Program-made: the position numbers and the translations under genes
Notes under the pieces: model-generated
Told to the model about the DNA's origin: nothing
What the model saw: only the letters and a program-made list of their open reading frames with translations
Databases searched by the model: none
Shown here: positions 1 to 64,000 of the stretch, in pieces
Layout of the letters: every line of letters starts with the position of its first letter
Numbering within the stretch: the first letter of the stretch is position 1
Source: a virus
Lineage: Duplodnaviria; Caudoviricetes
Direction: 5' to 3' (one strand)
Virus record (IMG/VR): IMGVR_UViG_3300032216_001891
Span: 64,001 to 128,000 of that record
DNA: 64,000 bases

Positions 1-1161
1 AACGCACGTGACAAAAATACATACGCTGTTCCGGTTACTCTTACTGTAAGGGCTGCTCACGGTGAGCAGACCTTTCTTGCACCTGGCCTACATTCTTGGA
101 CTGTGCCCGAGGGAGTATTAAGTATCAATGTTTGGGCATTGGGCGGTGGCGGGGGCGGTGGCGGTAATGACGCCTATGCCGGACATGCTGGATATACAGG
201 ACATTTGATCTACGGACCTCTGAATGTGGTACCCGGAGACGTTTTGACATTTTATGTCGGTGGCGGCGGACAAGGCGGATATATGAGCTATAGTTCTCCC
301 GTGGGCAGTGGGCCCGGGGGACAAGGTGGTAGCACATACGATGGCGGTGGTGGTGGTAATGCTGGGCCAATTGGTAGAAGTGGTGGTGGTGGCGGTGGTG
401 GTGCTGCCACTGTTATATTAAAAAATGGATCGCTTGTGGCTGTGGCTGCAGGCGGCGGTGGTGGTGGTGGCGGTGGACGGAGCAGTGCCGGAAGAGGCAG
501 ATCCGGATACAGTTCAAGCGGTAGTACTGCAGGTAGTGCAGGACAAGGCCACCCCTGGGATGGCGGCGGAGGCGGCGGCGGCGGTGGTGGATACTTGGGC
601 GGTTCTGGTGGTGGATTGCCGGGCGGAGACGAAGGTGCTTATTCCGGCAGCGATGGTGCTGACTTAGTGCCCGGCGGATGGGGTCAATCGGGACAAAGTG
701 GAGACAGTGGCTGGTATGCCACCGGTAATCAAGCACCGGGTTTTTGGAACAATTTCTTATCAACCTACGGTATATGGATTGGTGGCATCAGTGATGCTAC
801 TACATTGAGTTATAGCACTACTTTAAATTTCCCACAGTCGGGATCTTACACCTTTAATTTATCGATTGACAATCTAGGTGATTTAACAGTGGACGGAGTT
901 TCAATGGTAACCAGCGGTCTCGATGATAGAGAAGGATGGAGAAGTGTCAGTTCTGAATCAGTTTACATCTCTGCCGGAAGCCATACTGTGACTGTGACTG
1001 GTACCAATGATGGGGGCCCTGGCGGCATCGCAGCTCAAATCATAAATCCCAACGGTACAGAATTATGGAATACCCTGAGAGCATTAGATACCGGCACCAA
1101 TTACAACGGTGGTGCAACTGCGGCATCAAGTAGCGGTGGTTATATATACTTTTCGTGGTAA
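1..1161 (+). CDS. Glycine-rich tail/adhesin protein with C-terminal PA14-like beta domain (5'-partial)
   Basis: Frame is open from base 1; long GGG runs, then SIDNxGxLxVDG...GSHTVTV pattern; upstream of tail-fibre genes. Confidence 0.65.
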   Translation, partial: NARDKNTYAVPVTLTVRAAHGEQTFLAPGLHSWTVPEGVLSINVWALGGGGGGGGNDAYAGHAGYTGHLIYGPLNVVPGDVLTFYVGGGGQGGYMSYSSPVGSGPGGQGGSTYDGGGGGNAGPIGRSGGGGGGGAATVILKNGSLVAVAAGGGGGGGGGRSSAGRGRSGYSSSGSTAGSAGQGHPWDGGGGGGGGGGYLGGSGGGLPGGDEGAYSGSDGADLVPGGWGQSGQSGDSGWYATGNQAPGFWNNFLSTYGIWIGGISDATTLSYSTTLNFPQSGSYTFNLSIDNLGDLTVDGVSMVTSGLDDREGWRSVSSESVYISAGSHTVTVTGTNDGGPGGIAAQIINPNGTELWNTLRALDTGTNYNGGATAASSSGGYIYFSW

Positions 1162-1185
1162 ATAACAATAATATGGAAATTTTCT

Positions 1186-2571
1186 ATGGCGTATAGTCTA
1201 AAAAAAACAAACGGTTCTACTCTACTAAACTTAGCTGATGGTGTAGCCAACGGCCCAGACGTTGATGTCAACACTGCGGTTGCCAGTGTTAATTTAATTG
1301 GAAAAAACAAATCCAGTTATGGTTTTTATTTAAACGAAAATTTCATAAAACTATTAGAAAATTTTGCCTACAGTATTGCTCCTGTTAGCCCAATCACAGG
1401 ACAAATTTGGTGGGACACCACCAATTCTGTGTTAAAAGTTTACAACGGCACAGCATGGAAAGAAATAGCACATTCGGCCTCGGGCAGTACCAGTCCAAGC
1501 AATGCTATTTCTGGTGATCTTTGGTGGAATTCCACAGCCAGCACATTGAATGTATACAGTGGAAGCTCTTGGATCACCATTGGTCCAGCTATTCCTCCAG
1601 GTGCAGCTGTGACACAATTCATAAACAATGCTTTGACAGACCCGCTGGCAGCGATACATAATGTGGGCAATGTTGTTGTCAACAACAAACTTGCAGCAGT
1701 GGTCAGCACAGAGTCAACCGCATTCACTGTGTCAACACCAGTATTGGGGCAAACTACAATAGCACCAGGATTTATTATAGATAAAAATCTTGTTGTTGGT
1801 GGCAACATTTCCAGCACCGGTATTTCCAGTTTGTCGACTATTAATGCCACCACTGTCAACGCCAGTACCGTAAATGCTGCTACAATTGGTAACTCGGGCG
1901 CCACACTAACGGGTACAATAAGCACTGCAAGTCAAACCAACATTACATCACTTGGTACATTGTCCGGACTAACCATAGCCGGTGATCTCCGCAGTTACCG
2001 TACTCCTGGAACAACGGGTGTGGTATATTTGTCAAGCAGCAATTCCTACTACTTGTATTGGGATGGCACAAACTACAACATGCCCGGCGGTAATTGGTTA
2101 CCCAGTGCTGCTGGCACTTATAATTTGGGTAGTCCCACACAATATTTCAATACACTATACGGTAAATCAACTTCAGCACTATACGCTGACTTGGCAGAAA
2201 GATTTGCAGCAGATCAACCCATGTCGCCTGGTACTGTAGTGGCATTGGGCGGGACCGCGGAAATCACAGTGGAGGATCAAGAATTAAGCGAAACTGTGTT
2301 TGGGGTCATAAGTACTCAAGCAGCTTATTTAATGAATGCCACAGCAGGAACAGACGCGACTCATCCCGCTGTAGCGGTGCAAGGTCGGGTGCCTGTTCAA
2401 GTCACAGGCATAATACACAAGGGTGACAGATTGGTTTCGGCTGGAAATGGTCGAGCACGTGCTGGTGCACGTGATGAAATTACCGCATGGAACGTCATAG
2501 GCCGTGCATTGGTTGACAAACTGGATTTGGGCCCGGGCGTTATTGAAGCTATAGTACAATTAAATTCGTAA
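1186..2571 (+). CDS. Tail fibre protein with C-terminal intramolecular-chaperone/peptidase-like domain
   Basis: Two G(Q/D)xWWxx...LxVY...W repeats, S/T/G-rich shaft, C-terminal YADLAERF...PGTVV...GRVPVQV...GDRLVS; GTAAATA late-type motif at ~1158. Confidence 0.75.
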   Translation: MAYSLKKTNGSTLLNLADGVANGPDVDVNTAVASVNLIGKNKSSYGFYLNENFIKLLENFAYSIAPVSPITGQIWWDTTNSVLKVYNGTAWKEIAHSASGSTSPSNAISGDLWWNSTASTLNVYSGSSWITIGPAIPPGAAVTQFINNALTDPLAAIHNVGNVVVNNKLAAVVSTESTAFTVSTPVLGQTTIAPGFIIDKNLVVGGNISSTGISSLSTINATTVNASTVNAATIGNSGATLTGTISTASQTNITSLGTLSGLTIAGDLRSYRTPGTTGVVYLSSSNSYYLYWDGTNYNMPGGNWLPSAAGTYNLGSPTQYFNTLYGKSTSALYADLAERFAADQPMSPGTVVALGGTAEITVEDQELSETVFGVISTQAAYLMNATAGTDATHPAVAVQGRVPVQVTGIIHKGDRLVSAGNGRARAGARDEITAWNVIGRALVDKLDLGPGVIEAIVQLNS

Positions 2572-2580
2572 GGAATAAAA

Positions 2581-3480
2581 ATGACGTATGCATCGGGCGG
2601 CTTGATTCAAGCCGCAGATTATAATAACTTTATAAATGGCTCAAATCAGTTAAACACTGTTTGGAGCACTGGATCGGGAGCTGTTGGCTATGGTCAAACT
2701 GCACTATCCACTGTGTCGGCCGGCGGTGTAGTGACAGCTGCTCAGTGGGCTTCCTTGATCAACACATTGAACAATGTTAGAATACATCAAACTGCATCAG
2801 GTTCGGGCATCAGTGCCACAACTGCTGGCTCTCGCATAGACTATTTAAGTACCCTTGCTTCACAAATCAACTCGGCATACTCCAGTGCAGCCTCGTACTA
2901 TGCACAAGGAACCACTATAACTGGATCAACATTTAGTCTAGCGGTTTCAAGTACCACAGGTGTTAATACCTATGTGGATCGTACTGTATCTTTTGCTACT
3001 ACTCAAGCTGCTAGATATTTTTTCAATGCCGGCGGACAACTGACTCTGGTAGTAGGCACCAACACCAGTAATGGATCGGGCTCCAGTTCAAGTTTGGCAA
3101 GATTAATCACAGGATTGGGCGGAGTCACAGTGAGAAACACCACCAACACCGGCAGGTCGGGTACAGGTATTACATTAAACACCAATAATACTGCGTTTGG
3201 ATATAGAAATATTGTCTACGCAACCAATACCCCTATTATACAGGTAACAGATACAGGCGCGGCCTACACAGCCGATGCTGCGTCAATTGGCTTGTATACC
3301 AACAGCAATGACACTACCTCGGGTGCAAATGGATACCAAGTTAATTTTAGAATTGCCTATTATGTGGCAGACCACACTTGGGACGACACAATAAGTTTGA
3401 ATCTCACCAGTAGAGTGGATATTACTCCTCCAGAATCCACATATTTAACCAATGTGTGGGGCACTCCCACTATAGGCTAA
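2581..3480 (+). CDS. Virion structural (tail/baseplate-associated) protein
   Basis: S/T/G/A-rich, ARYFFNAGG motif seen in large-myophage tail proteins; AAGGA RBS. Confidence 0.6.
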   Translation: MTYASGGLIQAADYNNFINGSNQLNTVWSTGSGAVGYGQTALSTVSAGGVVTAAQWASLINTLNNVRIHQTASGSGISATTAGSRIDYLSTLASQINSAYSSAASYYAQGTTITGSTFSLAVSSTTGVNTYVDRTVSFATTQAARYFFNAGGQLTLVVGTNTSNGSGSSSSLARLITGLGGVTVRNTTNTGRSGTGITLNTNNTAFGYRNIVYATNTPIIQVTDTGAAYTADAASIGLYTNSNDTTSGANGYQVNFRIAYYVADHTWDDTISLNLTSRVDITPPESTYLTNVWGTPTIG

Positions 3481-3498
3481 TCGGATCAACCAAAAGTA

Positions 3499-3527
3499 TT
3501 GATTCCTTTGGCTTTTTCTGCTATAAT
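3499..3527 (+). promoter_or_regulatory. Sigma70-type promoter giving a leaderless mRNA
   Basis: TTGATT-17-TATAAT with extended -10 TG; ATG begins 6 nt after the -10 box. Confidence 0.7.
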
Positions 3528-3533
3528 TTCACT

Positions 3534-3881
3534 ATGAATGAAATTGAAAAACTCACCAGCGAAGTTCGTCGAGCAACTGACTATCAAATCAATAGGCAAA
3601 TTTTACGTGAAAAGATCTTAACTGATCTGCATGTACCATTCAATGGTGGGCTATTTTTGGTAACACAGGAATTAATTGCTTTTGTGTATGCCTGGCAGGG
3701 CACACAGGACATTTGGCCGTGGGACGGAGGTCAAGACATGTATATTGAAGATGTTTATCACAATCCCATACACATCGCCGATCGTAAAGAATTTTATAAA
3801 ATTATTTGCCAACACTATCAACAAGTGATGAACACATGGCACCAACAACATGCACACCTTAAAAAAATACGAAAAATCTAG
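3534..3881 (+). CDS. Hypothetical phage protein
   Basis: Start reassigned to ATG 3534 (MNEIEKL), just after the promoter. Confidence 0.7.
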   Translation: MNEIEKLTSEVRRATDYQINRQILREKILTDLHVPFNGGLFLVTQELIAFVYAWQGTQDIWPWDGGQDMYIEDVYHNPIHIADRKEFYKIICQHYQQVMNTWHQQHAHLKKIRKI

Positions 3882-4674
3882 AGGAGTAGTGGTATTTGCA
3901 TTCAACACTGCTACAGTGGATTATGTTGCCATAGCAGATTGCTCTAGTAGATTAACTACACAGCATTTACAGTTGCCCATTACACTGATCACTGACCACT
4001 CTGCTGACCCCAAATTTGCATACGATGAAATCATAAGAATTGATGCCATTGCCGGCAATGTTCGCAACGACTTGAACAATCGTTCAGTGGAATGGCGTAA
4101 TTTTGGTAGATACCTGGCATACCAACTATCGCCCTATGATGAAACTGTGTTGTTGGATACCGATTATCTAGTGCTGGACCACAGCATATCAAAACTGTGG
4201 AGTACAGAATTTGATTACCAATTGATGCATGTGAATAGAACAGCAAAGGGCATAGACGCCAGCGTCATGGGAGTGAATTCTTTGCCATTTGTTTGGGCCA
4301 CTGTGGTGCTATTTAGACGCAGTGAACGTGCTAGACTGTTTTTTGATTTAATCGGACGTGTACAAAGAAACTATTCTTACTACAAACAGTTGTACAGTAT
4401 ACACGAGACAAGTTATAGAAATGATTATGCTTTTGCCATAGCCAATATAATATTGAACGGGTACACAGTGAATGCATTGCAAGGCATTCCTTGGAGCATG
4501 TTCACAGTGGATGAGAAGATAGAACGGATGACGCTGGCGGATTCGCAAATTAGAATTCACCACCGAGACTACGCAATAGTTGTACCTCGCAGTAATATAC
4601 ATGTCATGGATAAAGAATATTTACAAAGCGATGATTTTCAACAACTAGTGGAGACTGTGTGTGAGTCGGCATAA
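3850..4674 (+). CDS. GT-A fold glycosyltransferase (GT8-like)
   Basis: SPYDETVLLDTDY (DxD motif), YRND(Y/F)AFAIA. Confidence 0.7.
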   Translation: MHTLKKYEKSRGVVVFAFNTATVDYVAIADCSSRLTTQHLQLPITLITDHSADPKFAYDEIIRIDAIAGNVRNDLNNRSVEWRNFGRYLAYQLSPYDETVLLDTDYLVLDHSISKLWSTEFDYQLMHVNRTAKGIDASVMGVNSLPFVWATVVLFRRSERARLFFDLIGRVQRNYSYYKQLYSIHETSYRNDYAFAIANIILNGYTVNALQGIPWSMFTVDEKIERMTLADSQIRIHHRDYAIVVPRSNIHVMDKEYLQSDDFQQLVETVCESA

Positions 4675-5512
4675 AGAACAGCAGGGATTCGTTACCTTTG
4701 CACAAAATACACAAGATGTAAATTACCTAGAACTGGCCTACCTACAGTGCTTGAATGTCAAGGCCACACAAAAGAACAACAGTTATGCTGTCATAGTGGA
4801 TGCTAAAACTCGTGCTCTAGTAGAAGACCGTCACTGCAACACTTTTGATTACATTGTTGAGCTGCCACAGGATTACGATGAGGTCTACGGCAACGGAAAA
4901 TTTGCCAATGAGTGCCAAGTGTTTACTCTTACTCCGTTTAAAGAAACTGTCAAGTTGGAAAGCGATCTGTTGTTTACACGAAGCATAGATCACTGGTGGA
5001 CCGCATTTAGATTACGCGATGTTTGTCTCAGCACCGGTGCTAAAAACTATCGCGGCATAATATCTGGTGTAAGAAAATATCGACAGTTGTTTGATGAAAA
5101 TAATTTACCCGATGTGTACAACGGCTTGATGTATTTTAGATATTCAAGACAGGCCGCAGATTTTTTCAACACAGCTCAATTAATTTCACAGCATTGGGAA
5201 TTTTATCAAGAGCAATTGAAGAACTGCAACGATGAAACCCCCAGCACAGATGTGATATACGCCATTGCCGCATTGACAGTGGGCACAGACTCTGTCACCA
5301 TGCCCACCATGGACTTTATAAATTTTGTACACATGAAGTCGGGCTTCAACGGCTGGAGTGACGCACAAAGTTGGTTAGACACAGTGGTGCATGAACGTGA
5401 CGGAGATGTTGTACGTATTAATAATTTGAATCAATATCATCCTGTACACTATCATGACAAAACCTACGCTACTAGAGAGTTAACAGAATATTATGAATCA
5501 AGAAGAACGTGA
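4661..5512 (+). CDS. GT-A fold glycosyltransferase-like protein, paralog of upstream gene
   Basis: TPFKETVKLESDLL, NGLMYF, C-terminal HYHDK. Confidence 0.65.
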   Translation: MSRHKEQQGFVTFAQNTQDVNYLELAYLQCLNVKATQKNNSYAVIVDAKTRALVEDRHCNTFDYIVELPQDYDEVYGNGKFANECQVFTLTPFKETVKLESDLLFTRSIDHWWTAFRLRDVCLSTGAKNYRGIISGVRKYRQLFDENNLPDVYNGLMYFRYSRQAADFFNTAQLISQHWEFYQEQLKNCNDETPSTDVIYAIAALTVGTDSVTMPTMDFINFVHMKSGFNGWSDAQSWLDTVVHERDGDVVRINNLNQYHPVHYHDKTYATRELTEYYESRRT

Positions 5513-5852
5513 TTTTTGGGCGGAAGTCGAAAGTTTAATCTGCCCTGCTCCTGCGGTTGAAATTGAATATAGATTGCACTACAACGAATCAGGTGAGATC
5601 GTCATGTGCAGCATGGTGGATCATCCCGAAACCTCTGCCCACGTTGTGGTATCAAAAGACGAATACGAACGTTACTTTGATTATTGTGTAGTCAAAGGGC
5701 AATTGACAAAGATAGACAAAAGTGCCAGCTATAGTGTAAAATTAACTAAATCCACTGCCGGCAGCCGGACAGTGAAAAACCACGCTGGCATTGTTTTAGA
5801 GCCGGGCGAATCCTACACAGAAACAGAATATTATGACCACAGAAATCATTGA
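5493..5852 (+). CDS. Hypothetical protein
   Basis: Coupled ORF in the operon. Confidence 0.65.
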   Translation: MNQEERDFWAEVESLICPAPAVEIEYRLHYNESGEIVMCSMVDHPETSAHVVVSKDEYERYFDYCVVKGQLTKIDKSASYSVKLTKSTAGSRTVKNHAGIVLEPGESYTETEYYDHRNH

Positions 5853-6735
5853 TGTTGCAGATTTAGACTGCATTTTTTTAACCTATGATGAGCCCAACCG
5901 AGAAATCAATTGGATTCGAATCCAAAACATGATACCATGGGCAAAACGAGTGGACGGAGTCAAGGGATCAGATGCAGCACACAAGGCCGCTGCTAGAGCC
6001 AGCGATACTGATCGTTTTATATTAATTGACGGCGACAACATTCCCGATCCTGATTTTTTTAATTTACAGTTGGCACTCAACGATGCCAATCGAGACTGTG
6101 TATTTAGATGGCGGGCTAGAAATCACATCAATGGACTCATGTACGGCAACGGTGGCGTCAGCTGTTGGACACAAGAGTTTGTGGAGACTATGTGTACACA
6201 CGAGGCCACTGATGGTGCCGCAGAAAATGATGTGGAGTTTTGTTTTTACCCCAATTATTGGGCTATGTCGGACTGCTATTCAACCACTTACCCCAATGCC
6301 TCACCATTTCAAGCATGGCGAGCTGGATTTCGTGAAGGTGTTAAAATGTGCTTGGATCGTGGTGCCAAACCCAGCTTGCAAGAATTTGAACGCCGGGTAC
6401 ACAATCGTAACTATGATCATTTGTGCATATGGCAAACGGTAGGCCTTGATGTTGACAACGGTTTTTATAGTATATTGGGTGCTAGAACAGGTACTTACAT
6501 GACCATGCTGACCGATTGGGATTATAAAAAAGTGCAGGATTTTTCTGTATTAGAAAAAATTTGGGAAAACAACAGCAAGGAAGATCAAGATGCTGATCGT
6601 TGCAGTGAACTAGGAGACATACTACGTCGCAAATTGGGATTGCCTATTGTAGACCTGTCGGCAGAGGCCAGCAGATTCTTTAAACATCATTACAAATCGC
6701 AGTTTAAAAATTTGGGACCAATGGTTCGTGAATAA
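5833..6735 (+). CDS. GT-A fold glycosyltransferase-like protein
   Basis: DCIFLTYDEP...GSDAAHKAAA...FILIDGDN (DxD), YGNGG, WRAGFREGVKM. Confidence 0.7.
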   Translation: MTTEIIDVADLDCIFLTYDEPNREINWIRIQNMIPWAKRVDGVKGSDAAHKAAARASDTDRFILIDGDNIPDPDFFNLQLALNDANRDCVFRWRARNHINGLMYGNGGVSCWTQEFVETMCTHEATDGAAENDVEFCFYPNYWAMSDCYSTTYPNASPFQAWRAGFREGVKMCLDRGAKPSLQEFERRVHNRNYDHLCIWQTVGLDVDNGFYSILGARTGTYMTMLTDWDYKKVQDFSVLEKIWENNSKEDQDADRCSELGDILRRKLGLPIVDLSAEASRFFKHHYKSQFKNLGPMVRE

Positions 6736-7408
6736 ACCTACTGTAATTGCTTTTTATCCTGGAGCCGGGGGTAATCGTTATCTTAGATATCTTACAGGTA
6801 AAGAATACCTAACCCCTGATATAACATATGATAATAAGTTCACAGATCAAAAATTTGAATTTAGGTATCTATTAGAAAAAGTAAAAGTAAATCAAGAATT
6901 TATACTAACACATTGTTTAAATTATTCTCACATCAATGAACAGTTAAATCCTAAAAAAGTAATTATGATAAATTCTGATTTTAAAAAAAGTCTAAGAAGA
7001 GAGTGGTGGTTGAATGGTAATAACTTATACAAACAAAAAGTACAATTAGTAAATCAAGATTGTATGTTGACTACTTATAATAATATTAAAGATCCAAATT
7101 GGCCTAATATTTTGACAGTTGAGGACATGCTTCCTGACCATAAAAAAGAAACAATGGAAAAGATGTCAAAATACAATGTACCAGAAGAATTAAATTCTGC
7201 TTGGGCAACTGTCAGCTGGCATCATGCATACTATGAAAAATATCCAGTTGAGTTGGGATACGCTGAAATTGCCAATGATCAAGAATTTGTAAATTTTATG
7301 GAATATGAATTAAACAAATATGATAATGAATACTTTAATTTTAGTTGGGATATATTTAATCGGTATGGACCAAACGCAACTATAAACGAGTTATATCTTG
7401 ACAAATAA
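6728..7408 (+). CDS. Hypothetical AT-rich protein (possible P-loop/sulfotransferase-like N-terminus)
   Basis: YPGAGGN after a beta strand; visibly lower GC than neighbours. Confidence 0.5.
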   Translation: MNKPTVIAFYPGAGGNRYLRYLTGKEYLTPDITYDNKFTDQKFEFRYLLEKVKVNQEFILTHCLNYSHINEQLNPKKVIMINSDFKKSLRREWWLNGNNLYKQKVQLVNQDCMLTTYNNIKDPNWPNILTVEDMLPDHKKETMEKMSKYNVPEELNSAWATVSWHHAYYEKYPVELGYAEIANDQEFVNFMEYELNKYDNEYFNFSWDIFNRYGPNATINELYLDK

Positions 7409-8786
7409 AAGTGATTTTATGTCTGCTGCGGAGCAGATGCAAGCAAAACTTGGCAACTCACTCTGCTTGGCCAAATGGCAACAGGTGAGTCTACATCTTC
7501 CCACCGGTCTCAACAATTCATGTTACCATCCTCCCTTGCATCCAATAGATGCCTCGGTGTTACAAGATAATCCCAGTGCATTACACAACACCGAGTATAA
7601 AAAATCTCAACGCATCATCATGTTGAAAAATGAAAAACCCAGTGAATGCAGTTATTGTTGGAACATAGAAGCACATGGGCAATTGAGCGATAGACATTAT
7701 CGTTCCAGCGAACCCTGGGCCGTAGAACATTACGAAGCAATCAAAAACTCTCGAGGAGACGAAGATGTTGTACCTAGTTATGTGGAAGTTAATTTTAATC
7801 ATGCCTGCAACTTGGCTTGTAGTTATTGTAGCCCCCAATTCAGTAGCACCTGGCAAGCTGAGGTTGATCGGTGGGGCGGTTTCCCTACTAGTCGTGTCCA
7901 TAATGATCCTAGCCACTTTGTGGGTCGTAATAGACCTATACCAGCTAGTCAAGATAATCCTTACGTAGATGCATTTTGGCGTTGGTGGCCAGAACTGTAT
8001 CCCAAACTGCGACACTTTAGAATGACCGGTGGTGAACCACTAATGGATCGGAACACTTATCGAGTGTTTGATTATGTGTTGGCCATGCCAAAACCCGATT
8101 TGCATTTAAATGTCACCAGCAACTTCAGTGTGGAACCGGTGCTGTTTGAACGATATTTGGGCTATGTAAAACAGTTATGTACAACACAGATAGAACATTT
8201 CATGCAGTATGTCAGCTTGGATTCTGGCAACATCAAACATGCAGAATATATCCGACACGGGTTGAATATGAATCGACTACATGAATATGTCAACAGATAC
8301 TTGACAGAAGTTCCCTATCGCAACAGTCTAACATTCATCATCACCATGAATAATTTAACTGTGCTGGGTCTACAACGTCAACTGCAATGGATACTGGATT
8401 TAAGAAAACGTCACAGTACCACATACCAACGTGTTTGGTTTGATACTCCCTTGCTACGTACACCCACATGGCAAAGTTTACAAATACTGCCACCGGTGTA
8501 TGTGGGTGTGTTAGAACGTGTGGCTGACTGGATGGAACTGCGTTTAGAAACAGCAGAAGATCCATTTCACGGATTCAAAGATTACGAAGTACAACGCCTA
8601 CGCAGAGACATAGCATGGATGCAGGAAGGTTGCAAGTTGGACCCCGACTATGTTAAACTGCAACGTGCAGACTTTTATCGTTTCTTCAACGAGCACGACA
8701 AAAGACGTCAAACAGATTTTTTAACTACTTTTCCCGAAATGCGTGAATTTTGGAAAGAATGCGAATACCATGCCAAAAATACATAA
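7398..8786 (+). CDS. Radical SAM protein with N-terminal auxiliary Fe-S (SPASM/twitch-like) domain
   Basis: CNLACSYC, TGGEP; N-terminal CLAKW...SCYH...CSYC. Confidence 0.9.
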   Translation: MTNKSDFMSAAEQMQAKLGNSLCLAKWQQVSLHLPTGLNNSCYHPPLHPIDASVLQDNPSALHNTEYKKSQRIIMLKNEKPSECSYCWNIEAHGQLSDRHYRSSEPWAVEHYEAIKNSRGDEDVVPSYVEVNFNHACNLACSYCSPQFSSTWQAEVDRWGGFPTSRVHNDPSHFVGRNRPIPASQDNPYVDAFWRWWPELYPKLRHFRMTGGEPLMDRNTYRVFDYVLAMPKPDLHLNVTSNFSVEPVLFERYLGYVKQLCTTQIEHFMQYVSLDSGNIKHAEYIRHGLNMNRLHEYVNRYLTEVPYRNSLTFIITMNNLTVLGLQRQLQWILDLRKRHSTTYQRVWFDTPLLRTPTWQSLQILPPVYVGVLERVADWMELRLETAEDPFHGFKDYEVQRLRRDIAWMQEGCKLDPDYVKLQRADFYRFFNEHDKRRQTDFLTTFPEMREFWKECEYHAKNT

Positions 8787-10125
8787 AGAAACAGATTTAG
8801 AATATCGACGCAGAGTAATTGACATCAAGAGTGAAAGCTTCTGCGGCGCGAAATGGTACAACGCCACTGTATGGCTGGGATCGGGTCAAACCACCAGTTG
8901 TCACCATCCCTTGCCACATCAAATAGACATCAACGAGATTCGTACAAACCCCAAAGCCATACACAACACACAAAAGAAAAAAATGGAACGCGAACAGATG
9001 CAACGCGGAGAACGGCCCGCCGGTTGCGAGTACTGTTGGAAAATAGAAGACATTGGAAGAGACAACATAAGTGATAGAGTTTACAAAACAGTTATATATT
9101 CAGACAAGGACTTAAGAGATGCATTCGCTCAGCCAGCCAGCACAGATGTGGATTTACAAACGCTTGAAATCGCTTTTGATCGCACATGCAATTTTGGGTG
9201 TAGTTACTGTAACCCTGCTTTCAGCAGCACTTGGGTTAAAGATATCAACTCCTTGGGTGCTTATACCGGTCTCGTTTCAGACGGCAGGAATCATTTTACT
9301 CATAATCATGCAAGTAGTCAGCTTTATCAATTTGGTGAGCGTAATCCTTACGTTGAAGCGTTCTTTGCATGGTGGGAATCAAGTCTCCACAGCACACTAC
9401 AGGAGCTTCGACTAACTGGAGGAGAACCTCTAATGAGTGCAGAAACTTGGAGATTGCTGGATTGGTTTAAACACAATAATGCGAATCCGGCAATGCGGCT
9501 TGCAATCAATAGCAACTTGGGCGCCAAACAGGAGTTAATAGATAGATTAATTGCAGCAACACAACATATTGAACATTTTCATTTGTACACCAGTAATGAA
9601 AGCATGGGTACACAAAGTGAATACATCAGAGACGGGCTGGTGTGGGACACGTGGATCAACACAGTGGATCGAGTATTGACCAATGGTAAAATAGAAGGAT
9701 TTCACATGATGTGTACCATCAATGCCCTGTGCCTAGATAGCCTTGACAGTTTCTTGGAGTGTTGCATGAACTGGAAACGCAAATATGGTGCTGACTTCCC
9801 CACCTTCTCACTAAATATATTGCGATTTCCAAGCTTTCAGAGCGCCTTGGTATTGCCGGACAGCATACGCAAGCAATATCAATCAAAGTTACAAACATGG
9901 CTAAATGCAAACACAGGGGATCCGTTACTGCATCAATTCGAAATCAATCAAGTACAGCGTTTGATAGATTATTTAGATGTAGTCAAAACTCCGCATGCGG
10001 GTGCAGCAGAGCAATCGGTATTACAACAAGACTTTAAACAATTTTACACACAATATGATCAACGCAGAAATAAAAACTTTGCAGAGACATTTCCCGACCT
10101 AGCAAAATGGTATAACTCACTATAA
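8770..10125 (+). CDS. Radical SAM protein with N-terminal auxiliary Fe-S domain
   Basis: CNFGCSYC, TGGEP; N-terminal CGAKW...SCHH...CEYC. Confidence 0.9.
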   Translation: MPKIHKETDLEYRRRVIDIKSESFCGAKWYNATVWLGSGQTTSCHHPLPHQIDINEIRTNPKAIHNTQKKKMEREQMQRGERPAGCEYCWKIEDIGRDNISDRVYKTVIYSDKDLRDAFAQPASTDVDLQTLEIAFDRTCNFGCSYCNPAFSSTWVKDINSLGAYTGLVSDGRNHFTHNHASSQLYQFGERNPYVEAFFAWWESSLHSTLQELRLTGGEPLMSAETWRLLDWFKHNNANPAMRLAINSNLGAKQELIDRLIAATQHIEHFHLYTSNESMGTQSEYIRDGLVWDTWINTVDRVLTNGKIEGFHMMCTINALCLDSLDSFLECCMNWKRKYGADFPTFSLNILRFPSFQSALVLPDSIRKQYQSKLQTWLNANTGDPLLHQFEINQVQRLIDYLDVVKTPHAGAAEQSVLQQDFKQFYTQYDQRRNKNFAETFPDLAKWYNSL

Positions 10126-11441
10126 TGGCAGATAACATAGAAGACTACTACAAAGATTACAATTACGGTGCACGTAAGCCGGTGTATATCAAAGAAGAAG
10201 CGTTACGCACAGATCAACTTGATAGACTGGTCAAGAGCAATGAGTTTTGTATGATTCCTTGGATACACATGCATGCTTTTCCCGATGGACGTGCCTATCC
10301 CTGTTGTTTAAGTGAGCCCGGACATCCCATTGGAAATCTTAAAACTCAAACCATGCGAGAGATTTGGAATGATGCACCGCTAAAACAAATGCGAGTCAAC
10401 ATGCTGAACAACACGCCGTCAAAAGAATGTACTAAATGTTACGAGCAAGAAAACAGTCGCTTGTTCAGCATGAGAGAAAGTGCCAACAAAAACTTTGGTC
10501 ACCACATTGGCCTAGTGGACAACACCCTGCCGGACGGTTCTTACGAAGATTTCAAACTGCGTTACTACGATATTCGCTTCAGCAACCTTTGCAATTTTGC
10601 ATGCAGAACCTGTGGTGGAATCTTCAGCAGTAACTGGTACAAAGACGAAAAAGCTGCAGGATGGGATCCCAAGCATCCACAGATAATGTATGCAGGCCGA
10701 GACAAGGGCGACATGTGGCAACAGATGCAAGAACACATTCCACATCTTGAACAGATCTATTGGGCCGGCGGCGAACCCTTGATCATGGAAGAGCACTGGA
10801 AAGTACTAGATGAGTTGGTTCGTCGTGAAATGTTTCATGTACGATTAATTTATAACACCAACTTCAGCGAACTTAAATTCAAAGGTCGAGACGTACTTGA
10901 AATGTGGAAACTGTTTGATTGTGTCAGTGTAGGAGCCAGTCTTGATGGCAGTTATGCTAGAGGAGAATACATACGTAAAGGTCAAGTGTGGAAAGAAACT
11001 GTAGAGAATCGTGAACGCATGTTGGCAATATGTCCCAATGTAGATTTTTATGTATCCAGTACTGTCAGCATGATGAATGTGTTGCATATCACAGACTTTC
11101 ACAGAGAGTGGGCGGATCTAGGTTTGTTACGTCCGATGGATTGGAATATTAATATACTGCAACACCCACATCGCTACAGAGTAGATGTACTGCCCAAACA
11201 TTTAAAACAACAGGCACAAGACAAAATTGAAGAACATCTGGCGTGGTTACGTCCCTTGGATACATTGTCTCGTGCCACATCGGGTTACGAGGGTGTTGTT
11301 AACTTTATGATGCAACAGGACAGCACACATGAACTAAAGAGTTTTTTCCATACAAACGATATTATTGATCGTGTACGCAATGAAGATTTTTTTAAAATAT
11401 TTCCGGAACTAAATGACATTCAGCAATACAAAACTACCTAG
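10125..11441 (+). CDS. Radical SAM protein with N-terminal twitch/SPASM domain
   Basis: CNFACRTC, AGGEP; CMIPW...PCC...IGNL...CTKC. Confidence 0.9.
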   Translation: MADNIEDYYKDYNYGARKPVYIKEEALRTDQLDRLVKSNEFCMIPWIHMHAFPDGRAYPCCLSEPGHPIGNLKTQTMREIWNDAPLKQMRVNMLNNTPSKECTKCYEQENSRLFSMRESANKNFGHHIGLVDNTLPDGSYEDFKLRYYDIRFSNLCNFACRTCGGIFSSNWYKDEKAAGWDPKHPQIMYAGRDKGDMWQQMQEHIPHLEQIYWAGGEPLIMEEHWKVLDELVRREMFHVRLIYNTNFSELKFKGRDVLEMWKLFDCVSVGASLDGSYARGEYIRKGQVWKETVENRERMLAICPNVDFYVSSTVSMMNVLHITDFHREWADLGLLRPMDWNINILQHPHRYRVDVLPKHLKQQAQDKIEEHLAWLRPLDTLSRATSGYEGVVNFMMQQDSTHELKSFFHTNDIIDRVRNEDFFKIFPELNDIQQYKTT

Positions 11442-12648
11442 TACCATATGTATGTTACCTTGGATCAGCGTGGAAGCCAGTCCCATGGGCACAGTGCGAC
11501 CTTGCTGTTTAGCACACGATGAGATCCCAGATGAGCACGGAGTCAAATACGATTTAAACAAGACCGATCTAGAGACTGTGTATAAAAGCCGATATATGCA
11601 GGAGTTACGTCAGCAATTTCGTGCAGGAGAAAAGCCTGCCACCTGTACACGATGCTGGGACGAAGAAGTTGCGGGCCGAGCTAGTAAAAGAATGCACACA
11701 CAGGTTCGATTAAAAGAAATGTATCCGCAAGTGGACTGGGCTAATGACGACCCTGATCAACTTTGGTTTGTTGATTTGAAACTGGGAAACATTTGTAATC
11801 TCAAATGTCGTATTTGCGGCTCGTGGAGTAGCAGCAAATGGGCCGAAGAAGAAATGGCATACTTGCCTGCCTCTGTAGATAAAAAATCACACATAGCCTA
11901 TACATGGTTACGACAAGGTGCATGGCCACGTAAGACAGAAACGTTCTGGGACAACATGCGAGAATTATTGCCCAACATACGGTATATAGAATTCACCGGT
12001 GGCGAACCCTGGTTAATCCAAGAACATTTTGATCTTTTAAAGTATGCAGTGTTGCGTGGACACAGCAAGAATATTGATCTACACTACAACACCAATGCCA
12101 CACAAGACCCCTCACAAGAACATTTTAATTTATGGGACGAGTTTGGCCGTGTGGATATTGCGTTTAGTATTGACAATGTTGGAGATAGATTTGAATATGA
12201 ACGCTACGGGGCAAAGTGGGATCAAGCAAATGCAATAGTTGACAAAATACATCGTTTTAGAACATTTCGCCACGGTGCTATTACTACACAGTTATGTTTC
12301 ACTATTAATATACAGAATGTTTACTATCTAGATGAGCTACTTGCTTGGGCCGACACAAAAAGGTTTGGCAGTGTATACTTTAACATGTTGCACAGTCCCA
12401 ACCATATGAGCATACAGAATATGACACCAGCCGCACGGGAATTAGTGTTGAATAAACTCAAAACAACCTTCTGGACTACGGACAAATACCAACAAGAAAT
12501 TGACAGTGTGATTCGATTTATTGAACTGGGCACAGGTAGTGATGGTGCAGAGTTTTTAAGACAGATGCAACAGACCGATGCGTATCGCAAGCAATGCTTT
12601 ACAGATACACATGAAGAAATAGCCAAGGCCATGGGATATGAAACCTAA
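11413..12648 (+). CDS. Radical SAM protein with N-terminal twitch/SPASM domain
   Basis: CNLKCRIC, TGGEP; CMLPW...PCC...CTRC. Confidence 0.9.
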   Translation: MTFSNTKLPSTICMLPWISVEASPMGTVRPCCLAHDEIPDEHGVKYDLNKTDLETVYKSRYMQELRQQFRAGEKPATCTRCWDEEVAGRASKRMHTQVRLKEMYPQVDWANDDPDQLWFVDLKLGNICNLKCRICGSWSSSKWAEEEMAYLPASVDKKSHIAYTWLRQGAWPRKTETFWDNMRELLPNIRYIEFTGGEPWLIQEHFDLLKYAVLRGHSKNIDLHYNTNATQDPSQEHFNLWDEFGRVDIAFSIDNVGDRFEYERYGAKWDQANAIVDKIHRFRTFRHGAITTQLCFTINIQNVYYLDELLAWADTKRFGSVYFNMLHSPNHMSIQNMTPAARELVLNKLKTTFWTTDKYQQEIDSVIRFIELGTGSDGAEFLRQMQQTDAYRKQCFTDTHEEIAKAMGYET

Positions 12649-13621
12649 ACTTGTAGTTTTTTCTGGCAACAATAATCTAACAGTTCCCCAAGTGGAGCAA
12701 AATATTACTGAATCGTTTGACTTAGAGTTCTACGATCCCTTGGTCAATTATGATAAATTGTCCACAGTGTTTGCAGTAAATCAATTTCAATACCACAGCA
12801 ATAAAACATCTGTGGATGCCTTGATCAATGACGGGTACAAATTTGTATTTGAAAATCTACACGAACCCAATCCAATATTGACAGAATTTATAAATTATCC
12901 CAATATATTGTTTATGTTTGCATCGATCAACTGCAAAGTGCAGGGTGTTAATATGGTGCCTGTGCCTTTGTATTTTTGGTATTGCGAAAGCAAATCGTGG
13001 TCAGGCATGGTGCTAGATTATCGTACTCTTGAGCGACAACATCAATTTGAAAAAAAGTTTCTGCTCATGATGAATTATGCAAAAACTTTTAGAAATCAAA
13101 TATACAATAAATTTGCCGATATATTAGATCAATCACTACACAGTTATGTTGGCCAAGGCATAAGACTGCATGGAGACGTAGATTGCAACACACTGCATTG
13201 GGACAGGTATATCAATCCCGACTGGTACAATAAAACACAATTCTCCGCAGTGGTAGAAACTTGGATGCACACGGAACCAGGGGATATTTTTATAACAGAA
13301 AAATCAATGAAACCTTTTGCACTGAAACATCCTTTTATAAGCCTAAGCTGTAAAAATACCGTTGCTTTACTAAAACAAAGTGGTTTTGAAAGTTTTGAAA
13401 ATTTATTTGATGAGTCGTATGATGCTGTGGATTTGTATACCGACAGAATAGACAGTGTTTACCATCAAATACAATCTTATCAATCATTCAAAACCGACTA
13501 TGACACTGTTACAAAACAAAAACTAGAACATAATTACAATTGGTTTTACAACAGCCAAGAAGTGGATCTTAGGTATAAATCAGAAGTAATAAACCCAATA
13601 CTGGAATTTATAAATGCATAA
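12638..13621 (+). CDS. Putative GT-B-like glycosyltransferase
   Basis: VVET...FITEKSMKPF...HPFI...GFESF...DESYD; paralog of 20835-21950. Confidence 0.5.
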   Translation: MKPKLVVFSGNNNLTVPQVEQNITESFDLEFYDPLVNYDKLSTVFAVNQFQYHSNKTSVDALINDGYKFVFENLHEPNPILTEFINYPNILFMFASINCKVQGVNMVPVPLYFWYCESKSWSGMVLDYRTLERQHQFEKKFLLMMNYAKTFRNQIYNKFADILDQSLHSYVGQGIRLHGDVDCNTLHWDRYINPDWYNKTQFSAVVETWMHTEPGDIFITEKSMKPFALKHPFISLSCKNTVALLKQSGFESFENLFDESYDAVDLYTDRIDSVYHQIQSYQSFKTDYDTVTKQKLEHNYNWFYNSQEVDLRYKSEVINPILEFINA

Positions 13622-14903
13622 ACCCAATACCTTGTGCATGGCCGCTTGGTGCCACACTTATCTAAGTCCGCAAACAGAGAGAAGAATGTGCTGTGCATCA
13701 AGAGAACCAGCACAGAACTTTGAGCAGTACATAGACACCGCCGCTGGCACAGGTGAGTATCGACCCATTACTTTAGACGAACACTGGAACAGTGATCACA
13801 TGCGGAGTGTGAGACGTAGAATGATGGCGGGAGAAACCTTGCCCGAGTGTGCGGTATGTAACGATCAACTGCTCAACACTGATGTTTACCGCAGTTATTT
13901 CAACAACATGTTTGGCCATAAGTATGAATATGCAATGGCAAACACAGATGCCGAAGGATATACAACTGTAAAGCCGGTGTCGTGGGATTATAGATTCAGT
14001 AATCTTTGTAATTTTAAATGTCGTATGTGTGGTGATATGTTGTCAAGTGCGTGGGAAACAGAACAACGCCAACACAACATGATTGACTACACAAATACAA
14101 AAAACAATTGGATGCGACCCGAAGTTAAACAACAAATTACTCAGTTTCAAGACACACAGATTGAAGCAGAATTCAGTGAGGCAGTGGAACAGCATAGAAT
14201 AGAAGAAGTATATTGGGTAGGTGGCGAACCGTTGATGTATGAACAGCATTGGCGGTATATGAAAAGAATAATAGAACTGGGAGACGGTAAAAATGTTTAC
14301 GCTAGATACAATACAAATCTCAGTAGGATTGATTATCGTGGTGTTAATCTCTATCGGGACATACTGTCTGGGCTACGTGACTGGCAAATCTGTGCAAGCA
14401 TCGATGGCACGGGAAGAATTGGAGAGTATATTAGAACAGGTCTTGATTTTACTCAGTGGCTTGAGAACATCCGCCAAGGAATTGCGATCCAACGTCATAG
14501 CCGCCAAATCCGTTTGGACTTCACTCTTACTACACCAGGACTCTTTGAAGTACAAGCGATACAAAAACTCGCGGAAGAACTAGGAGTAGAGGTATTAGCC
14601 AAAGTGGTTTTCAGTTTCACCCCTGATATTGTCATGAGCCCGTTGGCCTTACCCCGAGAGCTGTTGCATCCGTGGGTGGACGAAATCATCTCTGGTTTGA
14701 AGCCTGGTGCTTTGAAGGATATACTGGTACAACTGAAAAACCGGCCCACCTTTGCGGAACAATGGCCCCTTGAATATTCTGCAGGACTCAAACGGGGGAA
14801 AAATCGTATAGAAACTCTTGAATCTATCCGACGAGACGTGTATACTATGAAAGATATACTGGCAGAACGACCTGCGGTATTGACATGGTGGAATTCAATA
14901 TGA
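13614..14903 (+). CDS. Radical SAM protein with N-terminal twitch/SPASM domain
   Basis: CNFKCRMC, VGGEP; CMAAW...MCC...CAVC. Confidence 0.9.
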   Translation: MHKPNTLCMAAWCHTYLSPQTERRMCCASREPAQNFEQYIDTAAGTGEYRPITLDEHWNSDHMRSVRRRMMAGETLPECAVCNDQLLNTDVYRSYFNNMFGHKYEYAMANTDAEGYTTVKPVSWDYRFSNLCNFKCRMCGDMLSSAWETEQRQHNMIDYTNTKNNWMRPEVKQQITQFQDTQIEAEFSEAVEQHRIEEVYWVGGEPLMYEQHWRYMKRIIELGDGKNVYARYNTNLSRIDYRGVNLYRDILSGLRDWQICASIDGTGRIGEYIRTGLDFTQWLENIRQGIAIQRHSRQIRLDFTLTTPGLFEVQAIQKLAEELGVEVLAKVVFSFTPDIVMSPLALPRELLHPWVDEIISGLKPGALKDILVQLKNRPTFAEQWPLEYSAGLKRGKNRIETLESIRRDVYTMKDILAERPAVLTWWNSI

Positions 14904-15109
14904 TAACAGTAACGGTGCCTTATACACGAGACATAGTACTATATTCAGACATGCAAATATGGGCAATAGACCATTGCTCAAGTTTTTTAACATGTAATTT
15001 CATACACGACGAATTAGATAGAACCAATTGGCACACTGAGTTTCAGTTCTGTGACGAGGGTGAAGCGGCTTGGTTCAAATTAAAATGGGCAGGTTTAATC
15101 AATGAGTAA
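14900..15109 (+). CDS. Small hypothetical phage protein
   Basis: ATGA overlap with upstream stop; FxDExxAxWFKLKW ending. Confidence 0.6.
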   Translation: MITVTVPYTRDIVLYSDMQIWAIDHCSSFLTCNFIHDELDRTNWHTEFQFCDEGEAAWFKLKWAGLINE

Positions 15110-16181
15110 AGTTCAAATAGTACTACGCAATCCCCTACGCCATCAAGAACAGATAGACTACACCATTGTTGCCAATGACACTGAACTGGCACAGGATTGG
15201 ATTTCAGCTTTGAAACTGTTGCTACAGAGTGGAAAACTGCTGGAGAAGAATTTTTGCTTCATGGGCTTTCCCCGCACTGCTAGAAACTTGGATTATTTGT
15301 GCGGAGAATTAAATCAACATGTAACAACAATTAACAATTTTTTCTTTGACTATCAAATTGCAGAAACATACACGCCCGACACAGTGCGTGGACATGACTA
15401 TGCTGAAAATGGCATCAACCATGCAGTAATGAATACTTTACACAATCACTTTGAGCGATTGCAAGGCACAGTTGATGATCTAAGCACCTATTACCGAAAC
15501 GCAAATTATGACGTCAAGTATGCTATACGTCAGTTAAACAATCTTTGTCACGAAATGGAAGGTTTGATACTGAGTCAGCGTAAGCTGGCCACAGCACCCT
15601 ACTGGGTACGTCCCAGTCAGATCACCACATTCCTAAATGCCGACAGATACGATTTAAAGGATACTCACAGAACGGGATTTGTCACCAACGGATATGATCG
15701 AATATTGGGCGGTGTATACATGCACTGGACACAGATAGGTAAAACATTATTTGAGGTTTTCCGAGACGAATCGGCTCCACGATTAACAGCAGCAGTGTGT
15801 GAAGCTGTTACTGAATTACAATACTATTCAGGCGAGTTTGACGTAGAGTGGGGCAATGATATTGTACGCAACAGTGGGCATCCTTGGCACGACAAAGAGC
15901 AAAGTCATTTTGAGGCTTGGTTAATTGAAAATGGACGCGATCCCAAAGATCCCAAACTCAGTCTAGGATACTTGCCCTTGGGACAAGTAGACCTACGCAG
16001 TAGTTTTGGAACTGCTAAAAGTTCAGAAGTATGGGAAATATTATCAGCACACTTGGACATCTATCGTATAGAAGTCGACGGGGTATCACAGACATTTGAC
16101 TACTGCTGGAGTGATGCCAATTACCAACAACAGCAAATCAACATGATGAGGCCGGGGTATGATTATAGTAGCCGGGGATAG
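15102..16181 (+). CDS. Hypothetical protein
   Basis: 359-aa coupled ORF; LHNHFE and LCHEME His/Glu motifs suggest metal binding. Confidence 0.65.
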   Translation: MSKVQIVLRNPLRHQEQIDYTIVANDTELAQDWISALKLLLQSGKLLEKNFCFMGFPRTARNLDYLCGELNQHVTTINNFFFDYQIAETYTPDTVRGHDYAENGINHAVMNTLHNHFERLQGTVDDLSTYYRNANYDVKYAIRQLNNLCHEMEGLILSQRKLATAPYWVRPSQITTFLNADRYDLKDTHRTGFVTNGYDRILGGVYMHWTQIGKTLFEVFRDESAPRLTAAVCEAVTELQYYSGEFDVEWGNDIVRNSGHPWHDKEQSHFEAWLIENGRDPKDPKLSLGYLPLGQVDLRSSFGTAKSSEVWEILSAHLDIYRIEVDGVSQTFDYCWSDANYQQQQINMMRPGYDYSSRG

Positions 16182-16929
16182 TTTTGTGTATGGTAGCGAG
16201 TTAAAAGATGCTACAAAAACATTCCCCAAAATATTAGCACAGCAGTACGAGGATATATCTTGGCCCGGATATGCCAATGACAGCATAGCACGAACTACAA
16301 TAGAACGTTGCGAACAGGGCGGAGTCACAGGTGTGATTGTGAGTTGGACATTTCCGGGAAGATACGAATTTAGATTCGCATACAATACCAAACAAATAAA
16401 AAGTCCTTGGTATAGTATTAATGCATGGACAATAAAAGAAAATATAAAAGAAATTGAAGAAGAATTTATCACCAAGAATCAAAATATTCTTAATGCACAA
16501 ATAGATACCATTAATCGTGCAAGACAAACTGGTGTGGCTGAATTCGCTGATGCTTTTTACAAACACGTTGGTTCCACTGAATATTGGGAAATATACAGTA
16601 GTCTCAAAGAAATTGTATATCTGCAAAACTATCTTAAAATAAAATTAATACCTTTTATGTTTACCTGTGCTGATACTATATTATTTTATCATGCAACTAA
16701 ACCAGACAGTGTACTTGATAGTTTGTTTTATCAAATTGATTTTGATCATTGGTTTTTATTTCCTCCAGCAACTGAACCGCAAAACACCACAACACCAAGA
16801 GGTTTTTACCAGTGGGCCATAGAGAATAAATATCCAGTGGGTACCACACATCCACTAGAGTCAGCACATCAAGCAGCAGCCAACTTAATACAGGAGAAAT
16901 TCAATGAATTGGTTACGAAATTTATATAA
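16159..16929 (+). CDS. SGNH/GDSL-like protein
   Basis: GDSF block I, G...N block, C-terminal HP. Confidence 0.65.
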   Translation: MIIVAGDSFVYGSELKDATKTFPKILAQQYEDISWPGYANDSIARTTIERCEQGGVTGVIVSWTFPGRYEFRFAYNTKQIKSPWYSINAWTIKENIKEIEEEFITKNQNILNAQIDTINRARQTGVAEFADAFYKHVGSTEYWEIYSSLKEIVYLQNYLKIKLIPFMFTCADTILFYHATKPDSVLDSLFYQIDFDHWFLFPPATEPQNTTTPRGFYQWAIENKYPVGTTHPLESAHQAAANLIQEKFNELVTKFI

Positions 16930-17005
16930 CAGATTTGTATTAGAACGACGCTATCGCAAAAAACTCAAAGAGTTGCGTCGAAGAGATCCTTTTATTTACA
17001 AATGA
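16904..17005 (+). CDS. 33-aa basic peptide MNWLRNLYNRFVLERRYRKKLKELRRRDPFIYK (absent from ORF track)
   Basis: AGGAG RBS at 16892-16896; fills the gap exactly; ATGA overlap with next gene. Confidence 0.75.
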   Translation: MNWLRNLYNRFVLERRYRKKLKELRRRDPFIYK

Positions 17006-17670
17006 TCAAAAGTATACTAGCAGTGGGTGACAGTTTTACCTACGGTGATGAATTAACAACCACAGATGATGCTTATCCTTATCTTTTGGGGGGAAAGATC
17101 AACGCTCGAGTTGACAATCAAGCACGTCCGGGATCGGGTAACACTCGCATGATTAGAACTGTGATTGATCATGTGTCTCGTAACTGTCCCATGAATATTG
17201 ATTTGGCCGATTTGATCATCATAGGTTGGACCAGCCCGGGACGCATGGAATTTGCAGATGCCAGTGGTATCTTTGACGTATGGCCCGGGTACCCCGGACA
17301 CACATTTGATCGCGAAGGGCAACTGTGGCGACTGGAATTGATAGACTATGTAAATAAACACCATGATCCTCGGTATTTGTACCAACAATATTTGTTAAAT
17401 GTTATTATGTTACAGACTTTTTTAAAAAGTCACAATCAACGCTATGTCATGTTAACCACGGTGAGTAACGAATATTATCACAATACTTGTTATTCACAAT
17501 TCACACATCTAACACAATTAATAGACCCGGAGCATTATTTAGGATGGCCCCAACAGGGCATGGCCGAGTGGACACAGGGCTGTGCCCGCGGACCCAGAGG
17601 TCATTTTTTAGAAGAGGGTCACCAACGAATAGCAGAGAGAATATACAAACATGTCAATTCTTGGAATTAG
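17002..17670 (+). CDS. SGNH/GDSL-like protein
   Basis: GDSFTYG, GSGN, C-terminal GHFLEEGH. Confidence 0.7.
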   Translation: MIKSILAVGDSFTYGDELTTTDDAYPYLLGGKINARVDNQARPGSGNTRMIRTVIDHVSRNCPMNIDLADLIIIGWTSPGRMEFADASGIFDVWPGYPGHTFDREGQLWRLELIDYVNKHHDPRYLYQQYLLNVIMLQTFLKSHNQRYVMLTTVSNEYYHNTCYSQFTHLTQLIDPEHYLGWPQQGMAEWTQGCARGPRGHFLEEGHQRIAERIYKHVNSWN

Positions 17671-19126
17671 TGCCGGCTTTCACGATGCCTCAGTGGCAGT
17701 GGTTGATACTGCGGGCGAGATTCTGTTTGCTGCTCACAGTGAACGCTACAGTAAAATAAAAAACGACGCTGACATACACTGTGACTTGATATCCGAGTTG
17801 GCTCAGTGGAACATTGATCACATTGCCTACTACGAACGCCCGTGGTTAAAACAACTACGACAGTTGTATTCGGGTCAAGGTATAGAATGGAACAAACTAA
17901 CAACACGGCAAATACTTGATCAACAACTGCAAGGGTCTTTTGGTCAAGTCTCGGTCAGCACACACAGTCATCATTTGAGCCATGCAGCCGGCGGATTTCA
18001 AACCAGCCAGTTTGATCGTGCCACTGTAGTGGTGATTGATGCAGTGGGCGAATGGGACACAGCATCCATATGGCGGGCCGAATATAAAAATGGTCAAGCA
18101 CAATATCACAAATTATGGAGTCAGCGATATCCGCACAGCATAGGATTATTTTACACCGCCGCCACAGCCGAAGTGGGACTGCGACCCATGGAGGACGAAT
18201 ACATACTCATGGGCATGAGTGCATATGGCCAAGCCGCAGCCTCATCAGAAATGAAACAACAGCTGATCCTAGACACTTATGCAGTTAAATTTAAAGAAAA
18301 TCTCCACACCGGGTTACCTTCAAGTTATGTAGACTATTATGATCGAGAAGATATAGCTGCATCTGCACAGGTGGTTTGTGAAGATCTAGTATATGCAGTA
18401 ATGCATCGTGCCAAAAGTTTTGACTGGAGCGGAAATCTAGTGTATACTGGTGGTGTAGCACTCAACTGTTTGGCAAATAGACGTTTAGGAGATTATTTTG
18501 ATAACATTTGGATTATGCCTTGTCCCGGTGATGCTGGTAGCAGCCTGGGTGCGGTTGCTCTTAAATTTGGGAAAAGACTACACTGGCGTGATGCTTACTT
18601 GGGCCATGATATTCCTGGTGCTTATCCCGTTGATGCCGTTGTTGATCATTTGTGCAACAACAGCATCGTTGGTGTGGCTAGTGGTCGAGCGGAATTTGGA
18701 CCGCGGGCATTAGGCAATAGAAGTTTGTTGGCCGACCCTAGAGGTCAAGACATAAAGGATCGAGTAAATGCAATCAAACAGAGACAAAGATTTAGACCGT
18801 TCGCTCCGGTTGTTTTGGAGGAACACTGTAGTGAATATTTTGATATCCCTCGCGGCTGGAGTGACACTAGGTATATGCAACTCGTCGGCAGTTGTAGGAG
18901 GCCTGACCTATATCCTGCTATTACCCATGTTGACGGTACTAGCCGTATACAGACTGTGCCACGAGACGGATCGGGAATCAGAAGAGTGTTAGAAGCATGG
19001 TATCAACGCACCGGTTGTCCCATGTTGCTCAACACCAGTTTAAACATACGTGGTGAACCCATGGTAAACGATCGACTGGATGCCGATCGATTTGAGCAAT
19101 CATATTCGGTAAAGGTATGCTCGTGA
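17651..19126 (+). CDS. Carbamoyltransferase (NodU/CmcH/TobZ family)
   Basis: HDAS, HHLSHAA, DAVGE, GGVALN, EFGPRALGNRS, FRPFAP, LLNTSLN. Confidence 0.95.
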   Translation: MSILGISAGFHDASVAVVDTAGEILFAAHSERYSKIKNDADIHCDLISELAQWNIDHIAYYERPWLKQLRQLYSGQGIEWNKLTTRQILDQQLQGSFGQVSVSTHSHHLSHAAGGFQTSQFDRATVVVIDAVGEWDTASIWRAEYKNGQAQYHKLWSQRYPHSIGLFYTAATAEVGLRPMEDEYILMGMSAYGQAAASSEMKQQLILDTYAVKFKENLHTGLPSSYVDYYDREDIAASAQVVCEDLVYAVMHRAKSFDWSGNLVYTGGVALNCLANRRLGDYFDNIWIMPCPGDAGSSLGAVALKFGKRLHWRDAYLGHDIPGAYPVDAVVDHLCNNSIVGVASGRAEFGPRALGNRSLLADPRGQDIKDRVNAIKQRQRFRPFAPVVLEEHCSEYFDIPRGWSDTRYMQLVGSCRRPDLYPAITHVDGTSRIQTVPRDGSGIRRVLEAWYQRTGCPMLLNTSLNIRGEPMVNDRLDADRFEQSYSVKVCS

Positions 19127-19806
19127 AAATTTTTACAGGCGCCAGCTGGGCTGTGGGGGAATTCGGAGTCAACGGTTTGTCTGGGCCCGGAATAATGCAA
19201 TACACTGCAATGCATGATCAAGTTGTAAATTTGTGCAAGGGAGCCTCGTCAAGTTATAGTCAAATAATAGAATTAAATAAGTTTTTAACTAGGTTCAGAA
19301 TTCAACCCAAGGATGATAGTGTTTATTGGTTAGTGCATAGTCCCTTGGTTGGTGTGCCTTTGCAACCGCAGCATCTGGGTCAACAGGGACTTGCGGCATC
19401 GATAGAAAAACTATTGATCGATCAGTTGTTGCATGCCAACGCCATAGCTGAAAAATATAAAATTACTATAAATTTAATTGGAGCCGCATGCGATTTAGAT
19501 TCAATCAACATTGATCAATTTAAAAATTTAAACATGTTGGTTCCCAGCTGGGGAAAATTGCTTGATGAATCTTATCCCTCGGCAATATTTTCTCATCAGA
19601 GCGATGAATTTGCTCGATTAAAAATACAATTGGAAAAAGAAAGACCGGATCTAATATCCGAATACGAACGTATTTCGGGCATGGCGTTTAGAAAAAGAAA
19701 ATTCATGCTGACTCGACCGGATAAATTTGCAAGTTTTCACCCCACCAGTCGGTCGCATCGACAGTTGAGAGACCACTTGTTCCCCGAATGGGCACACATA
19801 TTTTAA
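19117..19806 (+). CDS. SGNH-like protein (divergent)
   Basis: GASWAVGE block I variant; C-terminal HPxxxxH. Confidence 0.5.
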   Translation: MLVKIFTGASWAVGEFGVNGLSGPGIMQYTAMHDQVVNLCKGASSSYSQIIELNKFLTRFRIQPKDDSVYWLVHSPLVGVPLQPQHLGQQGLAASIEKLLIDQLLHANAIAEKYKITINLIGAACDLDSINIDQFKNLNMLVPSWGKLLDESYPSAIFSHQSDEFARLKIQLEKERPDLISEYERISGMAFRKRKFMLTRPDKFASFHPTSRSHRQLRDHLFPEWAHIF

Positions 19807-19814
19807 AGGACCCT

Positions 19815-20654
19815 ATGACACAAAGAATATTAATAATGGGCCTGCCGGGTGCAGGCAAAACCACACTGGCTGGTGCACTTAAAAAATACCTTGAAAAAAA
19901 TGGAACAATCAGTTACAGCCGTGCCCTAACAGAACCATTTGATTATACCGAGTGCCAAGTTAATTGGTTCAACGCCGATGATGTGCGTCGCAAGTACAAC
20001 GACTGGGATTTCAGCAATGATGGTCGCATACGACAAAGTCTGCGTATGTTTCAGTTCAGTATGGAATCGGGCGGCGACTACGTGATCTGTGACTTTGTAG
20101 CACCACTAGTGGCGCAACGCAACAACTTCAACGCCGACTGGACCATATGGGTAGACACTATTCGTGAAGGCAGATATGCTGACACCAATGCCATTTTCCA
20201 AGAACCCGAAGTGTACGATTTTCGTATCACCGAACAATCAGCAGAAAAATGGGCCGAGTTTATTGGCAGTCATATCATTGAGAATCGTCGTCGCCCACAG
20301 TGGGATCCTAAAAAAGAAACTGTACAGATGCTGGGCCGTTGGCAACCTTGGCATGCAGGACACCGTGCATTATTTGAAAGATTGATACAACGCACAGGGC
20401 AAGTTGATATTCAAGTACGTGATGTACAGGGATGGCAAGACAGCAATCCTTTCAGTTTTTTTGATGTTGTGCGTTTCATTGAACGAGATCTAGAACCCCT
20501 GTATCAAGGACAGTTTAACATTAGACTAGTGCCCAACATTGTACATATTGGCTGGGGCCGTGGGGTGGGATACACCTCGGGGGAAGAAACATTTGATGCC
20601 AGTATTACTGACATTTCGGCTACTAAAATAAGAAAAGAATTGGGATTAAAATGA
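19815..20654 (+). CDS. Adenylyl-sulfate kinase-like P-loop domain fused to HxGH nucleotidyltransferase domain
   Basis: GLPGAGKT, NADDVR, DFS..GRIRQ; C-terminal GRWQPWHAGH...ISATKIR. Confidence 0.8.
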   Translation: MTQRILIMGLPGAGKTTLAGALKKYLEKNGTISYSRALTEPFDYTECQVNWFNADDVRRKYNDWDFSNDGRIRQSLRMFQFSMESGGDYVICDFVAPLVAQRNNFNADWTIWVDTIREGRYADTNAIFQEPEVYDFRITEQSAEKWAEFIGSHIIENRRRPQWDPKKETVQMLGRWQPWHAGHRALFERLIQRTGQVDIQVRDVQGWQDSNPFSFFDVVRFIERDLEPLYQGQFNIRLVPNIVHIGWGRGVGYTSGEETFDASITDISATKIRKELGLK

Positions 20655-20857
20655 GCGACACTGCTGTTCGCAGCCTAGCCAAAGCTGTCAGTTGGAGAGT
20701 AACTGGAACTGTTGATACATTTCTTATCAGTTGGTTGATCACCGGTGAAGTGCTGTTGGCATCGGGCATAGCACTGACTGAAATAATCACCAAGATATTT
20801 TTATTTTGGGCACACGAGCGAGTGTGGAATCGCGTTACTTGGGGACAGCAAGACTAA
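20651..20857 (+). CDS. Small membrane protein, DUF2061-like
   Basis: RSLAKAVSWR...HERVW. Confidence 0.8.
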   Translation: MSDTAVRSLAKAVSWRVTGTVDTFLISWLITGEVLLASGIALTEIITKIFLFWAHERVWNRVTWGQQD

Positions 20858-21950
20858 GATTAGTCTCCAACTCCTGCCAGCAGTGATTTAAAAACTCACT
20901 GCTGTAAAATAAATTGTAGTTGTGATTTAATACAGGAGTCATTTCTCTCAACATCATTTCAAGATCTCGATCGCTGTATCCGCAAATTTCTTCAATTACA
21001 TCCGCCACAGCAGTCATGCGTAGAATGGGATCTTCTATATCATCGTAACGTTCATCAAACCAACGACCAAATGTTCTGAAACCGTAACTGCGTAGGTACT
21101 CCAAGTTGTGTGCCGGCCCCACTAGCACAAATGGCATGCGGCTGACAATGGGTTTAAATATTTTTTCAGTTAAATGACATTTGCGATCCCAGTAACAAGT
21201 TTCTGTAACCACATAAACAAAACTTTCCTGTGTTTGTTCCACAGCACTTAATACAAAACTGTGATTGGGTATTGACTCGTGGTCTTGATAATCCACACGC
21301 AATGGCAACTGAACTCTGTCAATGTTGGCGATAGCTCGTTCTGCAAGAGCCGGGCATACGAATGTTGAATTTCTCAAGTTTTCTTGATACGTGCCACCGT
21401 CGGGACAGACATCGTTGTAACTTACATATCCGCACCCAAGTATATCGCGTTCCGCTAGTTCGCCAATCAATAAACTGCGGTACACTCGGGCGCCACTGGT
21501 TAGTCGATTAAATGTGATGTATTTTTTCTTTAACTTTCTTTGTTCGGGTGCAATTAATTGAGAGTTGTAATGATAGCCGCGAAACCAATCGTTTGCAGCA
21601 AAAGCATGATGAAAATAATAAACAACAGGGCAACTGTATCGTTCTTGTATTAGATCCACCGAGTTGGAATTTTTTTCGGTTGTAACCAATATAAACTCAT
21701 TGCCATGTAAAAAATTGTTGCATACGTGATCAAACAAGGGATAATTAAATTCTCCCAGTATGGGTTCTTGATCATAAAATACAAATAGTGGCCCACGTTT
21801 TCCTGGATAATGACTCATGTTGTTCATTAAGAATTCAAAATTTTCTGGCTGAGTTGATCCATAAGGTATTAGGTAAAGTAGTCTTGGATCTGTTACAATA
21901 GTGTTTAAATACGAAAAAATATTTTCGTAATGACTGTGGATATTATACAT
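20835..21950 (-). CDS. Putative GT-B-like glycosyltransferase
   Basis: VVTET...LTEKIFKPI...PFVL...GFRTF...DERYD; paralog of 12638-13621. Confidence 0.5.
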   Translation of the reverse strand: MYNIHSHYENIFSYLNTIVTDPRLLYLIPYGSTQPENFEFLMNNMSHYPGKRGPLFVFYDQEPILGEFNYPLFDHVCNNFLHGNEFILVTTEKNSNSVDLIQERYSCPVVYYFHHAFAANDWFRGYHYNSQLIAPEQRKLKKKYITFNRLTSGARVYRSLLIGELAERDILGCGYVSYNDVCPDGGTYQENLRNSTFVCPALAERAIANIDRVQLPLRVDYQDHESIPNHSFVLSAVEQTQESFVYVVTETCYWDRKCHLTEKIFKPIVSRMPFVLVGPAHNLEYLRSYGFRTFGRWFDERYDDIEDPILRMTAVADVIEEICGYSDRDLEMMLREMTPVLNHNYNLFYSSEFLNHCWQELETNLSLAVPK

Positions 21951-24900
21951 GTTTGATGTTTTTTATTGGGGAACTAAACCCGGTTTATTTGCTTTTGAAC
22001 AGCCTGCTGACAATTTAGATCATGCGGCTACCTTGTCACGAACAGGGCACTACTGGTATATTTATGGGGACAATGACTACACAGGATTTGATTTTGATTA
22101 TCAACCAGCGCCGTGGGAAAGTCAACACATACATGTTTGGCCCAGTCAATGGCAAAGAAACGGTGGAGTGTATCTAGCCAATCAAAACACAGTACACTGT
22201 AGAGAGTGGCATTTTAGGACTGAACAACAGGTGAGGAGACGACCCAACAGAGACTTATGGATCATACCCAGCAACACAGATGTCACAGCGTTTGATTTTT
22301 CGTGGCACCCCGATCCACTAGAGCCCGACTATGAATATCATTTCCCCACACAACACCAACCAGCCGGAGGTCCTGTGTATCAAGGATCAGCTGGTATAAA
22401 ATTATCACAAGATCAAACAGCTCGTGCTGTGCAGTTAATGGAACACTGGCATGTACCCCTTAATATTGATTCTGCTCAATTTGATTTTTCGTGGCACCCC
22501 AATCCACTGGACCCTGCTTATATCTATCAGTTTGCCACTCAGTGGTATGAAGAAGGTGGCCCAGTGTATACAGTTACCGGAGCCACTGAAGTCAAGTACA
22601 TGGATGAGCCTAGATCGCAGATAAACTCCAGCCGAGATAACTGGACAATACTGCATCCTATAATCGAAGACCGCTTTGATTGGAGTTGGCGTCCGCACCC
22701 AAAAGATCCTCCTTACACGTATGTGTTTGGTAATCAGTGGCACAGTCCCGAACGCATGCCCACAGTGGAATATCATGTCCCTGGAGCCACAGAACGCAAA
22801 TACATGAGCATGGTGGCCACCTTGGCACCTGATAAAACACATTGGAAATGTCTCGAGCATATTCAAGGTTTTGATTACAGCTGGGTGCCGGATCCGCTAG
22901 AGCCGCCTTATCGATATGTGTTTGGTAACCAGCATTGGCCTGCCACCATCATGCCCACGTTGACCTACACTGTGCCTGGAGCAACACAAGAAAAGTTTGT
23001 CGATGCTCCTGCGGCTCGATTGGCAGGAGGCATGGAGAACTGGAAAATATTTGAAGACATTGACCATGACCTATGGGACTGGACCTGGCGACCCAACCCG
23101 CGAGATCCTCCGTACACGTATGTATTTGGCAATCAATGGAATCCGCCCGAATACAAAGTTAGTGTACAGTACGAAGTAGAAGGTGCAACCGAACGCAAAT
23201 ACATGGAGTCGCGTACACAGCGGTTACCGCAACCGGAACAATTCAAAAACAAGTTACCAATAGACCAATTTGATTATTCATGGGAACCCAATCCGTTTGA
23301 CCCTCCATTCACCTATGTGTTTGGCAATCAATGGAACCAAGCCAGCCTAGAGCCCACAGTGGAATATCATGTCCCTGGAGCCACAGAAATAAAATACATT
23401 GATGATTTGGTGGCAACGGTGGCACCGTTGATGACCAATTGGGAGATACTTGACGATGTTAAACAGTTTGATTACAGCTGGCGTCCAAATCCCTTTGACC
23501 CACCTTACCGATATGTATTTGGTAACCAGTGGATGGCTCCCGAACAACGCCCTGCTGTGTGTTATGTTGCACCGGGGGCTGAAGAAATAAAATACATGGA
23601 TGAACCCAAGGCACAGCGACACGGCGACCCTGATAGGTTTGATACACATTACGATTGTGAATTTGACTACAGTTGGGAACCGGATCCGGGATCACCTCCT
23701 TACCGATATGTATTTGGTAACCAGTGGTATCCCGCCGAGATCATGCCCACAGTGGAGTATGCAGTGGCTGGAGCTACTGAACGCAAGTTTATGAGCGAGC
23801 CGCGGGCTAGATTGCTACCCTCAAGCGGCAACTGGATAACACACTGTGTGGCTGACTTTGATTATTCGTGGCAACCGGAACCCAAGAGCCCGCTGTATAT
23901 ATTTGTGTTTGGTAACCAACATTGGCCTGCACAAAAGATGCCCACTGTGGAATATCATATGCCCGGTGCAACTGAACGCAAATACATGGACCGGCCCAGG
24001 GCAGTTCTCGTACCCGATAAACAGTTATGGGGCATACCAGAGGAAGTCGATGAAAACAATATTGACTTTAGTTGGGTTCCCGATCCCGGCAATCCTCCTT
24101 ACATTTATCACTTTGGTACTGAGTTCCAAATGAGTGTGGGATTGACCTACACTGTGCCCGGAGCGACCGAGCCCAAGTTTGAAGGCGAAATACCACGTTT
24201 GGTCAAAGAACACGCAGCAATTGATGTGCTGGATATATTCTTTATTGATCGCAACAATGCCACAGCACAGTCACGCTTTGATCGATTAAAAAACCTCTAT
24301 CCTAAAATACAAAAAGTTCGCTTTGCTAATGACATGATGGCAACAATACAACGCTGTATCACCAAAGCTCGCACAAGTAAATTTTGGGTCATTAGTAGCG
24401 AATATAATTATGACCAATTTGATTTTACATGGCATGCTGAGCCGTGGCAAGGTTACATGACGCATGTGTTTCCAAGTCAGCATCAAAAGTGGAGCGACAC
24501 CTACTTGATCAACAAGTGGGAATTTGAGCGTCACAGCACTTGGGCCAAGTCCTTGGAAGAATTCCCCAACTTGAACTTTGTCAAAGATCAAACGGTAAAC
24601 AAGTCTGAGAATAGATATAATATTTACTATGTTGATCATGGCAACCAAGTCAGTCAGCATCAATACGATTACCTACGCAGTGATGTTGTTACCGATGTCG
24701 ACATCATCAAGACACGTTTTGTTGACAGCTACTTGGAAACATTCAAACGCATCATGTCCACAGCCGAAACTGAGTATGTTTGGATCATCAACAGCATTTG
24801 CGATTACACCTGCGGATTTGACTTTACTTGGGAACCGGAACCGTGGCAACGTGAGATGATACATGTATTCCCCAGTGACGCACAAAAGCGTGGCGATACA

Positions 24901-25974
24901 TTTCGTATACATGTGGAATCATTTAAACAACAAATGATTGAACTAGAACTGCTGGATTGGTTCCGCGTGATCAACTATGTTGAAGATCACGCAGTGCCTC
25001 GTTTTTCAATACCGGTACACTATTATGAATCGGACGATTTGGTCACTGAAATAAAAAACTACCAATTCCAAACTCCGTACGTGTTATTTACTAACCAAAA
25101 AGATATACAAATTGAAAGTTCAGAATGCTTGTGGAGTCCCCAAGACCGTGCAGTAGCCAGGTGTAGCCGGTCCGGTGCTACTGTGTTAGTACCCCGTGAC
25201 ATTAAGGTGGATTTGAAGTCACAAATCTACGATTATCCCTACATCAAGGACTCGGTTTATAGGATTAACGACTACTTTATTAACAAATTTCATCCGGGGT
25301 TAGATATCGTATACATTAGTAACGGAGAACCCGACGAACTACGTTGGTATGAACATTTATGCTACATGAGCAACACCACTGACATAGAATGGGTGCGTGG
25401 TGTCAACGGTAGAACAGCCGCCTATCAAGAAGCTGCACGTAGAAGCCGCACACCTTGGTTCTTTGCTGTGTTTGCCAAATTGGAAGTTTTAGGCAACGAG
25501 TTCCCTTGGTTTGATTGGATGCCGGACTATTTCCAAGAACCCAAACACTATATCTTCAACAGCCGTAATCCTGTGAATGGCTTGGAATATGGTCACCAAG
25601 GTGTAATAGCATATAACAAGAGATTGGTATTAGAGAATAATGCTCCAGGAATTGACTTTACCTTGAGTCAACCACATGAATCAGTTCCCATACTGTCTGG
25701 TGTAGCACACTTCAATCAAGATGCTTGGATGACTTGGAGGACTGCGTTCCGCGAAGTGGTCAAACTCAAACATTTCATGGCGGTAGAACCCACAGTGGAA
25801 ACAGAACATAGATTAAACACTTGGCTGACCGTGGCCGAAGGCAATTATGCTGAATACTGTTTGGCCGGTGCCCGGGATGCTGTGGGGTATTACAATGAAG
25901 TTGCGGGAGATTATGAACTACTAAAACTGAGTTTTGACTGGGCCTGGCTGAAACAACGTTTTGACAATAAATAA
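21949..25974 (+). CDS. 1341-aa tandem-repeat protein with degenerate GT-A-like domains
   Basis: About 10 repeats FDYSWxPxPxxPPYxYVFGNQW...PTVEYxVPGATExKY; C-terminal domain similar to 5833-6735. Confidence 0.8.
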   Translation: MFDVFYWGTKPGLFAFEQPADNLDHAATLSRTGHYWYIYGDNDYTGFDFDYQPAPWESQHIHVWPSQWQRNGGVYLANQNTVHCREWHFRTEQQVRRRPNRDLWIIPSNTDVTAFDFSWHPDPLEPDYEYHFPTQHQPAGGPVYQGSAGIKLSQDQTARAVQLMEHWHVPLNIDSAQFDFSWHPNPLDPAYIYQFATQWYEEGGPVYTVTGATEVKYMDEPRSQINSSRDNWTILHPIIEDRFDWSWRPHPKDPPYTYVFGNQWHSPERMPTVEYHVPGATERKYMSMVATLAPDKTHWKCLEHIQGFDYSWVPDPLEPPYRYVFGNQHWPATIMPTLTYTVPGATQEKFVDAPAARLAGGMENWKIFEDIDHDLWDWTWRPNPRDPPYTYVFGNQWNPPEYKVSVQYEVEGATERKYMESRTQRLPQPEQFKNKLPIDQFDYSWEPNPFDPPFTYVFGNQWNQASLEPTVEYHVPGATEIKYIDDLVATVAPLMTNWEILDDVKQFDYSWRPNPFDPPYRYVFGNQWMAPEQRPAVCYVAPGAEEIKYMDEPKAQRHGDPDRFDTHYDCEFDYSWEPDPGSPPYRYVFGNQWYPAEIMPTVEYAVAGATERKFMSEPRARLLPSSGNWITHCVADFDYSWQPEPKSPLYIFVFGNQHWPAQKMPTVEYHMPGATERKYMDRPRAVLVPDKQLWGIPEEVDENNIDFSWVPDPGNPPYIYHFGTEFQMSVGLTYTVPGATEPKFEGEIPRLVKEHAAIDVLDIFFIDRNNATAQSRFDRLKNLYPKIQKVRFANDMMATIQRCITKARTSKFWVISSEYNYDQFDFTWHAEPWQGYMTHVFPSQHQKWSDTYLINKWEFERHSTWAKSLEEFPNLNFVKDQTVNKSENRYNIYYVDHGNQVSQHQYDYLRSDVVTDVDIIKTRFVDSYLETFKRIMSTAETEYVWIINSICDYTCGFDFTWEPEPWQREMIHVFPSDAQKRGDTFRIHVESFKQQMIELELLDWFRVINYVEDHAVPRFSIPVHYYESDDLVTEIKNYQFQTPYVLFTNQKDIQIESSECLWSPQDRAVARCSRSGATVLVPRDIKVDLKSQIYDYPYIKDSVYRINDYFINKFHPGLDIVYISNGEPDELRWYEHLCYMSNTTDIEWVRGVNGRTAAYQEAARRSRTPWFFAVFAKLEVLGNEFPWFDWMPDYFQEPKHYIFNSRNPVNGLEYGHQGVIAYNKRLVLENNAPGIDFTLSQPHESVPILSGVAHFNQDAWMTWRTAFREVVKLKHFMAVEPTVETEHRLNTWLTVAEGNYAEYCLAGARDAVGYYNEVAGDYELLKLSFDWAWLKQRFDNK
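22285..24183 (+). repeat. Intragenic array of ~195-200-bp (about 65-aa) repeats
   Basis: Identical 37-mer at 22758-22794 and 23352-23388; identical 30-mer at 23503-23532 and 23698-23727. Confidence 0.85.
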
Positions 25975-25978
25975 TAAT

Positions 25979-26647
25979 ATGAGATCCAGTGAATTTATAA
26001 CATCCAACAGAGTAGCAGATTTAACTCCTGCTCAATTTAAACGTGTCTTTGAAAGTATTATTGACCCTAATATTATACTAGAAGCAGACATTCCGCCGCA
26101 GGCTGCCCAACAGGTTAAACAGGCATCTGGGTCAACTCTACAAGCTATTATGTCTCAACCAGCGGCCGCTGTACAAAACTTTGATGCAAAAATAGATCAA
26201 CTAGAAAAACAGGCCTCTGCTAAATTTGGCCCACAAGTGATGCAACATATAAGAAACTACCGACGCTGGGCTAAAAGAAATCCATTGACGCAGGCCGCAA
26301 TTTTAGCTGCTGTTAGTGTTGTAGTAAGTTTAGTAGCTCCTGAAGGTGCCGCTGGCGTGGCAATTACTGCCATTGCTGCAGGGTTTTTGCAAACAGTTGA
26401 TGAATTGGTATTGGGTAAAAAAGCCAGCGAAGCAGTTTCACGCGGAGTAGAAACCGGCGCTGTAGTTGGAGGTATAGGTACTTTTCTAAATTGGGCTGCA
26501 GATACAGAACTGGTAAAAAGTGCCGCACATTGGTTTGGTGATGTAGTTGGCGATGTAGCAAGGAATACTCACGCAGTCAAAGCAGTTGCTAAGGTAGGAG
26601 TTAATGCTCTTGCCAATCGAGTGCAAAGTCCTTTTACTTCGTATTAA
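25979..26647 (+). CDS. Putative late, virion-internal protein
   Basis: ATAAATA at 25967-25973 just before the ATG; MRSSEFIT N-terminus; Ala/Gly/Val-rich hydrophobic helices. Confidence 0.55.
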   Translation: MRSSEFITSNRVADLTPAQFKRVFESIIDPNIILEADIPPQAAQQVKQASGSTLQAIMSQPAAAVQNFDAKIDQLEKQASAKFGPQVMQHIRNYRRWAKRNPLTQAAILAAVSVVVSLVAPEGAAGVAITAIAAGFLQTVDELVLGKKASEAVSRGVETGAVVGGIGTFLNWAADTELVKSAAHWFGDVVGDVARNTHAVKAVAKVGVNALANRVQSPFTSY

Positions 26648-26659
26648 CGCAAATACTAG

Positions 26660-27004
26660 ATGCGTATAAATGAAATTTCCGTACCTCAATATAAAGAAAT
26701 AGAATTTGTCTGTGCCAATGCCGAGCATCCTGACGCTACAGATCCCGCTGTACAACGAAAACTGTATAGAGAATTACAAAAAATCCCCGGAGTAATACCT
26801 TTATATCAAGATTGGACCGATTACAGTGAAGGTCAATATAGTTTAAGTGCTATATATAAAGACCGTGCTGTTCGTGGTAAAATTTTATCACTGGCTCGGC
26901 AGTTGGGCGTTGATGTTGACTTGGAACAAACAGTGGATGGGGACTATGTTGATCGTGCCTTAACAGGTAGTCACGAAGGACAAATTAACGCAAGTAATTC
27001 TTAA
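26660..27004 (+). CDS. Putative late protein
   Basis: CAAATA motif just upstream; MRINEI N-terminus. Confidence 0.55.
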   Translation: MRINEISVPQYKEIEFVCANAEHPDATDPAVQRKLYRELQKIPGVIPLYQDWTDYSEGQYSLSAIYKDRAVRGKILSLARQLGVDVDLEQTVDGDYVDRALTGSHEGQINASNS

Positions 27005-28091
27005 CGCTATTAGCGACCCGTTCAACTTCTAAATCGGTGAGTTCAGGATAAATCGGTAGGCTGATTGCTTCTCTCGAAAACGCTGTAGATTCTCTAAACA
27101 ATTCTCTAGCATAGTCAATATAGTCATAGCCTACGGGCAATTCAAACAAGGGCGTGTCATAATGGAAACGTGAGTCAATTTCACAACTCTGTAAGTAATC
27201 ACGCAGGCCATGACGTTCACTCAGCCGTATTACAAATTTACTCCAAGCCGAAGTTACGTGTTCTCCGGGTAATACTACATCTACATATTCAGCGAGTTCT
27301 TGTGTGTAGTATTCGGCGATCTCCTGTCTACGTGTCTGCCAAGCATCAAAATATTTGAGTTTGACCAACATCTGAGTTGCATCGCTTTCGCTCATTTTAC
27401 TGTTGGTGCCAAATCCTTGATGCCCCATGTGCTTGCCATTGTCACGCAGGTCCATTACATCTTCATACATGACTTGACTGTCGGTGAGTACCATGCCACC
27501 CGATCCGTAGTTGTTTAGATTCTTAGTGGGATCAAAACTCAACACACTGATGTCACCGAGACTGCCCGAGGGTTGATCCTTGTACCTGGCACCAAAACTC
27601 TGTGCAGCATCTTCTATCACACGTATGTTGCTGTTGAAAAACTCTGTTTGCAGTCTAAATCTATCATAGTCTACAACATGCCCAAACAGGTTGGCATACA
27701 TGATACAGTTAACACCAGCTCCGGTTAGGGCCATGTCCATGCTTTCTAAATCTATTAGTGCTGCATCATCAGTGTCGCAAAACACCGGAGTATTGCCGGT
27801 ATACAGCACCGAGTTAATAGTGGCTGCAAAACTCAAGGTGGGAATTAACACACGAGATTCCTGTGGCAATGTCACTTGTTGTGCAAAAATCAATCCCTGT
27901 GTGGCACTGTTCACTGCAACTGCATATTCTCGACCACATCGACGGGCTATGGCTGTTTCAAACTGTTGAGTACATTCACCATCCAACACCTGCCCGGATC
28001 GGTACACTTGATCCACGGCATCAAGTATCTCTTCACGCAGAGTCAAGTATTGACGATCAACGCCGAAGAAGGGTATCTGTGATCCACTCAT
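26985..28091 (-). CDS. DegT/DnrJ/EryC1/StrS PLP-dependent sugar aminotransferase
   Basis: VNSAT, IEDAAQSFGA, SFDPTKNL (PLP lysine), SLPIYPEL; start MSGSQIPFFG. Confidence 0.9.
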   Translation of the reverse strand: MSGSQIPFFGVDRQYLTLREEILDAVDQVYRSGQVLDGECTQQFETAIARRCGREYAVAVNSATQGLIFAQQVTLPQESRVLIPTLSFAATINSVLYTGNTPVFCDTDDAALIDLESMDMALTGAGVNCIMYANLFGHVVDYDRFRLQTEFFNSNIRVIEDAAQSFGARYKDQPSGSLGDISVLSFDPTKNLNNYGSGGMVLTDSQVMYEDVMDLRDNGKHMGHQGFGTNSKMSESDATQMLVKLKYFDAWQTRRQEIAEYYTQELAEYVDVVLPGEHVTSAWSKFVIRLSERHGLRDYLQSCEIDSRFHYDTPLFELPVGYDYIDYARELFRESTAFSREAISLPIYPELTDLEVERVANSVKNYLR

Positions 28092-29013
28092 GATATTTTT
28101 TAAATCCTGACTCAATGTCTGTGGTGCCACGATAACCAAAGTCTTCGCCAGCACGTATGTTACTTAATGTTCCTCTTGATGGGAATCTAGGATTGGCATC
28201 GACAATTTTTATTCTGCCACCACCGGCTATGGCGACAGCCAATTCAGCAGCCTCTACCAAACTTCTGGCCTCACCTCTAGTTATGTTGTATGTTCTACCA
28301 CTGCTGTTGAAATTGACAGCGGCACGTACAATACCCTCCACTACATCATCCACATAGGTGAAATCCAAACGTTCTCTAGCACCACACACAGTTAATTCTT
28401 CATTGCGTATGGCCGAGAGCAAGAATCTACTTACAACTCTATCAACAACATCATGCGGGCCATACACAGCACTGGGCCGAATCACAACATGGTCAATGCC
28501 AGCTGTTCTACAAAGATCACGTGTGAGTGTTTCACCAGCGAGTTTTAATATTCCGTAGATGCCGCGTGGTCGGCACTGCATATCTTCATAGGCCAAGGGA
28601 GCAAAGTCACCGTACACCATACTGCTACTGATATAGACAAATCTACGCAAGCGAACCTGTTCACTGGCACGTAGTAGATTTATCAAGCCCTGTGTCAGCA
28701 CTTGACTGCCTTCAGTGGGATTCAAATCCACGGCCTTGGCTCGAGGATATGCTGCACAGTGTATAACCACATCCGGGCGACATTCTTCAAACGCAGTTAC
28801 GACATAATTGTAGTTTCTAATGTCTACATTGTGTATGCTCTGTGTTTGAATACGATCAAGACGTTGTTGATGTAGGGGAGTTAATTCTGATTCAGGTATA
28901 ATACCATAGTTGGTGAAGTTGTCCAGCACACAGACTTCATGTCCTTGCTGTTCCAATAGTCGTACTATGTTGTGTCCAATAAATCCAGCACCGCCGGTTA
29001 CTAGAAATTTCAT
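28057..29013 (-). CDS. NAD-dependent nucleotide-sugar epimerase/dehydratase
   Basis: TGGAGFIG, SSSMVYG, YGILK (YxxxK), DFTYVDD. Confidence 0.92.
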   Translation of the reverse strand: MKFLVTGGAGFIGHNIVRLLEQQGHEVCVLDNFTNYGIIPESELTPLHQQRLDRIQTQSIHNVDIRNYNYVVTAFEECRPDVVIHCAAYPRAKAVDLNPTEGSQVLTQGLINLLRASEQVRLRRFVYISSSMVYGDFAPLAYEDMQCRPRGIYGILKLAGETLTRDLCRTAGIDHVVIRPSAVYGPHDVVDRVVSRFLLSAIRNEELTVCGARERLDFTYVDDVVEGIVRAAVNFNSSGRTYNITRGEARSLVEAAELAVAIAGGGRIKIVDANPRFPSRGTLSNIRAGEDFGYRGTTDIESGFKKYHEWITDTLLRR

Positions 29014-29687
29014 TGTACAAATTCACCAGCCATGGGAAATATTTCTGCAATGACACCGGCACAGGCACGAGCAATCTCTTGATGCTCCAGTTGTGTACCA
29101 TTGGCACTGCGAAGTTCTATGTAGTGAATCCAACTACGCAAGGTGCCGTTCATGTAGAGTCTACTCACTGTATTACCCTCGGGCAACACAGCACGGGCCT
29201 GTTCTTTGGCAATGCCGTTGCGTACAGCCCATGTGTAAGTTTCTCGAGCTAGGTCAATCACAGCCTGTTGTCGTTCCTGCCAAGTTTCTCGAAGAATTTG
29301 ATTTGACACAGAGTCTTCCAGCTCAATACTGTTTTGACGATTTTTAGTATCTTGTAAACGTGCTTGTCTTGTAACAAAACTTAAATCTTGTGTGGGATCT
29401 GCATAGCGTTGACTAAACTCTTGGAAACTAAAACTTCTATGACGCAACATCTGTCTTGCAATGTCTCTAGTAGTGGTAATTTCCAAACAGGCCGACACCA
29501 TTTCCAATGGACTCCAGTGTTGATGTTTGACCAAGTATCTAATTAATCGTTCACTGGTTTCAGTATTGATTTGATTTGATGGATTACTGACTCTTGCACA
29601 GAACGCTACCAGTTCCTGTACGTTGTTTACCTCAGACTCCAGCATGTCTTGGCTGGGAGCAGAATAACTTATTAATTTAACTTGCAT
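29010..29687 (-). CDS. thyX: Flavin-dependent thymidylate synthase
   Basis: RHRSFSFQEFSQRY signature, HWSPLE, KEQARAVLP. Confidence 0.95.
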   Translation of the reverse strand: MQVKLISYSAPSQDMLESEVNNVQELVAFCARVSNPSNQINTETSERLIRYLVKHQHWSPLEMVSACLEITTTRDIARQMLRHRSFSFQEFSQRYADPTQDLSFVTRQARLQDTKNRQNSIELEDSVSNQILRETWQERQQAVIDLARETYTWAVRNGIAKEQARAVLPEGNTVSRLYMNGTLRSWIHYIELRSANGTQLEHQEIARACAGVIAEIFPMAGEFVQ

Positions 29688-30189
29688 GTTTATGTTGTCG
29701 TTTAAAAATTGGTGTATATTTTACCAGTGTGGATCGAAAATCGGCAGCTACTTCTGCCCTAACAGGAACAAATCCTGCCAAGAAGGTTTTAAGTTCCATT
29801 CTAGTATCTATTTTAAATGAACCACGAACATGTGTCAAGTAAACACTATCCAAAATATTAACACAGCCAGCAATCAATTCGGGACCGCCTGCCAGCCATA
29901 TGATCCTGGTGGGGTTTTCCTGTTCCAACTTGAGCACAGCCTCACAGATATCTCCTGCCACAGTGCCCGCGGTGTTGATGTGGTGATGTGTGGCCACATA
30001 CACCATACGTCCCACAAAAGGTTTAGGTATCACAGGATCGTCCCAAGTGTGTCGTCCCATCACCACCACGTGGTTTTGGGTCAGTCGTGTGAACGAGTCA
30101 AGATTGTGTGTGGTGTTGGGCCATGGTCTAGTGCCATTGACGCCCATGCCGCCATAGTAATCCGCGGCAAATAGTGCATTGATAGTCAT
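29677..30189 (-). CDS. Dihydrofolate reductase-like protein (divergent)
   Basis: GMGVNGTRPW, VVMGRHTW, WLAGG; catalytic Asp appears replaced by Asn. Confidence 0.8.
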   Translation of the reverse strand: MTINALFAADYYGGMGVNGTRPWPNTTHNLDSFTRLTQNHVVVMGRHTWDDPVIPKPFVGRMVYVATHHHINTAGTVAGDICEAVLKLEQENPTRIIWLAGGPELIAGCVNILDSVYLTHVRGSFKIDTRMELKTFLAGFVPVRAEVAADFRSTLVKYTPIFKRQHKHAS

Positions 30190-30192
30190 TGA

Positions 30193-30543
30193 TTATAAAT
30201 TTTTAAGTAAGTTGTCAGTGATGGGTTGTACTGCTTGAGCAACATGATCTACACTGATGAAAAAGTCGACATTTTTTATAATGTCTTCCAAGGATTCTAG
30301 TCGCTCGTTGATGCGTTGTTCTAAATCTTCTGGTGCCGCACCCTCGGCCAGTAGTTCTTGTATGTCAATATCTACTTGGGTGCCGTCTATTAGGTTAACA
30401 GTGATTGCACGGAGTACAGATACTGGAGCCTGAGCTTTTTCAACTTCGGCCAGTATCTGTCGCCATTTGTCACGTTGTGTAATAGTTAATTTAAGCCGTT
30501 TGTTTTTTCGCGGGAGCTTTTTTGGCTTTGGTTGGTTTGACAT
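30193..30543 (-). CDS. Hypothetical protein
   Basis: ORF in operon; start uncertain. Confidence 0.6.
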   Translation of the reverse strand: MSNQPKPKKLPRKNKRLKLTITQRDKWRQILAEVEKAQAPVSVLRAITVNLIDGTQVDIDIQELLAEGAAPEDLEQRINERLESLEDIIKNVDFFISVDHVAQAVQPITDNLLKNL

Positions 30544-31171
30544 TGTTTACGGGTGTAGTGAATTCAGCAGCTTCAAGTTCTAATCTCTCTGCTTCTTTTA
30601 ATAAAGTCTGTGCGTCTAATTTCATTTTAGCGGCTTGAGCAATTCTTTGACTTGCAATCTGCTCGTCAGTTAGTACATCGCCAATAGTAGCTGTGCTGAC
30701 TGTGGCGGGCTGACTGCGACTTGCTGGGCTTACACCTACTTCTCTTGGTTCACGACGTCCGGTCATTCCGGCATTGGCATCTAAATCTGCCAATTTTTTA
30801 ATAGCTTCTTCACCTTGTGCCATTTCGTTTAGGATTTTGTTTAATTCGTCTAAACGAACTGTGCTCTTGGCATTGGGAGTGATAATGACTTGATTGGTGT
30901 TGACTTTCTTTAAAAGCCCTTGGGTATGCAGAGCTTCTAGACAGTTACGTCCATCAGCCAATACATGACGGAATAATGCATCGGCCAATTCTGTACTGTT
31001 TTGTCCCACTGGACTTTCCAACACTTTCATTACATCATCGTGAATCATCTGTGGCAATGTGTCGCTGTAAATCACCAGGCACATGTGATCATCGCCAGGA
31101 ATCTGACGATATGCTAGTACAATTCTTTTTCCATTGTGTTTACCAATGTGCTTGAGTACGCCTTGTGCCAT
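30491..31171 (-). CDS. Hypothetical phage protein with coiled-coil, Lys-rich C-terminus
   Basis: GGAG RBS, 226 aa. Confidence 0.7.
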   Translation of the reverse strand: MAQGVLKHIGKHNGKRIVLAYRQIPGDDHMCLVIYSDTLPQMIHDDVMKVLESPVGQNSTELADALFRHVLADGRNCLEALHTQGLLKKVNTNQVIITPNAKSTVRLDELNKILNEMAQGEEAIKKLADLDANAGMTGRREPREVGVSPASRSQPATVSTATIGDVLTDEQIASQRIAQAAKMKLDAQTLLKEAERLELEAAEFTTPVNNVKPTKAKKAPAKKQTA

Positions 31172-31173
31172 GA

Positions 31174-31413
31174 TTATTCTCCTTGTGGTTGGTCAGCTGT
31201 ATCTGCTGGGGGTGTTGCACCAACGCCTTGAGCTTGTAAAAATGCAGATAACCGATCATGTAAACCGCCGACTACGGCCATTTCGTCTGCACGTATAGCA
31301 CCGCGTTGTGCTGTTACTTGAATAGTTTGTAAAGCCAGGCTAAGATCGCTTAGTGTCAACTGCGGTGCAGGTGCGTTCTCTGGGGCTTGTGGTTGTTGTA
31401 ATTCGTCTGACAT
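31174..31413 (-). CDS. Small hypothetical protein
   Basis: GGAG RBS; TTAAATA motif upstream. Confidence 0.7.
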   Translation of the reverse strand: MSDELQQPQAPENAPAPQLTLSDLSLALQTIQVTAQRGAIRADEMAVVGGLHDRLSAFLQAQGVGATPPADTADQPQGE

Positions 31414-31479
31414 GTTTTTCTCCGTTTAAATAATTAACTACAGTTATTTAACCAGGTCAGTATGCCACGGAAAAATTTT

Positions 31480-31770
31480 TTAGAACGGGCGTTGGTCGTG
31501 GTTAACAGTGGACAACACCAATGCAAAGTAACTGGCCTCTCCGGCAGTTTCAAAGGCGGCTCTTTTTGAAAAACCCACGCCCAAGGTGACTTCTTTTGGC
31601 AGTACATCTCCAAAGTAAAATCTACCATCAAGATTTGCCCAAATCCAGTCTGTGATGTCTTTGTCATCCACCAAGCACTCGAAATCCACTGGTGTAAAGT
31701 GTGGCGGACAGTGGGCCAACTGTCGTAGCCCAAACACTGCCAGGGGATTGGCATCGTTGAGTTTAAGCAA
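31480..31770 (-). CDS. Hypothetical protein
   Basis: ANPLAVFGLR...FETAGEASYF; probable TTG start. Confidence 0.55.
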   Translation of the reverse strand: MLKLNDANPLAVFGLRQLAHCPPHFTPVDFECLVDDKDITDWIWANLDGRFYFGDVLPKEVTLGVGFSKRAAFETAGEASYFALVLSTVNHDQRPF

Positions 31771-32116
31771 TTCCCGCGGCCTTTTTCGCACGTTCAGTGA
31801 TGGCTTGATTCAAGCGTTCTTGTGTAACATCACTGACTTCACCAGTGACCACAGTGATATTTGGTTCATCTGGTTGCGGATACTCCACTGTGATTTTATT
31901 CTTCAATGCTGAATCTGCATCCAATCTAAATCCACCAATGATGTGCCACTGTGACGATGCTTCGGCAATTTCTGTGGCTCTAACCAAATCTTCCAAACGC
32001 ATTTCCAATTCCATAATGCGAGCAATGGCCCGATCCATGTCCGCAGGTGCATTATGATGAATGGGTTTTCTGTCTGCAGGCAAATCTCGTTTATCAACTG
32101 CTGTGTTATCGCTCAT
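31763..32116 (-). CDS. Hypothetical protein
   Basis: ATGA-coupled ORF. Confidence 0.6.
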   Translation of the reverse strand: MSDNTAVDKRDLPADRKPIHHNAPADMDRAIARIMELEMRLEDLVRATEIAEASSQWHIIGGFRLDADSALKNKITVEYPQPDEPNITVVTGEVSDVTQERLNQAITERAKKAAGIA

Positions 32117-32526
32117 GCTGTTCCTTGTGTTGTGTTTGATTCATGTGGGGGTAACGCCAATGCTTCAACTCCGCTTTTATACCAGGCAGTTAAGGGTTCA
32201 ACTCCCCGTGTTTGTTTTAATTTAATCATGTTGCCATTCATGAACAAGGCTTGGTATTCAATCCAAGCATCGTTCTGGTAACCACCTTTATCTTTATCTT
32301 CACGATAAAATCGTATCGCTCCATCGAATTCGTCGCACAATACCCAGCGTTCGTTAAATTTTCTTATTCCGCCGCCAAATAGGCCTTCTCCTTCTACCCA
32401 TTCACTGTCGTATTCTTCGTACCAAAGCTCACCGTTTTCGATTTTATAATTGTCCAATGCCTGCGCCGGAGTATCTTTGGTCTGATACTCGCGTCCTTCA
32501 AAATTTAAAAGATCAAACATGCCCAT
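32113..32526 (-). CDS. Hypothetical phage protein
   Basis: MGMFD...YQTKD motif; coupled. Confidence 0.65.
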   Translation of the reverse strand: MGMFDLLNFEGREYQTKDTPAQALDNYKIENGELWYEEYDSEWVEGEGLFGGGIRKFNERWVLCDEFDGAIRFYREDKDKGGYQNDAWIEYQALFMNGNMIKLKQTRGVEPLTAWYKSGVEALALPPHESNTTQGTA

Positions 32527-32924
32527 TATTTTGCCTGCAACGCCAATGTTCGATATCCCTGTGCCGTAGGATGCACTCCATCAGCAGACACCTGTGTGAT
32601 GTGCAACACTGTGTCGTGATGGTCATGGGCTACTTTTTTAACCAAGGACTGTATGTCGGCCTTGATGGCTGGCACTATCCAGTACACACGATGGGCCTGT
32701 GTTTGACTTCTAATCAGTCTCAGTTCCGCTTCGGTATTGATGCCTCGATAATCGTTGCTACCCAAACTGATGATCACAGTCTTGGCTTGGAAAGGCATTT
32801 TACTGATGTTTCGATTCACCCAGTCTCGGCTGTTGATGCCACTGCGAGCAATCACACTACATTGGGGTCGAGCCTGGTGTGTGCCCACTGCAATGCTATC
32901 GCCCAGGATCAAACATTCAATCAT
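32526..32924 (-). CDS. Minimal SGNH hydrolase
   Basis: GDSI, SLGSND, DGVHP. Confidence 0.85.
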   Translation of the reverse strand: MIECLILGDSIAVGTHQARPQCSVIARSGINSRDWVNRNISKMPFQAKTVIISLGSNDYRGINTEAELRLIRSQTQAHRVYWIVPAIKADIQSLVKKVAHDHHDTVLHITQVSADGVHPTAQGYRTLALQAK

Positions 32925-33097
32925 TTTGATTTTCCCTGCATGTGTAGTTGATGTAGTCTCAGTGCTTCGTCACTGAGATAAACATAGGTTGAAGGTGTAA
33001 AGTTTTTTACATGATCTGTTGGTATTTTAGGGTGTAGATTGTTGCGGTATGCATACATTCTATCGTGATATATTTGTGATAAAGATTCCATTTTCAT
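32921..33097 (-). CDS. Small hypothetical protein
   Basis: ATGA-coupled at both ends. Confidence 0.5.
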   Translation of the reverse strand: MKMESLSQIYHDRMYAYRNNLHPKIPTDHVKNFTPSTYVYLSDEALRLHQLHMQGKSK

Positions 33098-33327
33098 TGC
33101 TTTAGTGTCTCCCATATTAGTGTTGGATCGGTTCGCGGAACTGAGGCCACTGGCCGTATCCACTGTTGTTCAATGGCCAAGGCCACGACATCTGCATAAT
33201 ACCCGGGGCAGGTTTTGGCGATTTCAATTGCGGCACGTCCAGTCACCGCAACATCACCCTGCAGTTGGAAACTGACATCACCGGGACGCAGTTCCACCCA
33301 CGGAGTTTCTTGTACAGAGATGGTCAT
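33094..33327 (-). CDS. Small hypothetical protein
   Basis: ATGA-coupled; start MTISVQE. Confidence 0.55.
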   Translation of the reverse strand: MTISVQETPWVELRPGDVSFQLQGDVAVTGRAAIEIAKTCPGYYADVVALAIEQQWIRPVASVPRTDPTLIWETLKQ

Positions 33328-33713
33328 CGTGCATGTTCCTTGCAAGCAGTTTTGATCCAACCGCCCGGTTGACGTTGACCCGGGGCACCACAGGTTTCGC
33401 ACACTCGACCACTCATGCTTTCAGCAAACCATGTCATGCCACTGATCAAATCATCACCTCCGGTGTAGTAAAATCTCAAAGTACCAAACTTTTCCTTGAC
33501 CTGATCCACAACAACTTGTGGAATGGGCCTGTCGGGTCTGCTGTTGGCGTCAATATAGCCCTGTATGTTACTACACAGTTCGTCAATCAAATCAAACCAA
33601 CCGTCGCCACAGGAGAATCCCCACGACATGGCTGTAGTAGAGATGTCCGCATGTCGATTCGCAAACATCTTGGGATACCGTTGGCACAGCAGTGCGTCTA
33701 ATTCTTTGTTCAT
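33324..33713 (-). CDS. Conserved phage protein with C-terminal Zn ribbon
   Basis: CGDGW...QVKEKFGTLRFY...CETCG...TACKEH. Confidence 0.75.
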   Translation of the reverse strand: MNKELDALLCQRYPKMFANRHADISTTAMSWGFSCGDGWFDLIDELCSNIQGYIDANSRPDRPIPQVVVDQVKEKFGTLRFYYTGGDDLISGMTWFAESMSGRVCETCGAPGQRQPGGWIKTACKEHAR

Positions 33714-33913
33714 TCCGCCACTCCAAAATGTTGTTTAATTGCCTTACCAACACCAAGTGTAACACCTTCAACTTCTGAATTATAGTCGTCGGCAAATTCA
33801 GCACATTCATTAATAATCAACTCGGCGAACTTTTCAGCAAACTCATCATGCAGGGCATATCGATCGCCTACGAACTCGGCCTGTTCTTTAAGTTGTTTTA
33901 ATATTTCGTTCAT
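33710..33913 (-). CDS. Small hypothetical phage protein
   Basis: EKFAELIINEC...IKQHFGV pattern. Confidence 0.65.
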   Translation of the reverse strand: MNEILKQLKEQAEFVGDRYALHDEFAEKFAELIINECAEFADDYNSEVEGVTLGVGKAIKQHFGVAE

Positions 33914-34212
33914 TACCAATCTCCTGACGAACCACCGCCAAAATCTCCACCACCGCCGGAGTAATCGGATGAACTAGATGAACCAGAATCACTGCCAGTG
34001 GACGAGTCGGATCCAATGTCGGTATAGTAAACTGTGTTGGAACTATACTGAGAACCACTGGGTGTAGTCTTATTTTTGTTGTTTGTTTGCGAGCTTTGAA
34101 CACTGGCCGCCCGTGCCGCTTGTTCACTTATAGCTCGTGTTATTAAACATACTTGACAAATCATCGTGCCCGCAAGCATCCAATCACCGCAAGTTTTACA
34201 TTTCGTATTCAT
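33913..34212 (-). CDS. Zn-ribbon protein with Ser/Gly-rich tail ending GGGSSGDW
   Basis: CKTC...CQVC; TAATG coupling. Confidence 0.6.
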   Translation of the reverse strand: MNTKCKTCGDWMLAGTMICQVCLITRAISEQAARAASVQSSQTNNKNKTTPSGSQYSSNTVYYTDIGSDSSTGSDSGSSSSSDYSGGGGDFGGGSSGDW

Positions 34213-35453
34213 TATTCCGCCTCTTCGTAGTGTACACCAACGCCAAACTCGGGCTCTGCTGAAGGATTGCCCTTGATAATCCATACTGTGTCGCAGTAGT
34301 TTTCAACCTCTTGCGGTCTCCATCCACCAAAGCAATAGTCAGTAAACATGATCAACTTCTTGGGTTCAATGCCCTGTTCAATCAAATACTCCCACACACA
34401 ATGCGGATCTGTACCGCCGCCACCTTGCGGGTCAAAACTGGTGATGTCTTCTAAATTATCACTGGTGAATTCACCAACACCGCCGATAGCAGTATCCCAA
34501 CCCAGCACAGTGATTTTGTATTCACTGTAGGCTTCCATGATGCCTTTGATCTCACTGAAGAATATCTTTAATTCTGCGGCTCCGATACTGCCCGAAGTGT
34601 CAATGCCAACCACTACATCAATCTGTTCGCCCGGCTTCATACCTGGCAGTATAGCATCCATGCCCCAGCCCTTGCGATTCATTCTACCAAAAGTGTAGTC
34701 CTGTTTAATAGTGCTTTGAATCTGTTGCTGAATCAATTCCTGCCAAGAAATTCTCGGCTCAGTTAAATCTTTAATTAGACGTTTGACACCGCCGGGCACA
34801 TTGCCTACACCTGCGGACTGTGCCGCTTGCAACACAGCATCCTTGATTTCATCACGTATGGCTTGACGCTCACCAGCAGATAATTTTGGACGGTTGCCTT
34901 TGCTTTTGCCTTCACCGTCCTCACCTTCACCATCATCGCCATCCAAGTGTTCGTCCAACATCTGTTTCAACAAAGACTCAATGTCAATCTTGTCGGCATT
35001 TTTGTACAAGTCGTCGTACACTTCTTCGGCACTCATGCCGCGATACTTGTTGTTGTACAAACCAATGGGAATACGTTCTCCGATACGCTGTTCTTCTAAA
35101 TCAGCATTGACGCAGTAGTCATCGGCAATGTTCCACAATTTAGGATCTCTGCTGTCTCTACGTCCCATGTGATCATACACTACATGCAACACTTCATGTC
35201 CAACTAAGAATTCCACCTGCTTGAGTGGCATTTTATTGACAAACTCGCTGTTGTAGTACAATCTTCTACCGTCAGTTGCGGCAGTGGCACACCAAGCATC
35301 GGCATTCACCAATTGCATACGTGTGGCTAGATTACCAAAGAACGGAGCCTTGAGCAGTAAACCAATACGTGCAGTGATGAACTTTTCACGTGCCGCCTCA
35401 TCAATTCTTGGATCAGTCACTGTCACGGGCTTGTTTAATTGTTCTGTAGTCAT
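34212..35453 (-). CDS. Metallopeptidase-like plus VWA domain protein (DUF2201-like)
   Basis: TAATDG, HEVLH (HExxH), DTSGS MIDAS, GGGTD. Confidence 0.9.
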   Translation of the reverse strand: MTTEQLNKPVTVTDPRIDEAAREKFITARIGLLLKAPFFGNLATRMQLVNADAWCATAATDGRRLYYNSEFVNKMPLKQVEFLVGHEVLHVVYDHMGRRDSRDPKLWNIADDYCVNADLEEQRIGERIPIGLYNNKYRGMSAEEVYDDLYKNADKIDIESLLKQMLDEHLDGDDGEGEDGEGKSKGNRPKLSAGERQAIRDEIKDAVLQAAQSAGVGNVPGGVKRLIKDLTEPRISWQELIQQQIQSTIKQDYTFGRMNRKGWGMDAILPGMKPGEQIDVVVGIDTSGSIGAAELKIFFSEIKGIMEAYSEYKITVLGWDTAIGGVGEFTSDNLEDITSFDPQGGGGTDPHCVWEYLIEQGIEPKKLIMFTDYCFGGWRPQEVENYCDTVWIIKGNPSAEPEFGVGVHYEEAE

Positions 35454-35479
35454 ATCTCAATTCCTTATTCTATACTAGT

Positions 35480-35523
35480 ATTATACTACTTTTCAATTCT
35501 CAATGTGTTGTATTTACACTACA
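35480..35523 (-). promoter_or_regulatory. Promoter with -10 box and dyad centred at -41.5, no -35 box
   Basis: TATAAT 35480-35485; TGTTGT-ATTTAC-ACTACA 35506-35523 (+ strand). Confidence 0.6.
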
Positions 35524-35582
35524 AATAAATTGGAGGGCTTACGGCCATTTCTACCTGCCTCCGGCTCAGAGACTAGCTGATC

Positions 35583-36683
35583 TTACTTACCACTTGCGGC
35601 AATGATGTACTTGCCAAATCTCTTGTGGAACTCGTTGAAGTTAGGCATCTTGCCCGGTACCATGGGTAAATTGTATGTGGTCAACGCAACTCTAGCACCC
35701 ATAACAACAACTTCAGTGGTAAAGTTATCCATCATAAACTTTAGGAAACGGTCAGCTTCAACGTGCCAGTCTGCCAAATTTGTACCACCGGACTTCTTAA
35801 ATCTTTCCTGTAATTCATAGCACAGGCTAATGGTCAAGCTGTACATGGCTGAAATTTCTTTATTCTTTAACTCGGTTACTTTACCACTTAAAATATCTTC
35901 GGGACGTGGCATAGAACCTGAAACCTTGCGATGTGCCATGAACTTGAGAGCCAAGCCTTCGCCCACAGTACCTGCAATTAAATCTGTAAGTTCAGCATCA
36001 GTAGCATCTTCATCCTCCAAGAACTGACTGACAAAGTGCCACGATCTTGGTGTAGCAAATGCACGACTCGAGCTCTTTGGATCAAAGTCAAACAAGTCCT
36101 GCTTGGCAAAGGTCAAGTAACCCACTACATCATTGTGCTCGTTGTTTTTAACTGCCCAAGCAAACCATGAATCAAAGTCCTTACGCATTTCCAAATGCAC
36201 AAAACGATTGGCAAGCGGAGTAGGCATACGGTATGTGACACCTTTGTCGCTTTCTTTATTACCTGCCGCCACCAATACTACATTTTTAGGCAAGGTATAA
36301 GTGCCCACACGACGGTTTAAAACCAGTTGATATGCAGTGGCCTGTACCGCTGGTGCCGCTGAATTCATCTCGTCCAAGAACAGCACTACAATGGGAAACT
36401 GGCTAGCAAACTCTTCCGTAGGCAAGTCAATTGGCGGAGCCCAATTCATAGTTTCTGTGTTCTTGTTAAAGAACGGAATACCACGAAGGTCTGTGGGTTC
36501 CATTTGACTCAGTCGCAAGTCAATCATATGTCCGCCCAATTCCGCAGTTAATTCTGCAATAATTTCGCTTTTACCAATACCGGGAGGGCCCCATAAAAAT
36601 ACTGGACGCTGGGCTTTGAAACAACGTAAAATTCTACTACGTGCCGCATCCGGGCTAACTGTTCTGTTCTCACTCACTGACAT
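35583..36683 (-). CDS. MoxR-like AAA+ ATPase
   Basis: GPPGIGKS, LFLDEMN, AAGN, LANRF. Confidence 0.92.
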   Translation of the reverse strand: MSVSENRTVSPDAARSRILRCFKAQRPVFLWGPPGIGKSEIIAELTAELGGHMIDLRLSQMEPTDLRGIPFFNKNTETMNWAPPIDLPTEEFASQFPIVVLFLDEMNSAAPAVQATAYQLVLNRRVGTYTLPKNVVLVAAGNKESDKGVTYRMPTPLANRFVHLEMRKDFDSWFAWAVKNNEHNDVVGYLTFAKQDLFDFDPKSSSRAFATPRSWHFVSQFLEDEDATDAELTDLIAGTVGEGLALKFMAHRKVSGSMPRPEDILSGKVTELKNKEISAMYSLTISLCYELQERFKKSGGTNLADWHVEADRFLKFMMDNFTTEVVVMGARVALTTYNLPMVPGKMPNFNEFHKRFGKYIIAASGK

Positions 36684-36714
36684 AATTGCTTTCCTTTTGT
36701 TAATTGTTACTGCT

Positions 36715-36759
36715 ATTATAAAATAAAATTAATTCTTGGTGTGTTGTTATTGTGCAACT
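36715..36759 (-). promoter_or_regulatory. Promoter with -10 box and dyad centred at -42.5
   Basis: TATAAT 36715-36720; TGTTGT-TATTGT-GCAACT 36742-36759. Confidence 0.6.
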
Positions 36760-37085
36760 GAATACGATTCTGCATCCAATCTAGCCGATAGCTCTGCTGC
36801 TTCTCTAGCACGTTCATCGGCCAACCATCGTGCATGCATGGCCGAGTCTTCGTCTGACTCTTCAATGACCCAGCCTGCGGCTCTAAGCTCTTCACGACCA
36901 GCAAATGTTGACTTCATGCGATCCATCTGATTGTGGATAGCATTGATGCTGGCCTCCAACCACTCACGACTACGCCATTGTTCTGGAGTAGCATAACGTG
37001 GACGAAAACCAAAGAAATCCTTGTGAAAATCGCTGAAATAACCTTGTAATTCTTCTACTGAGTATTGGGCTAACGAGTTTTGCAT
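36747..37085 (-). CDS. Early hypothetical protein
   Basis: SDFHKDFFGFRPR motif; own promoter and AGGAG RBS. Confidence 0.75.
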   Translation of the reverse strand: MQNSLAQYSVEELQGYFSDFHKDFFGFRPRYATPEQWRSREWLEASINAIHNQMDRMKSTFAGREELRAAGWVIEESDEDSAMHARWLADERAREAAELSARLDAESYSVAQ

Positions 37086-37114
37086 AACAGCTCCTGTTGT
37101 TTAACTATACTAAT

Positions 37115-37148
37115 ATTATAACAAATTGGGAATTCTGGGTCAACCAAA
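37115..37148 (-). promoter_or_regulatory. Early sigma70 promoter, copy 1
   Basis: TTGACC-17-TATAAT; shared GAATTCTGGGTCAACCAAA 19-mer. Confidence 0.85.
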
Positions 37149-37418
37149 CTACTGATCTTGAAAGTATACTGTAAATGCTCTAGCATCGGCCTTGTGAGTG
37201 TCCCTTTGCTGAGCATGCGGTCCACGATAACGAATTCTAACTCGATATCCCAACTGCTGTAGTCCCGTTTTTACAGCCGTATAATGCTCAATCGGAACCA
37301 TACGCAGGTCAGGGTTGGTTCTTGTTAATTCGTATAGTTCCTCAAATCCAGCAACAAAACTTTGAGTTATAAGATTTGTTGCTGGTACTTGTGTATTCTC
37401 GGGACGATAAGTGTACAT
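37149..37418 (-). CDS. Early hypothetical protein
   Basis: RIRYRGP motif; directly follows upstream gene. Confidence 0.65.
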   Translation of the reverse strand: MYTYRPENTQVPATNLITQSFVAGFEELYELTRTNPDLRMVPIEHYTAVKTGLQQLGYRVRIRYRGPHAQQRDTHKADARAFTVYFQDQ

Positions 37419-37419
37419 G

Positions 37420-37884
37420 TTAGTTGGCCTCGTACACCGCTTTCAACTGCTTCATAAATTCAGCACGTAACTTGCCTGCTTCTTTTGGGCTGATTGTGTC
37501 TTTTTCGTACTTGACTTGACGATTGGTACCTGGGATTGTCTTGTAAACAAAGTCGCCAGCCTCTGCAACTTTAACAGTGTTTTTATGCACAGCAACTGTC
37601 TTGGGCTTTTTAACTGTTTTAGGCTTAGCAACCGTGCTTTCATCTTTGATCAAACTTTTTAGCAATGCTGTTGCTTCGACTGCATCAACTGTCCAACGAT
37701 CTAAGTTAGCAAGTACAAACTTAACAGTGTCATTTTTAGTCATTGTAGTGGGCAACATACGCATGTTGATGTCAGTGTCACCATATTTAAATAGCATTTG
37801 AGCACGACCGGGGTCATTAGCAGTTCTAAACTTTAAAACACCCTCGGTACGACTAAAACCTGCAAATGTAAATGTATTCATCAA
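37420..37884 (-). CDS. Early hypothetical Lys-rich protein
   Basis: FTFAGFSR...KFRTAND; AGGAG RBS. Confidence 0.7.
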   Translation of the reverse strand: MMNTFTFAGFSRTEGVLKFRTANDPGRAQMLFKYGDTDINMRMLPTTMTKNDTVKFVLANLDRWTVDAVEATALLKSLIKDESTVAKPKTVKKPKTVAVHKNTVKVAEAGDFVYKTIPGTNRQVKYEKDTISPKEAGKLRAEFMKQLKAVYEAN

Positions 37885-37912
37885 CTGCTCCTTAAAATTT
37901 AACTATACATAT

Positions 37913-37946
37913 ATTATAGCAAACCCAGAATTCTGGGTCAACCAAA
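37913..37946 (-). promoter_or_regulatory. Early sigma70 promoter, copy 2, containing a perfect 16-bp palindrome
   Basis: TTGACC-17-TATAAT; ACCCAGAATTCTGGGT at 37923-37938. Confidence 0.85.
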
Positions 37947-38081
37947 ATGCTCACGATTTTGATGCTTTTCTTGACGCTTGAAACGTGTTTTCAACTCCAC
38001 TGTACGGCTACGAAAAGGGCTGTTGTTCATAAACAACACTCGATGAGCACGGGTTTTTTGGGGTTTTTGTTTAATTTTCAT
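37938..38081 (-). CDS. 47-aa basic protein, ArfA-like
   Basis: MKIKQKPQKTRAHRVLFMNNSPFRSRTVELKTRFKRQEKHQNREHFG; near-leaderless behind promoter copy 3. Confidence 0.55.
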   Translation of the reverse strand: MKIKQKPQKTRAHRVLFMNNSPFRSRTVELKTRFKRQEKHQNREHFG

Positions 38082-38090
38082 AATACAGTT

Positions 38091-38124
38091 ATTATACGGT
38101 ATTGCGAATTCTGGGTCAACCAAA
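38091..38124 (-). promoter_or_regulatory. Early sigma70 promoter, copy 3
   Basis: TTGACC-17-TATAAT; shared 19-mer. Confidence 0.85.
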
Positions 38125-38126
38125 AG

Positions 38127-38152
38127 AAAAAGCCCCAAAACGGGGCTTTTTT
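38127..38152. terminator. Intrinsic terminator, probably bidirectional
   Basis: AAAAAGCCCC-AAAAC-GGGGCTTTTTT downstream of the peroxiredoxin gene. Confidence 0.85.
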
Positions 38153-38176
38153 CAGTGTTGTTTTTGTGCAACAGAT

Positions 38177-38707
38177 TTAGGCAGTGAGATACTGCATGAC
38201 ATTTTCTGGACTGCTTTCCTGATAAGGATCACTGCCAAAATTGTCTTCACGTCCCGGTTCTTCAAACATTTTTTCCACCACCCCATCATTGATGATGGCG
38301 GCATAGCGATGACTGCGAGCACCAAACCCAATGGCAGACTTTGATACCAGCATGCCCATGAGTCTTGTGAAATCTCCATTGCCGTCGGGTATCATTTTGA
38401 CATTTTTGATACCTAAACTTCTAGCCCATTCGTTCATGACAAACGCATCGTTTACACTGATGCAATAGATTTCGTCAATGCCAAGATCTTTAAAACTGTT
38501 GTACTGCTCTTCAAATCCCGGCAATTGATATGAGGAACAAGTGGGAGTAAATGCTCCCGGCAAGCTGAACAAAATCACTCGCTTTTTACCGAACAGATCC
38601 CGGGCGGATTTGAATACAAATTCTCCTCCAATAGGACAACCGCCCGATTCAGGCGCTTCGTCACCTTGACGAAAAGCAAATGTTACATTTGGAATACATT
38701 GAGTCAT
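38177..38707 (-). CDS. Peroxiredoxin (Prx5/redoxin family)
   Basis: SLPGAFTPTCS, SVNDAFVM, PDGNG. Confidence 0.95.
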   Translation of the reverse strand: MTQCIPNVTFAFRQGDEAPESGGCPIGGEFVFKSARDLFGKKRVILFSLPGAFTPTCSSYQLPGFEEQYNSFKDLGIDEIYCISVNDAFVMNEWARSLGIKNVKMIPDGNGDFTRLMGMLVSKSAIGFGARSHRYAAIINDGVVEKMFEEPGREDNFGSDPYQESSPENVMQYLTA

Positions 38708-38732
38708 ATAATTCTCCTTAAATTTTTTTACT

Positions 38733-38762
38733 AGTATATAGTGGTTTCTACTGATATGTCAA
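38733..38762 (-). promoter_or_regulatory. Sigma70 promoter of the peroxiredoxin gene
   Basis: TTGACA-18-TATACT. Confidence 0.7.
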
Positions 38763-38763
38763 A

Positions 38764-39825
38764 TTATTTTTTACCGATGTACTCGTGACTGTAGCACACA
38801 CGATGGGCGTCTCTAACAGTGGTGGTGCCACCATAGCCCGGCATCTTACGTGCAGTGCCATCTTTGTTTAAGTAACTGCCGGCACGGGATTTCTTGTTCA
38901 TTGAAGTGGGGCGCCACAGAGGTGATTTTTCTCTATGCTCACCAAATGATGGGTGTGCGGTTTTAGAGAAGTATCGTAATCCACGACTCACATAGATTTC
39001 GGCAATAGCGTCTGAGAAGGCGGTGCCGATGCCCATGCCTTGGAACTCGGGCAGTATCACTGTCCTATGTCCACGCCAGTAACTGTGTATGTCTCTATTG
39101 GTTGAATGTATTGCGGCATGGAATCCAATGGGCTTATCGCCCAACAGTAGTACATAGTAGTGAGCTGATTTACTTATAGCAGTGTCTAAATAGTGATACT
39201 TACCGAAATATCGCCAATAGTGTCGACTTGTGCTTTTGATGGTGAATGTGAGTTTTGGTCTTGATCCCACTGGAAGAAGTGACCTCCGATTTTCTAAGAC
39301 ACAGAGGTCTGTGTCATAAACGCTATCAGGATCAAGCCACTCGACGATGTCACGGTGGCAACTAGCAATATACAATGGAGTTTTAGTTTCTTGTCGGTCA
39401 TAATATCGCCTTATGCTGAGTGCTAAACTTTTGGCTGTGTCTCTATCTACTACTGATGTAAATTCATCAATGGTCGTGATACCTCGATCCAAACACATGG
39501 CCATTTCAAATCTATGATACTCACCATTGCTGAGTGTAGCAGGCGTTCGAAACCAAGCTGGTATGGTTCTAAGACCACAGGCCAATAATAATTCTTCACC
39601 ACGTTCGGCGGTGGTGAAGTTGTTAATAACGCTCATGTCGTTGTCGACATAAGCAATAACGCTCTTGTTGCTACGGCTTAAGGTATCAAGTATAGTGCTT
39701 TTGCCCGATCCCGATGTGCCTACAATCAGCACAATGCCTTCAGTGGGCAACTCGGGAATAATAACGGACTGTTCTTTATAGTCAGTAATATCGTATTTTT
39801 GTTTAATTTCGTCTAGGTAGCTCAT
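38764..39825 (-). CDS. ABC-type ATPase fused to GNAT acetyltransferase
   Basis: GTSGSGKS, LSNGE, IDEFTSVVDR, SCH; C-terminal RTVILPEFQGMGIG acetyl-CoA motif. Confidence 0.88.
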   Translation of the reverse strand: MSYLDEIKQKYDITDYKEQSVIIPELPTEGIVLIVGTSGSGKSTILDTLSRSNKSVIAYVDNDMSVINNFTTAERGEELLLACGLRTIPAWFRTPATLSNGEYHRFEMAMCLDRGITTIDEFTSVVDRDTAKSLALSIRRYYDRQETKTPLYIASCHRDIVEWLDPDSVYDTDLCVLENRRSLLPVGSRPKLTFTIKSTSRHYWRYFGKYHYLDTAISKSAHYYVLLLGDKPIGFHAAIHSTNRDIHSYWRGHRTVILPEFQGMGIGTAFSDAIAEIYVSRGLRYFSKTAHPSFGEHREKSPLWRPTSMNKKSRAGSYLNKDGTARKMPGYGGTTTVRDAHRVCYSHEYIGKK

Positions 39826-40229
39826 ACTATTTCCTCAAAAAGATCTGGTGATAGAAAAACAGAATTAGCATATCTAGTTAGATGGTGTCCGTTGTCAGTG
39901 GTTACACGTTGATGACATACTCGACACAACACTTCAAGATTGGCGGTGGTGTTGTTGTGGCGATCACCGTCGATGTGATTTACATCTAATTGTTCGGGCC
40001 TTGTAATATGCGATGTACATTTAAATCCGTGATGTGCATCTGTATTGGAACACCCTTGGTTAGTTTTCCATTCATCAACTACAATCTTTCCTTTTGTACG
40101 ATGATGGTCACAAAACATTTTCCATCTGTATCCCGGGGATTGTTGACCCATTCTACCGTATTTTTTATGATAGTTAACTTTAGTAATACAATCGGGTAAA
40201 GCACATTTTGGTGCCCATAAATTTGACAT
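39822..40229 (-). CDS. HNH endonuclease
   Basis: DVNHIDGDRHNN...NLEVLCRVCH. Confidence 0.85.
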   Translation of the reverse strand: MSNLWAPKCALPDCITKVNYHKKYGRMGQQSPGYRWKMFCDHHRTKGKIVVDEWKTNQGCSNTDAHHGFKCTSHITRPEQLDVNHIDGDRHNNTTANLEVLCRVCHQRVTTDNGHHLTRYANSVFLSPDLFEEIV

Positions 40230-40268
40230 TTTATTTTACTCCAGAGTAATTGTGATAATCTTGTTTGA

Positions 40269-40751
40269 TCATTTAGCCATCTTGCATAATTCTTCCCAAC
40301 TTGAGATTTCGTGATCCCACCAGTGGTTACTGCGTCGTGGTGTTCCGTCTAACTCAAATGGTATACTTACAGCGTTAGCGTTCATATGCTGATAGGCCCG
40401 GTATGGTATATAGAAAAAATATTGTTGTTTAGTTAATCTTTCTGTTACCACTAACAATATAGGAGCAGAAGTATTTTCAATACCAAACCAGGCTTTTAAA
40501 CAGTTATTTTTAATATTACTTTTACCATTGGGGTTTGTTTGTGCATGTTTAATCTGTTTACCTGAGACTAGATCAATTTCTGGAGTATTCTTATCACATT
40601 GAGCAACGCCGGATTGTTTACTAATTGCTTTTTCGGCAAGCTCTCCAACTTCAATTAAATTTTGTTCAGCAAATATTTCAAACGCTTGTTCAAGGGTATA
40701 TGTGTTTTGTAATTTACTACCAAAAACGGTTTCAAGTAATATGTTAGGCAT
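40269..40751 (-). CDS. Putative PD-(D/E)xK-like nuclease
   Basis: GELAEKA...EIDL...KQIK spacing; AT-rich. Confidence 0.4.
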   Translation of the reverse strand: MPNILLETVFGSKLQNTYTLEQAFEIFAEQNLIEVGELAEKAISKQSGVAQCDKNTPEIDLVSGKQIKHAQTNPNGKSNIKNNCLKAWFGIENTSAPILLVVTERLTKQQYFFYIPYRAYQHMNANAVSIPFELDGTPRRSNHWWDHEISSWEELCKMAK

Positions 40752-40781
40752 CCTACACCTTTGTAAGTTAATGACAACTAT

Positions 40782-40810
40782 ATTATAAAATAAATTTTGC
40801 TCTCAGTCGA
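40782..40810 (-). promoter_or_regulatory. Sigma70-like promoter
   Basis: TCGACT-17-TATAAT. Confidence 0.55.
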
Positions 40811-40811
40811 C

Positions 40812-41363
40812 CTAAATTTCTAAACTACTACCCTTTGCACGATTGTAGAAAATGTGAGCACCAATTTTCTTTGCACGTTGGCCAACATCGGCCCAAGCGG
40901 GATTACGAATATAATCGGCATGATAAAATAAACTGCGTTCCAAGCCCGCAACACCTTCGCCCGCCAATACCGCCTGAGCAATTTCTTCACAACGCTGGTA
41001 TATACCTGGGTCGGGCCGTGGCAGTCGCTTCAACAAGGTCCATGAGAATTGACTGGGAGCATGCACTACACCACAAACAGTCTTACCCCAGTATCCCAAA
41101 CGTACACGATTCACTGTGACGTGACCCACTGCATACCTACCCACATCATCTTGATTGCCGGCCTCGTAATAAATGTTTCGAGCCATGCATTCCACGTCTC
41201 GAGCAGTGTAGTTGACACGATGACCGGTGTCAACAATACCTTCCAATCTATGCAACCGTTGTTCAATTTGTTCGGTTTGAGTTGATATATCACCAATGGT
41301 GTATGTAAGTCGAATCAACAACAGCACAGCAACGCCAGACAACAACAATATATAACGATTCAC
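40812..41363 (-). CDS. Cell wall hydrolase (SleB/Hydrolase_2) with N-terminal membrane anchor
   Basis: CMARNIYYEA, VTVNRV, QFSW, FYHADY, IGAHIFY. Confidence 0.9.
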   Translation of the reverse strand: MNRYILLLSGVAVLLLIRLTYTIGDISTQTEQIEQRLHRLEGIVDTGHRVNYTARDVECMARNIYYEAGNQDDVGRYAVGHVTVNRVRLGYWGKTVCGVVHAPSQFSWTLLKRLPRPDPGIYQRCEEIAQAVLAGEGVAGLERSLFYHADYIRNPAWADVGQRAKKIGAHIFYNRAKGSSLEI

Positions 41364-41395
41364 GATGGCCTCTACAAGTGGTTAGACAAGTAGTC

Positions 41396-41439
41396 ATTAT
41401 ACCAAATTTTGAATTATCATGTGTTGTGTTTACACAACG
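41396..41439 (-). promoter_or_regulatory. Promoter with -10 box and dyad centred at -41.5
   Basis: TATAAT 41396-41401; TGTTGT-GTTTAC-ACAACG 41422-41439. Confidence 0.6.
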
Positions 41440-41440
41440 G

Positions 41441-41815
41441 TTACAGATTTGATTGGAGATTGTTTAGATATGTGGCGAGATCACCACCGTGTAACTGTAG
41501 CATCACAGCATCGGTTTCACTGTGAACATACAGGTACCCAGTGGTGGCAAGATAGTAGGGCGAGCGAAAAACTCTTTCCAACTGCAACAGTTGACGATAC
41601 TTTACATCCGAGGACACAGCAACAGCGTGAAACACAATGTCAGTGTGCCGTTTGATCCAACGATGTCCTTGAGGTGTTAGTCTGAGACTGTGTGGGTTTA
41701 AGGGATTCTTCCACCATTGATGTTCAACACCGGGCCAAGCAGCTCCCGGTTCCACGTGATCAATTAAAAATTGAGTCCACGCGGCTTGCGAGTCAAGGTC
41801 GGTAAACGGTGTCAC
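41441..41815 (-). CDS. Hypothetical phage protein
   Basis: WWKNP...SLRLT...PYY. Confidence 0.65.
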   Translation of the reverse strand: MTPFTDLDSQAAWTQFLIDHVEPGAAWPGVEHQWWKNPLNPHSLRLTPQGHRWIKRHTDIVFHAVAVSSDVKYRQLLQLERVFRSPYYLATTGYLYVHSETDAVMLQLHGGDLATYLNNLQSNL

Positions 41816-42083
41816 CTTGCTTTAACAACACCACCGTAAAGGCGTGAGTCTTGAAAAGTGTATTGAGTTTCTTAGCCAAGTTTATGGCATGCCCTGAATT
41901 AGAGAATGAAACCTTCTTGTACTTGGGCCCAGGATAATTTATCAGCACGTTGAAGGTTTTTAAATTGATGGGTTGATCATTGTAAAACACTGCCCAGATT
42001 CCTTCGCTGGCCAAAACTTGGTCACTTTTGTAGTTTGATTTGTTTACATGTTCTACTAGAACTGTGGGTTTTGGACGACTCAT
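41793..42083 (-). CDS. Conserved hypothetical phage protein
   Basis: MSRPKP...PGPKYKKVSFSNSGHA; ATAAATA upstream; AGGAG RBS. Confidence 0.75.
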   Translation of the reverse strand: MSRPKPTVLVEHVNKSNYKSDQVLASEGIWAVFYNDQPINLKTFNVLINYPGPKYKKVSFSNSGHAINLAKKLNTLFKTHAFTVVLLKQGDTVYRP

Positions 42084-42139
42084 TGATATCTCCTGTATTT
42101 TTGATACAGTTATTTATGCCTATAAGTGCGTATATTATA

Positions 42140-42355
42140 TTAAAATCCGCCGCCGTCCATGTTGATCTCCACAGGACTGTCAATGGTGGCGGGTCGCTCA
42201 CTGAGTTCAGTGATGTGTGACAACAGTGCAAAAATATCTGCATGCAGGTTACGTGCATCCTGAGCAGTCATTACCAGTGTGGTGCTTTGTGTTTGATTCA
42301 TTACACGAATTCTATCATTGAAGTTTCGTACGTGTATGCTTAGTTTATGATCCAT
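42140..42355 (-). CDS. Small hypothetical protein
   Basis: Ends MDGGGF. Confidence 0.65.
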   Translation of the reverse strand: MDHKLSIHVRNFNDRIRVMNQTQSTTLVMTAQDARNLHADIFALLSHITELSERPATIDSPVEINMDGGGF

Positions 42356-42821
42356 TTGCTGTCCTTAAGTGTTGATTAGCTGTTTCCTGTGTGTGAAACG
42401 GTCCTTGATATTCATAACGATTCAATGTAATGGCCTTGGGACAATATCCACGCACCCAATGCGAATCAAATTTTATAATATAGTAGCCGGCACAGAAATG
42501 ACTTTTGCTCTTGGCAGTTTTGGTAAAAATTGGTAACTGTCGTTGTACATCAAACAACACATTGTAGGGACGATGCGGAGTGGGATAACCATAGATTTCA
42601 TAGGCTTTACCTTCGGCACTTCGCGGCTTTTCTGTTTTAACAAATTCAATGTTGTACTTCTTACTTAACAGTTTGATTGACGGAAATACTTCACGCTGTT
42701 CATTGCGAACATAGGCAACTCCGCCTTCGTCAATGGCCTGTATTGTAGCAATCTTTTCTCCCGATGCCTCTACAATCCAGAATTTATTTTTTACTACAGT
42801 TTTTGCTATGGTTTCAGTCAT
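42345..42821 (-). CDS. Hypothetical phage protein
   Basis: Start MTETIAK with ATGA overlap; KSKSHFCAGYY. Confidence 0.7.
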   Translation of the reverse strand: MTETIAKTVVKNKFWIVEASGEKIATIQAIDEGGVAYVRNEQREVFPSIKLLSKKYNIEFVKTEKPRSAEGKAYEIYGYPTPHRPYNVLFDVQRQLPIFTKTAKSKSHFCAGYYIIKFDSHWVRGYCPKAITLNRYEYQGPFHTQETANQHLRTANGS

Positions 42822-43186
42822 GTCAGTAATCCTATTATTAATATGTAAGTCAGTGTGTGTAGCAATTGGTCCAAGCCCATCAACCACCAAAATTCTTCAT
42901 GTGTTGTTGCTGTCCAACCGTAGTGACGATTGATGTTGACCTTGGCCCAATCAATGTGATAATGTAGTACAGTGTCCAATAAGCCCAGTATCATCGCCAA
43001 CTCCATACTATACCCAAACAAGGCCAGGCATAGCATTGTAGCTGTGCCATGTAGGCCAGCATGTAACACACCACCCGGGTGACCATATGTACCTTTGTTT
43101 AAGTATTGGTAAGGCCGTTGCAACAAAAAGTCCACAACAAAATGTTTGGTGAATAATACTAGTAGCAAGCTCAGTGTGGTGTTCAT
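42818..43186 (-). CDS. DUF3307-like membrane protein
   Basis: KHFVVDFLLQ, HYHIDWAK, GLDQLLH. Confidence 0.85.
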   Translation of the reverse strand: MNTTLSLLLVLFTKHFVVDFLLQRPYQYLNKGTYGHPGGVLHAGLHGTATMLCLALFGYSMELAMILGLLDTVLHYHIDWAKVNINRHYGWTATTHEEFWWLMGLDQLLHTLTYILIIGLLT

Positions 43187-43187
43187 G

Positions 43188-43538
43188 TTATTTTTTCAAA
43201 CAACTCATGGTGATTATTTTGCCCAGTTCCACACCTAGATCCTGCTCTTCGGGCACAATGTACAACTGTGGGTCTTGATATATGCGATTGATTTGCACAA
43301 TCCATCCGCCCGAGGCCGGGGTCACAGTGAGGTTTATACCATTCTTAAGGTCCACTGGTTGTGGTGCATGAGAGTTGCCGGTATTGACACCAAGAGTGTA
43401 CCCGGTGTTGTTTGTTGTGTGTATTTGATAATTTCCCACTGCCATGTCATTTTCCTTTTCCTGTGCGTTCACAAACCTAGTACGACTGGGAGCCGCTAAC
43501 CAATTCAATAACTGTACTCGCAAATTTGCAAAAATCAT
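43188..43538 (-). CDS. Hypothetical protein, paralog of 43885-44172
   Basis: VTPASGGWIVQ...LGKIITMSCLK. Confidence 0.65.
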   Translation of the reverse strand: MIFANLRVQLLNWLAAPSRTRFVNAQEKENDMAVGNYQIHTTNNTGYTLGVNTGNSHAPQPVDLKNGINLTVTPASGGWIVQINRIYQDPQLYIVPEEQDLGVELGKIITMSCLKK

Positions 43539-43888
43539 ATAGGATCCGTAAGCAGTAGCACTAGTTTGAGTTGTTCTTCAGCATGTTTTACTTGAGCCAC
43601 GGCCGCGGCCACTGTGACATTTTCTTTGGCCAACTGTTCCATACGATATTCTTCCTTTGACTTGTCCAATGCCCATTTCAATGCAGACATGACTTCATCG
43701 CTCAGTTGCACTGTGGTATAGCCAGCGGGCAACGATATCCAACTACCGCTATCAAACGCCTGTATATCATTACCACAGATACGTAGCATGCCCTGTGTAG
43801 GATTGTTGCTGTTTGGGGTAATGTACGGTAGGTTGTTATTACCATTGGTTACACTGATTCCCTGGTTTCCGGTCAAGCTTCTAATCAT
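43535..43888 (-). CDS. Hypothetical protein
   Basis: Coupled ORF. Confidence 0.65.
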   Translation of the reverse strand: MIRSLTGNQGISVTNGNNNLPYITPNSNNPTQGMLRICGNDIQAFDSGSWISLPAGYTTVQLSDEVMSALKWALDKSKEEYRMEQLAKENVTVAAAVAQVKHAEEQLKLVLLLTDPI

Positions 43889-44172
43889 GACTTCAATAAC
43901 TCCATGCTGACAATGTGTCCAATGGCAGTGGTGATGTCTTCGCCCTCGGGAATAACATGTGTGAACAAGTTATCTTGATCTGCTTTGCGATTGTAACTGC
44001 GAATCTGCACAACAGTTCCGCCCTGTGCCGGCATAACATTAAATGTCAAACCTTCAACTTCGACGTGAGCATGATTTCTACCCGCTTTTGTATGGTATAT
44101 CACTTCTCGCTCGTAGTCACGATGGTAATCCCAACCCCACTTCATTATTGCTGACCAAATTTTTCTAATCAT
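43885..44172 (-). CDS. Hypothetical protein, paralog of 43188-43538
   Basis: VMPAQGGTVVQ...IGHIVSMELLK. Confidence 0.65.
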   Translation of the reverse strand: MIRKIWSAIMKWGWDYHRDYEREVIYHTKAGRNHAHVEVEGLTFNVMPAQGGTVVQIRSYNRKADQDNLFTHVIPEGEDITTAIGHIVSMELLKS

Positions 44173-45161
44173 TTGGGATAACTCCTTGATAAAAATTCCA
44201 CGTAACCGGCGGCTTGCTCGCTGATTCTTTTTAAATCATACTTGCCACAAAACTTCAAAAACAGTGTACCAATCTGGCTCACTGCTTTGGGCACCGCATT
44301 GGTGGCTATGGTTTCTGTTATTTTTGCCTTGACATCATCGGGCTGTGCAGAAAGATCCACTAGTGTGACATTGCGTTGGTAATCATCCAACACTCTGTGT
44401 TCTTCTCCATTGTGGTCAGTCCAGCGACTCAGCATCAAGTTGTTCCACGCGAACCCTTTTTTATCCCGGTCTTCGTAGGCTTCTTTGAGTCCAACTTTAT
44501 TCTTACTTCCAACTGTCCTGACGCCATGGTACGCACTGAATACGTTGTCTGTGGGGTCGCCTCGCATACATTTTTCAAAAAGGATCCAACTTGGATCAGG
44601 TATGGATCGGTTTGCTTTAGTTTTTTTATCTTTGACTGGGGAACCCTTTTTGTCAAATATGCCCGTAATAGTGTGTAGCTCATCTGCTATCCCGTTGTAT
44701 TGTTGTACGTTTTCACGCAACAGTTGATAAAAATCTGTGTCACTGCTGACTATGACATGCTCGTCTTGGGGGTGACTTTGTATCCATCCGGCAATGAGAT
44801 CATCGGCTTCTAAATTCTCATGTTGTAGCACTGTGCAGTTGGTTTTCTCTGCTAGGAAAGTTTTAAGTTCATCAAATGCTTCCCAAAACAATCTATCCTC
44901 TTCGGCTTCGGATTCGGTCAAGGCCGCACGTGCCACCGAGCGATTCTTTTTATATGGTTCGTAGTAGTCCTTGCGCCACGATCTACCTTCCAAACAGAAC
45001 ACCACATGGTCGGCCCGTTGATCTCTAAAGGCCTTATTTACACTGCCCAAGGTAACATGTATAGCAAAGCCCAATCTGTCCCAAGTGTCTGTTTGTCTAT
45101 GGGCCGAGTGTCTAGCACGAAAGAATGTATTTGCTGTGTCAACTATTAGATATTTTGTCAT
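44169..45161 (-). CDS. rnh: T4-type RNase H / 5'-3' exonuclease
   Basis: LIVDTAN, SWRKDYY.PYK.NR, LEADDLIA, SSDTDFYQL, GDPTDNV. Confidence 0.9.
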   Translation of the reverse strand: MTKYLIVDTANTFFRARHSAHRQTDTWDRLGFAIHVTLGSVNKAFRDQRADHVVFCLEGRSWRKDYYEPYKKNRSVARAALTESEAEEDRLFWEAFDELKTFLAEKTNCTVLQHENLEADDLIAGWIQSHPQDEHVIVSSDTDFYQLLRENVQQYNGIADELHTITGIFDKKGSPVKDKKTKANRSIPDPSWILFEKCMRGDPTDNVFSAYHGVRTVGSKNKVGLKEAYEDRDKKGFAWNNLMLSRWTDHNGEEHRVLDDYQRNVTLVDLSAQPDDVKAKITETIATNAVPKAVSQIGTLFLKFCGKYDLKRISEQAAGYVEFLSRSYPK

Positions 45162-45167
45162 ACAGTA

Positions 45168-45196
45168 ATAATAGCATATAACTATTTAGTGGTCAA
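45168..45196 (-). promoter_or_regulatory. Hybrid promoter (sigma70 with embedded CTAAATA), leaderless
   Basis: TTGACC-17-TATTAT, then 6 nt, then ATG. Confidence 0.7.
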
Positions 45197-45883
45197 TAAC
45201 TTTAATATCATATTGGAATATAAAAATTCAGCCCAGGCTTGGTGTGCTGCTGCACCAAAATGGTAACTGTCAGGAGCCACTGTGGCAAACCCATTATTCT
45301 TACACCAGTTGTAGTACGTGAAATTGGGGTCATACGGAGCCAAGTAGCGGCCATTCCAATCAAACTGTTTGACACCGGTCCAGGGTTCGTAACTAGTGAA
45401 GAAAAAATGATTTACGCCCAAGCGTTCTAACTCTTGATGAAAATTGTAAATGTACTGATGCGAGCGATTCATGGTGGGTTGCCATTGGAATTCTGTTACC
45501 CATTTGCGATACTGTTCTTTTATCTGCTGAGGCCAATCTTCACCTTCACCCGCAGCATTTATTTGCCACCATACATCATCATAAAACCACTCTTCACGTT
45601 CCCATGTGCTCCAACCAATGATGACTAGATCGGGTTTGGGATTATTTTTTAGATATTGCCCAGTGGTTCTTATTATTCTACTGTTGCTGGCAGCACTTTC
45701 GGCATCACAGTGCAACACGGCACCCAACTGATTGGCTATGTGACAACCGTAACTTGCCCGTTCATTGTCAGGATGAGGCCTACGAGCCAAGGCCCAGTAT
45801 AGTGGATCGTCATTGGCAAAACAATAGTTGTTTACTGCTTCGGCACCGGCACTATGACTGTCACCGTTGACGTAAACGATCAT
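45182..45883 (-). CDS. SGNH-like protein
   Basis: NGDSHSAG, ASN, IIGWS, YHFGAAAH. Confidence 0.65.
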   Translation of the reverse strand: MIVYVNGDSHSAGAEAVNNYCFANDDPLYWALARRPHPDNERASYGCHIANQLGAVLHCDAESAASNSRIIRTTGQYLKNNPKPDLVIIGWSTWEREEWFYDDVWWQINAAGEGEDWPQQIKEQYRKWVTEFQWQPTMNRSHQYIYNFHQELERLGVNHFFFTSYEPWTGVKQFDWNGRYLAPYDPNFTYYNWCKNNGFATVAPDSYHFGAAAHQAWAEFLYSNMILKLLTTK

Positions 45884-46182
45884 TGCCAACCTATCATGCA
45901 CATGGTTTTGAACATTTCCCAGTCCTGTTCCAGTTCAAAGTAAAAGCGATAACGGGACTCCTGCCATGCTCCCTCGCAGGTTTCCTTGAGATATACACAT
46001 ATCTGTTCAGTTTGTCGTTGAGTCGCGGCCTTGTCCCATCTCCAAGTACGAACTCCGCTGGCCCATTCCGTTTGGTCACTCATCATGGGTTTGTCGGGCA
46101 ATACCCAATATCTAAAGACCAATTCCGGATTGCCATCACTGTCGAACGATTCTGCTCCTGATGATTTACCTGACTTCATCAA
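45880..46182 (-). CDS. Hypothetical protein
   Basis: ATGA-coupled. Confidence 0.5.
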   Translation of the reverse strand: MMKSGKSSGAESFDSDGNPELVFRYWVLPDKPMMSDQTEWASGVRTWRWDKAATQRQTEQICVYLKETCEGAWQESRYRFYFELEQDWEMFKTMCMIGWQ

Positions 46183-46667
46183 CTGATCTCGGTTTTGCCG
46201 TCGCCTAGATCCTTCCGATCCAGCACTCTTGGTCTAGCTTCAAGGGGTTGATTGGCTTCCCACTGTTCGTAATTCTCTTGTACAATGTTACGGCATACAT
46301 CCTGGAACCAGCGATCCACTATCACAGAATCTTCTTCGCCGGGTTTGCTTTGATAACCTTGTCTAACCAAGTTGACAATAAACTTTTCGTTCCAATCCAG
46401 TTCAAATGCACCGTTGCCAATGTTGTCTGGATCCAAGTCCACTTTGACCACACTGACCCAAGGCTCGCCTTTGAGTGTGGCTGTGTCCTTGGGCGACATG
46501 TTGCCCAAACGTGCCCATGTGTCTAATCCATCATCGGCATCTGCAGTTTTTTTTGTTGCGGCTTTGGGTTGTTTAGGCCTGGGCTGTTTAGGCTTGGGCT
46601 CGGGCGTTGGTGTCAGCTCAGGTGCAACCTCTGGAGTTGCTTTTTTAAATCTATCAAATATTCCCAT
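46179..46667 (-). CDS. Conserved hypothetical phage protein
   Basis: GEPWV...GAFELDWN...VDRWF. Confidence 0.7.
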   Translation of the reverse strand: MGIFDRFKKATPEVAPELTPTPEPKPKQPRPKQPKAATKKTADADDGLDTWARLGNMSPKDTATLKGEPWVSVVKVDLDPDNIGNGAFELDWNEKFIVNLVRQGYQSKPGEEDSVIVDRWFQDVCRNIVQENYEQWEANQPLEARPRVLDRKDLGDGKTEIS

Positions 46668-46671
46668 TTTA

Positions 46672-47007
46672 TTATCCTTTTAAATTCTGTATCTCATACT
46701 CATTTTTTAACGAATAAGGATTACAGTGGTTCAGGTCAGCAAGCCTGCGTCTTCCTTGGTTTTCCTCTTCCACCTTGGCTATCAAATCCATGGACCAGTC
46801 CGGGTACAAGCGTAACTCATACTCGCAAATTTGATCAATTTGCCAGGAATCAAATATCGCAGGCACATATTCATGTTTCTCGGCCTCTTCTACAGCATGT
46901 GCGTTATACTGTTCTAATCTTTCCCTGATGTCCAATACCAATTGTGCATAATCTTCATCAGTTACATATCCAAATATTCCGGCTATTTTTTTAAAAAATG
47001 ACATCAT
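46672..47007 (-). CDS. Hypothetical protein
   Basis: ORF in operon. Confidence 0.55.
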   Translation of the reverse strand: MMSFFKKIAGIFGYVTDEDYAQLVLDIRERLEQYNAHAVEEAEKHEYVPAIFDSWQIDQICEYELRLYPDWSMDLIAKVEEENQGRRRLADLNHCNPYSLKNEYEIQNLKG

Positions 47008-47012
47008 ACTCG

Positions 47013-47261
47013 TTAATCTTTCAACAACCATATTAAATGTTCTACTGTGCTGTGATACCTAGTAAAATAATCTGGACCTCTAACAATCAGCACACCCTGA
47101 TAAGCTGTTTCCAACCACATCAGTCGTCCACTTATGTCACACCGACGAGGCCACCATAGGTATCGCAACCGCCACTCAGCTTTTTTTCGAAATAGGTCAT
47201 CTCCATAAACAGGATTCCCTATGCTGTCAACAGAGTAGTAGTTGAATTTAGGTATAGGCAT
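47013..47261 (-). CDS. Small hypothetical protein
   Basis: WWPRRCDISGRLMWL; TAATG coupling to queE. Confidence 0.55.
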   Translation of the reverse strand: MPIPKFNYYSVDSIGNPVYGDDLFRKKAEWRLRYLWWPRRCDISGRLMWLETAYQGVLIVRGPDYFTRYHSTVEHLIWLLKD

Positions 47262-48127
47262 TAGGTGCCCCACTCGTTCTTAAAAAGCGGAACTTGAAGT
47301 CGGTCACTGTATCTCAAACCGTGTCGCATGGCCATCTCGGCCACACGGCGATTGTTTAGTGCATACACACTTTCTACTCCGCCCACTGGCATCAAGTACA
47401 CAGGTACGCATACCAAACTAGTCCAATATTCATCCCGAGCCCGCAGTGCATCCTCAAGATCCTGTTCTGTGGCAATTACAAATTTAAGATACACATCACC
47501 CACGTCTCGATATTCGCTTACTATTTTTGGAAGTATAGCATCTTCCCAACGCTCGCCCGATCCAGGAAGTTTGGCACTGACACTGAATGTGACTTCTCTA
47601 TCAGAGGGATAGCAATTTTTGTTCTTTTTCCACTTTTTCAAGTATTCCTTGAATTCAGGATCTAACTTTTGCGTACCATTGGTTTCAAATGTGATCTCTT
47701 TCAGCATGGCCATATCAGGATGATCCAACAGATCTGCATAGGCACGTTGCCAACCCAACAAGGGTTCGCCTCCAGTAATCACAAGATGTTCCCACAGCCA
47801 TCTATTCTCTGGTAATATCTCCATGATACGCTCCACAATGGCATCTGTGGAGAGCATGGGACTGAGATGTTTAAAGTCTGGATGCCACGACGCATAACTG
47901 TCACAGCCGGTTGACACCAATGGCAAACTTTCATATCGTGGATAAGGATACAATTCATGTACTGCAGCAAGTTCATCTGCTTCTGTGCTTGACTCGCCTC
48001 TGGGCATACCAAAGCCAGCACATTTAAAGTTACAGCCAAAAGTTCTAAGGAATACACTGGGTACTCCCATGTATTTGCCTTCACCTTGAATCGAGTAAAA
48101 CAACTCTGCTATTTTAATCTTGCTCAT
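47261..48127 (-). CDS. queE: 7-carboxy-7-deazaguanine synthase (radical SAM)
   Basis: ELFYSIQGEG, FLRTFGCNFKC...CDS (insertion before third Cys), ITGGEP, ETNGT. Confidence 0.9.
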   Translation of the reverse strand: MSKIKIAELFYSIQGEGKYMGVPSVFLRTFGCNFKCAGFGMPRGESSTEADELAAVHELYPYPRYESLPLVSTGCDSYASWHPDFKHLSPMLSTDAIVERIMEILPENRWLWEHLVITGGEPLLGWQRAYADLLDHPDMAMLKEITFETNGTQKLDPEFKEYLKKWKKNKNCYPSDREVTFSVSAKLPGSGERWEDAILPKIVSEYRDVGDVYLKFVIATEQDLEDALRARDEYWTSLVCVPVYLMPVGGVESVYALNNRRVAEMAMRHGLRYSDRLQVPLFKNEWGT

Positions 48128-48410
48128 CGAATATTGTACTCCACTTTCGTAATTTGTTGAATTTGTTTTGTTTTGCCGCTGTTATTTCTTCCTGTGTAAC
48201 AACTCCGTGTTGTTCTAATAGTTCAATCATGGCCACAACATCACCAATTTCTTTCACTAAGTGTTCACGTTGTGTGCCTGACTCTTTGATGTACACATTC
48301 TCCATACCAAAACGTTTGCACTTGCTGATGCTTTGTATCACCTCGGCACACTCTTCTTGTAGTATGTCTAATATTTCGTTAACCTTCGTATATTGCACTG
48401 TTGGCTCCAT
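48114..48410 (-). CDS. MazG-like NTP pyrophosphohydrolase
   Basis: EECAEV...KEIGDV (ExxE...ExxD). Confidence 0.75.
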   Translation of the reverse strand: MEPTVQYTKVNEILDILQEECAEVIQSISKCKRFGMENVYIKESGTQREHLVKEIGDVVAMIELLEQHGVVTQEEITAAKQNKFNKLRKWSTIFDEQD

Positions 48411-49005
48411 GTTCTGCACATTCTACTCGTACACAATAACAACGATTGTTAGTATGTTTTCTAATCAACTGATCGGCAAAATAAAATGCATGTTCGGCAA
48501 ACTTCTCTGCACCCACACCATTGAATATTCTAATTTCGGCTAGGCCCAGTTCCTCTAATTCTTGGAATTTGGCAAGATATGGATCTCGTTTGTCCAATGC
48601 CAATTTATGATCAAACTGATCCTCCAACCAGGCCTTGAGTGGTTTGAGTCCACCAAAGTCCACTGCCCAGTTTTTGTCATCTAACTCGTCACATCCAAAT
48701 GTAAATGTAAATGCTAGACTGTAACCATGTAGCAAATGACAATGACTGTGATCTGCGTTGGGTTGACGAAACACAGCACTGAGTCCAATATTGTGTCCGT
48801 AGTGCTTGGTTGAGTAATATTTTGCCCCAGACCTTTGCCCTGCTAGGGCAATGTCATTGAGTACTTGTTCTGAGGATTGAACCTTATTGCGTAACTGTTC
48901 AATATATTCAGATGTTTCGTCGCTATCCGCCTTGGTGCTATGATAGTGGTTGATGCGAGCATCGAAGTAGTCGCTCAGTGCCGATGTAAAAGTTTTATTT
49001 GCCAT
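48379..49005 (-). CDS. queD: 6-carboxytetrahydropterin synthase with ~58-aa N-terminal extension
   Basis: HSHCHLLHGY, VDFGGLK, FDH, EHGANSA. Confidence 0.88.
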   Translation of the reverse strand: MANKTFTSALSDYFDARINHYHSTKADSDETSEYIEQLRNKVQSSEQVLNDIALAGQRSGAKYYSTKHYGHNIGLSAVFRQPNADHSHCHLLHGYSLAFTFTFGCDELDDKNWAVDFGGLKPLKAWLEDQFDHKLALDKRDPYLAKFQELEELGLAEIRIFNGVGAEKFAEHAFYFADQLIRKHTNNRCYCVRVECAEHGANSAIYEG

Positions 49006-49095
49006 TGTGATTCTCCTATGTTAGATTATAGCATAGGCTTGCAGAATTTGTCGAGCGGGATGAAAGCCAGAGAGTCCGCCGGAAACAGTATTTAT
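49006..49095 (-). promoter_or_regulatory. Structured 5' leader of queD (candidate cis-regulatory RNA) with two promoters
   Basis: CCTATG/CATAGG hairpin overlapping AGGAGA; GGCTT/AAGCC and GCGG/CCGC helices; ATAAATA at 49089-49095; TCGACA-18-TATAAT with TG. Confidence 0.55.
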
Positions 49096-49643
49096 TGTTG
49101 CCACCAGGCTTCCCAAGGAAAAACACACCACACTGGGTCTTCCAGTTTATTGATGTCTGTTCCCGAATAGTCCACCAAAAACTCACTCACAGTGTTGTTC
49201 ACCAGCACAGCAGTTCGAACATTGTGATGCCAGACATTTAGCCAACGATCGTGATTGGGCAAACAACTGCTTTGCCAATCCTCTCGAATCCAAGACAGTG
49301 TGGCACCGGAATCATTGATGTCGTCTACTATTAATATACGTTTAGCATGTATGGTGTAATCAAATGCACTGTTGGTGCCTAGACCTTGATATCCACCATC
49401 CACCCAACCAAATGCATCTTCCGCCATGCTGAGATTACTGGTACATTCATCTCCGTCACGCAGACTCACATCCAGGCTACGCATTGGTACGCCCAAGTAA
49501 TGACTCAACATCAAGGCCGGAGTCAATCCACCACGTGTGAGTCCCACAATGTAGTCGGGTCGCCACGAGCCTTCATGCAGGTCACGAATAATTTCATGCA
49601 CCCAGCCACGAACATCTGCGTCGTTGTAATAGATTTTTTTCAT
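49092..49643 (-). CDS. Type I phosphoribosyltransferase (Gpt-like)
   Basis: GLTRGG, ILIVDDINDSGAT, FPWE. Confidence 0.9.
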   Translation of the reverse strand: MKKIYYNDADVRGWVHEIIRDLHEGSWRPDYIVGLTRGGLTPALMLSHYLGVPMRSLDVSLRDGDECTSNLSMAEDAFGWVDGGYQGLGTNSAFDYTIHAKRILIVDDINDSGATLSWIREDWQSSCLPNHDRWLNVWHHNVRTAVLVNNTVSEFLVDYSGTDINKLEDPVWCVFPWEAWWQQ

Positions 49644-50389
49644 CTTGGAGCAAACTCCTGTTGCAGTTTGATATTGTCAAAGAACTCTTTTTTAGTTGCC
49701 GGATCTGTGTTGAACGAACCTTTGAGCACTGTGGTCTGTGTTAAGCTTGAATGTGCCATTATGCCTCTATTTTCGCAACATCCGTGTACTGCTTGAATGT
49801 ATACACCAACATGTTCTGAATCTGTAGCTCGCATTATTTCTCTTGCGATGTCGTTGCACAGTTCTTCCTGTAGTGTACCACGTCTAGCACACCATTGAGC
49901 AATACGAGTGTACTTGCTAAGACCAATAAGTTTGTTGGCAGCAATAATACCGATATAAGCCACACCAGACACAGGCTGATGATGATGGCTACACATGCTC
50001 CGAAGCTCACTTCTAACAACCAACATGCCTTCGTAACGATCCTCGTTATCATTTGGGAACGCTGTGGCATCTGGTGCAAGATCATATCTACCCGCCATTA
50101 CCTCGTTAAAATACATTTTGGCCAAACGTCTTGCTGTGCCTTTTGAATTAGGATCGGTTTCTCTATCAATCAGCAAGCGATCTAAAACAGTTTCAAATGC
50201 CTCAGCGGCTTCGTCGATCAATTGTCGTTTGATGGCATCATTATTAACATATTCGCTAATATTGTCACCTGCCCAAAATCTTTTACCATTGCGTTTCATT
50301 GTGGCGCGAATTACGTCTGATACCGGGCACAGTCGATAACCGCCGTTGCCTGCCATTGCCTCTAATGCTGTTTCTTTTTTGTTTGTCAA
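49640..50389 (-). CDS. folE: GTP cyclohydrolase I
   Basis: SMCSHH, IGLSKYTR, LQEEL, HGCCENRG; TTG start with GGAG RBS. Confidence 0.95.
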   Translation of the reverse strand: MTNKKETALEAMAGNGGYRLCPVSDVIRATMKRNGKRFWAGDNISEYVNNDAIKRQLIDEAAEAFETVLDRLLIDRETDPNSKGTARRLAKMYFNEVMAGRYDLAPDATAFPNDNEDRYEGMLVVRSELRSMCSHHHQPVSGVAYIGIIAANKLIGLSKYTRIAQWCARRGTLQEELCNDIAREIMRATDSEHVGVYIQAVHGCCENRGIMAHSSLTQTTVLKGSFNTDPATKKEFFDNIKLQQEFAPR

Positions 50390-50412
50390 TTCGTTCTCCC
50401 GTGTATTGTGTT

Positions 50413-50441
50413 ATTGTATAGTATTTAGATCTTTATGTCAA
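50413..50441 (-). promoter_or_regulatory. Hybrid promoter of the folE operon
   Basis: TTGACA-17-TACAAT with CTAAATA in the spacer. Confidence 0.75.
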
Positions 50442-50491
50442 ATAATTATGAACATATATCATATAATAAATACCAAAACAATTTGAGTAAA

Positions 50492-51574
50492 ATGAAAAGA
50501 GCTGTCATTTGTGTAACCAATCCGCAGGATTATATCCATCAACTTGATGATTACAGCATTATGATCATCAATCCCGATGTGGTACCTGCACGACGTCAGT
50601 ATCTATTAGATCGTTCGGATTGGAGTCTGCTGATCACAGCCCAGGGTGAGCAACATCGCAACGGTGGCGATTATGTCAATGAACGAGTGTTGTGGTACAC
50701 AAGTGGCACCACCGGCGATAGTAAGTTTTGCAGTTTTAGTCAACGACAATTGAATCACATGGCGGAAACCATTGTACGTGCATATGATTTGAGCGAACAG
50801 GATAGATATGTCAGTGTCATGAGTCTTTGGCATGCACACGGGCAAGGATTTTATTGGGCCTCACAGTTGGCCGGATGCGAAACGCACTACCTTGGTATGA
50901 AAAATATCAGAGATTGGCCCAGCTTCAGTCCCACATTCGTCACAGCCATACCCGATGTGTTAAAAACTGCACTCGGTCTCAAATTTGATAAAAATCTTAG
51001 ATTCATACGCACAGCCAGTGCACCATTGCCCGATGCAACTTACCGGGCCTTGAAGCAACAGTTTGCAGTTCCTGTACTAGAAGCATTTGGTATGACCGAA
51101 GCCATGAGTCATTGTTTTACCAATCCCTTACATGGAGAACAGCGAATGGGCACAGTGGGACTACCGTCGGGTGTTGAGGCCTGTATTGACCATGGACATT
51201 TGCTTATTCGCGGCCCCACCTTGGATCGAGATGCATGGTTTGACACCGGAGATTTGGCCGAACAAGATTCAGCCGGCTATTACCGTATCCTGGGACGCAG
51301 TTGCGATCAAATCAATATACGTGGTGTTAAAATAAATCCACAGAGCTTGGAACAAAAAATTCTCGAAAACTTTAGCGAGGTCTCCGAAGTTGCTGTGTTT
51401 GGAAACGACACAGTGAAATGCGTATATGTTGGTTCAGAAATCAACAGTGCAATTCAAAGATTTTTATGTGAGTTGGGCCCGCAGTGTCGCGCCACAGTGT
51501 TACAGTCGGTCGCTGCTATACCCTTGACACCGGCTGGTAAAATATCCCGCAGTTGGTTAAATACTCTTTATTAA
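50492..51574 (+). CDS. AMP-forming acyl-adenylate ligase (ANL family), compact
   Basis: YTSGTTG, FGMTE, WFDTGD, GR..DQIN..G.KI.P, GKI; ATAAATA at 50466. Confidence 0.88.
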   Translation: MKRAVICVTNPQDYIHQLDDYSIMIINPDVVPARRQYLLDRSDWSLLITAQGEQHRNGGDYVNERVLWYTSGTTGDSKFCSFSQRQLNHMAETIVRAYDLSEQDRYVSVMSLWHAHGQGFYWASQLAGCETHYLGMKNIRDWPSFSPTFVTAIPDVLKTALGLKFDKNLRFIRTASAPLPDATYRALKQQFAVPVLEAFGMTEAMSHCFTNPLHGEQRMGTVGLPSGVEACIDHGHLLIRGPTLDRDAWFDTGDLAEQDSAGYYRILGRSCDQINIRGVKINPQSLEQKILENFSEVSEVAVFGNDTVKCVYVGSEINSAIQRFLCELGPQCRATVLQSVAAIPLTPAGKISRSWLNTLY

Positions 51575-52155
51575 CGTAAATCAAGTTGTCGAAGATCTGG
51601 GTAAGTTTGATGAGTCACAGTGCTACCGATCAAAGGCAGATTTATTAATCCTTGACGACAGATTTCCAGTGTGGGGCAATAGTGGTATCCCTCTCCAAAT
51701 TGGGTTTGATCTTGCCAAGGTGTGATGTGCAGGTCTCTACCATCACTACGCATACGGCTTAATTCTTCGTATTCCTGTTTGGAGTCTAGTAGTATAGCAC
51801 CAGCACGACCCAGGTGCAGGGGTTTGCCATGTCCAAAGCTCACACACTGTTTCATGCCCGGTCTATACATACCGGGACGTAATAGTCTAGCACTGTCCCA
51901 TATATTGGTTTTGGCAAATTGATATTCGCCGGCCGAGCTCCAGTATTCGGTTTTTAATTCATACCCAACACTCAGCCGGTGCATCAACTGTGGAATGCTT
52001 AGGTACGTAAACGCTGTGAATTCTGTATAAAACACAAGATCTAATCTAAAACAAAGTTCAATGGCATGTGTACAGCAGTCGGTCACAACTGCATAGGGTG
52101 CTCCGGTGTATTCGGCTAACTGTTTTTCAAATTCAAACAACACTTCAAAACTCAT
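51571..52155 (-). CDS. Truncated DegT-like PLP-dependent enzyme
   Basis: FEKQLAEYTGAPYAV..DCCT, WDSA, SFGHGK, GAIL. Confidence 0.75.
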   Translation of the reverse strand: MSFEVLFEFEKQLAEYTGAPYAVVTDCCTHAIELCFRLDLVFYTEFTAFTYLSIPQLMHRLSVGYELKTEYWSSAGEYQFAKTNIWDSARLLRPGMYRPGMKQCVSFGHGKPLHLGRAGAILLDSKQEYEELSRMRSDGRDLHITPWQDQTQFGEGYHYCPTLEICRQGLINLPLIGSTVTHQTYPDLRQLDLR

Positions 52156-52223
52156 TGACTTTCCTTTATATACACAATATAATAACATAAGTACAGTACA
52201 ATATCAATTAATTTTTATCCAAT

Positions 52224-53303
52224 ATGTCCAAACGAGCCGTTATTTGTGTTAAACAACCACATCTAATCATTCCGCAGTTGTCTGACTACAGCGTCATGAT
52301 AGTAAATCCCGATGCAACAGAGTCGCGATTAAAATATTTGCTAGACAATTCCGACTACAGTTTACTTGTTACAGAATCAGGCGAACAGTGGCGCGACGGT
52401 GGGGACTATGTCAACGAACGTGTGTTACAATACACCTCGGGCACCACCGGTGATAGTAAATTTTGTGCATTTACACAAAAGCAACTGGATTATGCATCGG
52501 ACCAATTGATTTCTGCGTTTTCTTTAACTGCAAATGATAGATACACTGGTGTAATGCCACTATGGTCAGGTCATGGGCAAGGATTTTATTGGGCCACAGA
52601 ACGAGCAAAATGTGAAAGAAACTTTTTGTCAATTAAAGAGGTAAGATCAATTGCTCGATATCACCCAACTTGTTTAACAGCAGTTCCACACATATTAAAA
52701 TTATTTTTAAATTGTGATTTGGATAATTTACGTTTCATTCGCAGTGGAGGAGCTCCACTACCCTATACTTTACACCAAGCACTTGAACAAAAGTTCAAGA
52801 CTGCTGTGTTAGAAACTTGTGGATTTACCGAAGCATTGAGTCTTGGATTCTGTAATAGAATTAGTCAAAACGTTCCAGGCACTGTGGGACTCCCTGTGGG
52901 CATTGAAGCTAGAATCGATCAAGGTCATTTAGAAATACGAGGACCTTCGTTATTTGTTGACGGATGGTATGACACCGGAGATTTGGCCGAACAAGATAGT
53001 GCGGGCAATTTTAAATTGACAGGAAGGTCTAGAGATCAAATCAACATCAAAGGAGTCAAAATCAATCCTTTGAGTTTAGAATCACATTTGATTAAAAATT
53101 GCAATGAAATTGGTGAAGTGGTGGTATTTGGCACAGACAGTGTCAAATGCATGTATACTGGTTCCTCGGAACCAATTGAAGTTAGAAAAGTTTTAGTAAC
53201 CCTTGGCCAATACTGCTGGCCCACTGCGATTCTACAGGTGGATCAAATACCATTAAGTCCCGGTGGTAAAGTTTCCAGACATTTTCTTAATATGCTGTAT
53301 TAA
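52224..53303 (+). CDS. AMP-forming acyl-adenylate ligase, paralog of 50492-51574
   Basis: YTSGTTGDSKFC, GFTE, WYDTGD, GKV. Confidence 0.88.
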   Translation: MSKRAVICVKQPHLIIPQLSDYSVMIVNPDATESRLKYLLDNSDYSLLVTESGEQWRDGGDYVNERVLQYTSGTTGDSKFCAFTQKQLDYASDQLISAFSLTANDRYTGVMPLWSGHGQGFYWATERAKCERNFLSIKEVRSIARYHPTCLTAVPHILKLFLNCDLDNLRFIRSGGAPLPYTLHQALEQKFKTAVLETCGFTEALSLGFCNRISQNVPGTVGLPVGIEARIDQGHLEIRGPSLFVDGWYDTGDLAEQDSAGNFKLTGRSRDQINIKGVKINPLSLESHLIKNCNEIGEVVVFGTDSVKCMYTGSSEPIEVRKVLVTLGQYCWPTAILQVDQIPLSPGGKVSRHFLNMLY

Positions 53304-54023
53304 TACATCAGCATAAACCTTGTGTGCCGGCGATTCTACTACTCTTTTGTTATAGTAATGTCCCGACTGGCCAGCCATTGTTACCAACTGTACCTCTTGA
53401 AACACACAGTCCCAATCCAATAATTGATACAAGTCCTTGAATCTATGTAGGCCCGTATATGGCCTAGTGGGTAAAAAAAGGTAAGGTTGATTTTTCTGTT
53501 TAAGTGTATTTTGCAAACAAATCATCTTAATCAAATTTTGTTTTTTTATTTGTGAAAAATTGCTGGATAGGTAATGGTTAAATAAATTTTTTACTTGCGT
53601 ATTTTTTTCCAATTTTAAGGAACTATTAAATATCCAATTGGATTGAAATTGCTCGTAATTAAAATTTCTATATTTTATTTCCTTTGAATTTATACCAGAT
53701 TCTTTGGCAACTATGTATTGATTTATTTTATGTAATCTAGCAGCTTCTTTTATCCTACTGTGACTAGAATATCGTACATTGGGAAAAAGATCAATATTGT
53801 CAACTTGTACATCTACCCTGTCGCACTGGGGCCACATCACTAGTACCAAGTCAAAAGTATTTTTTGTTATGGCGTCTATGGTTGTATGCAATACATAATC
53901 AAATCCACTACCCACCAAGGAAAGATTGGTAATGTCCCAGTTTTCTTTCTGTTGTACGAAGTCAGGCCATCCTCCACCCACAAACCCTCTAACCGAACAA
54001 GCACCATTGATTAGTAGTTTCAT
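53253..54023 (-). CDS. Divergent SGNH-like protein, AT-rich
   Basis: LLINGACS, NLSLVGSG, VMWP. Confidence 0.5.
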   Translation of the reverse strand: MKLLINGACSVRGFVGGGWPDFVQQKENWDITNLSLVGSGFDYVLHTTIDAITKNTFDLVLVMWPQCDRVDVQVDNIDLFPNVRYSSHSRIKEAARLHKINQYIVAKESGINSKEIKYRNFNYEQFQSNWIFNSSLKLEKNTQVKNLFNHYLSSNFSQIKKQNLIKMICLQNTLKQKNQPYLFLPTRPYTGLHRFKDLYQLLDWDCVFQEVQLVTMAGQSGHYYNKRVVESPAHKVYADVLIQHIKKMSGNFTTGT

Positions 54024-54031
54024 ATTTTTAT

Positions 54032-54916
54032 TTATTTTTTTAAAATTTTGTTCATCATGAACAGTGGTTGTGTTGCGTTTTTTAAATTAAACCCTAAATC
54101 TATTTTTTCAAATATAACTTGTGCTTCTTTTGTTTGTGCCCATAGTACAAACTCTCGTTGTATTGTTGAAATTTTGTCCGGTGATACGCCAGGACTGGCC
54201 CATAAAAATAAATGTGCGAATCCCGTGTCAAACGGAATACCTTGTTCAAAAGCGGTTGGCACCTGAGGTAATAGTGTTGATCTACGATTGGATAAAACAG
54301 CCAAGGCTTTTACTTTACCGGCTTGTATCAATGGTTCTGCACCAACCACACTGACTATGCCTAAATCTAAATTACCATTGGCTACATCCATCACCACTGC
54401 ACCTCCAGATTTATAAAAAACTTCATTTATATCTAAATTTGGATTTTGCTCGACCAGCTGTCTAGTCCAAAATAATTGGCTACTACTGTAGGCAGCTCCT
54501 AGATTAAGTTTTCTTGTGCCACTCACCAACTCTTTAATGTTACGTACATCTAATCTATTGCTGGCAACCAAGGCCACAGGGGCTACGCCCAAATACAATA
54601 TTGGCACAATATCTCGCTGTTGATCAATGACAAATTCAGGTTGCACAGCACCAAGCATCAACGATATGTCTGATCTTTTATTATCAATCAATGCTTGTGC
54701 AGCAACTAACCCTTGAGCACCGGGATGAAATTCCAATACAACGTTCTTTTTCAATATGCTAGACAGCACAGGAGTAAATTCCAACGCATATTTGTGATAT
54801 AATCCGCCTGCCCCACTGGGTACAATCAAAGCGGTTGTTTGTGCATAGATCGAAAAAGATATGAATTGAAAACAAATTAGAAAATATTTAAACACAATAA
54901 ACTTTCCTAGGAACAA
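54032..54916 (-). CDS. Bug/TctC tripartite tricarboxylate transporter substrate-binding protein
   Basis: Signal peptide; LIVPSGAGG, PGAQG, YKSGG, GKVKALAV, LPQVPT.EQG. Confidence 0.8.
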   Translation of the reverse strand: MFLGKFIVFKYFLICFQFISFSIYAQTTALIVPSGAGGLYHKYALEFTPVLSSILKKNVVLEFHPGAQGLVAAQALIDNKRSDISLMLGAVQPEFVIDQQRDIVPILYLGVAPVALVASNRLDVRNIKELVSGTRKLNLGAAYSSSQLFWTRQLVEQNPNLDINEVFYKSGGAVVMDVANGNLDLGIVSVVGAEPLIQAGKVKALAVLSNRRSTLLPQVPTAFEQGIPFDTGFAHLFLWASPGVSPDKISTIQREFVLWAQTKEAQVIFEKIDLGFNLKNATQPLFMMNKILKK

Positions 54917-54919
54917 GGA

Positions 54920-55906
54920 TTATCGGTTGTACCATTGATGGGCACTGTCAATGATGGTGGCTATATCGCTGTATTGCGGAGTCCACCCTAATTTTTCTTG
55001 TATCCTGCTGGCATCGGCCACAAGTTCTGCTGGGTCACCAAATCTAGGTGATCCATACGTGATGTAGGGAATACCGTATTTTTCGTCTATGTAATTAACA
55101 ATCTCTTGATTACTGGTGCCACGATTGGTGCCGAGATTATAAACTTCAAAGCCCAGTTGTGTGGGAAACGGAAGATCATCGTGATGGGGTTGACTGGCCA
55201 CGACATGTGCTTGAGCTATGTCCCAAACATGCACATAGTCACGCACACAGGTTCCATCTGCTGTATCAAAATCTTGTCCATTGATCACTAGTCCTTGATC
55301 GGGACTGTTGGCTCGGCTGGCTTCTAAAGCACGAGCCACCAAGTGTGTGGCTCCGGGTTCTTGACCTAGGTCAAAGGAGAAAGGTTCTGCTCCAGCGGCG
55401 TTGAAATATCTAAAAACCACACTGCGTAGAGCATAGGCGCCCCAGTAGTCTTTGAGAATTCGTTCGGTCATGGCCTTGGTGGCACCGTAGGGACTAATGG
55501 GCTGAACGTCATGGTCTTCTCTACATGGTAATACATCGGGTTCTCCGTACACACTGGCACTGCTACTGAACATGATCAAGGGTTTTGTATCAAAGTCCCG
55601 CAACACATTCAGCATGCGTATGGTCTTGGCAATGTTGTTGTCGTAGTATTCACCCGGGTCCGTCATGCTGGGTCCAACTAAGCTGGTTCCAGCACAGTGT
55701 ACAACAATATCGGGTGCTAGGCTGTGCATGGTGGCAAGGCTGCTGTCACTGGCAAAATCACCAATCGAATATCCATCCAAGTCTTTCAGTGTGTGATCGC
55801 GTTGTTCTCGATCAATGATGTAGACTTGATCGCCATTTTGTTTAAATGCACGTGCCACATGACTACCTATATAGCCACATCCTCCGGTTACAATTACCGT
55901 TCTCAC
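54920..55906 (-). CDS. galE: UDP-glucose 4-epimerase
   Basis: TGGCGYIGSH, SSSASVYG, YGATK, RYFNAAG, DGTCVRDYVHV; GTG start. Confidence 0.9.
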   Translation of the reverse strand: MRTVIVTGGCGYIGSHVARAFKQNGDQVYIIDREQRDHTLKDLDGYSIGDFASDSSLATMHSLAPDIVVHCAGTSLVGPSMTDPGEYYDNNIAKTIRMLNVLRDFDTKPLIMFSSSASVYGEPDVLPCREDHDVQPISPYGATKAMTERILKDYWGAYALRSVVFRYFNAAGAEPFSFDLGQEPGATHLVARALEASRANSPDQGLVINGQDFDTADGTCVRDYVHVWDIAQAHVVASQPHHDDLPFPTQLGFEVYNLGTNRGTSNQEIVNYIDEKYGIPYITYGSPRFGDPAELVADASRIQEKLGWTPQYSDIATIIDSAHQWYNR

Positions 55907-56136
55907 TGCTTTTTGTTTTTTTGTTCCAGTTCCCAATTCTTTTCCAGTAGTATGTTGTTTTGACTGCGTAGGCGAGAGACATCCTGTCTCATGCTGTCGG
56001 TCAAATTACGATGATACGCTAAATCGCGTTGTAGCTTTTCATCAGTGATGGGAGGTTTTTGTTGACTGGCACAATAAGAATATCCGGCTAAAAAGCCTGC
56101 CGCGCCAACTACTGCGGTTAATAAGTCAAAGGTCAT
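55903..56136 (-). CDS. Small membrane-anchored coiled-coil protein
   Basis: N-terminal hydrophobic helix. Confidence 0.55.
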   Translation of the reverse strand: MTFDLLTAVVGAAGFLAGYSYCASQQKPPITDEKLQRDLAYHRNLTDSMRQDVSRLRSQNNILLEKNWELEQKNKKQ

Positions 56137-56351
56137 ATATAAAATCCTTTTAGGGTATTGGTATCGGGAATACCTTGTATAGTTTTTAACATTACATATT
56201 GATCATACAGGTTGGATAATTCATTTTCCTCACCAAGATACCACTGACTGGCAGCTCGCATGCTCAAAGCGTCAAGTTCAGTTTCGGTCAACATGGGGTA
56301 CTGCTCTCGAGCCAAAGTTATCCAAATTTCTCGTTTAGTGCCAAGACTCAT
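56133..56351 (-). CDS. Small hypothetical protein
   Basis: Coupled ORF. Confidence 0.55.
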   Translation of the reverse strand: MSLGTKREIWITLAREQYPMLTETELDALSMRAASQWYLGEENELSNLYDQYVMLKTIQGIPDTNTLKGFYI

Positions 56352-56646
56352 GTGTGTTTTCTGTAATTAAAAATCGGGCTCGTAATCATCTGCACCATAC
56401 AGTACCTGTCCTTTTCTCACAATCATAAGGTCACTCTTGGTTGGCAACACCCAAATACGCTGTGTTAAAAAATAAACTCGTGCCACATCACGCACTTGAT
56501 TCATGTACTTTTCTGCCATGTGCATGGGCAGAGAACCCACATCTACTCGCAAAATAATAAGGTCATCATCTTCTACATGTAAGATTTTTACATCTAGGAC
56601 TTTATCTAACATTAGTATTTGCTCTCATGTGTGTGTTTTCTGTAAT
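56347..56646. repeat. Imperfect 21/23-bp direct repeat flanking the 81-aa ORF
   Basis: CTCATGTGTG(TG)TTTTCTGTAAT at 56347-56367 and 56624-56646. Confidence 0.8.
56367..56612 (-). CDS. 81-aa protein with T4 gp20 portal-like DVGxLP motif
   Basis: RVDVGSLPMHMAEKYMNQVRD. Confidence 0.55.
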   Translation of the reverse strand: MLDKVLDVKILHVEDDDLIILRVDVGSLPMHMAEKYMNQVRDVARVYFLTQRIWVLPTKSDLMIVRKGQVLYGADDYEPDF

Positions 56647-57790
56647 CTGTACTCATGCGTAGCCACTGTTCTCCAGAACCTTCAAGTATATCAACAATAC
56701 GATCTATAGTACCATCGGTCCAGGCACTGATCTTACCCTGGTTCTTATGTGGTGCCGTTAACAATACATCTAGTTTAGCAATAGCATCATCTAGACTCCA
56801 AGGAATGTATAACCGTTCTGGATCATTTGCAAAAGTTTCAGGGAAGCTACGATAAGCAGGATATAGAACATTGGCTCCGAGTGTATCTGCTTCACTAACT
56901 GTGTTCGAAACCCAGTCTTGTAAAGCACAGTTAAACAATACCCTAGTGTCGTTAAGAAGATTGTAGTAATCATTTTTACTCAAGTCCTCGTATACAGTCA
57001 ATAATCCACGTGCTTGTAAGTCACGTGTACGTGCCATGTAACTACTATTATTTGATTTAAGTTTACTGCCTGAGAAGACACAAAACTCTACTGCGGGATT
57101 GCCAGCATCAGCATGCCAAGCTTCAATCAAGTCCATATAAAAGTCTGGTTGCTTTTCTTGATCCCATCTTGCAGCAAATCCCACACGCATGGCTCGTTGG
57201 TCAAATGGTGTTAGTTCTCCAGCGACTCTTGCACGGACTTCATCTCGACCAAACGCCAAGCCGGAGATGTTGTAGATCGGGGCTTCCCAGCCAGCTATTT
57301 TCATGTGCATTGCCATTTCTTCATTTGAAGCTAGTACAATATCCGCAAAACTATCCACCATTTTCTCATAAAGTGCCATCCACTTTTGCATACCCCAGAC
57401 ATGAACAAAATCATCCGGGTCAATGCTTTGTGCAAGACAACGAACAGCGATCCTAGGACGCATGTTAGGCTCAACTTGATTAATAATGTAAGGTAGGCTC
57501 TCGATGCCTGGTTGAAACATGTCTTCAAAGTATATAACATCTTCATTTGTGATTTCCCCTGCTTTCATTTTTGCTACAAGCGTCATTAGTTGACTCATGC
57601 CAAAGTAAGTGCGTCCGTGTGCATCCAACACCTGTCCTGTTACAATGGCTTGATCATTGCTTAATGTTTCACCAGCAACAACTTCATAGTCGATGCTACG
57701 ACGCCGAAATACACGTTCGTTCCAGTCTTGTAACTGTAGTGTGTATCTTGCTTTATAGGGCTCCAAACCCATGTACCAAAGTTTTCTCAT
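56612..57790 (-). CDS. GT-B (GT4-like) glycosyltransferase
   Basis: FAARWDQEKQPDF, LSKNDYY, QDWVSNTVSEA, YRSFPE. Confidence 0.8.
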   Translation of the reverse strand: MRKLWYMGLEPYKARYTLQLQDWNERVFRRRSIDYEVVAGETLSNDQAIVTGQVLDAHGRTYFGMSQLMTLVAKMKAGEITNEDVIYFEDMFQPGIESLPYIINQVEPNMRPRIAVRCLAQSIDPDDFVHVWGMQKWMALYEKMVDSFADIVLASNEEMAMHMKIAGWEAPIYNISGLAFGRDEVRARVAGELTPFDQRAMRVGFAARWDQEKQPDFYMDLIEAWHADAGNPAVEFCVFSGSKLKSNNSSYMARTRDLQARGLLTVYEDLSKNDYYNLLNDTRVLFNCALQDWVSNTVSEADTLGANVLYPAYRSFPETFANDPERLYIPWSLDDAIAKLDVLLTAPHKNQGKISAWTDGTIDRIVDILEGSGEQWLRMSTDYRKHTHESKY

Positions 57791-58125
57791 CGTGCTTTCC
57801 TAAATTCTTCAACATCTTCCACTGCATGATGTAGTATTGTAGCATAGTTCATAGCCTGTTGTCTATTCATGCTGATTGTGGTTTCGCAACGAACATGTCC
57901 TTTGGTCAGTAACTGCCAAATGTGATACCAGCGTGTTTGGCTCCACCAGTTGGATTTTACTCGAACATACACATTTACTTCAACATCGCACTCGTTGGCC
58001 TCGACCCAAACATCGTGCTCGTGGTCACTTTGTCCACATTCACATGTAACTTGGTAGCGTCTGGCATCACCCCAGGTGTTTTTGATCAAGACTCCGGTGG
58101 CAGGAGTTTCGGGTGTTAGCGCCAT
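57787..58125 (-). CDS. Hypothetical protein
   Basis: CECG...H motif; coupled. Confidence 0.6.
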   Translation of the reverse strand: MALTPETPATGVLIKNTWGDARRYQVTCECGQSDHEHDVWVEANECDVEVNVYVRVKSNWWSQTRWYHIWQLLTKGHVRCETTISMNRQQAMNYATILHHAVEDVEEFRKAR

Positions 58126-58385
58126 GTTCTTGGACGCCAATTTGCATCACGTGGTTTGAAATCACGTTTCTCTTTGGGATAAGGACTCCAGTTGTCCTTA
58201 GGATGCTTGCCGGCTTTTACACGTTGCATTTCGCCCCAAGGAGTCTTTTCGTTGTAGAGATGATTCTCATCATACACATAACCTTGACGTTTGCAGAATT
58301 CTAAATATTCTGCAAGGTCGTCGAATAGGTCACGTACTTCGGGTTTCATGCGAAGATATTTGTTTAACCAAGTGGGCTGGCCCAT
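58116..58385 (-). CDS. Hypothetical protein
   Basis: AAGGAG RBS; FC...GY.YDE.HLY. Confidence 0.65.
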   Translation of the reverse strand: MGQPTWLNKYLRMKPEVRDLFDDLAEYLEFCKRQGYVYDENHLYNEKTPWGEMQRVKAGKHPKDNWSPYPKEKRDFKPRDANWRPRTWR

Positions 58386-58396
58386 ACACTGCTCCT

Positions 58397-58840
58397 TTAA
58401 ATTACGATTAATTGACTTGGACGGGTTACGTTGTAATTGATTCGGCATCCGTTTTCACCGTCCTCGGATACCTCAATTGATACATAACGACCGGGATAAC
58501 GGGCCGCAATTTGCAAGTACAAGTCATCTGCCATCATTTCGCAGCTCTTGAAATCTAATTCTAACACATCCTTGCTGTAAAGACTCTCCAACCAGCGTTT
58601 GACCTGTATAAACTCCAAATCTCGATCGTTATGTTCCACTCCAATCCCGACTTGAAAATGGAATATGTGTCTGTGACTATTGGCCAAGAAACTCACATCA
58701 TACTCACCGGGAGTACACAAGTTGGGATCTGTGGCCGCCGCAGGATAACGATGTATGCCTTCACGTTGGAACTTGACCCAAATCTGTCTTTGGGCCTGCG
58801 TCATGATTCTATCTACTGTTTCTCTCAATTCTTGATTCAT
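58397..58840 (-). CDS. Second T-fold (QueD/PTPS-like) protein
   Basis: EGIH, HRHIFHF, DRDLEF, SCE, VSEDGENG. Confidence 0.65.
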   Translation of the reverse strand: MNQELRETVDRIMTQAQRQIWVKFQREGIHRYPAAATDPNLCTPGEYDVSFLANSHRHIFHFQVGIGVEHNDRDLEFIQVKRWLESLYSKDVLELDFKSCEMMADDLYLQIAARYPGRYVSIEVSEDGENGCRINYNVTRPSQLIVI

Positions 58841-59349
58841 TTTATTACCTCATCTTTAGTATATTGACTCCACACCGTAAAACACTTACGGTCTTGTAAC
58901 GCATGTATGCTGTGACACCAGACTCCAGGATTAGAGGCCGCAAAGTCTCGATCGTCTAACTTAATTGTAGCATTATATCCCAACTGTTGTATATGGGGTA
59001 ATTTAACCGAAATCATGGGAACAAAGTTGTGATGTTGTATTAGATCAGTTTCAAGCAAACGTTCCACATGTACCACATCCAAATCCAGTGTACACAAAAA
59101 CTGTTGACCCAAACATCTCGATATCATGGCACTCCACTCGTCCCAGATACTGTAGTTAGCCTCGGTTGACGGAAAACTTTGATTGGCACCAAAGTAAATA
59201 TGTTCGACATCATTGGCACGAGCATGTTTAATCACTTCCAGTTGACTTTGCACTCCCACTACAAACAAAGTCTTCATTCCATAAGCCGGAGTATGCTCTA
59301 CCTCAGTGCCAACAAAAAAGTTTATATCTTCATGGCCTTCACGGTTCAT
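58837..59349 (-). CDS. Hypothetical protein linked to the DpdA-like gene
   Basis: GTEVEHTP, HIYFGANQSF, NPGVWCH. Confidence 0.7.
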   Translation of the reverse strand: MNREGHEDINFFVGTEVEHTPAYGMKTLFVVGVQSQLEVIKHARANDVEHIYFGANQSFPSTEANYSIWDEWSAMISRCLGQQFLCTLDLDVVHVERLLETDLIQHHNFVPMISVKLPHIQQLGYNATIKLDDRDFAASNPGVWCHSIHALQDRKCFTVWSQYTKDEVIK

Positions 59350-59350
59350 G

Positions 59351-60919
59351 TTATTCTCCAAATAAGTCAGGGTTGAGTACGGGCTGTGGCTGTACTGTTT
59401 TAACAGGTTTATCGCGAGCCAAATTGCCTTCAATGTCCACAAGTTCCGCTGCCATGGTCTGTGAGTTCATGGCTTTTTTGCCTTTGTTTCCTCTAGTGCC
59501 TACAATTTCCATCCAGTACTTGCTGTAGTAGGCAATAATTTCCAAACTCTCTTGTTGTGTTGGCGCAGAAAATATACGTTCCACAATATCTTCAAAATAA
59601 GCATTGTCTCCGGTGTACTGCATCATGGCTGGATGTTCTCCTGCGTCAAATCTTCTATTGGCTTCTTGTACTGCTGTCAAGTGCATCCAAACATTGTGGC
59701 CCATTAGCAGTGCATAACTGAAACTATCCCACGAAGTTTTTCCTTCTTTGCCGTTTTTATTGACATCACCGGGAGCGTAGATACAAATGTCTTTCATTTT
59801 CAGCATGTTGCTGATGGGACTGTCCTGCCAATTTTTAATAGGCGAGTTGGGATCCTTGAGTGTTATGTCGGCCAATAGGCCCACACCCCACTTGCGTGTG
59901 TCACGAGCGTATTTTTTATCATCCAATACCGGAGCCATTTTATAACTCCATTTGCCCTCCGGCGGGAATACATTTTCATAGTACACCTGTCCATTGGCAG
60001 TGGCCAAGAAAGGACTGGCACAGTCAAAACTAATAGTGAAATTGGGATTGATGTGTTTTCTTACACTACGTTGTATCACAGTGAGCAACACTGCCCATTC
60101 CAACTTGCTTGTGCCCAAGAAGTGCATCCAATCATGCACACCCTCCTGCAACAAGTTATCATACTTTAATGCAACCAGTCGCTTCAACACCAGTTCCACA
60201 TCACACATGTTCTGTCCACCCATGCTCCAGCCGTTGAAGTGTGTGTCGGGATACTGCACAGGGTCGCAATAGTGTTTCATGGTTTGATACCATTGTTCAG
60301 CATCCTTGTGAGTAGCTCCCTGCAACACATTCAACACTCGCATGCCGCCATTTTTAACACCTCGACGATGTTTGATGTAAAAGTCATTGTTGTACCGGGT
60401 GGCATCAACCAATTCATTAATATCTTTAAAGTTACCAATTTTACTGTTGGCCACTCGGTTGTTTATCACCCAAGTTGGTATATCCAAAGTCATACCATAA
60501 TCTGCAACTCCGTCAAGCCATTTGAGTACAGCTTCGCGTCGAGCCTGTGCCCGAGCACAACCGGATCCGGCTCGCCAATCACCCTCCCACAAGCCCTTGG
60601 CTATCTGGAATCCGCCCGAGTCGCCCAACATAACTGTTGCGGGATCACGTTTGCGAACCATATCCTCACTGGAGTCGGGTTTGGTTAAATCTAAATTGGC
60701 ATGTCCGCCGGAATATAAACTCCATTTATAGGGAAACAACGCCTGTTGTGCATTGAGCCAGTTCAGTTGTTCCATGTCGGTCAAGCCTTGAGGAAAACGT
60801 GCTGGATCTACATAATTTTCGTTTCTTTGCTTGCCAATGAAAGTGGCATAGAATCCCGAGATGGCCGGAAGGAATACTGCATAATCCTGTTGTTTTGCTG
60901 TTAAGTTATCTTGCTCCAT
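59351..60919 (-). CDS. tRNA-guanine-transglycosylase-fold protein (DpdA-like DNA transglycosylase)
   Basis: DSGGFQ catalytic motif, MTLDIP, VLQG, HFLG, SFD; in a locus with folE/queD/queE. Confidence 0.75.
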   Translation of the reverse strand: MEQDNLTAKQQDYAVFLPAISGFYATFIGKQRNENYVDPARFPQGLTDMEQLNWLNAQQALFPYKWSLYSGGHANLDLTKPDSSEDMVRKRDPATVMLGDSGGFQIAKGLWEGDWRAGSGCARAQARREAVLKWLDGVADYGMTLDIPTWVINNRVANSKIGNFKDINELVDATRYNNDFYIKHRRGVKNGGMRVLNVLQGATHKDAEQWYQTMKHYCDPVQYPDTHFNGWSMGGQNMCDVELVLKRLVALKYDNLLQEGVHDWMHFLGTSKLEWAVLLTVIQRSVRKHINPNFTISFDCASPFLATANGQVYYENVFPPEGKWSYKMAPVLDDKKYARDTRKWGVGLLADITLKDPNSPIKNWQDSPISNMLKMKDICIYAPGDVNKNGKEGKTSWDSFSYALLMGHNVWMHLTAVQEANRRFDAGEHPAMMQYTGDNAYFEDIVERIFSAPTQQESLEIIAYYSKYWMEIVGTRGNKGKKAMNSQTMAAELVDIEGNLARDKPVKTVQPQPVLNPDLFGE

Positions 60920-61538
60920 AGAACTTTACCGAGTTAATTAATTCGTAGTCAAGGGCAAAGTAATCCTTCACCGCTTTGAGATATTTAGGGTTTTGTATTT
61001 CTCTTGCAAATATATTTTTAAATTTTTTACGTATGGGATCTGCTTCGCTCACATGTTGTGGTTCATATCTATGATATCTATTAGGCATACCGTGTTCATC
61101 CAAGAACACACTAAAGTCCTGTCTATAGTGTTCGTCACACAGGAAAAACACACACTGTTCACGATCAAGCCCATGTACAAAGTTTACTTGACGCTCGGTG
61201 TGATCGTCAAACGCAATTCTATCGAAAATTAAATCCATGGCTTCTAAATCATGCATGATAAAATCTGGATGATACAGTGCAAGGTATTCGGCGATGCCGC
61301 TTAACCAACGCTCAACAGGATCACGCAACACCACCATGGCTGTTTTTACTTGAAGAATACGATCGGTGTGATAGTTGTAAAACTCCCAACCAAAATCCTG
61401 CAGGTTGGGTTTGGTCCACGAGCTGGCACATTTGGGAATATTGACATACATAAGGTCAGTGCTGTTACTGGACATGCATTGACCATACACATGCCCTTTT
61501 GAACTCCACTGATTTAAAAACTCTGCATCAATTTTCAT
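60906..61538 (-). CDS. Sulfotransferase (Sulfotransfer_2-like)
   Basis: IPKCASSW (5'-PSB), RDPVERWLS (3'-PB), YFALDYEL. Confidence 0.75.
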   Translation of the reverse strand: MKIDAEFLNQWSSKGHVYGQCMSSNSTDLMYVNIPKCASSWTKPNLQDFGWEFYNYHTDRILQVKTAMVVLRDPVERWLSGIAEYLALYHPDFIMHDLEAMDLIFDRIAFDDHTERQVNFVHGLDREQCVFFLCDEHYRQDFSVFLDEHGMPNRYHRYEPQHVSEADPIRKKFKNIFAREIQNPKYLKAVKDYFALDYELINSVKFYGAR

Positions 61539-62266
61539 TTGGTTTGAGCTGGGATAATATATGAATATTCTGCAATTCCCGAGTCCACAGTGATCATAGC
61601 AGCACCTTCGTCGGAGATTTTAAATGTTTTATCCCCACTCAGGCTTAAAATACTGATCACAGCCGATACGGGCCAATTCCAATTTTTAGTTATAGCACCT
61701 GTGACACCGGCTTGGAATACAAAGTTACCGGCATGGCTACTGGCATCTCCAAAGAAGAATTTTAAATCACCATTTTCAGTCTTGGCCACAAATGTAGTTT
61801 CTTCGCTGTTGGCACTGGCTTGAAATTTCAAACGCTGAATGTTCACAGCAGTGGGAGCAAAGTCCACACCCCACTTGACACCTTTGAATTTAACTGCTTT
61901 GAGTTTGTCATTGATGATTTCTGCCGCCATAAAACGATAGTCGTTTTTAAAGTCACCTGCGGCATTTTCAAAATGCACTCCTGCGGGAATGGATTCACCA
62001 TTGCGTTCTTGACGATTGATGCTGAGTCTAGCATTTTCTCTGTACTCGGGGATACCCAATATGGTATTGAGTTTTCCTAAATTAGGCATACCAAACACAC
62101 CAATGAAGTCTGGGTGTGCTGATTTAAAACGTGCTTCTACAATAACTGATCTATCTTCAGCCACTGCATTGATCACTGTGGCATCTTCAGTACCAGTGAT
62201 TTTAACTAGGTCAATGATGCCCAGTCCATGTGTATGTGCCACAATATCTTTTAAAAAATCTTGCAT
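61535..62266 (-). CDS. DNA polymerase sliding clamp (gp45-like)
   Basis: Size, beta-rich two-domain pattern, YRFM motif, position next to the polymerase. Confidence 0.7.
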   Translation of the reverse strand: MQDFLKDIVAHTHGLGIIDLVKITGTEDATVINAVAEDRSVIVEARFKSAHPDFIGVFGMPNLGKLNTILGIPEYRENARLSINRQERNGESIPAGVHFENAAGDFKNDYRFMAAEIINDKLKAVKFKGVKWGVDFAPTAVNIQRLKFQASANSEETTFVAKTENGDLKFFFGDASSHAGNFVFQAGVTGAITKNWNWPVSAVISILSLSGDKTFKISDEGAAMITVDSGIAEYSYIIPAQTK

Positions 62267-62286
62267 AAGGTTCTCCTGTTTTATGT

Positions 62287-62316
62287 ATTATACGTGATTG
62301 TATTTAGACCTGTCAA
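62287..62316 (-). promoter_or_regulatory. Hybrid promoter of the clamp/DpdA operon
   Basis: Perfect TTGACA-18-TATAAT with CTAAATA in the spacer. Confidence 0.8.
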
Positions 62317-63248
62317 CGGTCGATGTTTTTTATTTCGCCCAATACCTGATGTGCTTTGACGGTGTGCAAGACACCGGGACGTTGAATTTCTAACCAGCTG
62401 ATGTTGTATTGATCGAACTCACTGTGTATGCTGTAGCCCAAGCTTTGGCACAACAGTATCAGCAAGCTCTTGGGCATGTAGGTTTGTGCAAATCTTTCAG
62501 CCAAGCCAGCACCGTGTGTGGTGTCACCATCGTTGTAACTGAACATAAACACACCGCCCGGTCTCAACAAATCAAATATCTGTTGTAGATACAATTTCAT
62601 AGTGTCCATGCTGACATAGTTAAAATATCCCCAACTGAAAACAAACGCCATCTGTTGCTGAGGCAACGCAGATAAATCATGATCGCGTATGCGATATTTT
62701 CTCAATCTTGTTTGATATTCTGGGGTAAATTGGCTGTTGGAGGAGTCAAGAAACTCTTGATGGGGATCGGCCAAGTACAAAGGATCTGCTGCCACCATGT
62801 ACTGAGTCCACTCGCCATCTCTGCATCCAATTTCCACAGCCGGATATCTCCAATTGGTGTGCAACATTATACGTTGTTTGACATCTTGTTCGGTATCGGG
62901 CTGTATAACAATTCTGCGATTGGTTCTAATGGATTCAACAGTACCGGGCTGTTGTTCTAGGCTGTAATTATTGGCAAATAGTCTGTGAGTTATCTCATTG
63001 ATTTCTTGGTCAATCTGTTCAATCTTAACTTTTAATTCATCGGACATTTGCACAACTGTTTCGGTCAAGTGTATAAATTTAATAACAGTGGTTTGAATAT
63101 GCTGTTCGTACGTGTCGCTGATATTGCTGACTTGAGCATTGATGTTTTCAAAATTACGTTTCAACTGTTGCAATTCTTCAACGGCAGAGTCAATGGCCAT
63201 GGCTTCGATCAGAGACTGCCGCAGTGCAACAAGATTATATAAATTCAT
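62313..63248 (-). CDS. Class I SAM-dependent methyltransferase with N-terminal coiled coil
   Basis: VEIGCRDG, FVFSWGYFNY, LLRPGGVFMF. Confidence 0.8.
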   Translation of the reverse strand: MNLYNLVALRQSLIEAMAIDSAVEELQQLKRNFENINAQVSNISDTYEQHIQTTVIKFIHLTETVVQMSDELKVKIEQIDQEINEITHRLFANNYSLEQQPGTVESIRTNRRIVIQPDTEQDVKQRIMLHTNWRYPAVEIGCRDGEWTQYMVAADPLYLADPHQEFLDSSNSQFTPEYQTRLRKYRIRDHDLSALPQQQMAFVFSWGYFNYVSMDTMKLYLQQIFDLLRPGGVFMFSYNDGDTTHGAGLAERFAQTYMPKSLLILLCQSLGYSIHSEFDQYNISWLEIQRPGVLHTVKAHQVLGEIKNIDR

Positions 63249-63250
63249 TG

Positions 63251-64000
63251 TTATTCAAATGTAAACAAACTGTCAAACGTGGTTTTGATATCAGTGGCTT
63301 CGGCAATGCCCCACTCCAACACACCCAATAAATTTTCCACCTTTTGATCCACAATGGTCACTTCCATGAGATCGTTGTCAAATGGTAAGTTTTTAAACCA
63401 GTCGGGTATGTGACTTTCATCTGTGGGATAACCCACCGACGTATAGCTCAAGGGATTGTCCTTTAATTTACACACAATAGTTTTCATACCATCCACAATG
63501 CTCATGGAATAGTTGTCACTCATCATGCGTTTTAAATTGTTCCAGTTCATTGCTGCTCTCACATGTCCCGGCATATTTGCCTTGCCCAAGCGTTTTTCTT
63601 CGGCTGTGTATTTGGTTAAGTTGTTCACACGTTTGGGTGTACCTTTTTCCCAAGCCGGACGTTCGGCAAATTCAATCTTGAATTCTCTGACTCTATCCAC
63701 CACACGTTGTCTAACATCTCCAGTGCCAGTGAGTACCTCTAATAAAATTTCACTGAGAAACTCCTGTACAATTTTGGGAGTGTCACTGCGTTTTAAATCC
63801 AAGCCCATGGCCTTGACCTTACCGGGCCGACCCATGACATCCAGTCTGTGTCCTTCCAAGTCATAGATTAGTACAGCATAGCGTTTCTTTTTAATAAACA
63901 AGCCTTTTGACGCAACCATTTCACGCCCACCTTTAATAATAGCACCCATGTCTCTCGGGCAGTGACAAGCACGTTCCATAAATGCCGGAAAACTTTCGTT
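63251..64000 (-). CDS. Family B DNA polymerase, C-terminal part (runs off the window)
   Basis: KKKRYA, KAMGLDLKRSDTP, PGHVRA; frame open to the window end. Confidence 0.92.
   Translation of the reverse strand, partial: NESFPAFMERACHCPRDMGAIIKGGREMVASKGLFIKKKRYAVLIYDLEGHRLDVMGRPGKVKAMGLDLKRSDTPKIVQEFLSEILLEVLTGTGDVRQRVVDRVREFKIEFAERPAWEKGTPKRVNNLTKYTAEEKRLGKANMPGHVRAAMNWNNLKRMMSDNYSMSIVDGMKTIVCKLKDNPLSYTSVGYPTDESHIPDWFKNLPFDNDLMEVTIVDQKVENLLGVLEWGIAEATDIKTTFDSLFTFE

Follow-up and report, generated by a model that had tools for sequence, protein, structure and literature searches.

A putative glycan-building and tailoring module beside the tail-fibre genes of a giant aquatic phage

The window analysed here, a stretch of 64,000 nucleotides from an uncultured giant lake/ocean phage, contains a ~25-kb putative glycan-tailoring block (3850-29013) that adjoins tail-fibre genes. 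Cassettes combining glycosyltransferase and radical SAM genes next to tail fibres have already been described in print for T4-like aquatic phages (PMC7029224). Our findings agree with the original statement that tailed phages have no characterised pathway this large.

A conserved block within the structural genes

The genes that lead into the block are:

1-1161, plus strand: a 652-aa structural protein (C-terminal part), glycine-rich and PA14-like; context, outside the module
1186-2571, plus strand: fibre-like protein ending in an intramolecular-chaperone (Peptidase_G2) domain
2581-3480, plus strand: Ser/Thr-rich (28%) fibre-like protein, by composition a candidate glycan acceptor; its 3' end overlaps the next gene
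3456-3881, plus strand: 141-aa protein bridging the fibre gene and the first glycosyltransferase-like gene (in 66 loci)

The view that three tail genes precede the block is weakly supported by a PHROG virion-protein match and the chaperone domain, with a baseplate-hub protein (Phage_base_V plus VanY) and a 4301-aa protein lying further upstream. The 1186-2571 product matches virion structural family PHROG 14394 (E 2.5e-14) and, below the cut-off, Peptidase_G2 (E 2e-4); its gene is syntenic in 55 of the 82 loci searched. The protein ahead of it (1-1161) matches structural families of both tail and head in PHROG and, both below cut-off, Gly_rich_2 (E 6.5e-5) and PA14 (E 0.0045) in Pfam. Homologues of the Ser/Thr-rich protein occur in 63 loci at ~39% identity, and neither it nor the 141-aa protein matched any Pfam or PHROG family.

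The packing is as tight as the claim of mostly translationally coupled genes implied: successive plus-strand genes overlap at 19 of 22 junctions, by 1-44 nt. The glycosyltransferase genes overlap the end of the fibre-gene operon, and the module sits inside the structural-gene strand block. A hydropathy scan found no transmembrane segments in the module's enzymes, all of which are accordingly soluble, and the catalytic motifs are intact. The first description of the locus did not include the 33-codon gene at 16904-17005 or the DUF2061 gene at 20651-20857, nor did it place the DegT and SDR genes on the opposite strand, co-oriented with thyX and DHFR.

Linkage of these genes in relatives was borne out, with the order from 1186 to 29013 recurring across two sets of 80 IMG/VR loci. 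Parts of the module, in the same gene order, are present in at least 139 IMG/VR contigs and more than 4,600 metagenomic proteins, the carriers including jumbo phages of 320-354 kb (92-100% complete). No isolated phage was found to carry it; only a small subset is present in Ralstonia phage RsoM2USA. Since synteny continues beyond the block, through thyX and DHFR to additional genes, some of this linkage may reflect genome-wide collinearity. As judged by sequence comparison, the block is a fixed module kept by hundreds of related phages, not a private island.

Glycosyltransferase-like and tailoring genes

The glycosyltransferase-like genes and those interspersed with them are:

3850-4674, plus strand: GT8-like (glycogenin-like) GT-A candidate, paralogue of 4661, with invariant D103-x-D105
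4661-5512, plus strand: GT8-like (glycogenin-like) GT-A candidate, by PDB profile match
5493-5852, plus strand: 119-aa conserved protein (in 67 loci)
5833-6735, plus strand: predicted GT-A-fold (GT2-like) transferase with invariant D66-G-D68
6728-7408, plus strand: 226-aa accessory protein, private to this phage
12638-13621, plus strand: GT10-like candidate between R4 and R5; C-terminus homologous to that of 20835 (E 7e-11)
20835-21950, minus strand: 371-aa member of a large phage family that lacks annotation; GT10-like as a lead only (Atlas clusters)
21949-25974, plus strand: 1341-aa repeat protein with a C-terminal domain homologous to 5833
25961-26647, plus strand: accessory gene with two hydrophobic segments (hydropathy scan), closest relatives only
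26660-27004, plus strand: small accessory gene, closest relatives only

At least five glycosyltransferase-like genes had been proposed, several of whose products lack a Pfam match; fold or profile evidence backs three of them, and a weak lead two. For 5833, the AF2 model (pLDDT 83) has only GT-A glycosyltransferases as top Foldseek matches (E ~2e-4), although in a VIA comparison (Z 8-9.8) IspD-type nucleotidyltransferases score level with glycosyltransferases; its 73 orthologues are 47-79% identical (median 71%). The 4661 profile matched glycogenin-1 and -2 in the PDB at E 0.005-0.05 across the N-terminal ~108 residues, with no match in Pfam, and 3850 is its evident paralogue (hhalign probability 98.6%, E 6e-16), glycogenin itself matching 3850 at only E 1.5. 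For 12638 and 20835 the claim is reduced to a weak GT10 lead: 20835 belongs with over 4682 metagenomic homologues that all lack annotation, its closest named Atlas clusters being GT10 (0.78-0.80), and it gave no Pfam or PDB match. Neither Pfam nor PHROG has a family for 5493-5852, and 6728-7408 matched nothing in Pfam or in 160 related loci. The giant repeat protein is as foreseen, with 11 copies of a ~65-aa repeat (FDxSWxPxP...) and two degenerate ones. Its residues 1118-1340 match 5833 in BLASTP (E 5e-10), the DxD position not being conserved there; this C-terminal part occurs in 139 IMG/VR contigs, while the repeat part differs in length between relatives.

The tailoring and sugar-supply genes, with their neighbours, are:

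15102-16181, plus strand: 359-aa conserved protein, predicted cyclophilin-like beta-barrel with a helical-bundle insert
16159-16929, plus strand: SGNH-like protein 1; GDS, Gly and C-terminal His columns invariant
16904-17005, plus strand: encodes a basic 33-residue peptide ending in an invariant DPFIYK, a candidate for a scaffold, substrate or subunit
17002-17670, plus strand: SGNH-like protein 2 (DUF6071-like)
17651-19126, plus strand: NodU/CmcH/TobZ-family carbamoyltransferase
19117-19806, plus strand: 229-aa accessory protein, present in only 3 loci
19788-20654, plus strand: APS-kinase-like P-loop kinase fused to an NMNAT-like HxGH nucleotidyltransferase
20651-20857, plus strand: 68-aa DUF2061 membrane protein (Pfam E 2e-21); its start overlaps the kinase-gene stop (ATGA)
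26985-28154, minus strand: DegT/PseC-like sugar aminotransferase
28057-29013, minus strand: GalE-like SDR

The carbamoyltransferase is as predicted (Carbam_trans_C E 3e-48, Carbam_trans_N E 2e-37, both above cut-off) and occurs in 72 and 67 related loci of the two locus sets. So, by Pfam, are the DegT aminotransferase (E 2e-76) and, as an SDR (E 8e-48), the NDP-sugar epimerase; neither reaches an NCBIfam equivalog cut-off. The SDR is epimerase-like in appearance, and a 4,6-dehydratase is disfavoured. The two come after the giant gene in 65 and 64 of the 80 loci and end a minus-strand block that includes thyX and DHFR. Two of three proposed SGNH proteins stand: the 17002 profile matched GDSL and thioesterase I proteins in the PDB (E 3e-5) and Pfam DUF6071 (E 2e-5), and its family is homologous to that of 16159 (hhalign E 2e-31), but 19117 is not supported as the third (hhalign probability 0.8%). 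The fusion retains its APS-kinase-like P-loop domain (Pfam APS_kinase, 29 bits, above cut-off; PDB APS kinase E 1e-4, residues 8-104), but, in place of an ATP sulfurylase, its partner is the NMNAT-like domain (PDB NMN adenylyltransferase E 2.5e-5, residues 171-228). Many relatives carry the two halves as individual genes. No sulfotransferase for the suggested sulfation is encoded in the island. The DUF2061 gene occurs in 32 of 80 loci. For 15102 (pLDDT 87), the AF2 model resembles many cyclophilin-fold chains in the VIA comparison (Z 7-8.5), and Foldseek, Pfam, PDB sequence and Atlas searches found nothing.

Radical SAM enzymes and their bacterial relatives

Five genes for iron-sulfur radical SAM enzymes, all matching NCBIfam NF033640, lie in the block:

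7398-8786, plus strand: R1
8743-10125, plus strand: R2
10125-11441, plus strand: R3
11413-12648, plus strand: R4
13614-14903, plus strand: R5

All five exceed the 170-bit cut-off of the family (E 5e-84 to 5e-120), in which the twitch domain is N-terminal, in keeping with the original count. Despite paralogue identities of only 22-27%, the cluster ligands and SAM motif are complete in 5/5, with invariant CxxxCxxC, GGEP and four N-terminal Cys. They fall into five separate orthogroups (support 98-100), which on these alignments are old and non-redundant.

Among 51 large bacterial loci, ~13-15 have a polysaccharide cassette with the NF033640 gene, whereas ~30 have no sugar genes near it; an array of eight NF033640 paralogues in Bacteriovoracaceae likewise has none nearby. 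In Henriciella, Crocinitomicaceae and Saprospiraceae the NF033640 genes lie amid a UbiA-GT4-SGNH fusion, PhyH dioxygenases, a carbamoyltransferase, an SDR, UDP-glucose dehydrogenase, DegT, GT2 and an ABC-2 transporter, and homologues of 17002 adjoin radical SAM genes in bacterial loci. Because NF033640 genes sit in polysaccharide loci in some bacteria, sugar chemistry is supported for the phage module. The glycan-building and tailoring reading thus finds support in the enzyme families, the GT-A fold of 5833 and these loci, but the specific chemistry does not. In particular, the likeness drawn to BtrN, BtrR and TobZ is an analogy only: among solved radical SAM proteins BtrN alone matches the module enzymes, at a non-significant E 0.09 confined to the twitch region, and the auxiliary domain of the module enzymes is N-terminal.

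A diffusible aminoglycoside-like antibiotic or signal made during infection would account for the meeting of radical SAM, DegT, carbamoyltransferase and glycosyltransferase genes, as in aminoglycoside clusters, and for the faint BtrN match. We consider it improbable, as no 2-deoxy-scyllo-inosose synthase, exporter or resistance gene was found and the block sits, and is conserved, with virion genes. Equally improbable is decoration of a modified base in phage DNA by the kinase, PLP enzyme, radical SAM enzymes and glycosyltransferases. Thymidine hypermodification pathways include a P-loop kinase and a PLP enzyme, and the orientation that DegT and SDR share with thyX and DHFR fits; against this, Pfam scans found no base hydroxymethylase, DpdA/TGT or glycosylase-fold transferase in the island, the bacterial contexts are exported-polysaccharide loci, and the module lies in the structural block.

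The acceptor: peptide, host surface or virion

The DPFIYK gene is the best conserved in the block. Full-length matches occur in 126 related loci (89 distinct DNA sequences), the codon-position entropies are 18.7/12.2/38.4, and K33 is always followed by a stop codon; by this pattern, with variation mostly at the third codon position, the gene is under purifying selection. The peptide itself is strongly basic and helical-looking. It may be a scaffold whose C-terminal Tyr/Lys is worked on by the radical SAM enzymes and carbamoyltransferase and then glycosylated, as in glycosylated mycofactocin or glycogenin-style tyrosine priming. Enzymes with twitch or SPASM domains are more often peptide maturases, a point against the sugar reading, and, as with PqqE and MftC, they commonly act on small peptides that have C-terminal tyrosines. 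Even in RsoM2USA, a distant phage, the peptide occurs together with genes for radical SAM, SGNH and carbamoyltransferase proteins; it directly abuts the carbamoyltransferase start in one locus (L098), and shares the module with two glycogenin-like genes. Yet it is absent from bona fide bacterial loci with NF033640 and a carbamoyltransferase, Pfam scans revealed no RRE-type leader-binding domain, and its basic, helical character would also suit a small subunit or nucleic-acid binder, so that we regard this RiPP-like route as rather unlikely.

Somewhat less doubtful is a change to the LPS, capsule or S-layer glycan of the host via its lipid carrier, flippase and ligase, which would block superinfection or keep progeny from sticking to debris. 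Glycosyltransferases in the pelagimyophage host-recognition cluster have been interpreted this way in print (PMC7029224); the LPS core is a common GT8 target, and bacterial NF033640 genes occur in exported-polysaccharide loci with ABC-2 transporters. However, the phage enzymes are all soluble, five near-complete relatives lack an initiating phosphoglycosyl transferase, exporter or ligase, and the genes overlap the fibre-gene operon in the structural strand block instead of lying among early genes. Moreover, relatives share 61-74% identity in the carbamoyltransferase, 5833 and radical SAM genes, and the module at large stays at 60-75% although the fibres have diverged to ~40%; at such fibre identity the hosts probably differ, a poor fit to host-specific surface chemistry.

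The solubility of all enzymes, and the finding of no Bac_transf, ABC-2 permease or WecA-type gene above cut-off in the five relatives (92-100% complete), favour a cytoplasmic, phage-made acceptor over the host surface. Lipid-carrier and export steps could come from the host, which counts against this preference. Precedents are the gene clusters, 6-33 genes in size, that glycosylate giant-virus fibrils (PMC10117803) and mycobacteriophage virion glycosylation (Freeman 2023, PMC10527164, as cited in PMC11256854). In the phage-made-acceptor reading, DegT, the GalE-like SDR and the kinase-nucleotidyltransferase would provide activated, aminated sugars, and the GT-A-type proteins (3850, 4661, 5833, the C-terminus of the giant protein, perhaps 12638 and 20835) would attach and extend them. 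Each of the five N-twitch radical SAM enzymes would make a different C-H-activating edit (oxidation, epimerisation, deoxygenation or methylation), the carbamoyltransferase would put on O-carbamoyl groups, and the SGNH proteins would put on or take off acyl groups. We propose, with a probability of roughly 0.55, that this soluble-enzyme module of jumbo T4-like aquatic phages builds and heavily tailors a sugar structure inside the infected cell. Its acceptor would most likely be made by the phage and be either a virion protein, such as a fibre, or the DPFIYK peptide of 33 residues.

Radical SAM enzymes and sugar enzymes of the block

The block of predicted sugar-tailoring genes lying behind the tail-fibre genes (3850-29013; genes are named here by their start coordinates) had been described in the original prediction from the sequence alone, and family matches together with fold and profile searches, taken gene by gene, largely bore out that description. 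All five of the radical SAM genes that had been claimed (R1-R5; 7398-8786, 8743-10125, 10125-11441, 11413-12648 and 13614-14903, all on the plus strand) encode proteins that score above the curated whole-protein cut-off of 170 bits for the NCBIfam family NF033640 (N_Twi_rSAM, twitch domain-containing), with 283-401 bits and E-values of 5e-84 to 5e-120. Their mutual identity is just 22-27%, and C42, C61, C102, C105, C156-x3-C160-x2-C163 and G215-G-E-P are invariant in all five. Pfam places SPASM at residues 8-106, N-terminal to Radical_SAM, and the proteins thus show the arrangement that characterizes NF033640, i.e. an auxiliary Cys-rich domain N-terminal to the CxxxCxxC core and GGEP SAM motif. 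A literature search retrieved no publication on this family, which is catalogued in NCBIfam. In a FastTree tree every phage paralogue forms a clade of its own (support 98-100), and a gene array from a member of the Bacteriovoracaceae holds sisters of R1, R2, R4 and R5. The five separate clades and their bacterial sisters indicate that the enzyme set is old and non-redundant; in phages, the family occurs as five orthogroups of ancient divergence that form a constant set.

We rejected a BtrN-type sugar dehydrogenase identity for R1-R5, because the auxiliary domain is N-terminal (that of BtrN is C-terminal) and the similarity to BtrN is weak (E 0.086-0.12) and confined to residues 31-102 in the twitch region. 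The analogy with the aminoglycoside pathways of BtrN, BtrR and TobZ accordingly holds at the level of broad enzyme classes, in that both have a twitch radical SAM enzyme, a DegT aminotransferase and a NodU/TobZ carbamoyltransferase, but it does not extend to a significant BtrN match (E 0.09, twitch only), to the C-terminal position of the BtrN twitch domain or to a cyclitol synthase, which is absent from the island.

Several of the remaining enzymes were assigned as had been proposed. The product of 17651-19126 is a carbamoyltransferase of the NodU/CmcH/TobZ family in which both Pfam domains exceed their cut-offs (Carbam_trans_N, 127 bits against 24; Carbam_trans_C, 164 bits against 27); as it misses the NodU equivalog cut-off (127 vs 1000 bits), it belongs to the family, yet is not NodU itself. 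Likewise, 26985-28154(-) encodes a DegT/DnrJ/EryC1 aminotransferase (Pfam PF01041, 258 bits, residues 39-384), whose nearest equivalog, PseC, remains under its cut-off (168 vs 423 bits), and 28057-29013(-) an NDP-sugar SDR, matching the predicted epimerase, with a GalE-like SSM...YxxxK signature recognized by eye and no dehydratase TDE. Two of three claimed SGNH proteins were retained. The family of SGNH-2 (17002-17670) matches GDSL proteins of the PDB in blocks I-II only (E 3e-5) and has invariant G9, S11, G15 and H201/H207, and the family of SGNH-1 (16159-16929) is homologous to it (E 2e-31); neither protein reaches the Pfam GDSL cut-offs, and the third candidate, 19117, failed by hhalign. 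As to the predicted APS-kinase fusion (19788-20654), the kinase half stands, being an APS-kinase-like P-loop domain (Pfam 29 bits, over the cut-off; PDB E 1e-4), but its partner is an NMNAT-like nucleotidyltransferase (NMN adenylyltransferases, E 2.5e-5) and no sulfurylase, which eliminates a PAPS synthase-type union of APS kinase and ATP sulfurylase. No sulfotransferase was found in the island. The 226-aa product of 6728-7408(+), inserted between 5833 and R1, bears no similarity to a sulfotransferase from a Crocinitomicaceae locus (L107), has no family match and lacks a counterpart in any of 160 related loci. For 15102-16181, the model (pLDDT 87) shows a barrel of cyclophilin type interrupted by a helical insert, a fold match that is middling; Pfam on 25 orthologues, a PDB sequence profile, Atlas and Foldseek were all empty.

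With regard to the glycosyltransferase-like genes of the original prediction, fold support was obtained for 5833 and profile support for 3850 and 4661, whereas 12638 and 20835(-) are left with a GT10 lead. An AF2-type model of 5833-6735 computed from 25 orthologues (pLDDT 83) has a GT-A fold that Foldseek matches to GT2/GT-A glycosyltransferases with a probability of 0.98-1.0, and D66-G-D68 is invariant in these orthologues. A second structural aligner (Z 8-9.8 over residues 5-156) ties IspD, MobA and G1P-cytidylyltransferase with the glycosyltransferases, and there is no Pfam match at E 0.01. By its modelled fold and DxD motif, 5833 is a candidate glycosyltransferase of the GT-A fold (GT2-like), nucleotidyltransferases of the same superfamily scoring equally. 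The paralogues 3850 and 4661 (E 6e-16) are without a match in Pfam and carry an invariant D103-x-D105 and E100-x-D102, respectively; the 4661 family profile aligns its N-terminal half alone with glycogenin, a GT8 enzyme (E 0.005), and that of 3850 reaches E 1.5, suggesting a weak link to this enzyme. The giant protein (1341 aa; 21949-25974(+)) contains 11 repeats of ~65 aa within its first 760 residues and ends in 220 residues homologous to 5833 (E 5e-10), in which the DxD position is unconserved; further GT-A domains in its middle part were unsupported. Finally, the products of 12638 and 20835(-) resemble each other in a C-terminal region (E 7e-11) and belong to a family of >4,600 metagenomic proteins, all lacking annotation. 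Their Atlas feature score against GT10 (0.78-0.80) is at chance level, and Pfam on 22 orthologues of 20835 as well as a PDB profile search were empty, such that a GT10 fucosyltransferase-like identity is only a lead.

Genomic setting, conservation and the micro-peptide

The source record (G000), of which the window spans bases 64001-128000, is a single 154.5 kb virus sequence of IMG/VR type with a CheckV completeness of ~44%. Its major capsid protein is of T4 type (Pfam Gp23, E 5e-96), and its full-length closest relatives with the module measure 320-354 kb (92-100% complete, one with terminal repeats). These properties mark the record as an incomplete piece of a T4-like jumbo phage genome, whose true size is probably ~350 kb. 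The following features flank or punctuate the enzyme genes.

Features of the block and its upstream region
Upstream of the block: baseplate-hub protein, 1462 aa, with Phage_base_V and VanY
Upstream, in one run: very large structural genes for proteins of 934, 1462, 1129 and 4301 aa
1186-2571: fibre-like protein with an intramolecular-chaperone domain
2581-3480: Ser/Thr-rich protein
16904-17005, plus strand: basic-peptide gene of 33 codons ending in DPFIYK, overlapping the 3' end of SGNH-1, and with its stop codon overlapping the SGNH-2 start
20651-20857, plus strand: DUF2061 membrane protein, 68 aa (E 2e-21), whose start shares an ATGA overlap with the stop codon of the preceding kinase-nucleotidyltransferase gene

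As the large structural genes, a glycine-rich, PA14-like protein among them, and the fibre genes precede it, the block comes last in the baseplate and fibre region, a position corresponding to the "host recognition cluster" of T4-like aquatic phages (PMC7029224). The 4301-aa ORF (G000:C1:47538-60443), 3.5 kb upstream of the window, has a faint FG-GAP match only. The tight packing behind the translational coupling that had been read from the sequence was confirmed, with overlaps at 19 of 22 successive plus-strand junctions. The sole large plus-strand gap (14903-15102) contains a terminator-like hairpin with a T-run at 14960-14980; a 69-aa ORF at 14900-15109 is not conserved in relatives and is probably no gene. 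Within the window, the late promoter TATAAATA was not found and sigma-70-like sites occur at chance level only. The conserved divergent genes 20835(-) and 21949(+) overlap at their start codons, the minus orientation of 20835 being kept in all relatives, and each promoter must therefore lie within the opposite gene.

Scans of IMG/VR returned 98 contigs with R3 and 139 with the C-terminus of the giant protein, and 80 loci from each were retained for comparing gene order. As expected if these genes are linked in related large phages, both sets show the same order: fibre, 3456, 3850, 4661, 5493, 5833, R1-R5, 15102, SGNH, peptide, SGNH, followed by the carbamoyltransferase, the kinase-nucleotidyltransferase, 20835(-), the giant protein, DegT(-) and SDR(-). 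Identity among loci is 61-74% for the enzymes and ~40% for the fibres, and what varies are the accessory genes 6728, 19117, 25961 and 26660 and the repeat count of the giant protein. The DUF2061 gene is present in 32 of 80 relatives. Part of this linkage is explained by collinearity within the clade, since synteny does not stop at the module but extends to thyX, DHFR and further genes. Among isolated phages (INPHARED set) none has the module; a nucleotide search gave no match and a protein search with R5 gave weak matches only, to RsoM2USA and two Vibrio phages, and hence there is no cultured model for it. The Campylobacter phages CP220 and CPt10, which have 11-12 radical SAM genes (PMC2853527), went unmatched in the R5 search, suggesting that theirs are probably of another family. 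Nine MAG contigs labelled as bacterial (L083-L091) carry the full or partial module with fibre genes. In all likelihood they derive from phages and were sorted into the bacterial MAGs during binning, and their placement there may be a clue to hosts or mere contamination. Their labels are Legionellales, Verrucomicrobia TMED56, Rickettsiales, Betaproteobacteria TMED41, Flavobacterium, Porticoccaceae, Polynucleobacter and Haliscomenobacter.

The 33-codon peptide gene is the best conserved of the block, above any neighbouring gene. Full-length matches occur in 126 related loci (89 distinct DNA sequences), with a stop codon always after residue 33 and a nearly invariant C-terminal YRKKLKELRKRDPFIYK; the summed entropy over codon positions 1, 2 and 3 is 18.7, 12.2 and 38.4, showing that variation is mostly at the third position. 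The Ralstonia jumbo phage RsoM2USA has a diverged copy with the same DPFIYK end just before its SGNH and carbamoyltransferase genes (L001:19041-19136), an ORF ending in DPFIYR adjoins the carbamoyltransferase start on another contig (L098), and bona fide bacterial loci lack the gene. RsoM2USA, a phage in culture, thus possesses a minimal version of the set, made up of radical SAM, peptide, SGNH and carbamoyltransferase genes. One could imagine that the glycan is built on this peptide as a dedicated 33-residue carrier, in which the Tyr or Lys of the invariant DPFIYK would be the point of priming or attachment, the glycogenin-like enzymes would start the chain, and the five radical SAM enzymes, the carbamoyltransferase and the SGNH proteins would tailor it. 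Akin to RiPP and scaffold-peptide systems, a small candidate precursor gene is co-conserved with putative maturases (126 loci and RsoM2USA); Pfam scans of the block gave no match to an RRE-type leader-recognition domain, and we regard a peptide-primed glycan as improbable. If it were made, the phages would possess a virus-encoded glycoconjugate pathway without a characterized counterpart, and the NF033640 radical SAM family its first substrates.

Probable site of action and relation to known glycosylation systems

Transmembrane segments are absent from all enzymes of the block, no Bac_transf, ABC-2 permease or WecA-type gene was found above cut-off in five near-complete relatives, and the glycosyltransferase-like genes overlap the fibre-gene operon. 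Together, these observations favour a cytoplasmic, phage-made acceptor and make an exported host polymer less likely; host machinery could conceivably still supply the export steps. Beside bacterial NF033640 genes, a recurrent cassette, common to ~13-15 of 51 large bacterial loci (e.g. Henriciella, L164:297-21007; Crocinitomicaceae, L107:1038-20455; Saprospiraceae, L100:3597-12602), comprises a ~1080-aa UbiA-GT4-SGNH fusion, up to six PhyH dioxygenases, carbamoyltransferase, SDR, UDP-glucose dehydrogenase, DegT, GT2, sulfotransferase and an ABC-2 transporter. This surface-polysaccharide cassette is apparently undescribed. It shares with the phage module the radical SAM family, carbamoyltransferase, SDR, DegT and homologues of SGNH-2 (SGNH363), but differs in its membrane (UbiA), export (ABC-2) and PhyH components and in lacking the peptide and the phage glycosyltransferase-like families; family profile HMMs of 5833, 15102, 3850, 4661 and 20835 found nothing in the bacterial loci. 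The presence of NF033640 genes beside a polysaccharide-type cassette independently supports sugar chemistry. Bacterial loci without the cassette are uninformative on this point. The Bacteriovoracaceae array (MAG UBA6144, DIVA01000093.1; L161:6055-18051), which is chromosomal, encompasses eight NF033640 paralogues and the gene for a secreted, Sel1-like protein of 110 aa, adjoins ribosomal protein genes (rplU, rpmA) and obg, and has no sugar genes nearby.

Acceptors made by the virus itself have precedents in the virions of mycobacteriophages (PMC10527164) and the fibrils of giant viruses (PMC10117803). Mycobacteriophages encode glycosyltransferases that attach glycans to their capsid and tail proteins within the cytoplasm (Freeman et al. 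2023, PMC10527164, as cited in PMC11256854); as far as that account goes, these phages, of another lineage and host than the module phages, use one to a few glycosyltransferase genes, against ~25 genes here, and no radical SAM or carbamoyl tailoring. Giant viruses (Megavirinae, chlorovirus) possess autonomous virion-glycosylation clusters of 6-33 genes, for which glycans have been solved (PMC10117803, PMC8456856, PMC9614988). Judged by its predicted proteins, the phage module likewise groups NDP-sugar enzymes with glycosyltransferases; common to both are a DegT-type aminotransferase, an SDR, several GT-A enzymes (candidates in the phage) including multi-domain glycosyltransferase proteins, proximity to structural genes and comparable size. 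The giant-virus clusters serve in eukaryotic hosts and lack the radical SAM array, carbamoyltransferase, SGNH pair and DPFIYK peptide, whereas the phage module is known from genes alone. The host-recognition cluster of pelagimyophages and cyanomyophages, described at the annotation level, unites tail fibres, glycosyltransferases (GT8 being commonest) and 'radical SAM cassettes', and has been read as modifying the host O-chain (PMC7029224); that description includes no fixed five-enzyme set, peptide or module conservation.

Taken together, the sugar-enzyme families, the GT-A fold and the bacterial polysaccharide context lend partial support to the proposed glycan, but not to the particular chemistry and target that had been put forward for it. 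The module is probably a variant of virus-encoded glycosylation systems, set apart by its five-enzyme radical SAM set and its conserved micro-peptide. If a virion glycan is made, no glycosylation system known from tailed phages would come close to this one in complexity, and it would be a common one, recurring in hundreds of lake and ocean jumbo phages; the glycan would bear on host recognition, on avoiding adhesion to debris and on resistance to grazing or enzymes. The 33-residue DPFIYK peptide offers an easy experimental handle. A glycan of this kind would also provide a biological setting and candidate substrates for the entire uncharacterized NF033640 family, which is present too in surface-polysaccharide loci of Bacteroidota, Bdellovibrionota and Alphaproteobacteria.

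Follow-up and report, generated by a model that had tools for sequence, protein, structure and literature searches.

Riboswitches are rare in phages, and we know of none for the 7-deazaguanine DNA-modification pathways that shield phage DNA from restriction. The preQ1 riboswitches known from the que pathway are, to our knowledge, all OFF switches, and an ON switch on a biosynthetic gene would be unusual for this pathway. Translational ON control is exerted by the Vibrio vulnificus add adenine riboswitch, where one aptamer strand is shared with the anti-RBS helix, while phage T4 gates some of its genes (e.g. e and soc) by means of ribosome binding site (RBS) hairpins that are bypassed by an internal promoter. 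In the preQ1-I layout, a specificity cytosine immediately precedes the 3′ strand of the 5-bp P1 helix, L3 is A-rich with 4-5 conserved adenines directly before P2, and P2 is a short loop-tail helix of 3-4 bp that carries the Shine-Dalgarno (SD) sequence in its 3′ strand (PMC10622847).

The locus analysed here is located on the minus strand of a 64,000-nt stretch of DNA (the window) from an IMG/VR virus record of 154,554 nt, which at an estimated completeness of 44% must stem from a jumbo phage. Five genes form a row, namely folE, a PRTase-domain gene, queD, a MazG-like gene and a radical-SAM QueE-like gene (Table 1). Neighbours in this que region overlap or abut, with an 86-nt gap 5′ of queD as the sole exception. 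A preliminary description, made from the sequence of the window, had drawn attention to this gap as unusually long and GC-rich for a packed operon; its length stands out as described, whereas its GC content (45%) compares to 43% for the window, and only the aptamer within it is richer in GC (56%).

Table 1. Genes of the que region and elements of the queD leader, numbered from the first letter of the window.
Feature	Position	Strand	Remarks
folE	50389-49640	-	PF01227
PRTase-domain gene	49643-49092	-	Upstream neighbour of the queD leader; TAA stop at 49094-49092
AATAAATA box	49089..49096	-	Extends across the stop codon of the PRTase-like gene; by consensus match only, a possible promoter of the T4 late type, from which transcription would begin shortly before P1
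P1 5′ strand GGCGG	49076..49080	-	Pairs with 49058-49054; 5 bp
L1 ACUCUCU	49069..49075	-	C-U at second and third positions invariant (columns C10 and T11, alignment A2)
P2 5′ strand GGCUUUCA	49061..49068	-	3′ end is the near-invariant UCA; covariation (alignment A3) and RNAalifold
L2 UC	49059..49060	-	C49059 unpaired, invariant, immediately 5′ of the P1 3′ strand
P1 3′ strand CCGCU	49054..49058	-	
L3 CGACAAAUUC	49044..49053	-	A-rich linker; invariant A.A.A and UC (A2, A3)
P2 3′ strand UGCAAGCC	49036..49043	-	Last two C common to the anti-SD hairpin
Nested sigma70-like consensus	49025..49054	-	TCGACA 49054-49049, 18-nt spacer, TG 49033-49032, TATAAT 49030-49025
Type-A hairpin, CCUAUG - 11-nt loop - CAUAGG	49015..49037	-	3′ arm covers AGG of the SD
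SD AGGAGA	49012..49017	-	Kept before the start codon in relatives
queD	48379..49005	-	PTPS/QueD family, 208 aa (PF01242; E = 2.3e-13); start ATG 49005-49003; the regulated gene if the leader is a riboswitch
MazG-like gene	48419-48114	-	
Radical-SAM QueE-like gene	48127-47261	-	

Architecture and conservation of the queD leader

The leader before queD is an H-type RNA pseudoknot, with an aptamer of 45 nt in the window and 35-53 nt in its relatives. Both helices anticipated by the preliminary description are present and are longer than proposed: the GCGG/CCGC stem extends to the five pairs of P1 (GGCGG/CCGCU), and the pairing of the GGCUU loop with AAGCC extends to P2 (GGCUUUCA/UGCAAGCC), which covaries in relatives. 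The P2 duplex of the window (-6.0 kcal/mol) incorporates one U.C mismatch and, compared to most relatives, has one extra pair, with an additional nucleotide in both strands. The final nucleotide of L2 is a C in 136/136 distinct copies, while L3 measures 10 nt in all copies (consensus NNANAAAYUC). Nested minimum free energy (MFE) folding of the window leader is no better than that of shuffled sequences (z = 0.12). Folding of a single sequence in this manner cannot inform on a pseudoknotted structure, and the case for a structure exceeding chance rests on conservation and covariation in relatives rather than on folding energy.

Relatives were gathered by a QueD-based scan of viral contigs, which returned 594 relatives, and 80 loci were kept. 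Comparison by nhmmer with the window leader gave matches directly upstream of queD in approximately 50 of these 80 loci, and compensatory changes were already visible in the first alignment of the leaders found in this way. A 16-base core pattern recovered 120 further viral stretches, nearly all of them genuine, and the total stands at 136 distinct aptamers, all from contigs of uncultured phages.

Compensatory changes are present at three of the five P1 pairs (71 sequences), with the three outer positions occurring as AU/UA/GU, GC/CG/UA and CG/AU/UA. As the original collection demanded P1 pairing, copies were re-defined by L1 and the core only, and all five pairs are present in 154 of the 157 copies defined independently of P1 pairing. 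P2 was evaluated in a gap-free alignment of 37 columns and 104 distinct sequences (A3), which was anchored on UCA and UGC and unselected for pairing. Paired cells account for 84.3% of this helix, as opposed to 23-46% when the partner strand is slid by 1-3 columns. Double-change cells number 159, against 64 +/- 6 in shuffled alignments, and the observed value is reached in 0/500 shuffles, although the relatedness of the sequences inflates the significance in this control, and sliding of the partner strand provides the fairer comparison. At five of the seven P2 pairs, as many as six pair types occur per position, while the proximal C:G and A:U pairs, which adjoin the invariant U.C mismatch, are fixed save for a change of A:U to G:C in two sequences. 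RNAalifold predicts the identical P2 helix by itself. Furthermore, G.U pairs are frequent in P2, which places the constraint on the RNA of this strand.

Outside these pairs, conservation is centred on L1, L2, L3 and the helix junction, where most of the 13 invariant and 10 near-invariant positions of alignment A2 are unpaired. Meanwhile, the QueD subfamilies themselves diverge, as do the SD-AUG spacers, of which the 74 type-A copies (see below) have 54 distinct versions. The conserved pseudoknot in the queD leader is real and strongly supported, and is apparently a phage cis-regulatory pseudoknot that is so far undescribed. Given compensatory changes in both P1 and P2 across more than 100 distinct homologues, as obtained by the covariation analysis of queD leaders that the preliminary description had proposed, and the lack of a match to any Rfam family, its designation as a riboswitch candidate was well founded. 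We regard it as probable that the leader is a phage-specific, ligand-responsive cis-regulatory RNA, in which a pseudoknot aptamer of preQ1-I topology is joined to a translational ON platform.

Expression platforms, predicted switch logic and promoter-like sites

The aptamer is followed by at least four different platform designs, and in each of them the anti-RBS helix takes the start of its 5′ strand from the distal P2 3′ strand. Type A, with 78 distinct copies including that of the window, hides the AGG of the SD. The start codon is hidden in type B (18 copies; GYCAUUG/CAAUGGC) and the AUG in type C (25 copies; GUCRUC/GAUGGC), while the other platforms use GUCUU/GGAGAC or longer anti-start helices. 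The SD is not part of P2 but is located 18-36 nt downstream of its 3′ strand. An alternative pairing of CCTATG with CATAGG over part of the AGGAGA SD, as noticed in the initial reading of the window, is indeed available (CCUAUG 49037-49032 / CAUAGG 49020-49015; -4.6 kcal/mol). It has its CC in common with P2 and its AGG with the SD, and once the two shared C are taken away the remnant of the hairpin has no fold (-4.6 to 0 kcal/mol). When P2 is left out of the MFE fold, the P2 3′ strand is paired to the RBS in 69/78 type A, 18/18 type B, 25/25 type C and 10/12 other copies. Mean platform energies with this strand free are -8.2 (A), -11.1 (B) and -10.5 kcal/mol (C), and change to -3.8, -3.5 and -5.3 kcal/mol, respectively, with the strand held by the aptamer.

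A switch could operate on this overlap as follows. As long as the pseudoknot is not stabilised, CCUAUG would pair with CAUAGG and part of the SD would be hidden. The distal part of the P2 3′ strand (GCC in the window) would serve as the start of the anti-RBS strand as well, and a ligand that locks P2 would lay claim to those nucleotides, upon which the hairpin would fall apart and queD would be translated. Because the P2 3′ strand doubles as the anti-RBS strand, a stabilised pseudoknot should free the RBS, as expected of a translational ON switch, and it is from this competition among three strands that we infer the ON direction, with moderate confidence. In the window, P2 and the hairpin have no more than 2 nt in common, and a crude estimate of the unpaired fraction of the SD rises from 0.43 to 0.50, a small change that is due to the appearance of a weak alternative UGCUAU/AUGGCA pairing.

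The second-codon context AUGG is present in 43/43 type B and C copies, the anti-start pairing of which needs AUGGC, while other second codons occur in 29/78 type A copies. Among 79 copies of the type-A hairpin, 11 C-to-U or A-to-G changes lead to wobble pairs and none is disruptive; the variation in this hairpin is of the wobble-preserving kind only, with no full compensatory changes. Several further candidates in this region were rejected. Pairing of the conserved UGCU with the P1 5′ strand shows no covariation with P1 variants, while its pairing with GGCA of the start region was discarded for type A, where UGCU is kept despite a differing second codon. A leader peptide was also dismissed, the only mini-frame (AUG-CUA-UAA) having no SD and a frame that is not conserved.

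The same DNA contains promoter-like sites both upstream of the aptamer and within the platform. An extended -10 promoter had been proposed in the hairpin loop, and a site with this consensus is present, comprising 11/12 matches to a sigma70-like consensus with a preceding TG, and is a predicted promoter. Among 74 distinct type-A platforms, 71 have retained TGnTAnnnT. Hardly any change is seen at T-12, A-11 and T-7, and the variation falls mainly on the third position of the hexamer, while the loop tail and SD-AUG spacer are free to vary. This pattern fits a working -10 element, and the idea of a bypass promoter, which might add a further layer of control, is retained on these grounds. Part of the platform conservation could therefore act at the DNA level, given that the same DNA reads as a sigma70 extended -10 promoter. 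The -35-like hexamer is located in L3 and is not constrained at its diagnostic TTG positions. No comparable conserved promoter and no consistently conserved -10 element were found in types B and C.

These features raise the question of whether the leader is mainly a temporal gate that needs no ligand, in which the hairpin would hide the SD on transcripts that read through or start at an upstream promoter, while short transcripts from the nested promoter would lack the 5′ arm and be translated freely, with the pseudoknot being of secondary importance. The TCGACA-18-TGcTATAAT site (11/12), the retention of TGnTAnnnT in 71/74 type-A platforms and the precedent of RBS hairpins with internal promoters in T4 speak for such a gate. 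It would, however, leave the pseudoknot, the invariant unpaired nucleotides and the covariation of both P1 and P2 unexplained; types B and C, moreover, retain the aptamer and anti-RBS strand without a consistently conserved -10, and the TTG positions of the -35-like hexamer are free to vary. As the main function of the leader, temporal gating is thus unlikely, while as an extra layer on top of a riboswitch it is quite possible. A MotA box was also considered for UUGCUUAA in the type B platforms and was rejected, as transcription from it would, at the distance required, begin within the gene.

Upstream of the aptamer, a TAAATA-like or TGTATAAT-like box is found no more than 30 nt from P1 in 119 of the 132 relatives, and most commonly starts 11-14 nt before P1, which would place the aptamer at the 5′ terminus of a separate transcript. 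A promoter dedicated to the aptamer, even within operons, is suggested by this consensus. 5′-terminal structures can protect mRNAs, and a pseudoknot placed at the transcript end by this box could act as a 5′-end mRNA stabiliser; other ligand-independent roles would be to set a fixed translation level or to serve as a thermosensor. We hold a structural element of this kind to be improbable, as a stabiliser requires neither approximately 20 invariant unpaired nucleotides nor an anti-RBS strand that overlaps P2, and this overlap recurs in at least four independent platform designs. The exclusive link of the motif to one enzyme family, documented below, likewise argues for pathway-specific sensing and against a plain structural element.

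Distribution, gene context and candidate ligands

The motif is tied to a single gene family. Among the 167 copies with a callable downstream gene, 161 (96%) directly precede QueD/PTPS genes, which belong to several diverged subfamilies and encode proteins of 141-208 aa. Three methyltransferase-like genes, one cupin and one gene of no assigned family are found downstream of the motif as exceptions. A covariance model built from 71 sequences detects one copy in the window and in the entire 154.5-kb record (47.7 bits; next match: 13 bits). A repeated promoter or repeat element was rejected on the basis of this single copy, which, together with the association with QueD, identifies the motif as a queD-specific leader element rather than a generic promoter or repeat.

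Several loci depart from the usual arrangement. At L301 (4955-5800, plus strand) and L252 (6412-6750, minus strand), the motif precedes genes coding for a 282-aa protein without a Pfam family and a 113-aa cupin, respectively, instead of queD. Two aptamer copies with identical P2, 800 nt apart, are present in L006 (2140-2186 and 2937-2990), the first of which precedes a gene for a 236-aa protein without a Pfam hit that is related to L266, while the second precedes queD. A methyltransferase-like gene is found in L259 at the position matching the first L006 gene. The QueD protein of the window itself has an N-terminal extension of approximately 56 aa (48838-49005, minus strand), which is common only to L001 and L002 (94% identity), most QueD relatives being 149 aa in length with the N-terminus MAKYYSTK. 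The extension follows the first codons, with AUGGCAAA being kept, and the old N-terminus AKYYSTKHYGHN resumes behind it; it appears to have been inserted in a way that left the RBS region of the putative switch intact.

No real match was obtained among GenBank phages by blastn with either a 1.4-kb query or an 86-nt consensus-like leader query, and the closest QueD genes of cultured phages, which are at most 55% identical, have neither the leader nor a covariance-model match. For the core pattern in bacterial and archaeal genomes, approximately 277 chance matches are expected from 16 fixed bases. Among the at least 120 matches listed, all of those inspected are without P1, L1 and P2, and those listed have the appearance of chance matches within coding DNA. 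We found the motif described nowhere in the literature searched, and the phage 7-deazaguanine papers that were found make no mention of riboswitches. Judged by these searches, the motif appears to be phage-specific and tied to queD.

Genes upstream of the motif are diverse, with 114 open reading frames falling into 40 unrelated clusters. The largest cluster is the PRTase, as in the window, and others include a cytidylyltransferase-like gene. This diversity bears on the possibility that the pseudoknot binds a protein or other trans factor, such as a phage repressor or activator, QueD or a host factor, which would shift the competition between P2 and the anti-RBS strand. Phages such as T4 use protein translational repressors, which provides a precedent, and the comparative data on structure and switch architecture are silent on the nature of the effector. 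Yet no partner gene is conserved across the 40 upstream clusters, and the element, which is compact and of very small size, has its invariant nucleotides clustered at the P1-P2 junction in the manner of ligand pockets. The preQ1-I-like layout, with a cytosine preceding the 3′ strand of P1, is kept as well, and a trans factor as the effector is rather unlikely.

The PRTase-like and MazG-like genes on either side of queD in the window recur in 26/133 and 21/133 motif-bearing loci, respectively (tblastn). A PRTase gene is also located between queE and queD in the cultured Synechococcus phage ON615601. These neighbours may be a pointer to handling of the deazapurine at the nucleotide level.

The pathway genes themselves offer clues to the ligand. 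By tblastn, FolE was detected in 58 and QueE in 49 of the 133 motif-bearing loci (mean length: 8.3 kb), while QueC was detected in 0/133. The Pfam models of QueC and TGT likewise have no match in the 154.5-kb record of the window (G000). In five motif-bearing genomes of 222-367 kb that are 96-100% complete (G001-G005; the records of L007, L034, L072, L016 and L225), no full-length QueC match was found, and the Pfam search returned short N-terminal PP-loop matches only (best: 26 bits, positions 4-68 of 210). In cultured phages without the motif, QueC adjoins QueD. The motif-bearing phages have FolE, QueD and QueE, and probably stop at CDG or use other chemistry; the absence of QueC may thus point to unexplored chemistry downstream of CDG, or to a pathway that ends there. 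Without QueC, preQ1 is an unlikely product signal, which would point to CDG or an upstream pterin intermediate instead. The cytosine-based pocket that the conserved positions suggest and the gene context would be consistent with a guanine-faced metabolite of the route from GTP to 7-deazaguanine, with dihydroneopterin triphosphate, CPH4, CDG or a 7-deazaguanine base as candidate ligands.

We tentatively suggest, as one possible form of the riboswitch interpretation, that the leader represents a new riboswitch class which senses an intermediate between GTP and 7-carboxy-7-deazaguanine (dihydroneopterin triphosphate, CPH4 or CDG), a metabolite sensed by none of the riboswitches known to us, and turns ON queD, which encodes the first committed enzyme in the hypermodification of phage DNA. 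The nested promoter could possibly bypass this riboswitch and add time-dependent control. If this were the case, the leader would be the first instance of a riboswitch that specifically serves viral DNA modification, and jumbo phages would meter the flux into DNA hypermodification. Binding of a pathway intermediate would furthermore amount to a new ligand class, or to a new specificity on the preQ1-I scaffold, and would provide an ON-type sensor that can be used as a biosensor for deazapurine or pterin metabolites. A compact RNA of 45 nt with strong conservation, covariation and a clear gene association represents a tractable and directly testable case.

Comparison with known RNA families and systems

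An Rfam scan had been proposed in the preliminary description, and Rfam 15 scans at permissive E-values of the window, 12 related loci and two further short stretches gave no family match. Chance matches to snoRNAs, mir-1262, PsrR1 and a CRISPR repeat were dismissed. The freshwater-2 RNA (RF02980), an orphan cis-regulatory motif known from freshwater metagenomes that has a similar SD-AUG end, was the only cis-regulatory family to align (14.7 bits; E = 2.6; gathering score: 49.9; L041:1051-1135, plus strand). This was judged to be a chance match, as it rests on the SD-AUG stretch and the three hairpins of freshwater-2 do not fit. The remark in the preliminary description that the leader departs from the preQ1 consensus agrees with the preQ1 models, as RF00522, RF01054 and RF02680 gave no match at E <= 10 when compared to stretches of 111-116 nt that covered the window leader, a consensus-like copy and the most preQ1-I-like copy (L041 and L053), and RF00522 had no match in 12 related loci either.

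Among the systems that share a working principle with the queD leader, the T4 genes e and soc are matched in that an RBS-hiding hairpin has a promoter consensus inside it, from which the transcript would lack the 5′ arm. Unlike the T4 late TATAAATA box, the nested site is predicted to be of the sigma70 extended -10 type and is confined to type A platforms, and the T4 cases have no counterpart of the upstream pseudoknot. The likeness to the add riboswitch is restricted to the working principle, its three-way junction purine aptamer and its ligand being unrelated to the queD motif. The preQ1-II (RF01054) and preQ1-III (RF02680) riboswitches are also pseudoknots that sense this pathway and target the RBS, but their architecture is of the HLout type, with additional helices, and the queD motif is matched by neither model.

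The closest resemblance is to preQ1-I (RF00522; types I-III), as found in B. subtilis queC, T. tengcongensis and E. coli yhhQ. The queD motif has the same H-type pseudoknot with a P1 of 5 bp, for which the family has 5-6 bp, and, by sequence only, a cytosine immediately 5′ of the P1 3′ strand. It further resembles preQ1-I in its A-rich L3 along P1, its P2 from loop to 3′ tail, its position upstream of a gene of the 7-deazaguanine pathway and its predicted translational control. Some relatives even read AGAGG...CCCUCUAUAAAAA, which resembles the B. subtilis aptamer. The topology, the 5-bp P1, the cytosine, the ACAAA-type L3, these relatives and the que-pathway context could together indicate an ordinary preQ1-I OFF riboswitch that has diverged and still senses preQ1 or preQ0. 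This is, however, very improbable. None of the three preQ1 models matches at E <= 10, and QueC was found in none of the 133 loci and had no full-length match in the five genomes of 96-100% completeness. P2 comprises 7-10 bp with an invariant CA:UG and U.C mismatch, compared to 3-4 bp in preQ1-I; a YUC spacer separates the A-run from P2, and L1 carries an invariant CU. While the SD lies in the P2 3′ strand of preQ1-I, this strand is the anti-RBS strand in the queD motif, with a predicted ON rather than OFF response, and the motif was found, in the collections searched, only in uncultured phages, which lack QueC. From these likenesses and differences, the queD-leader motif appears to represent a preQ1-I-like fold rather than a member of the preQ1-I family.
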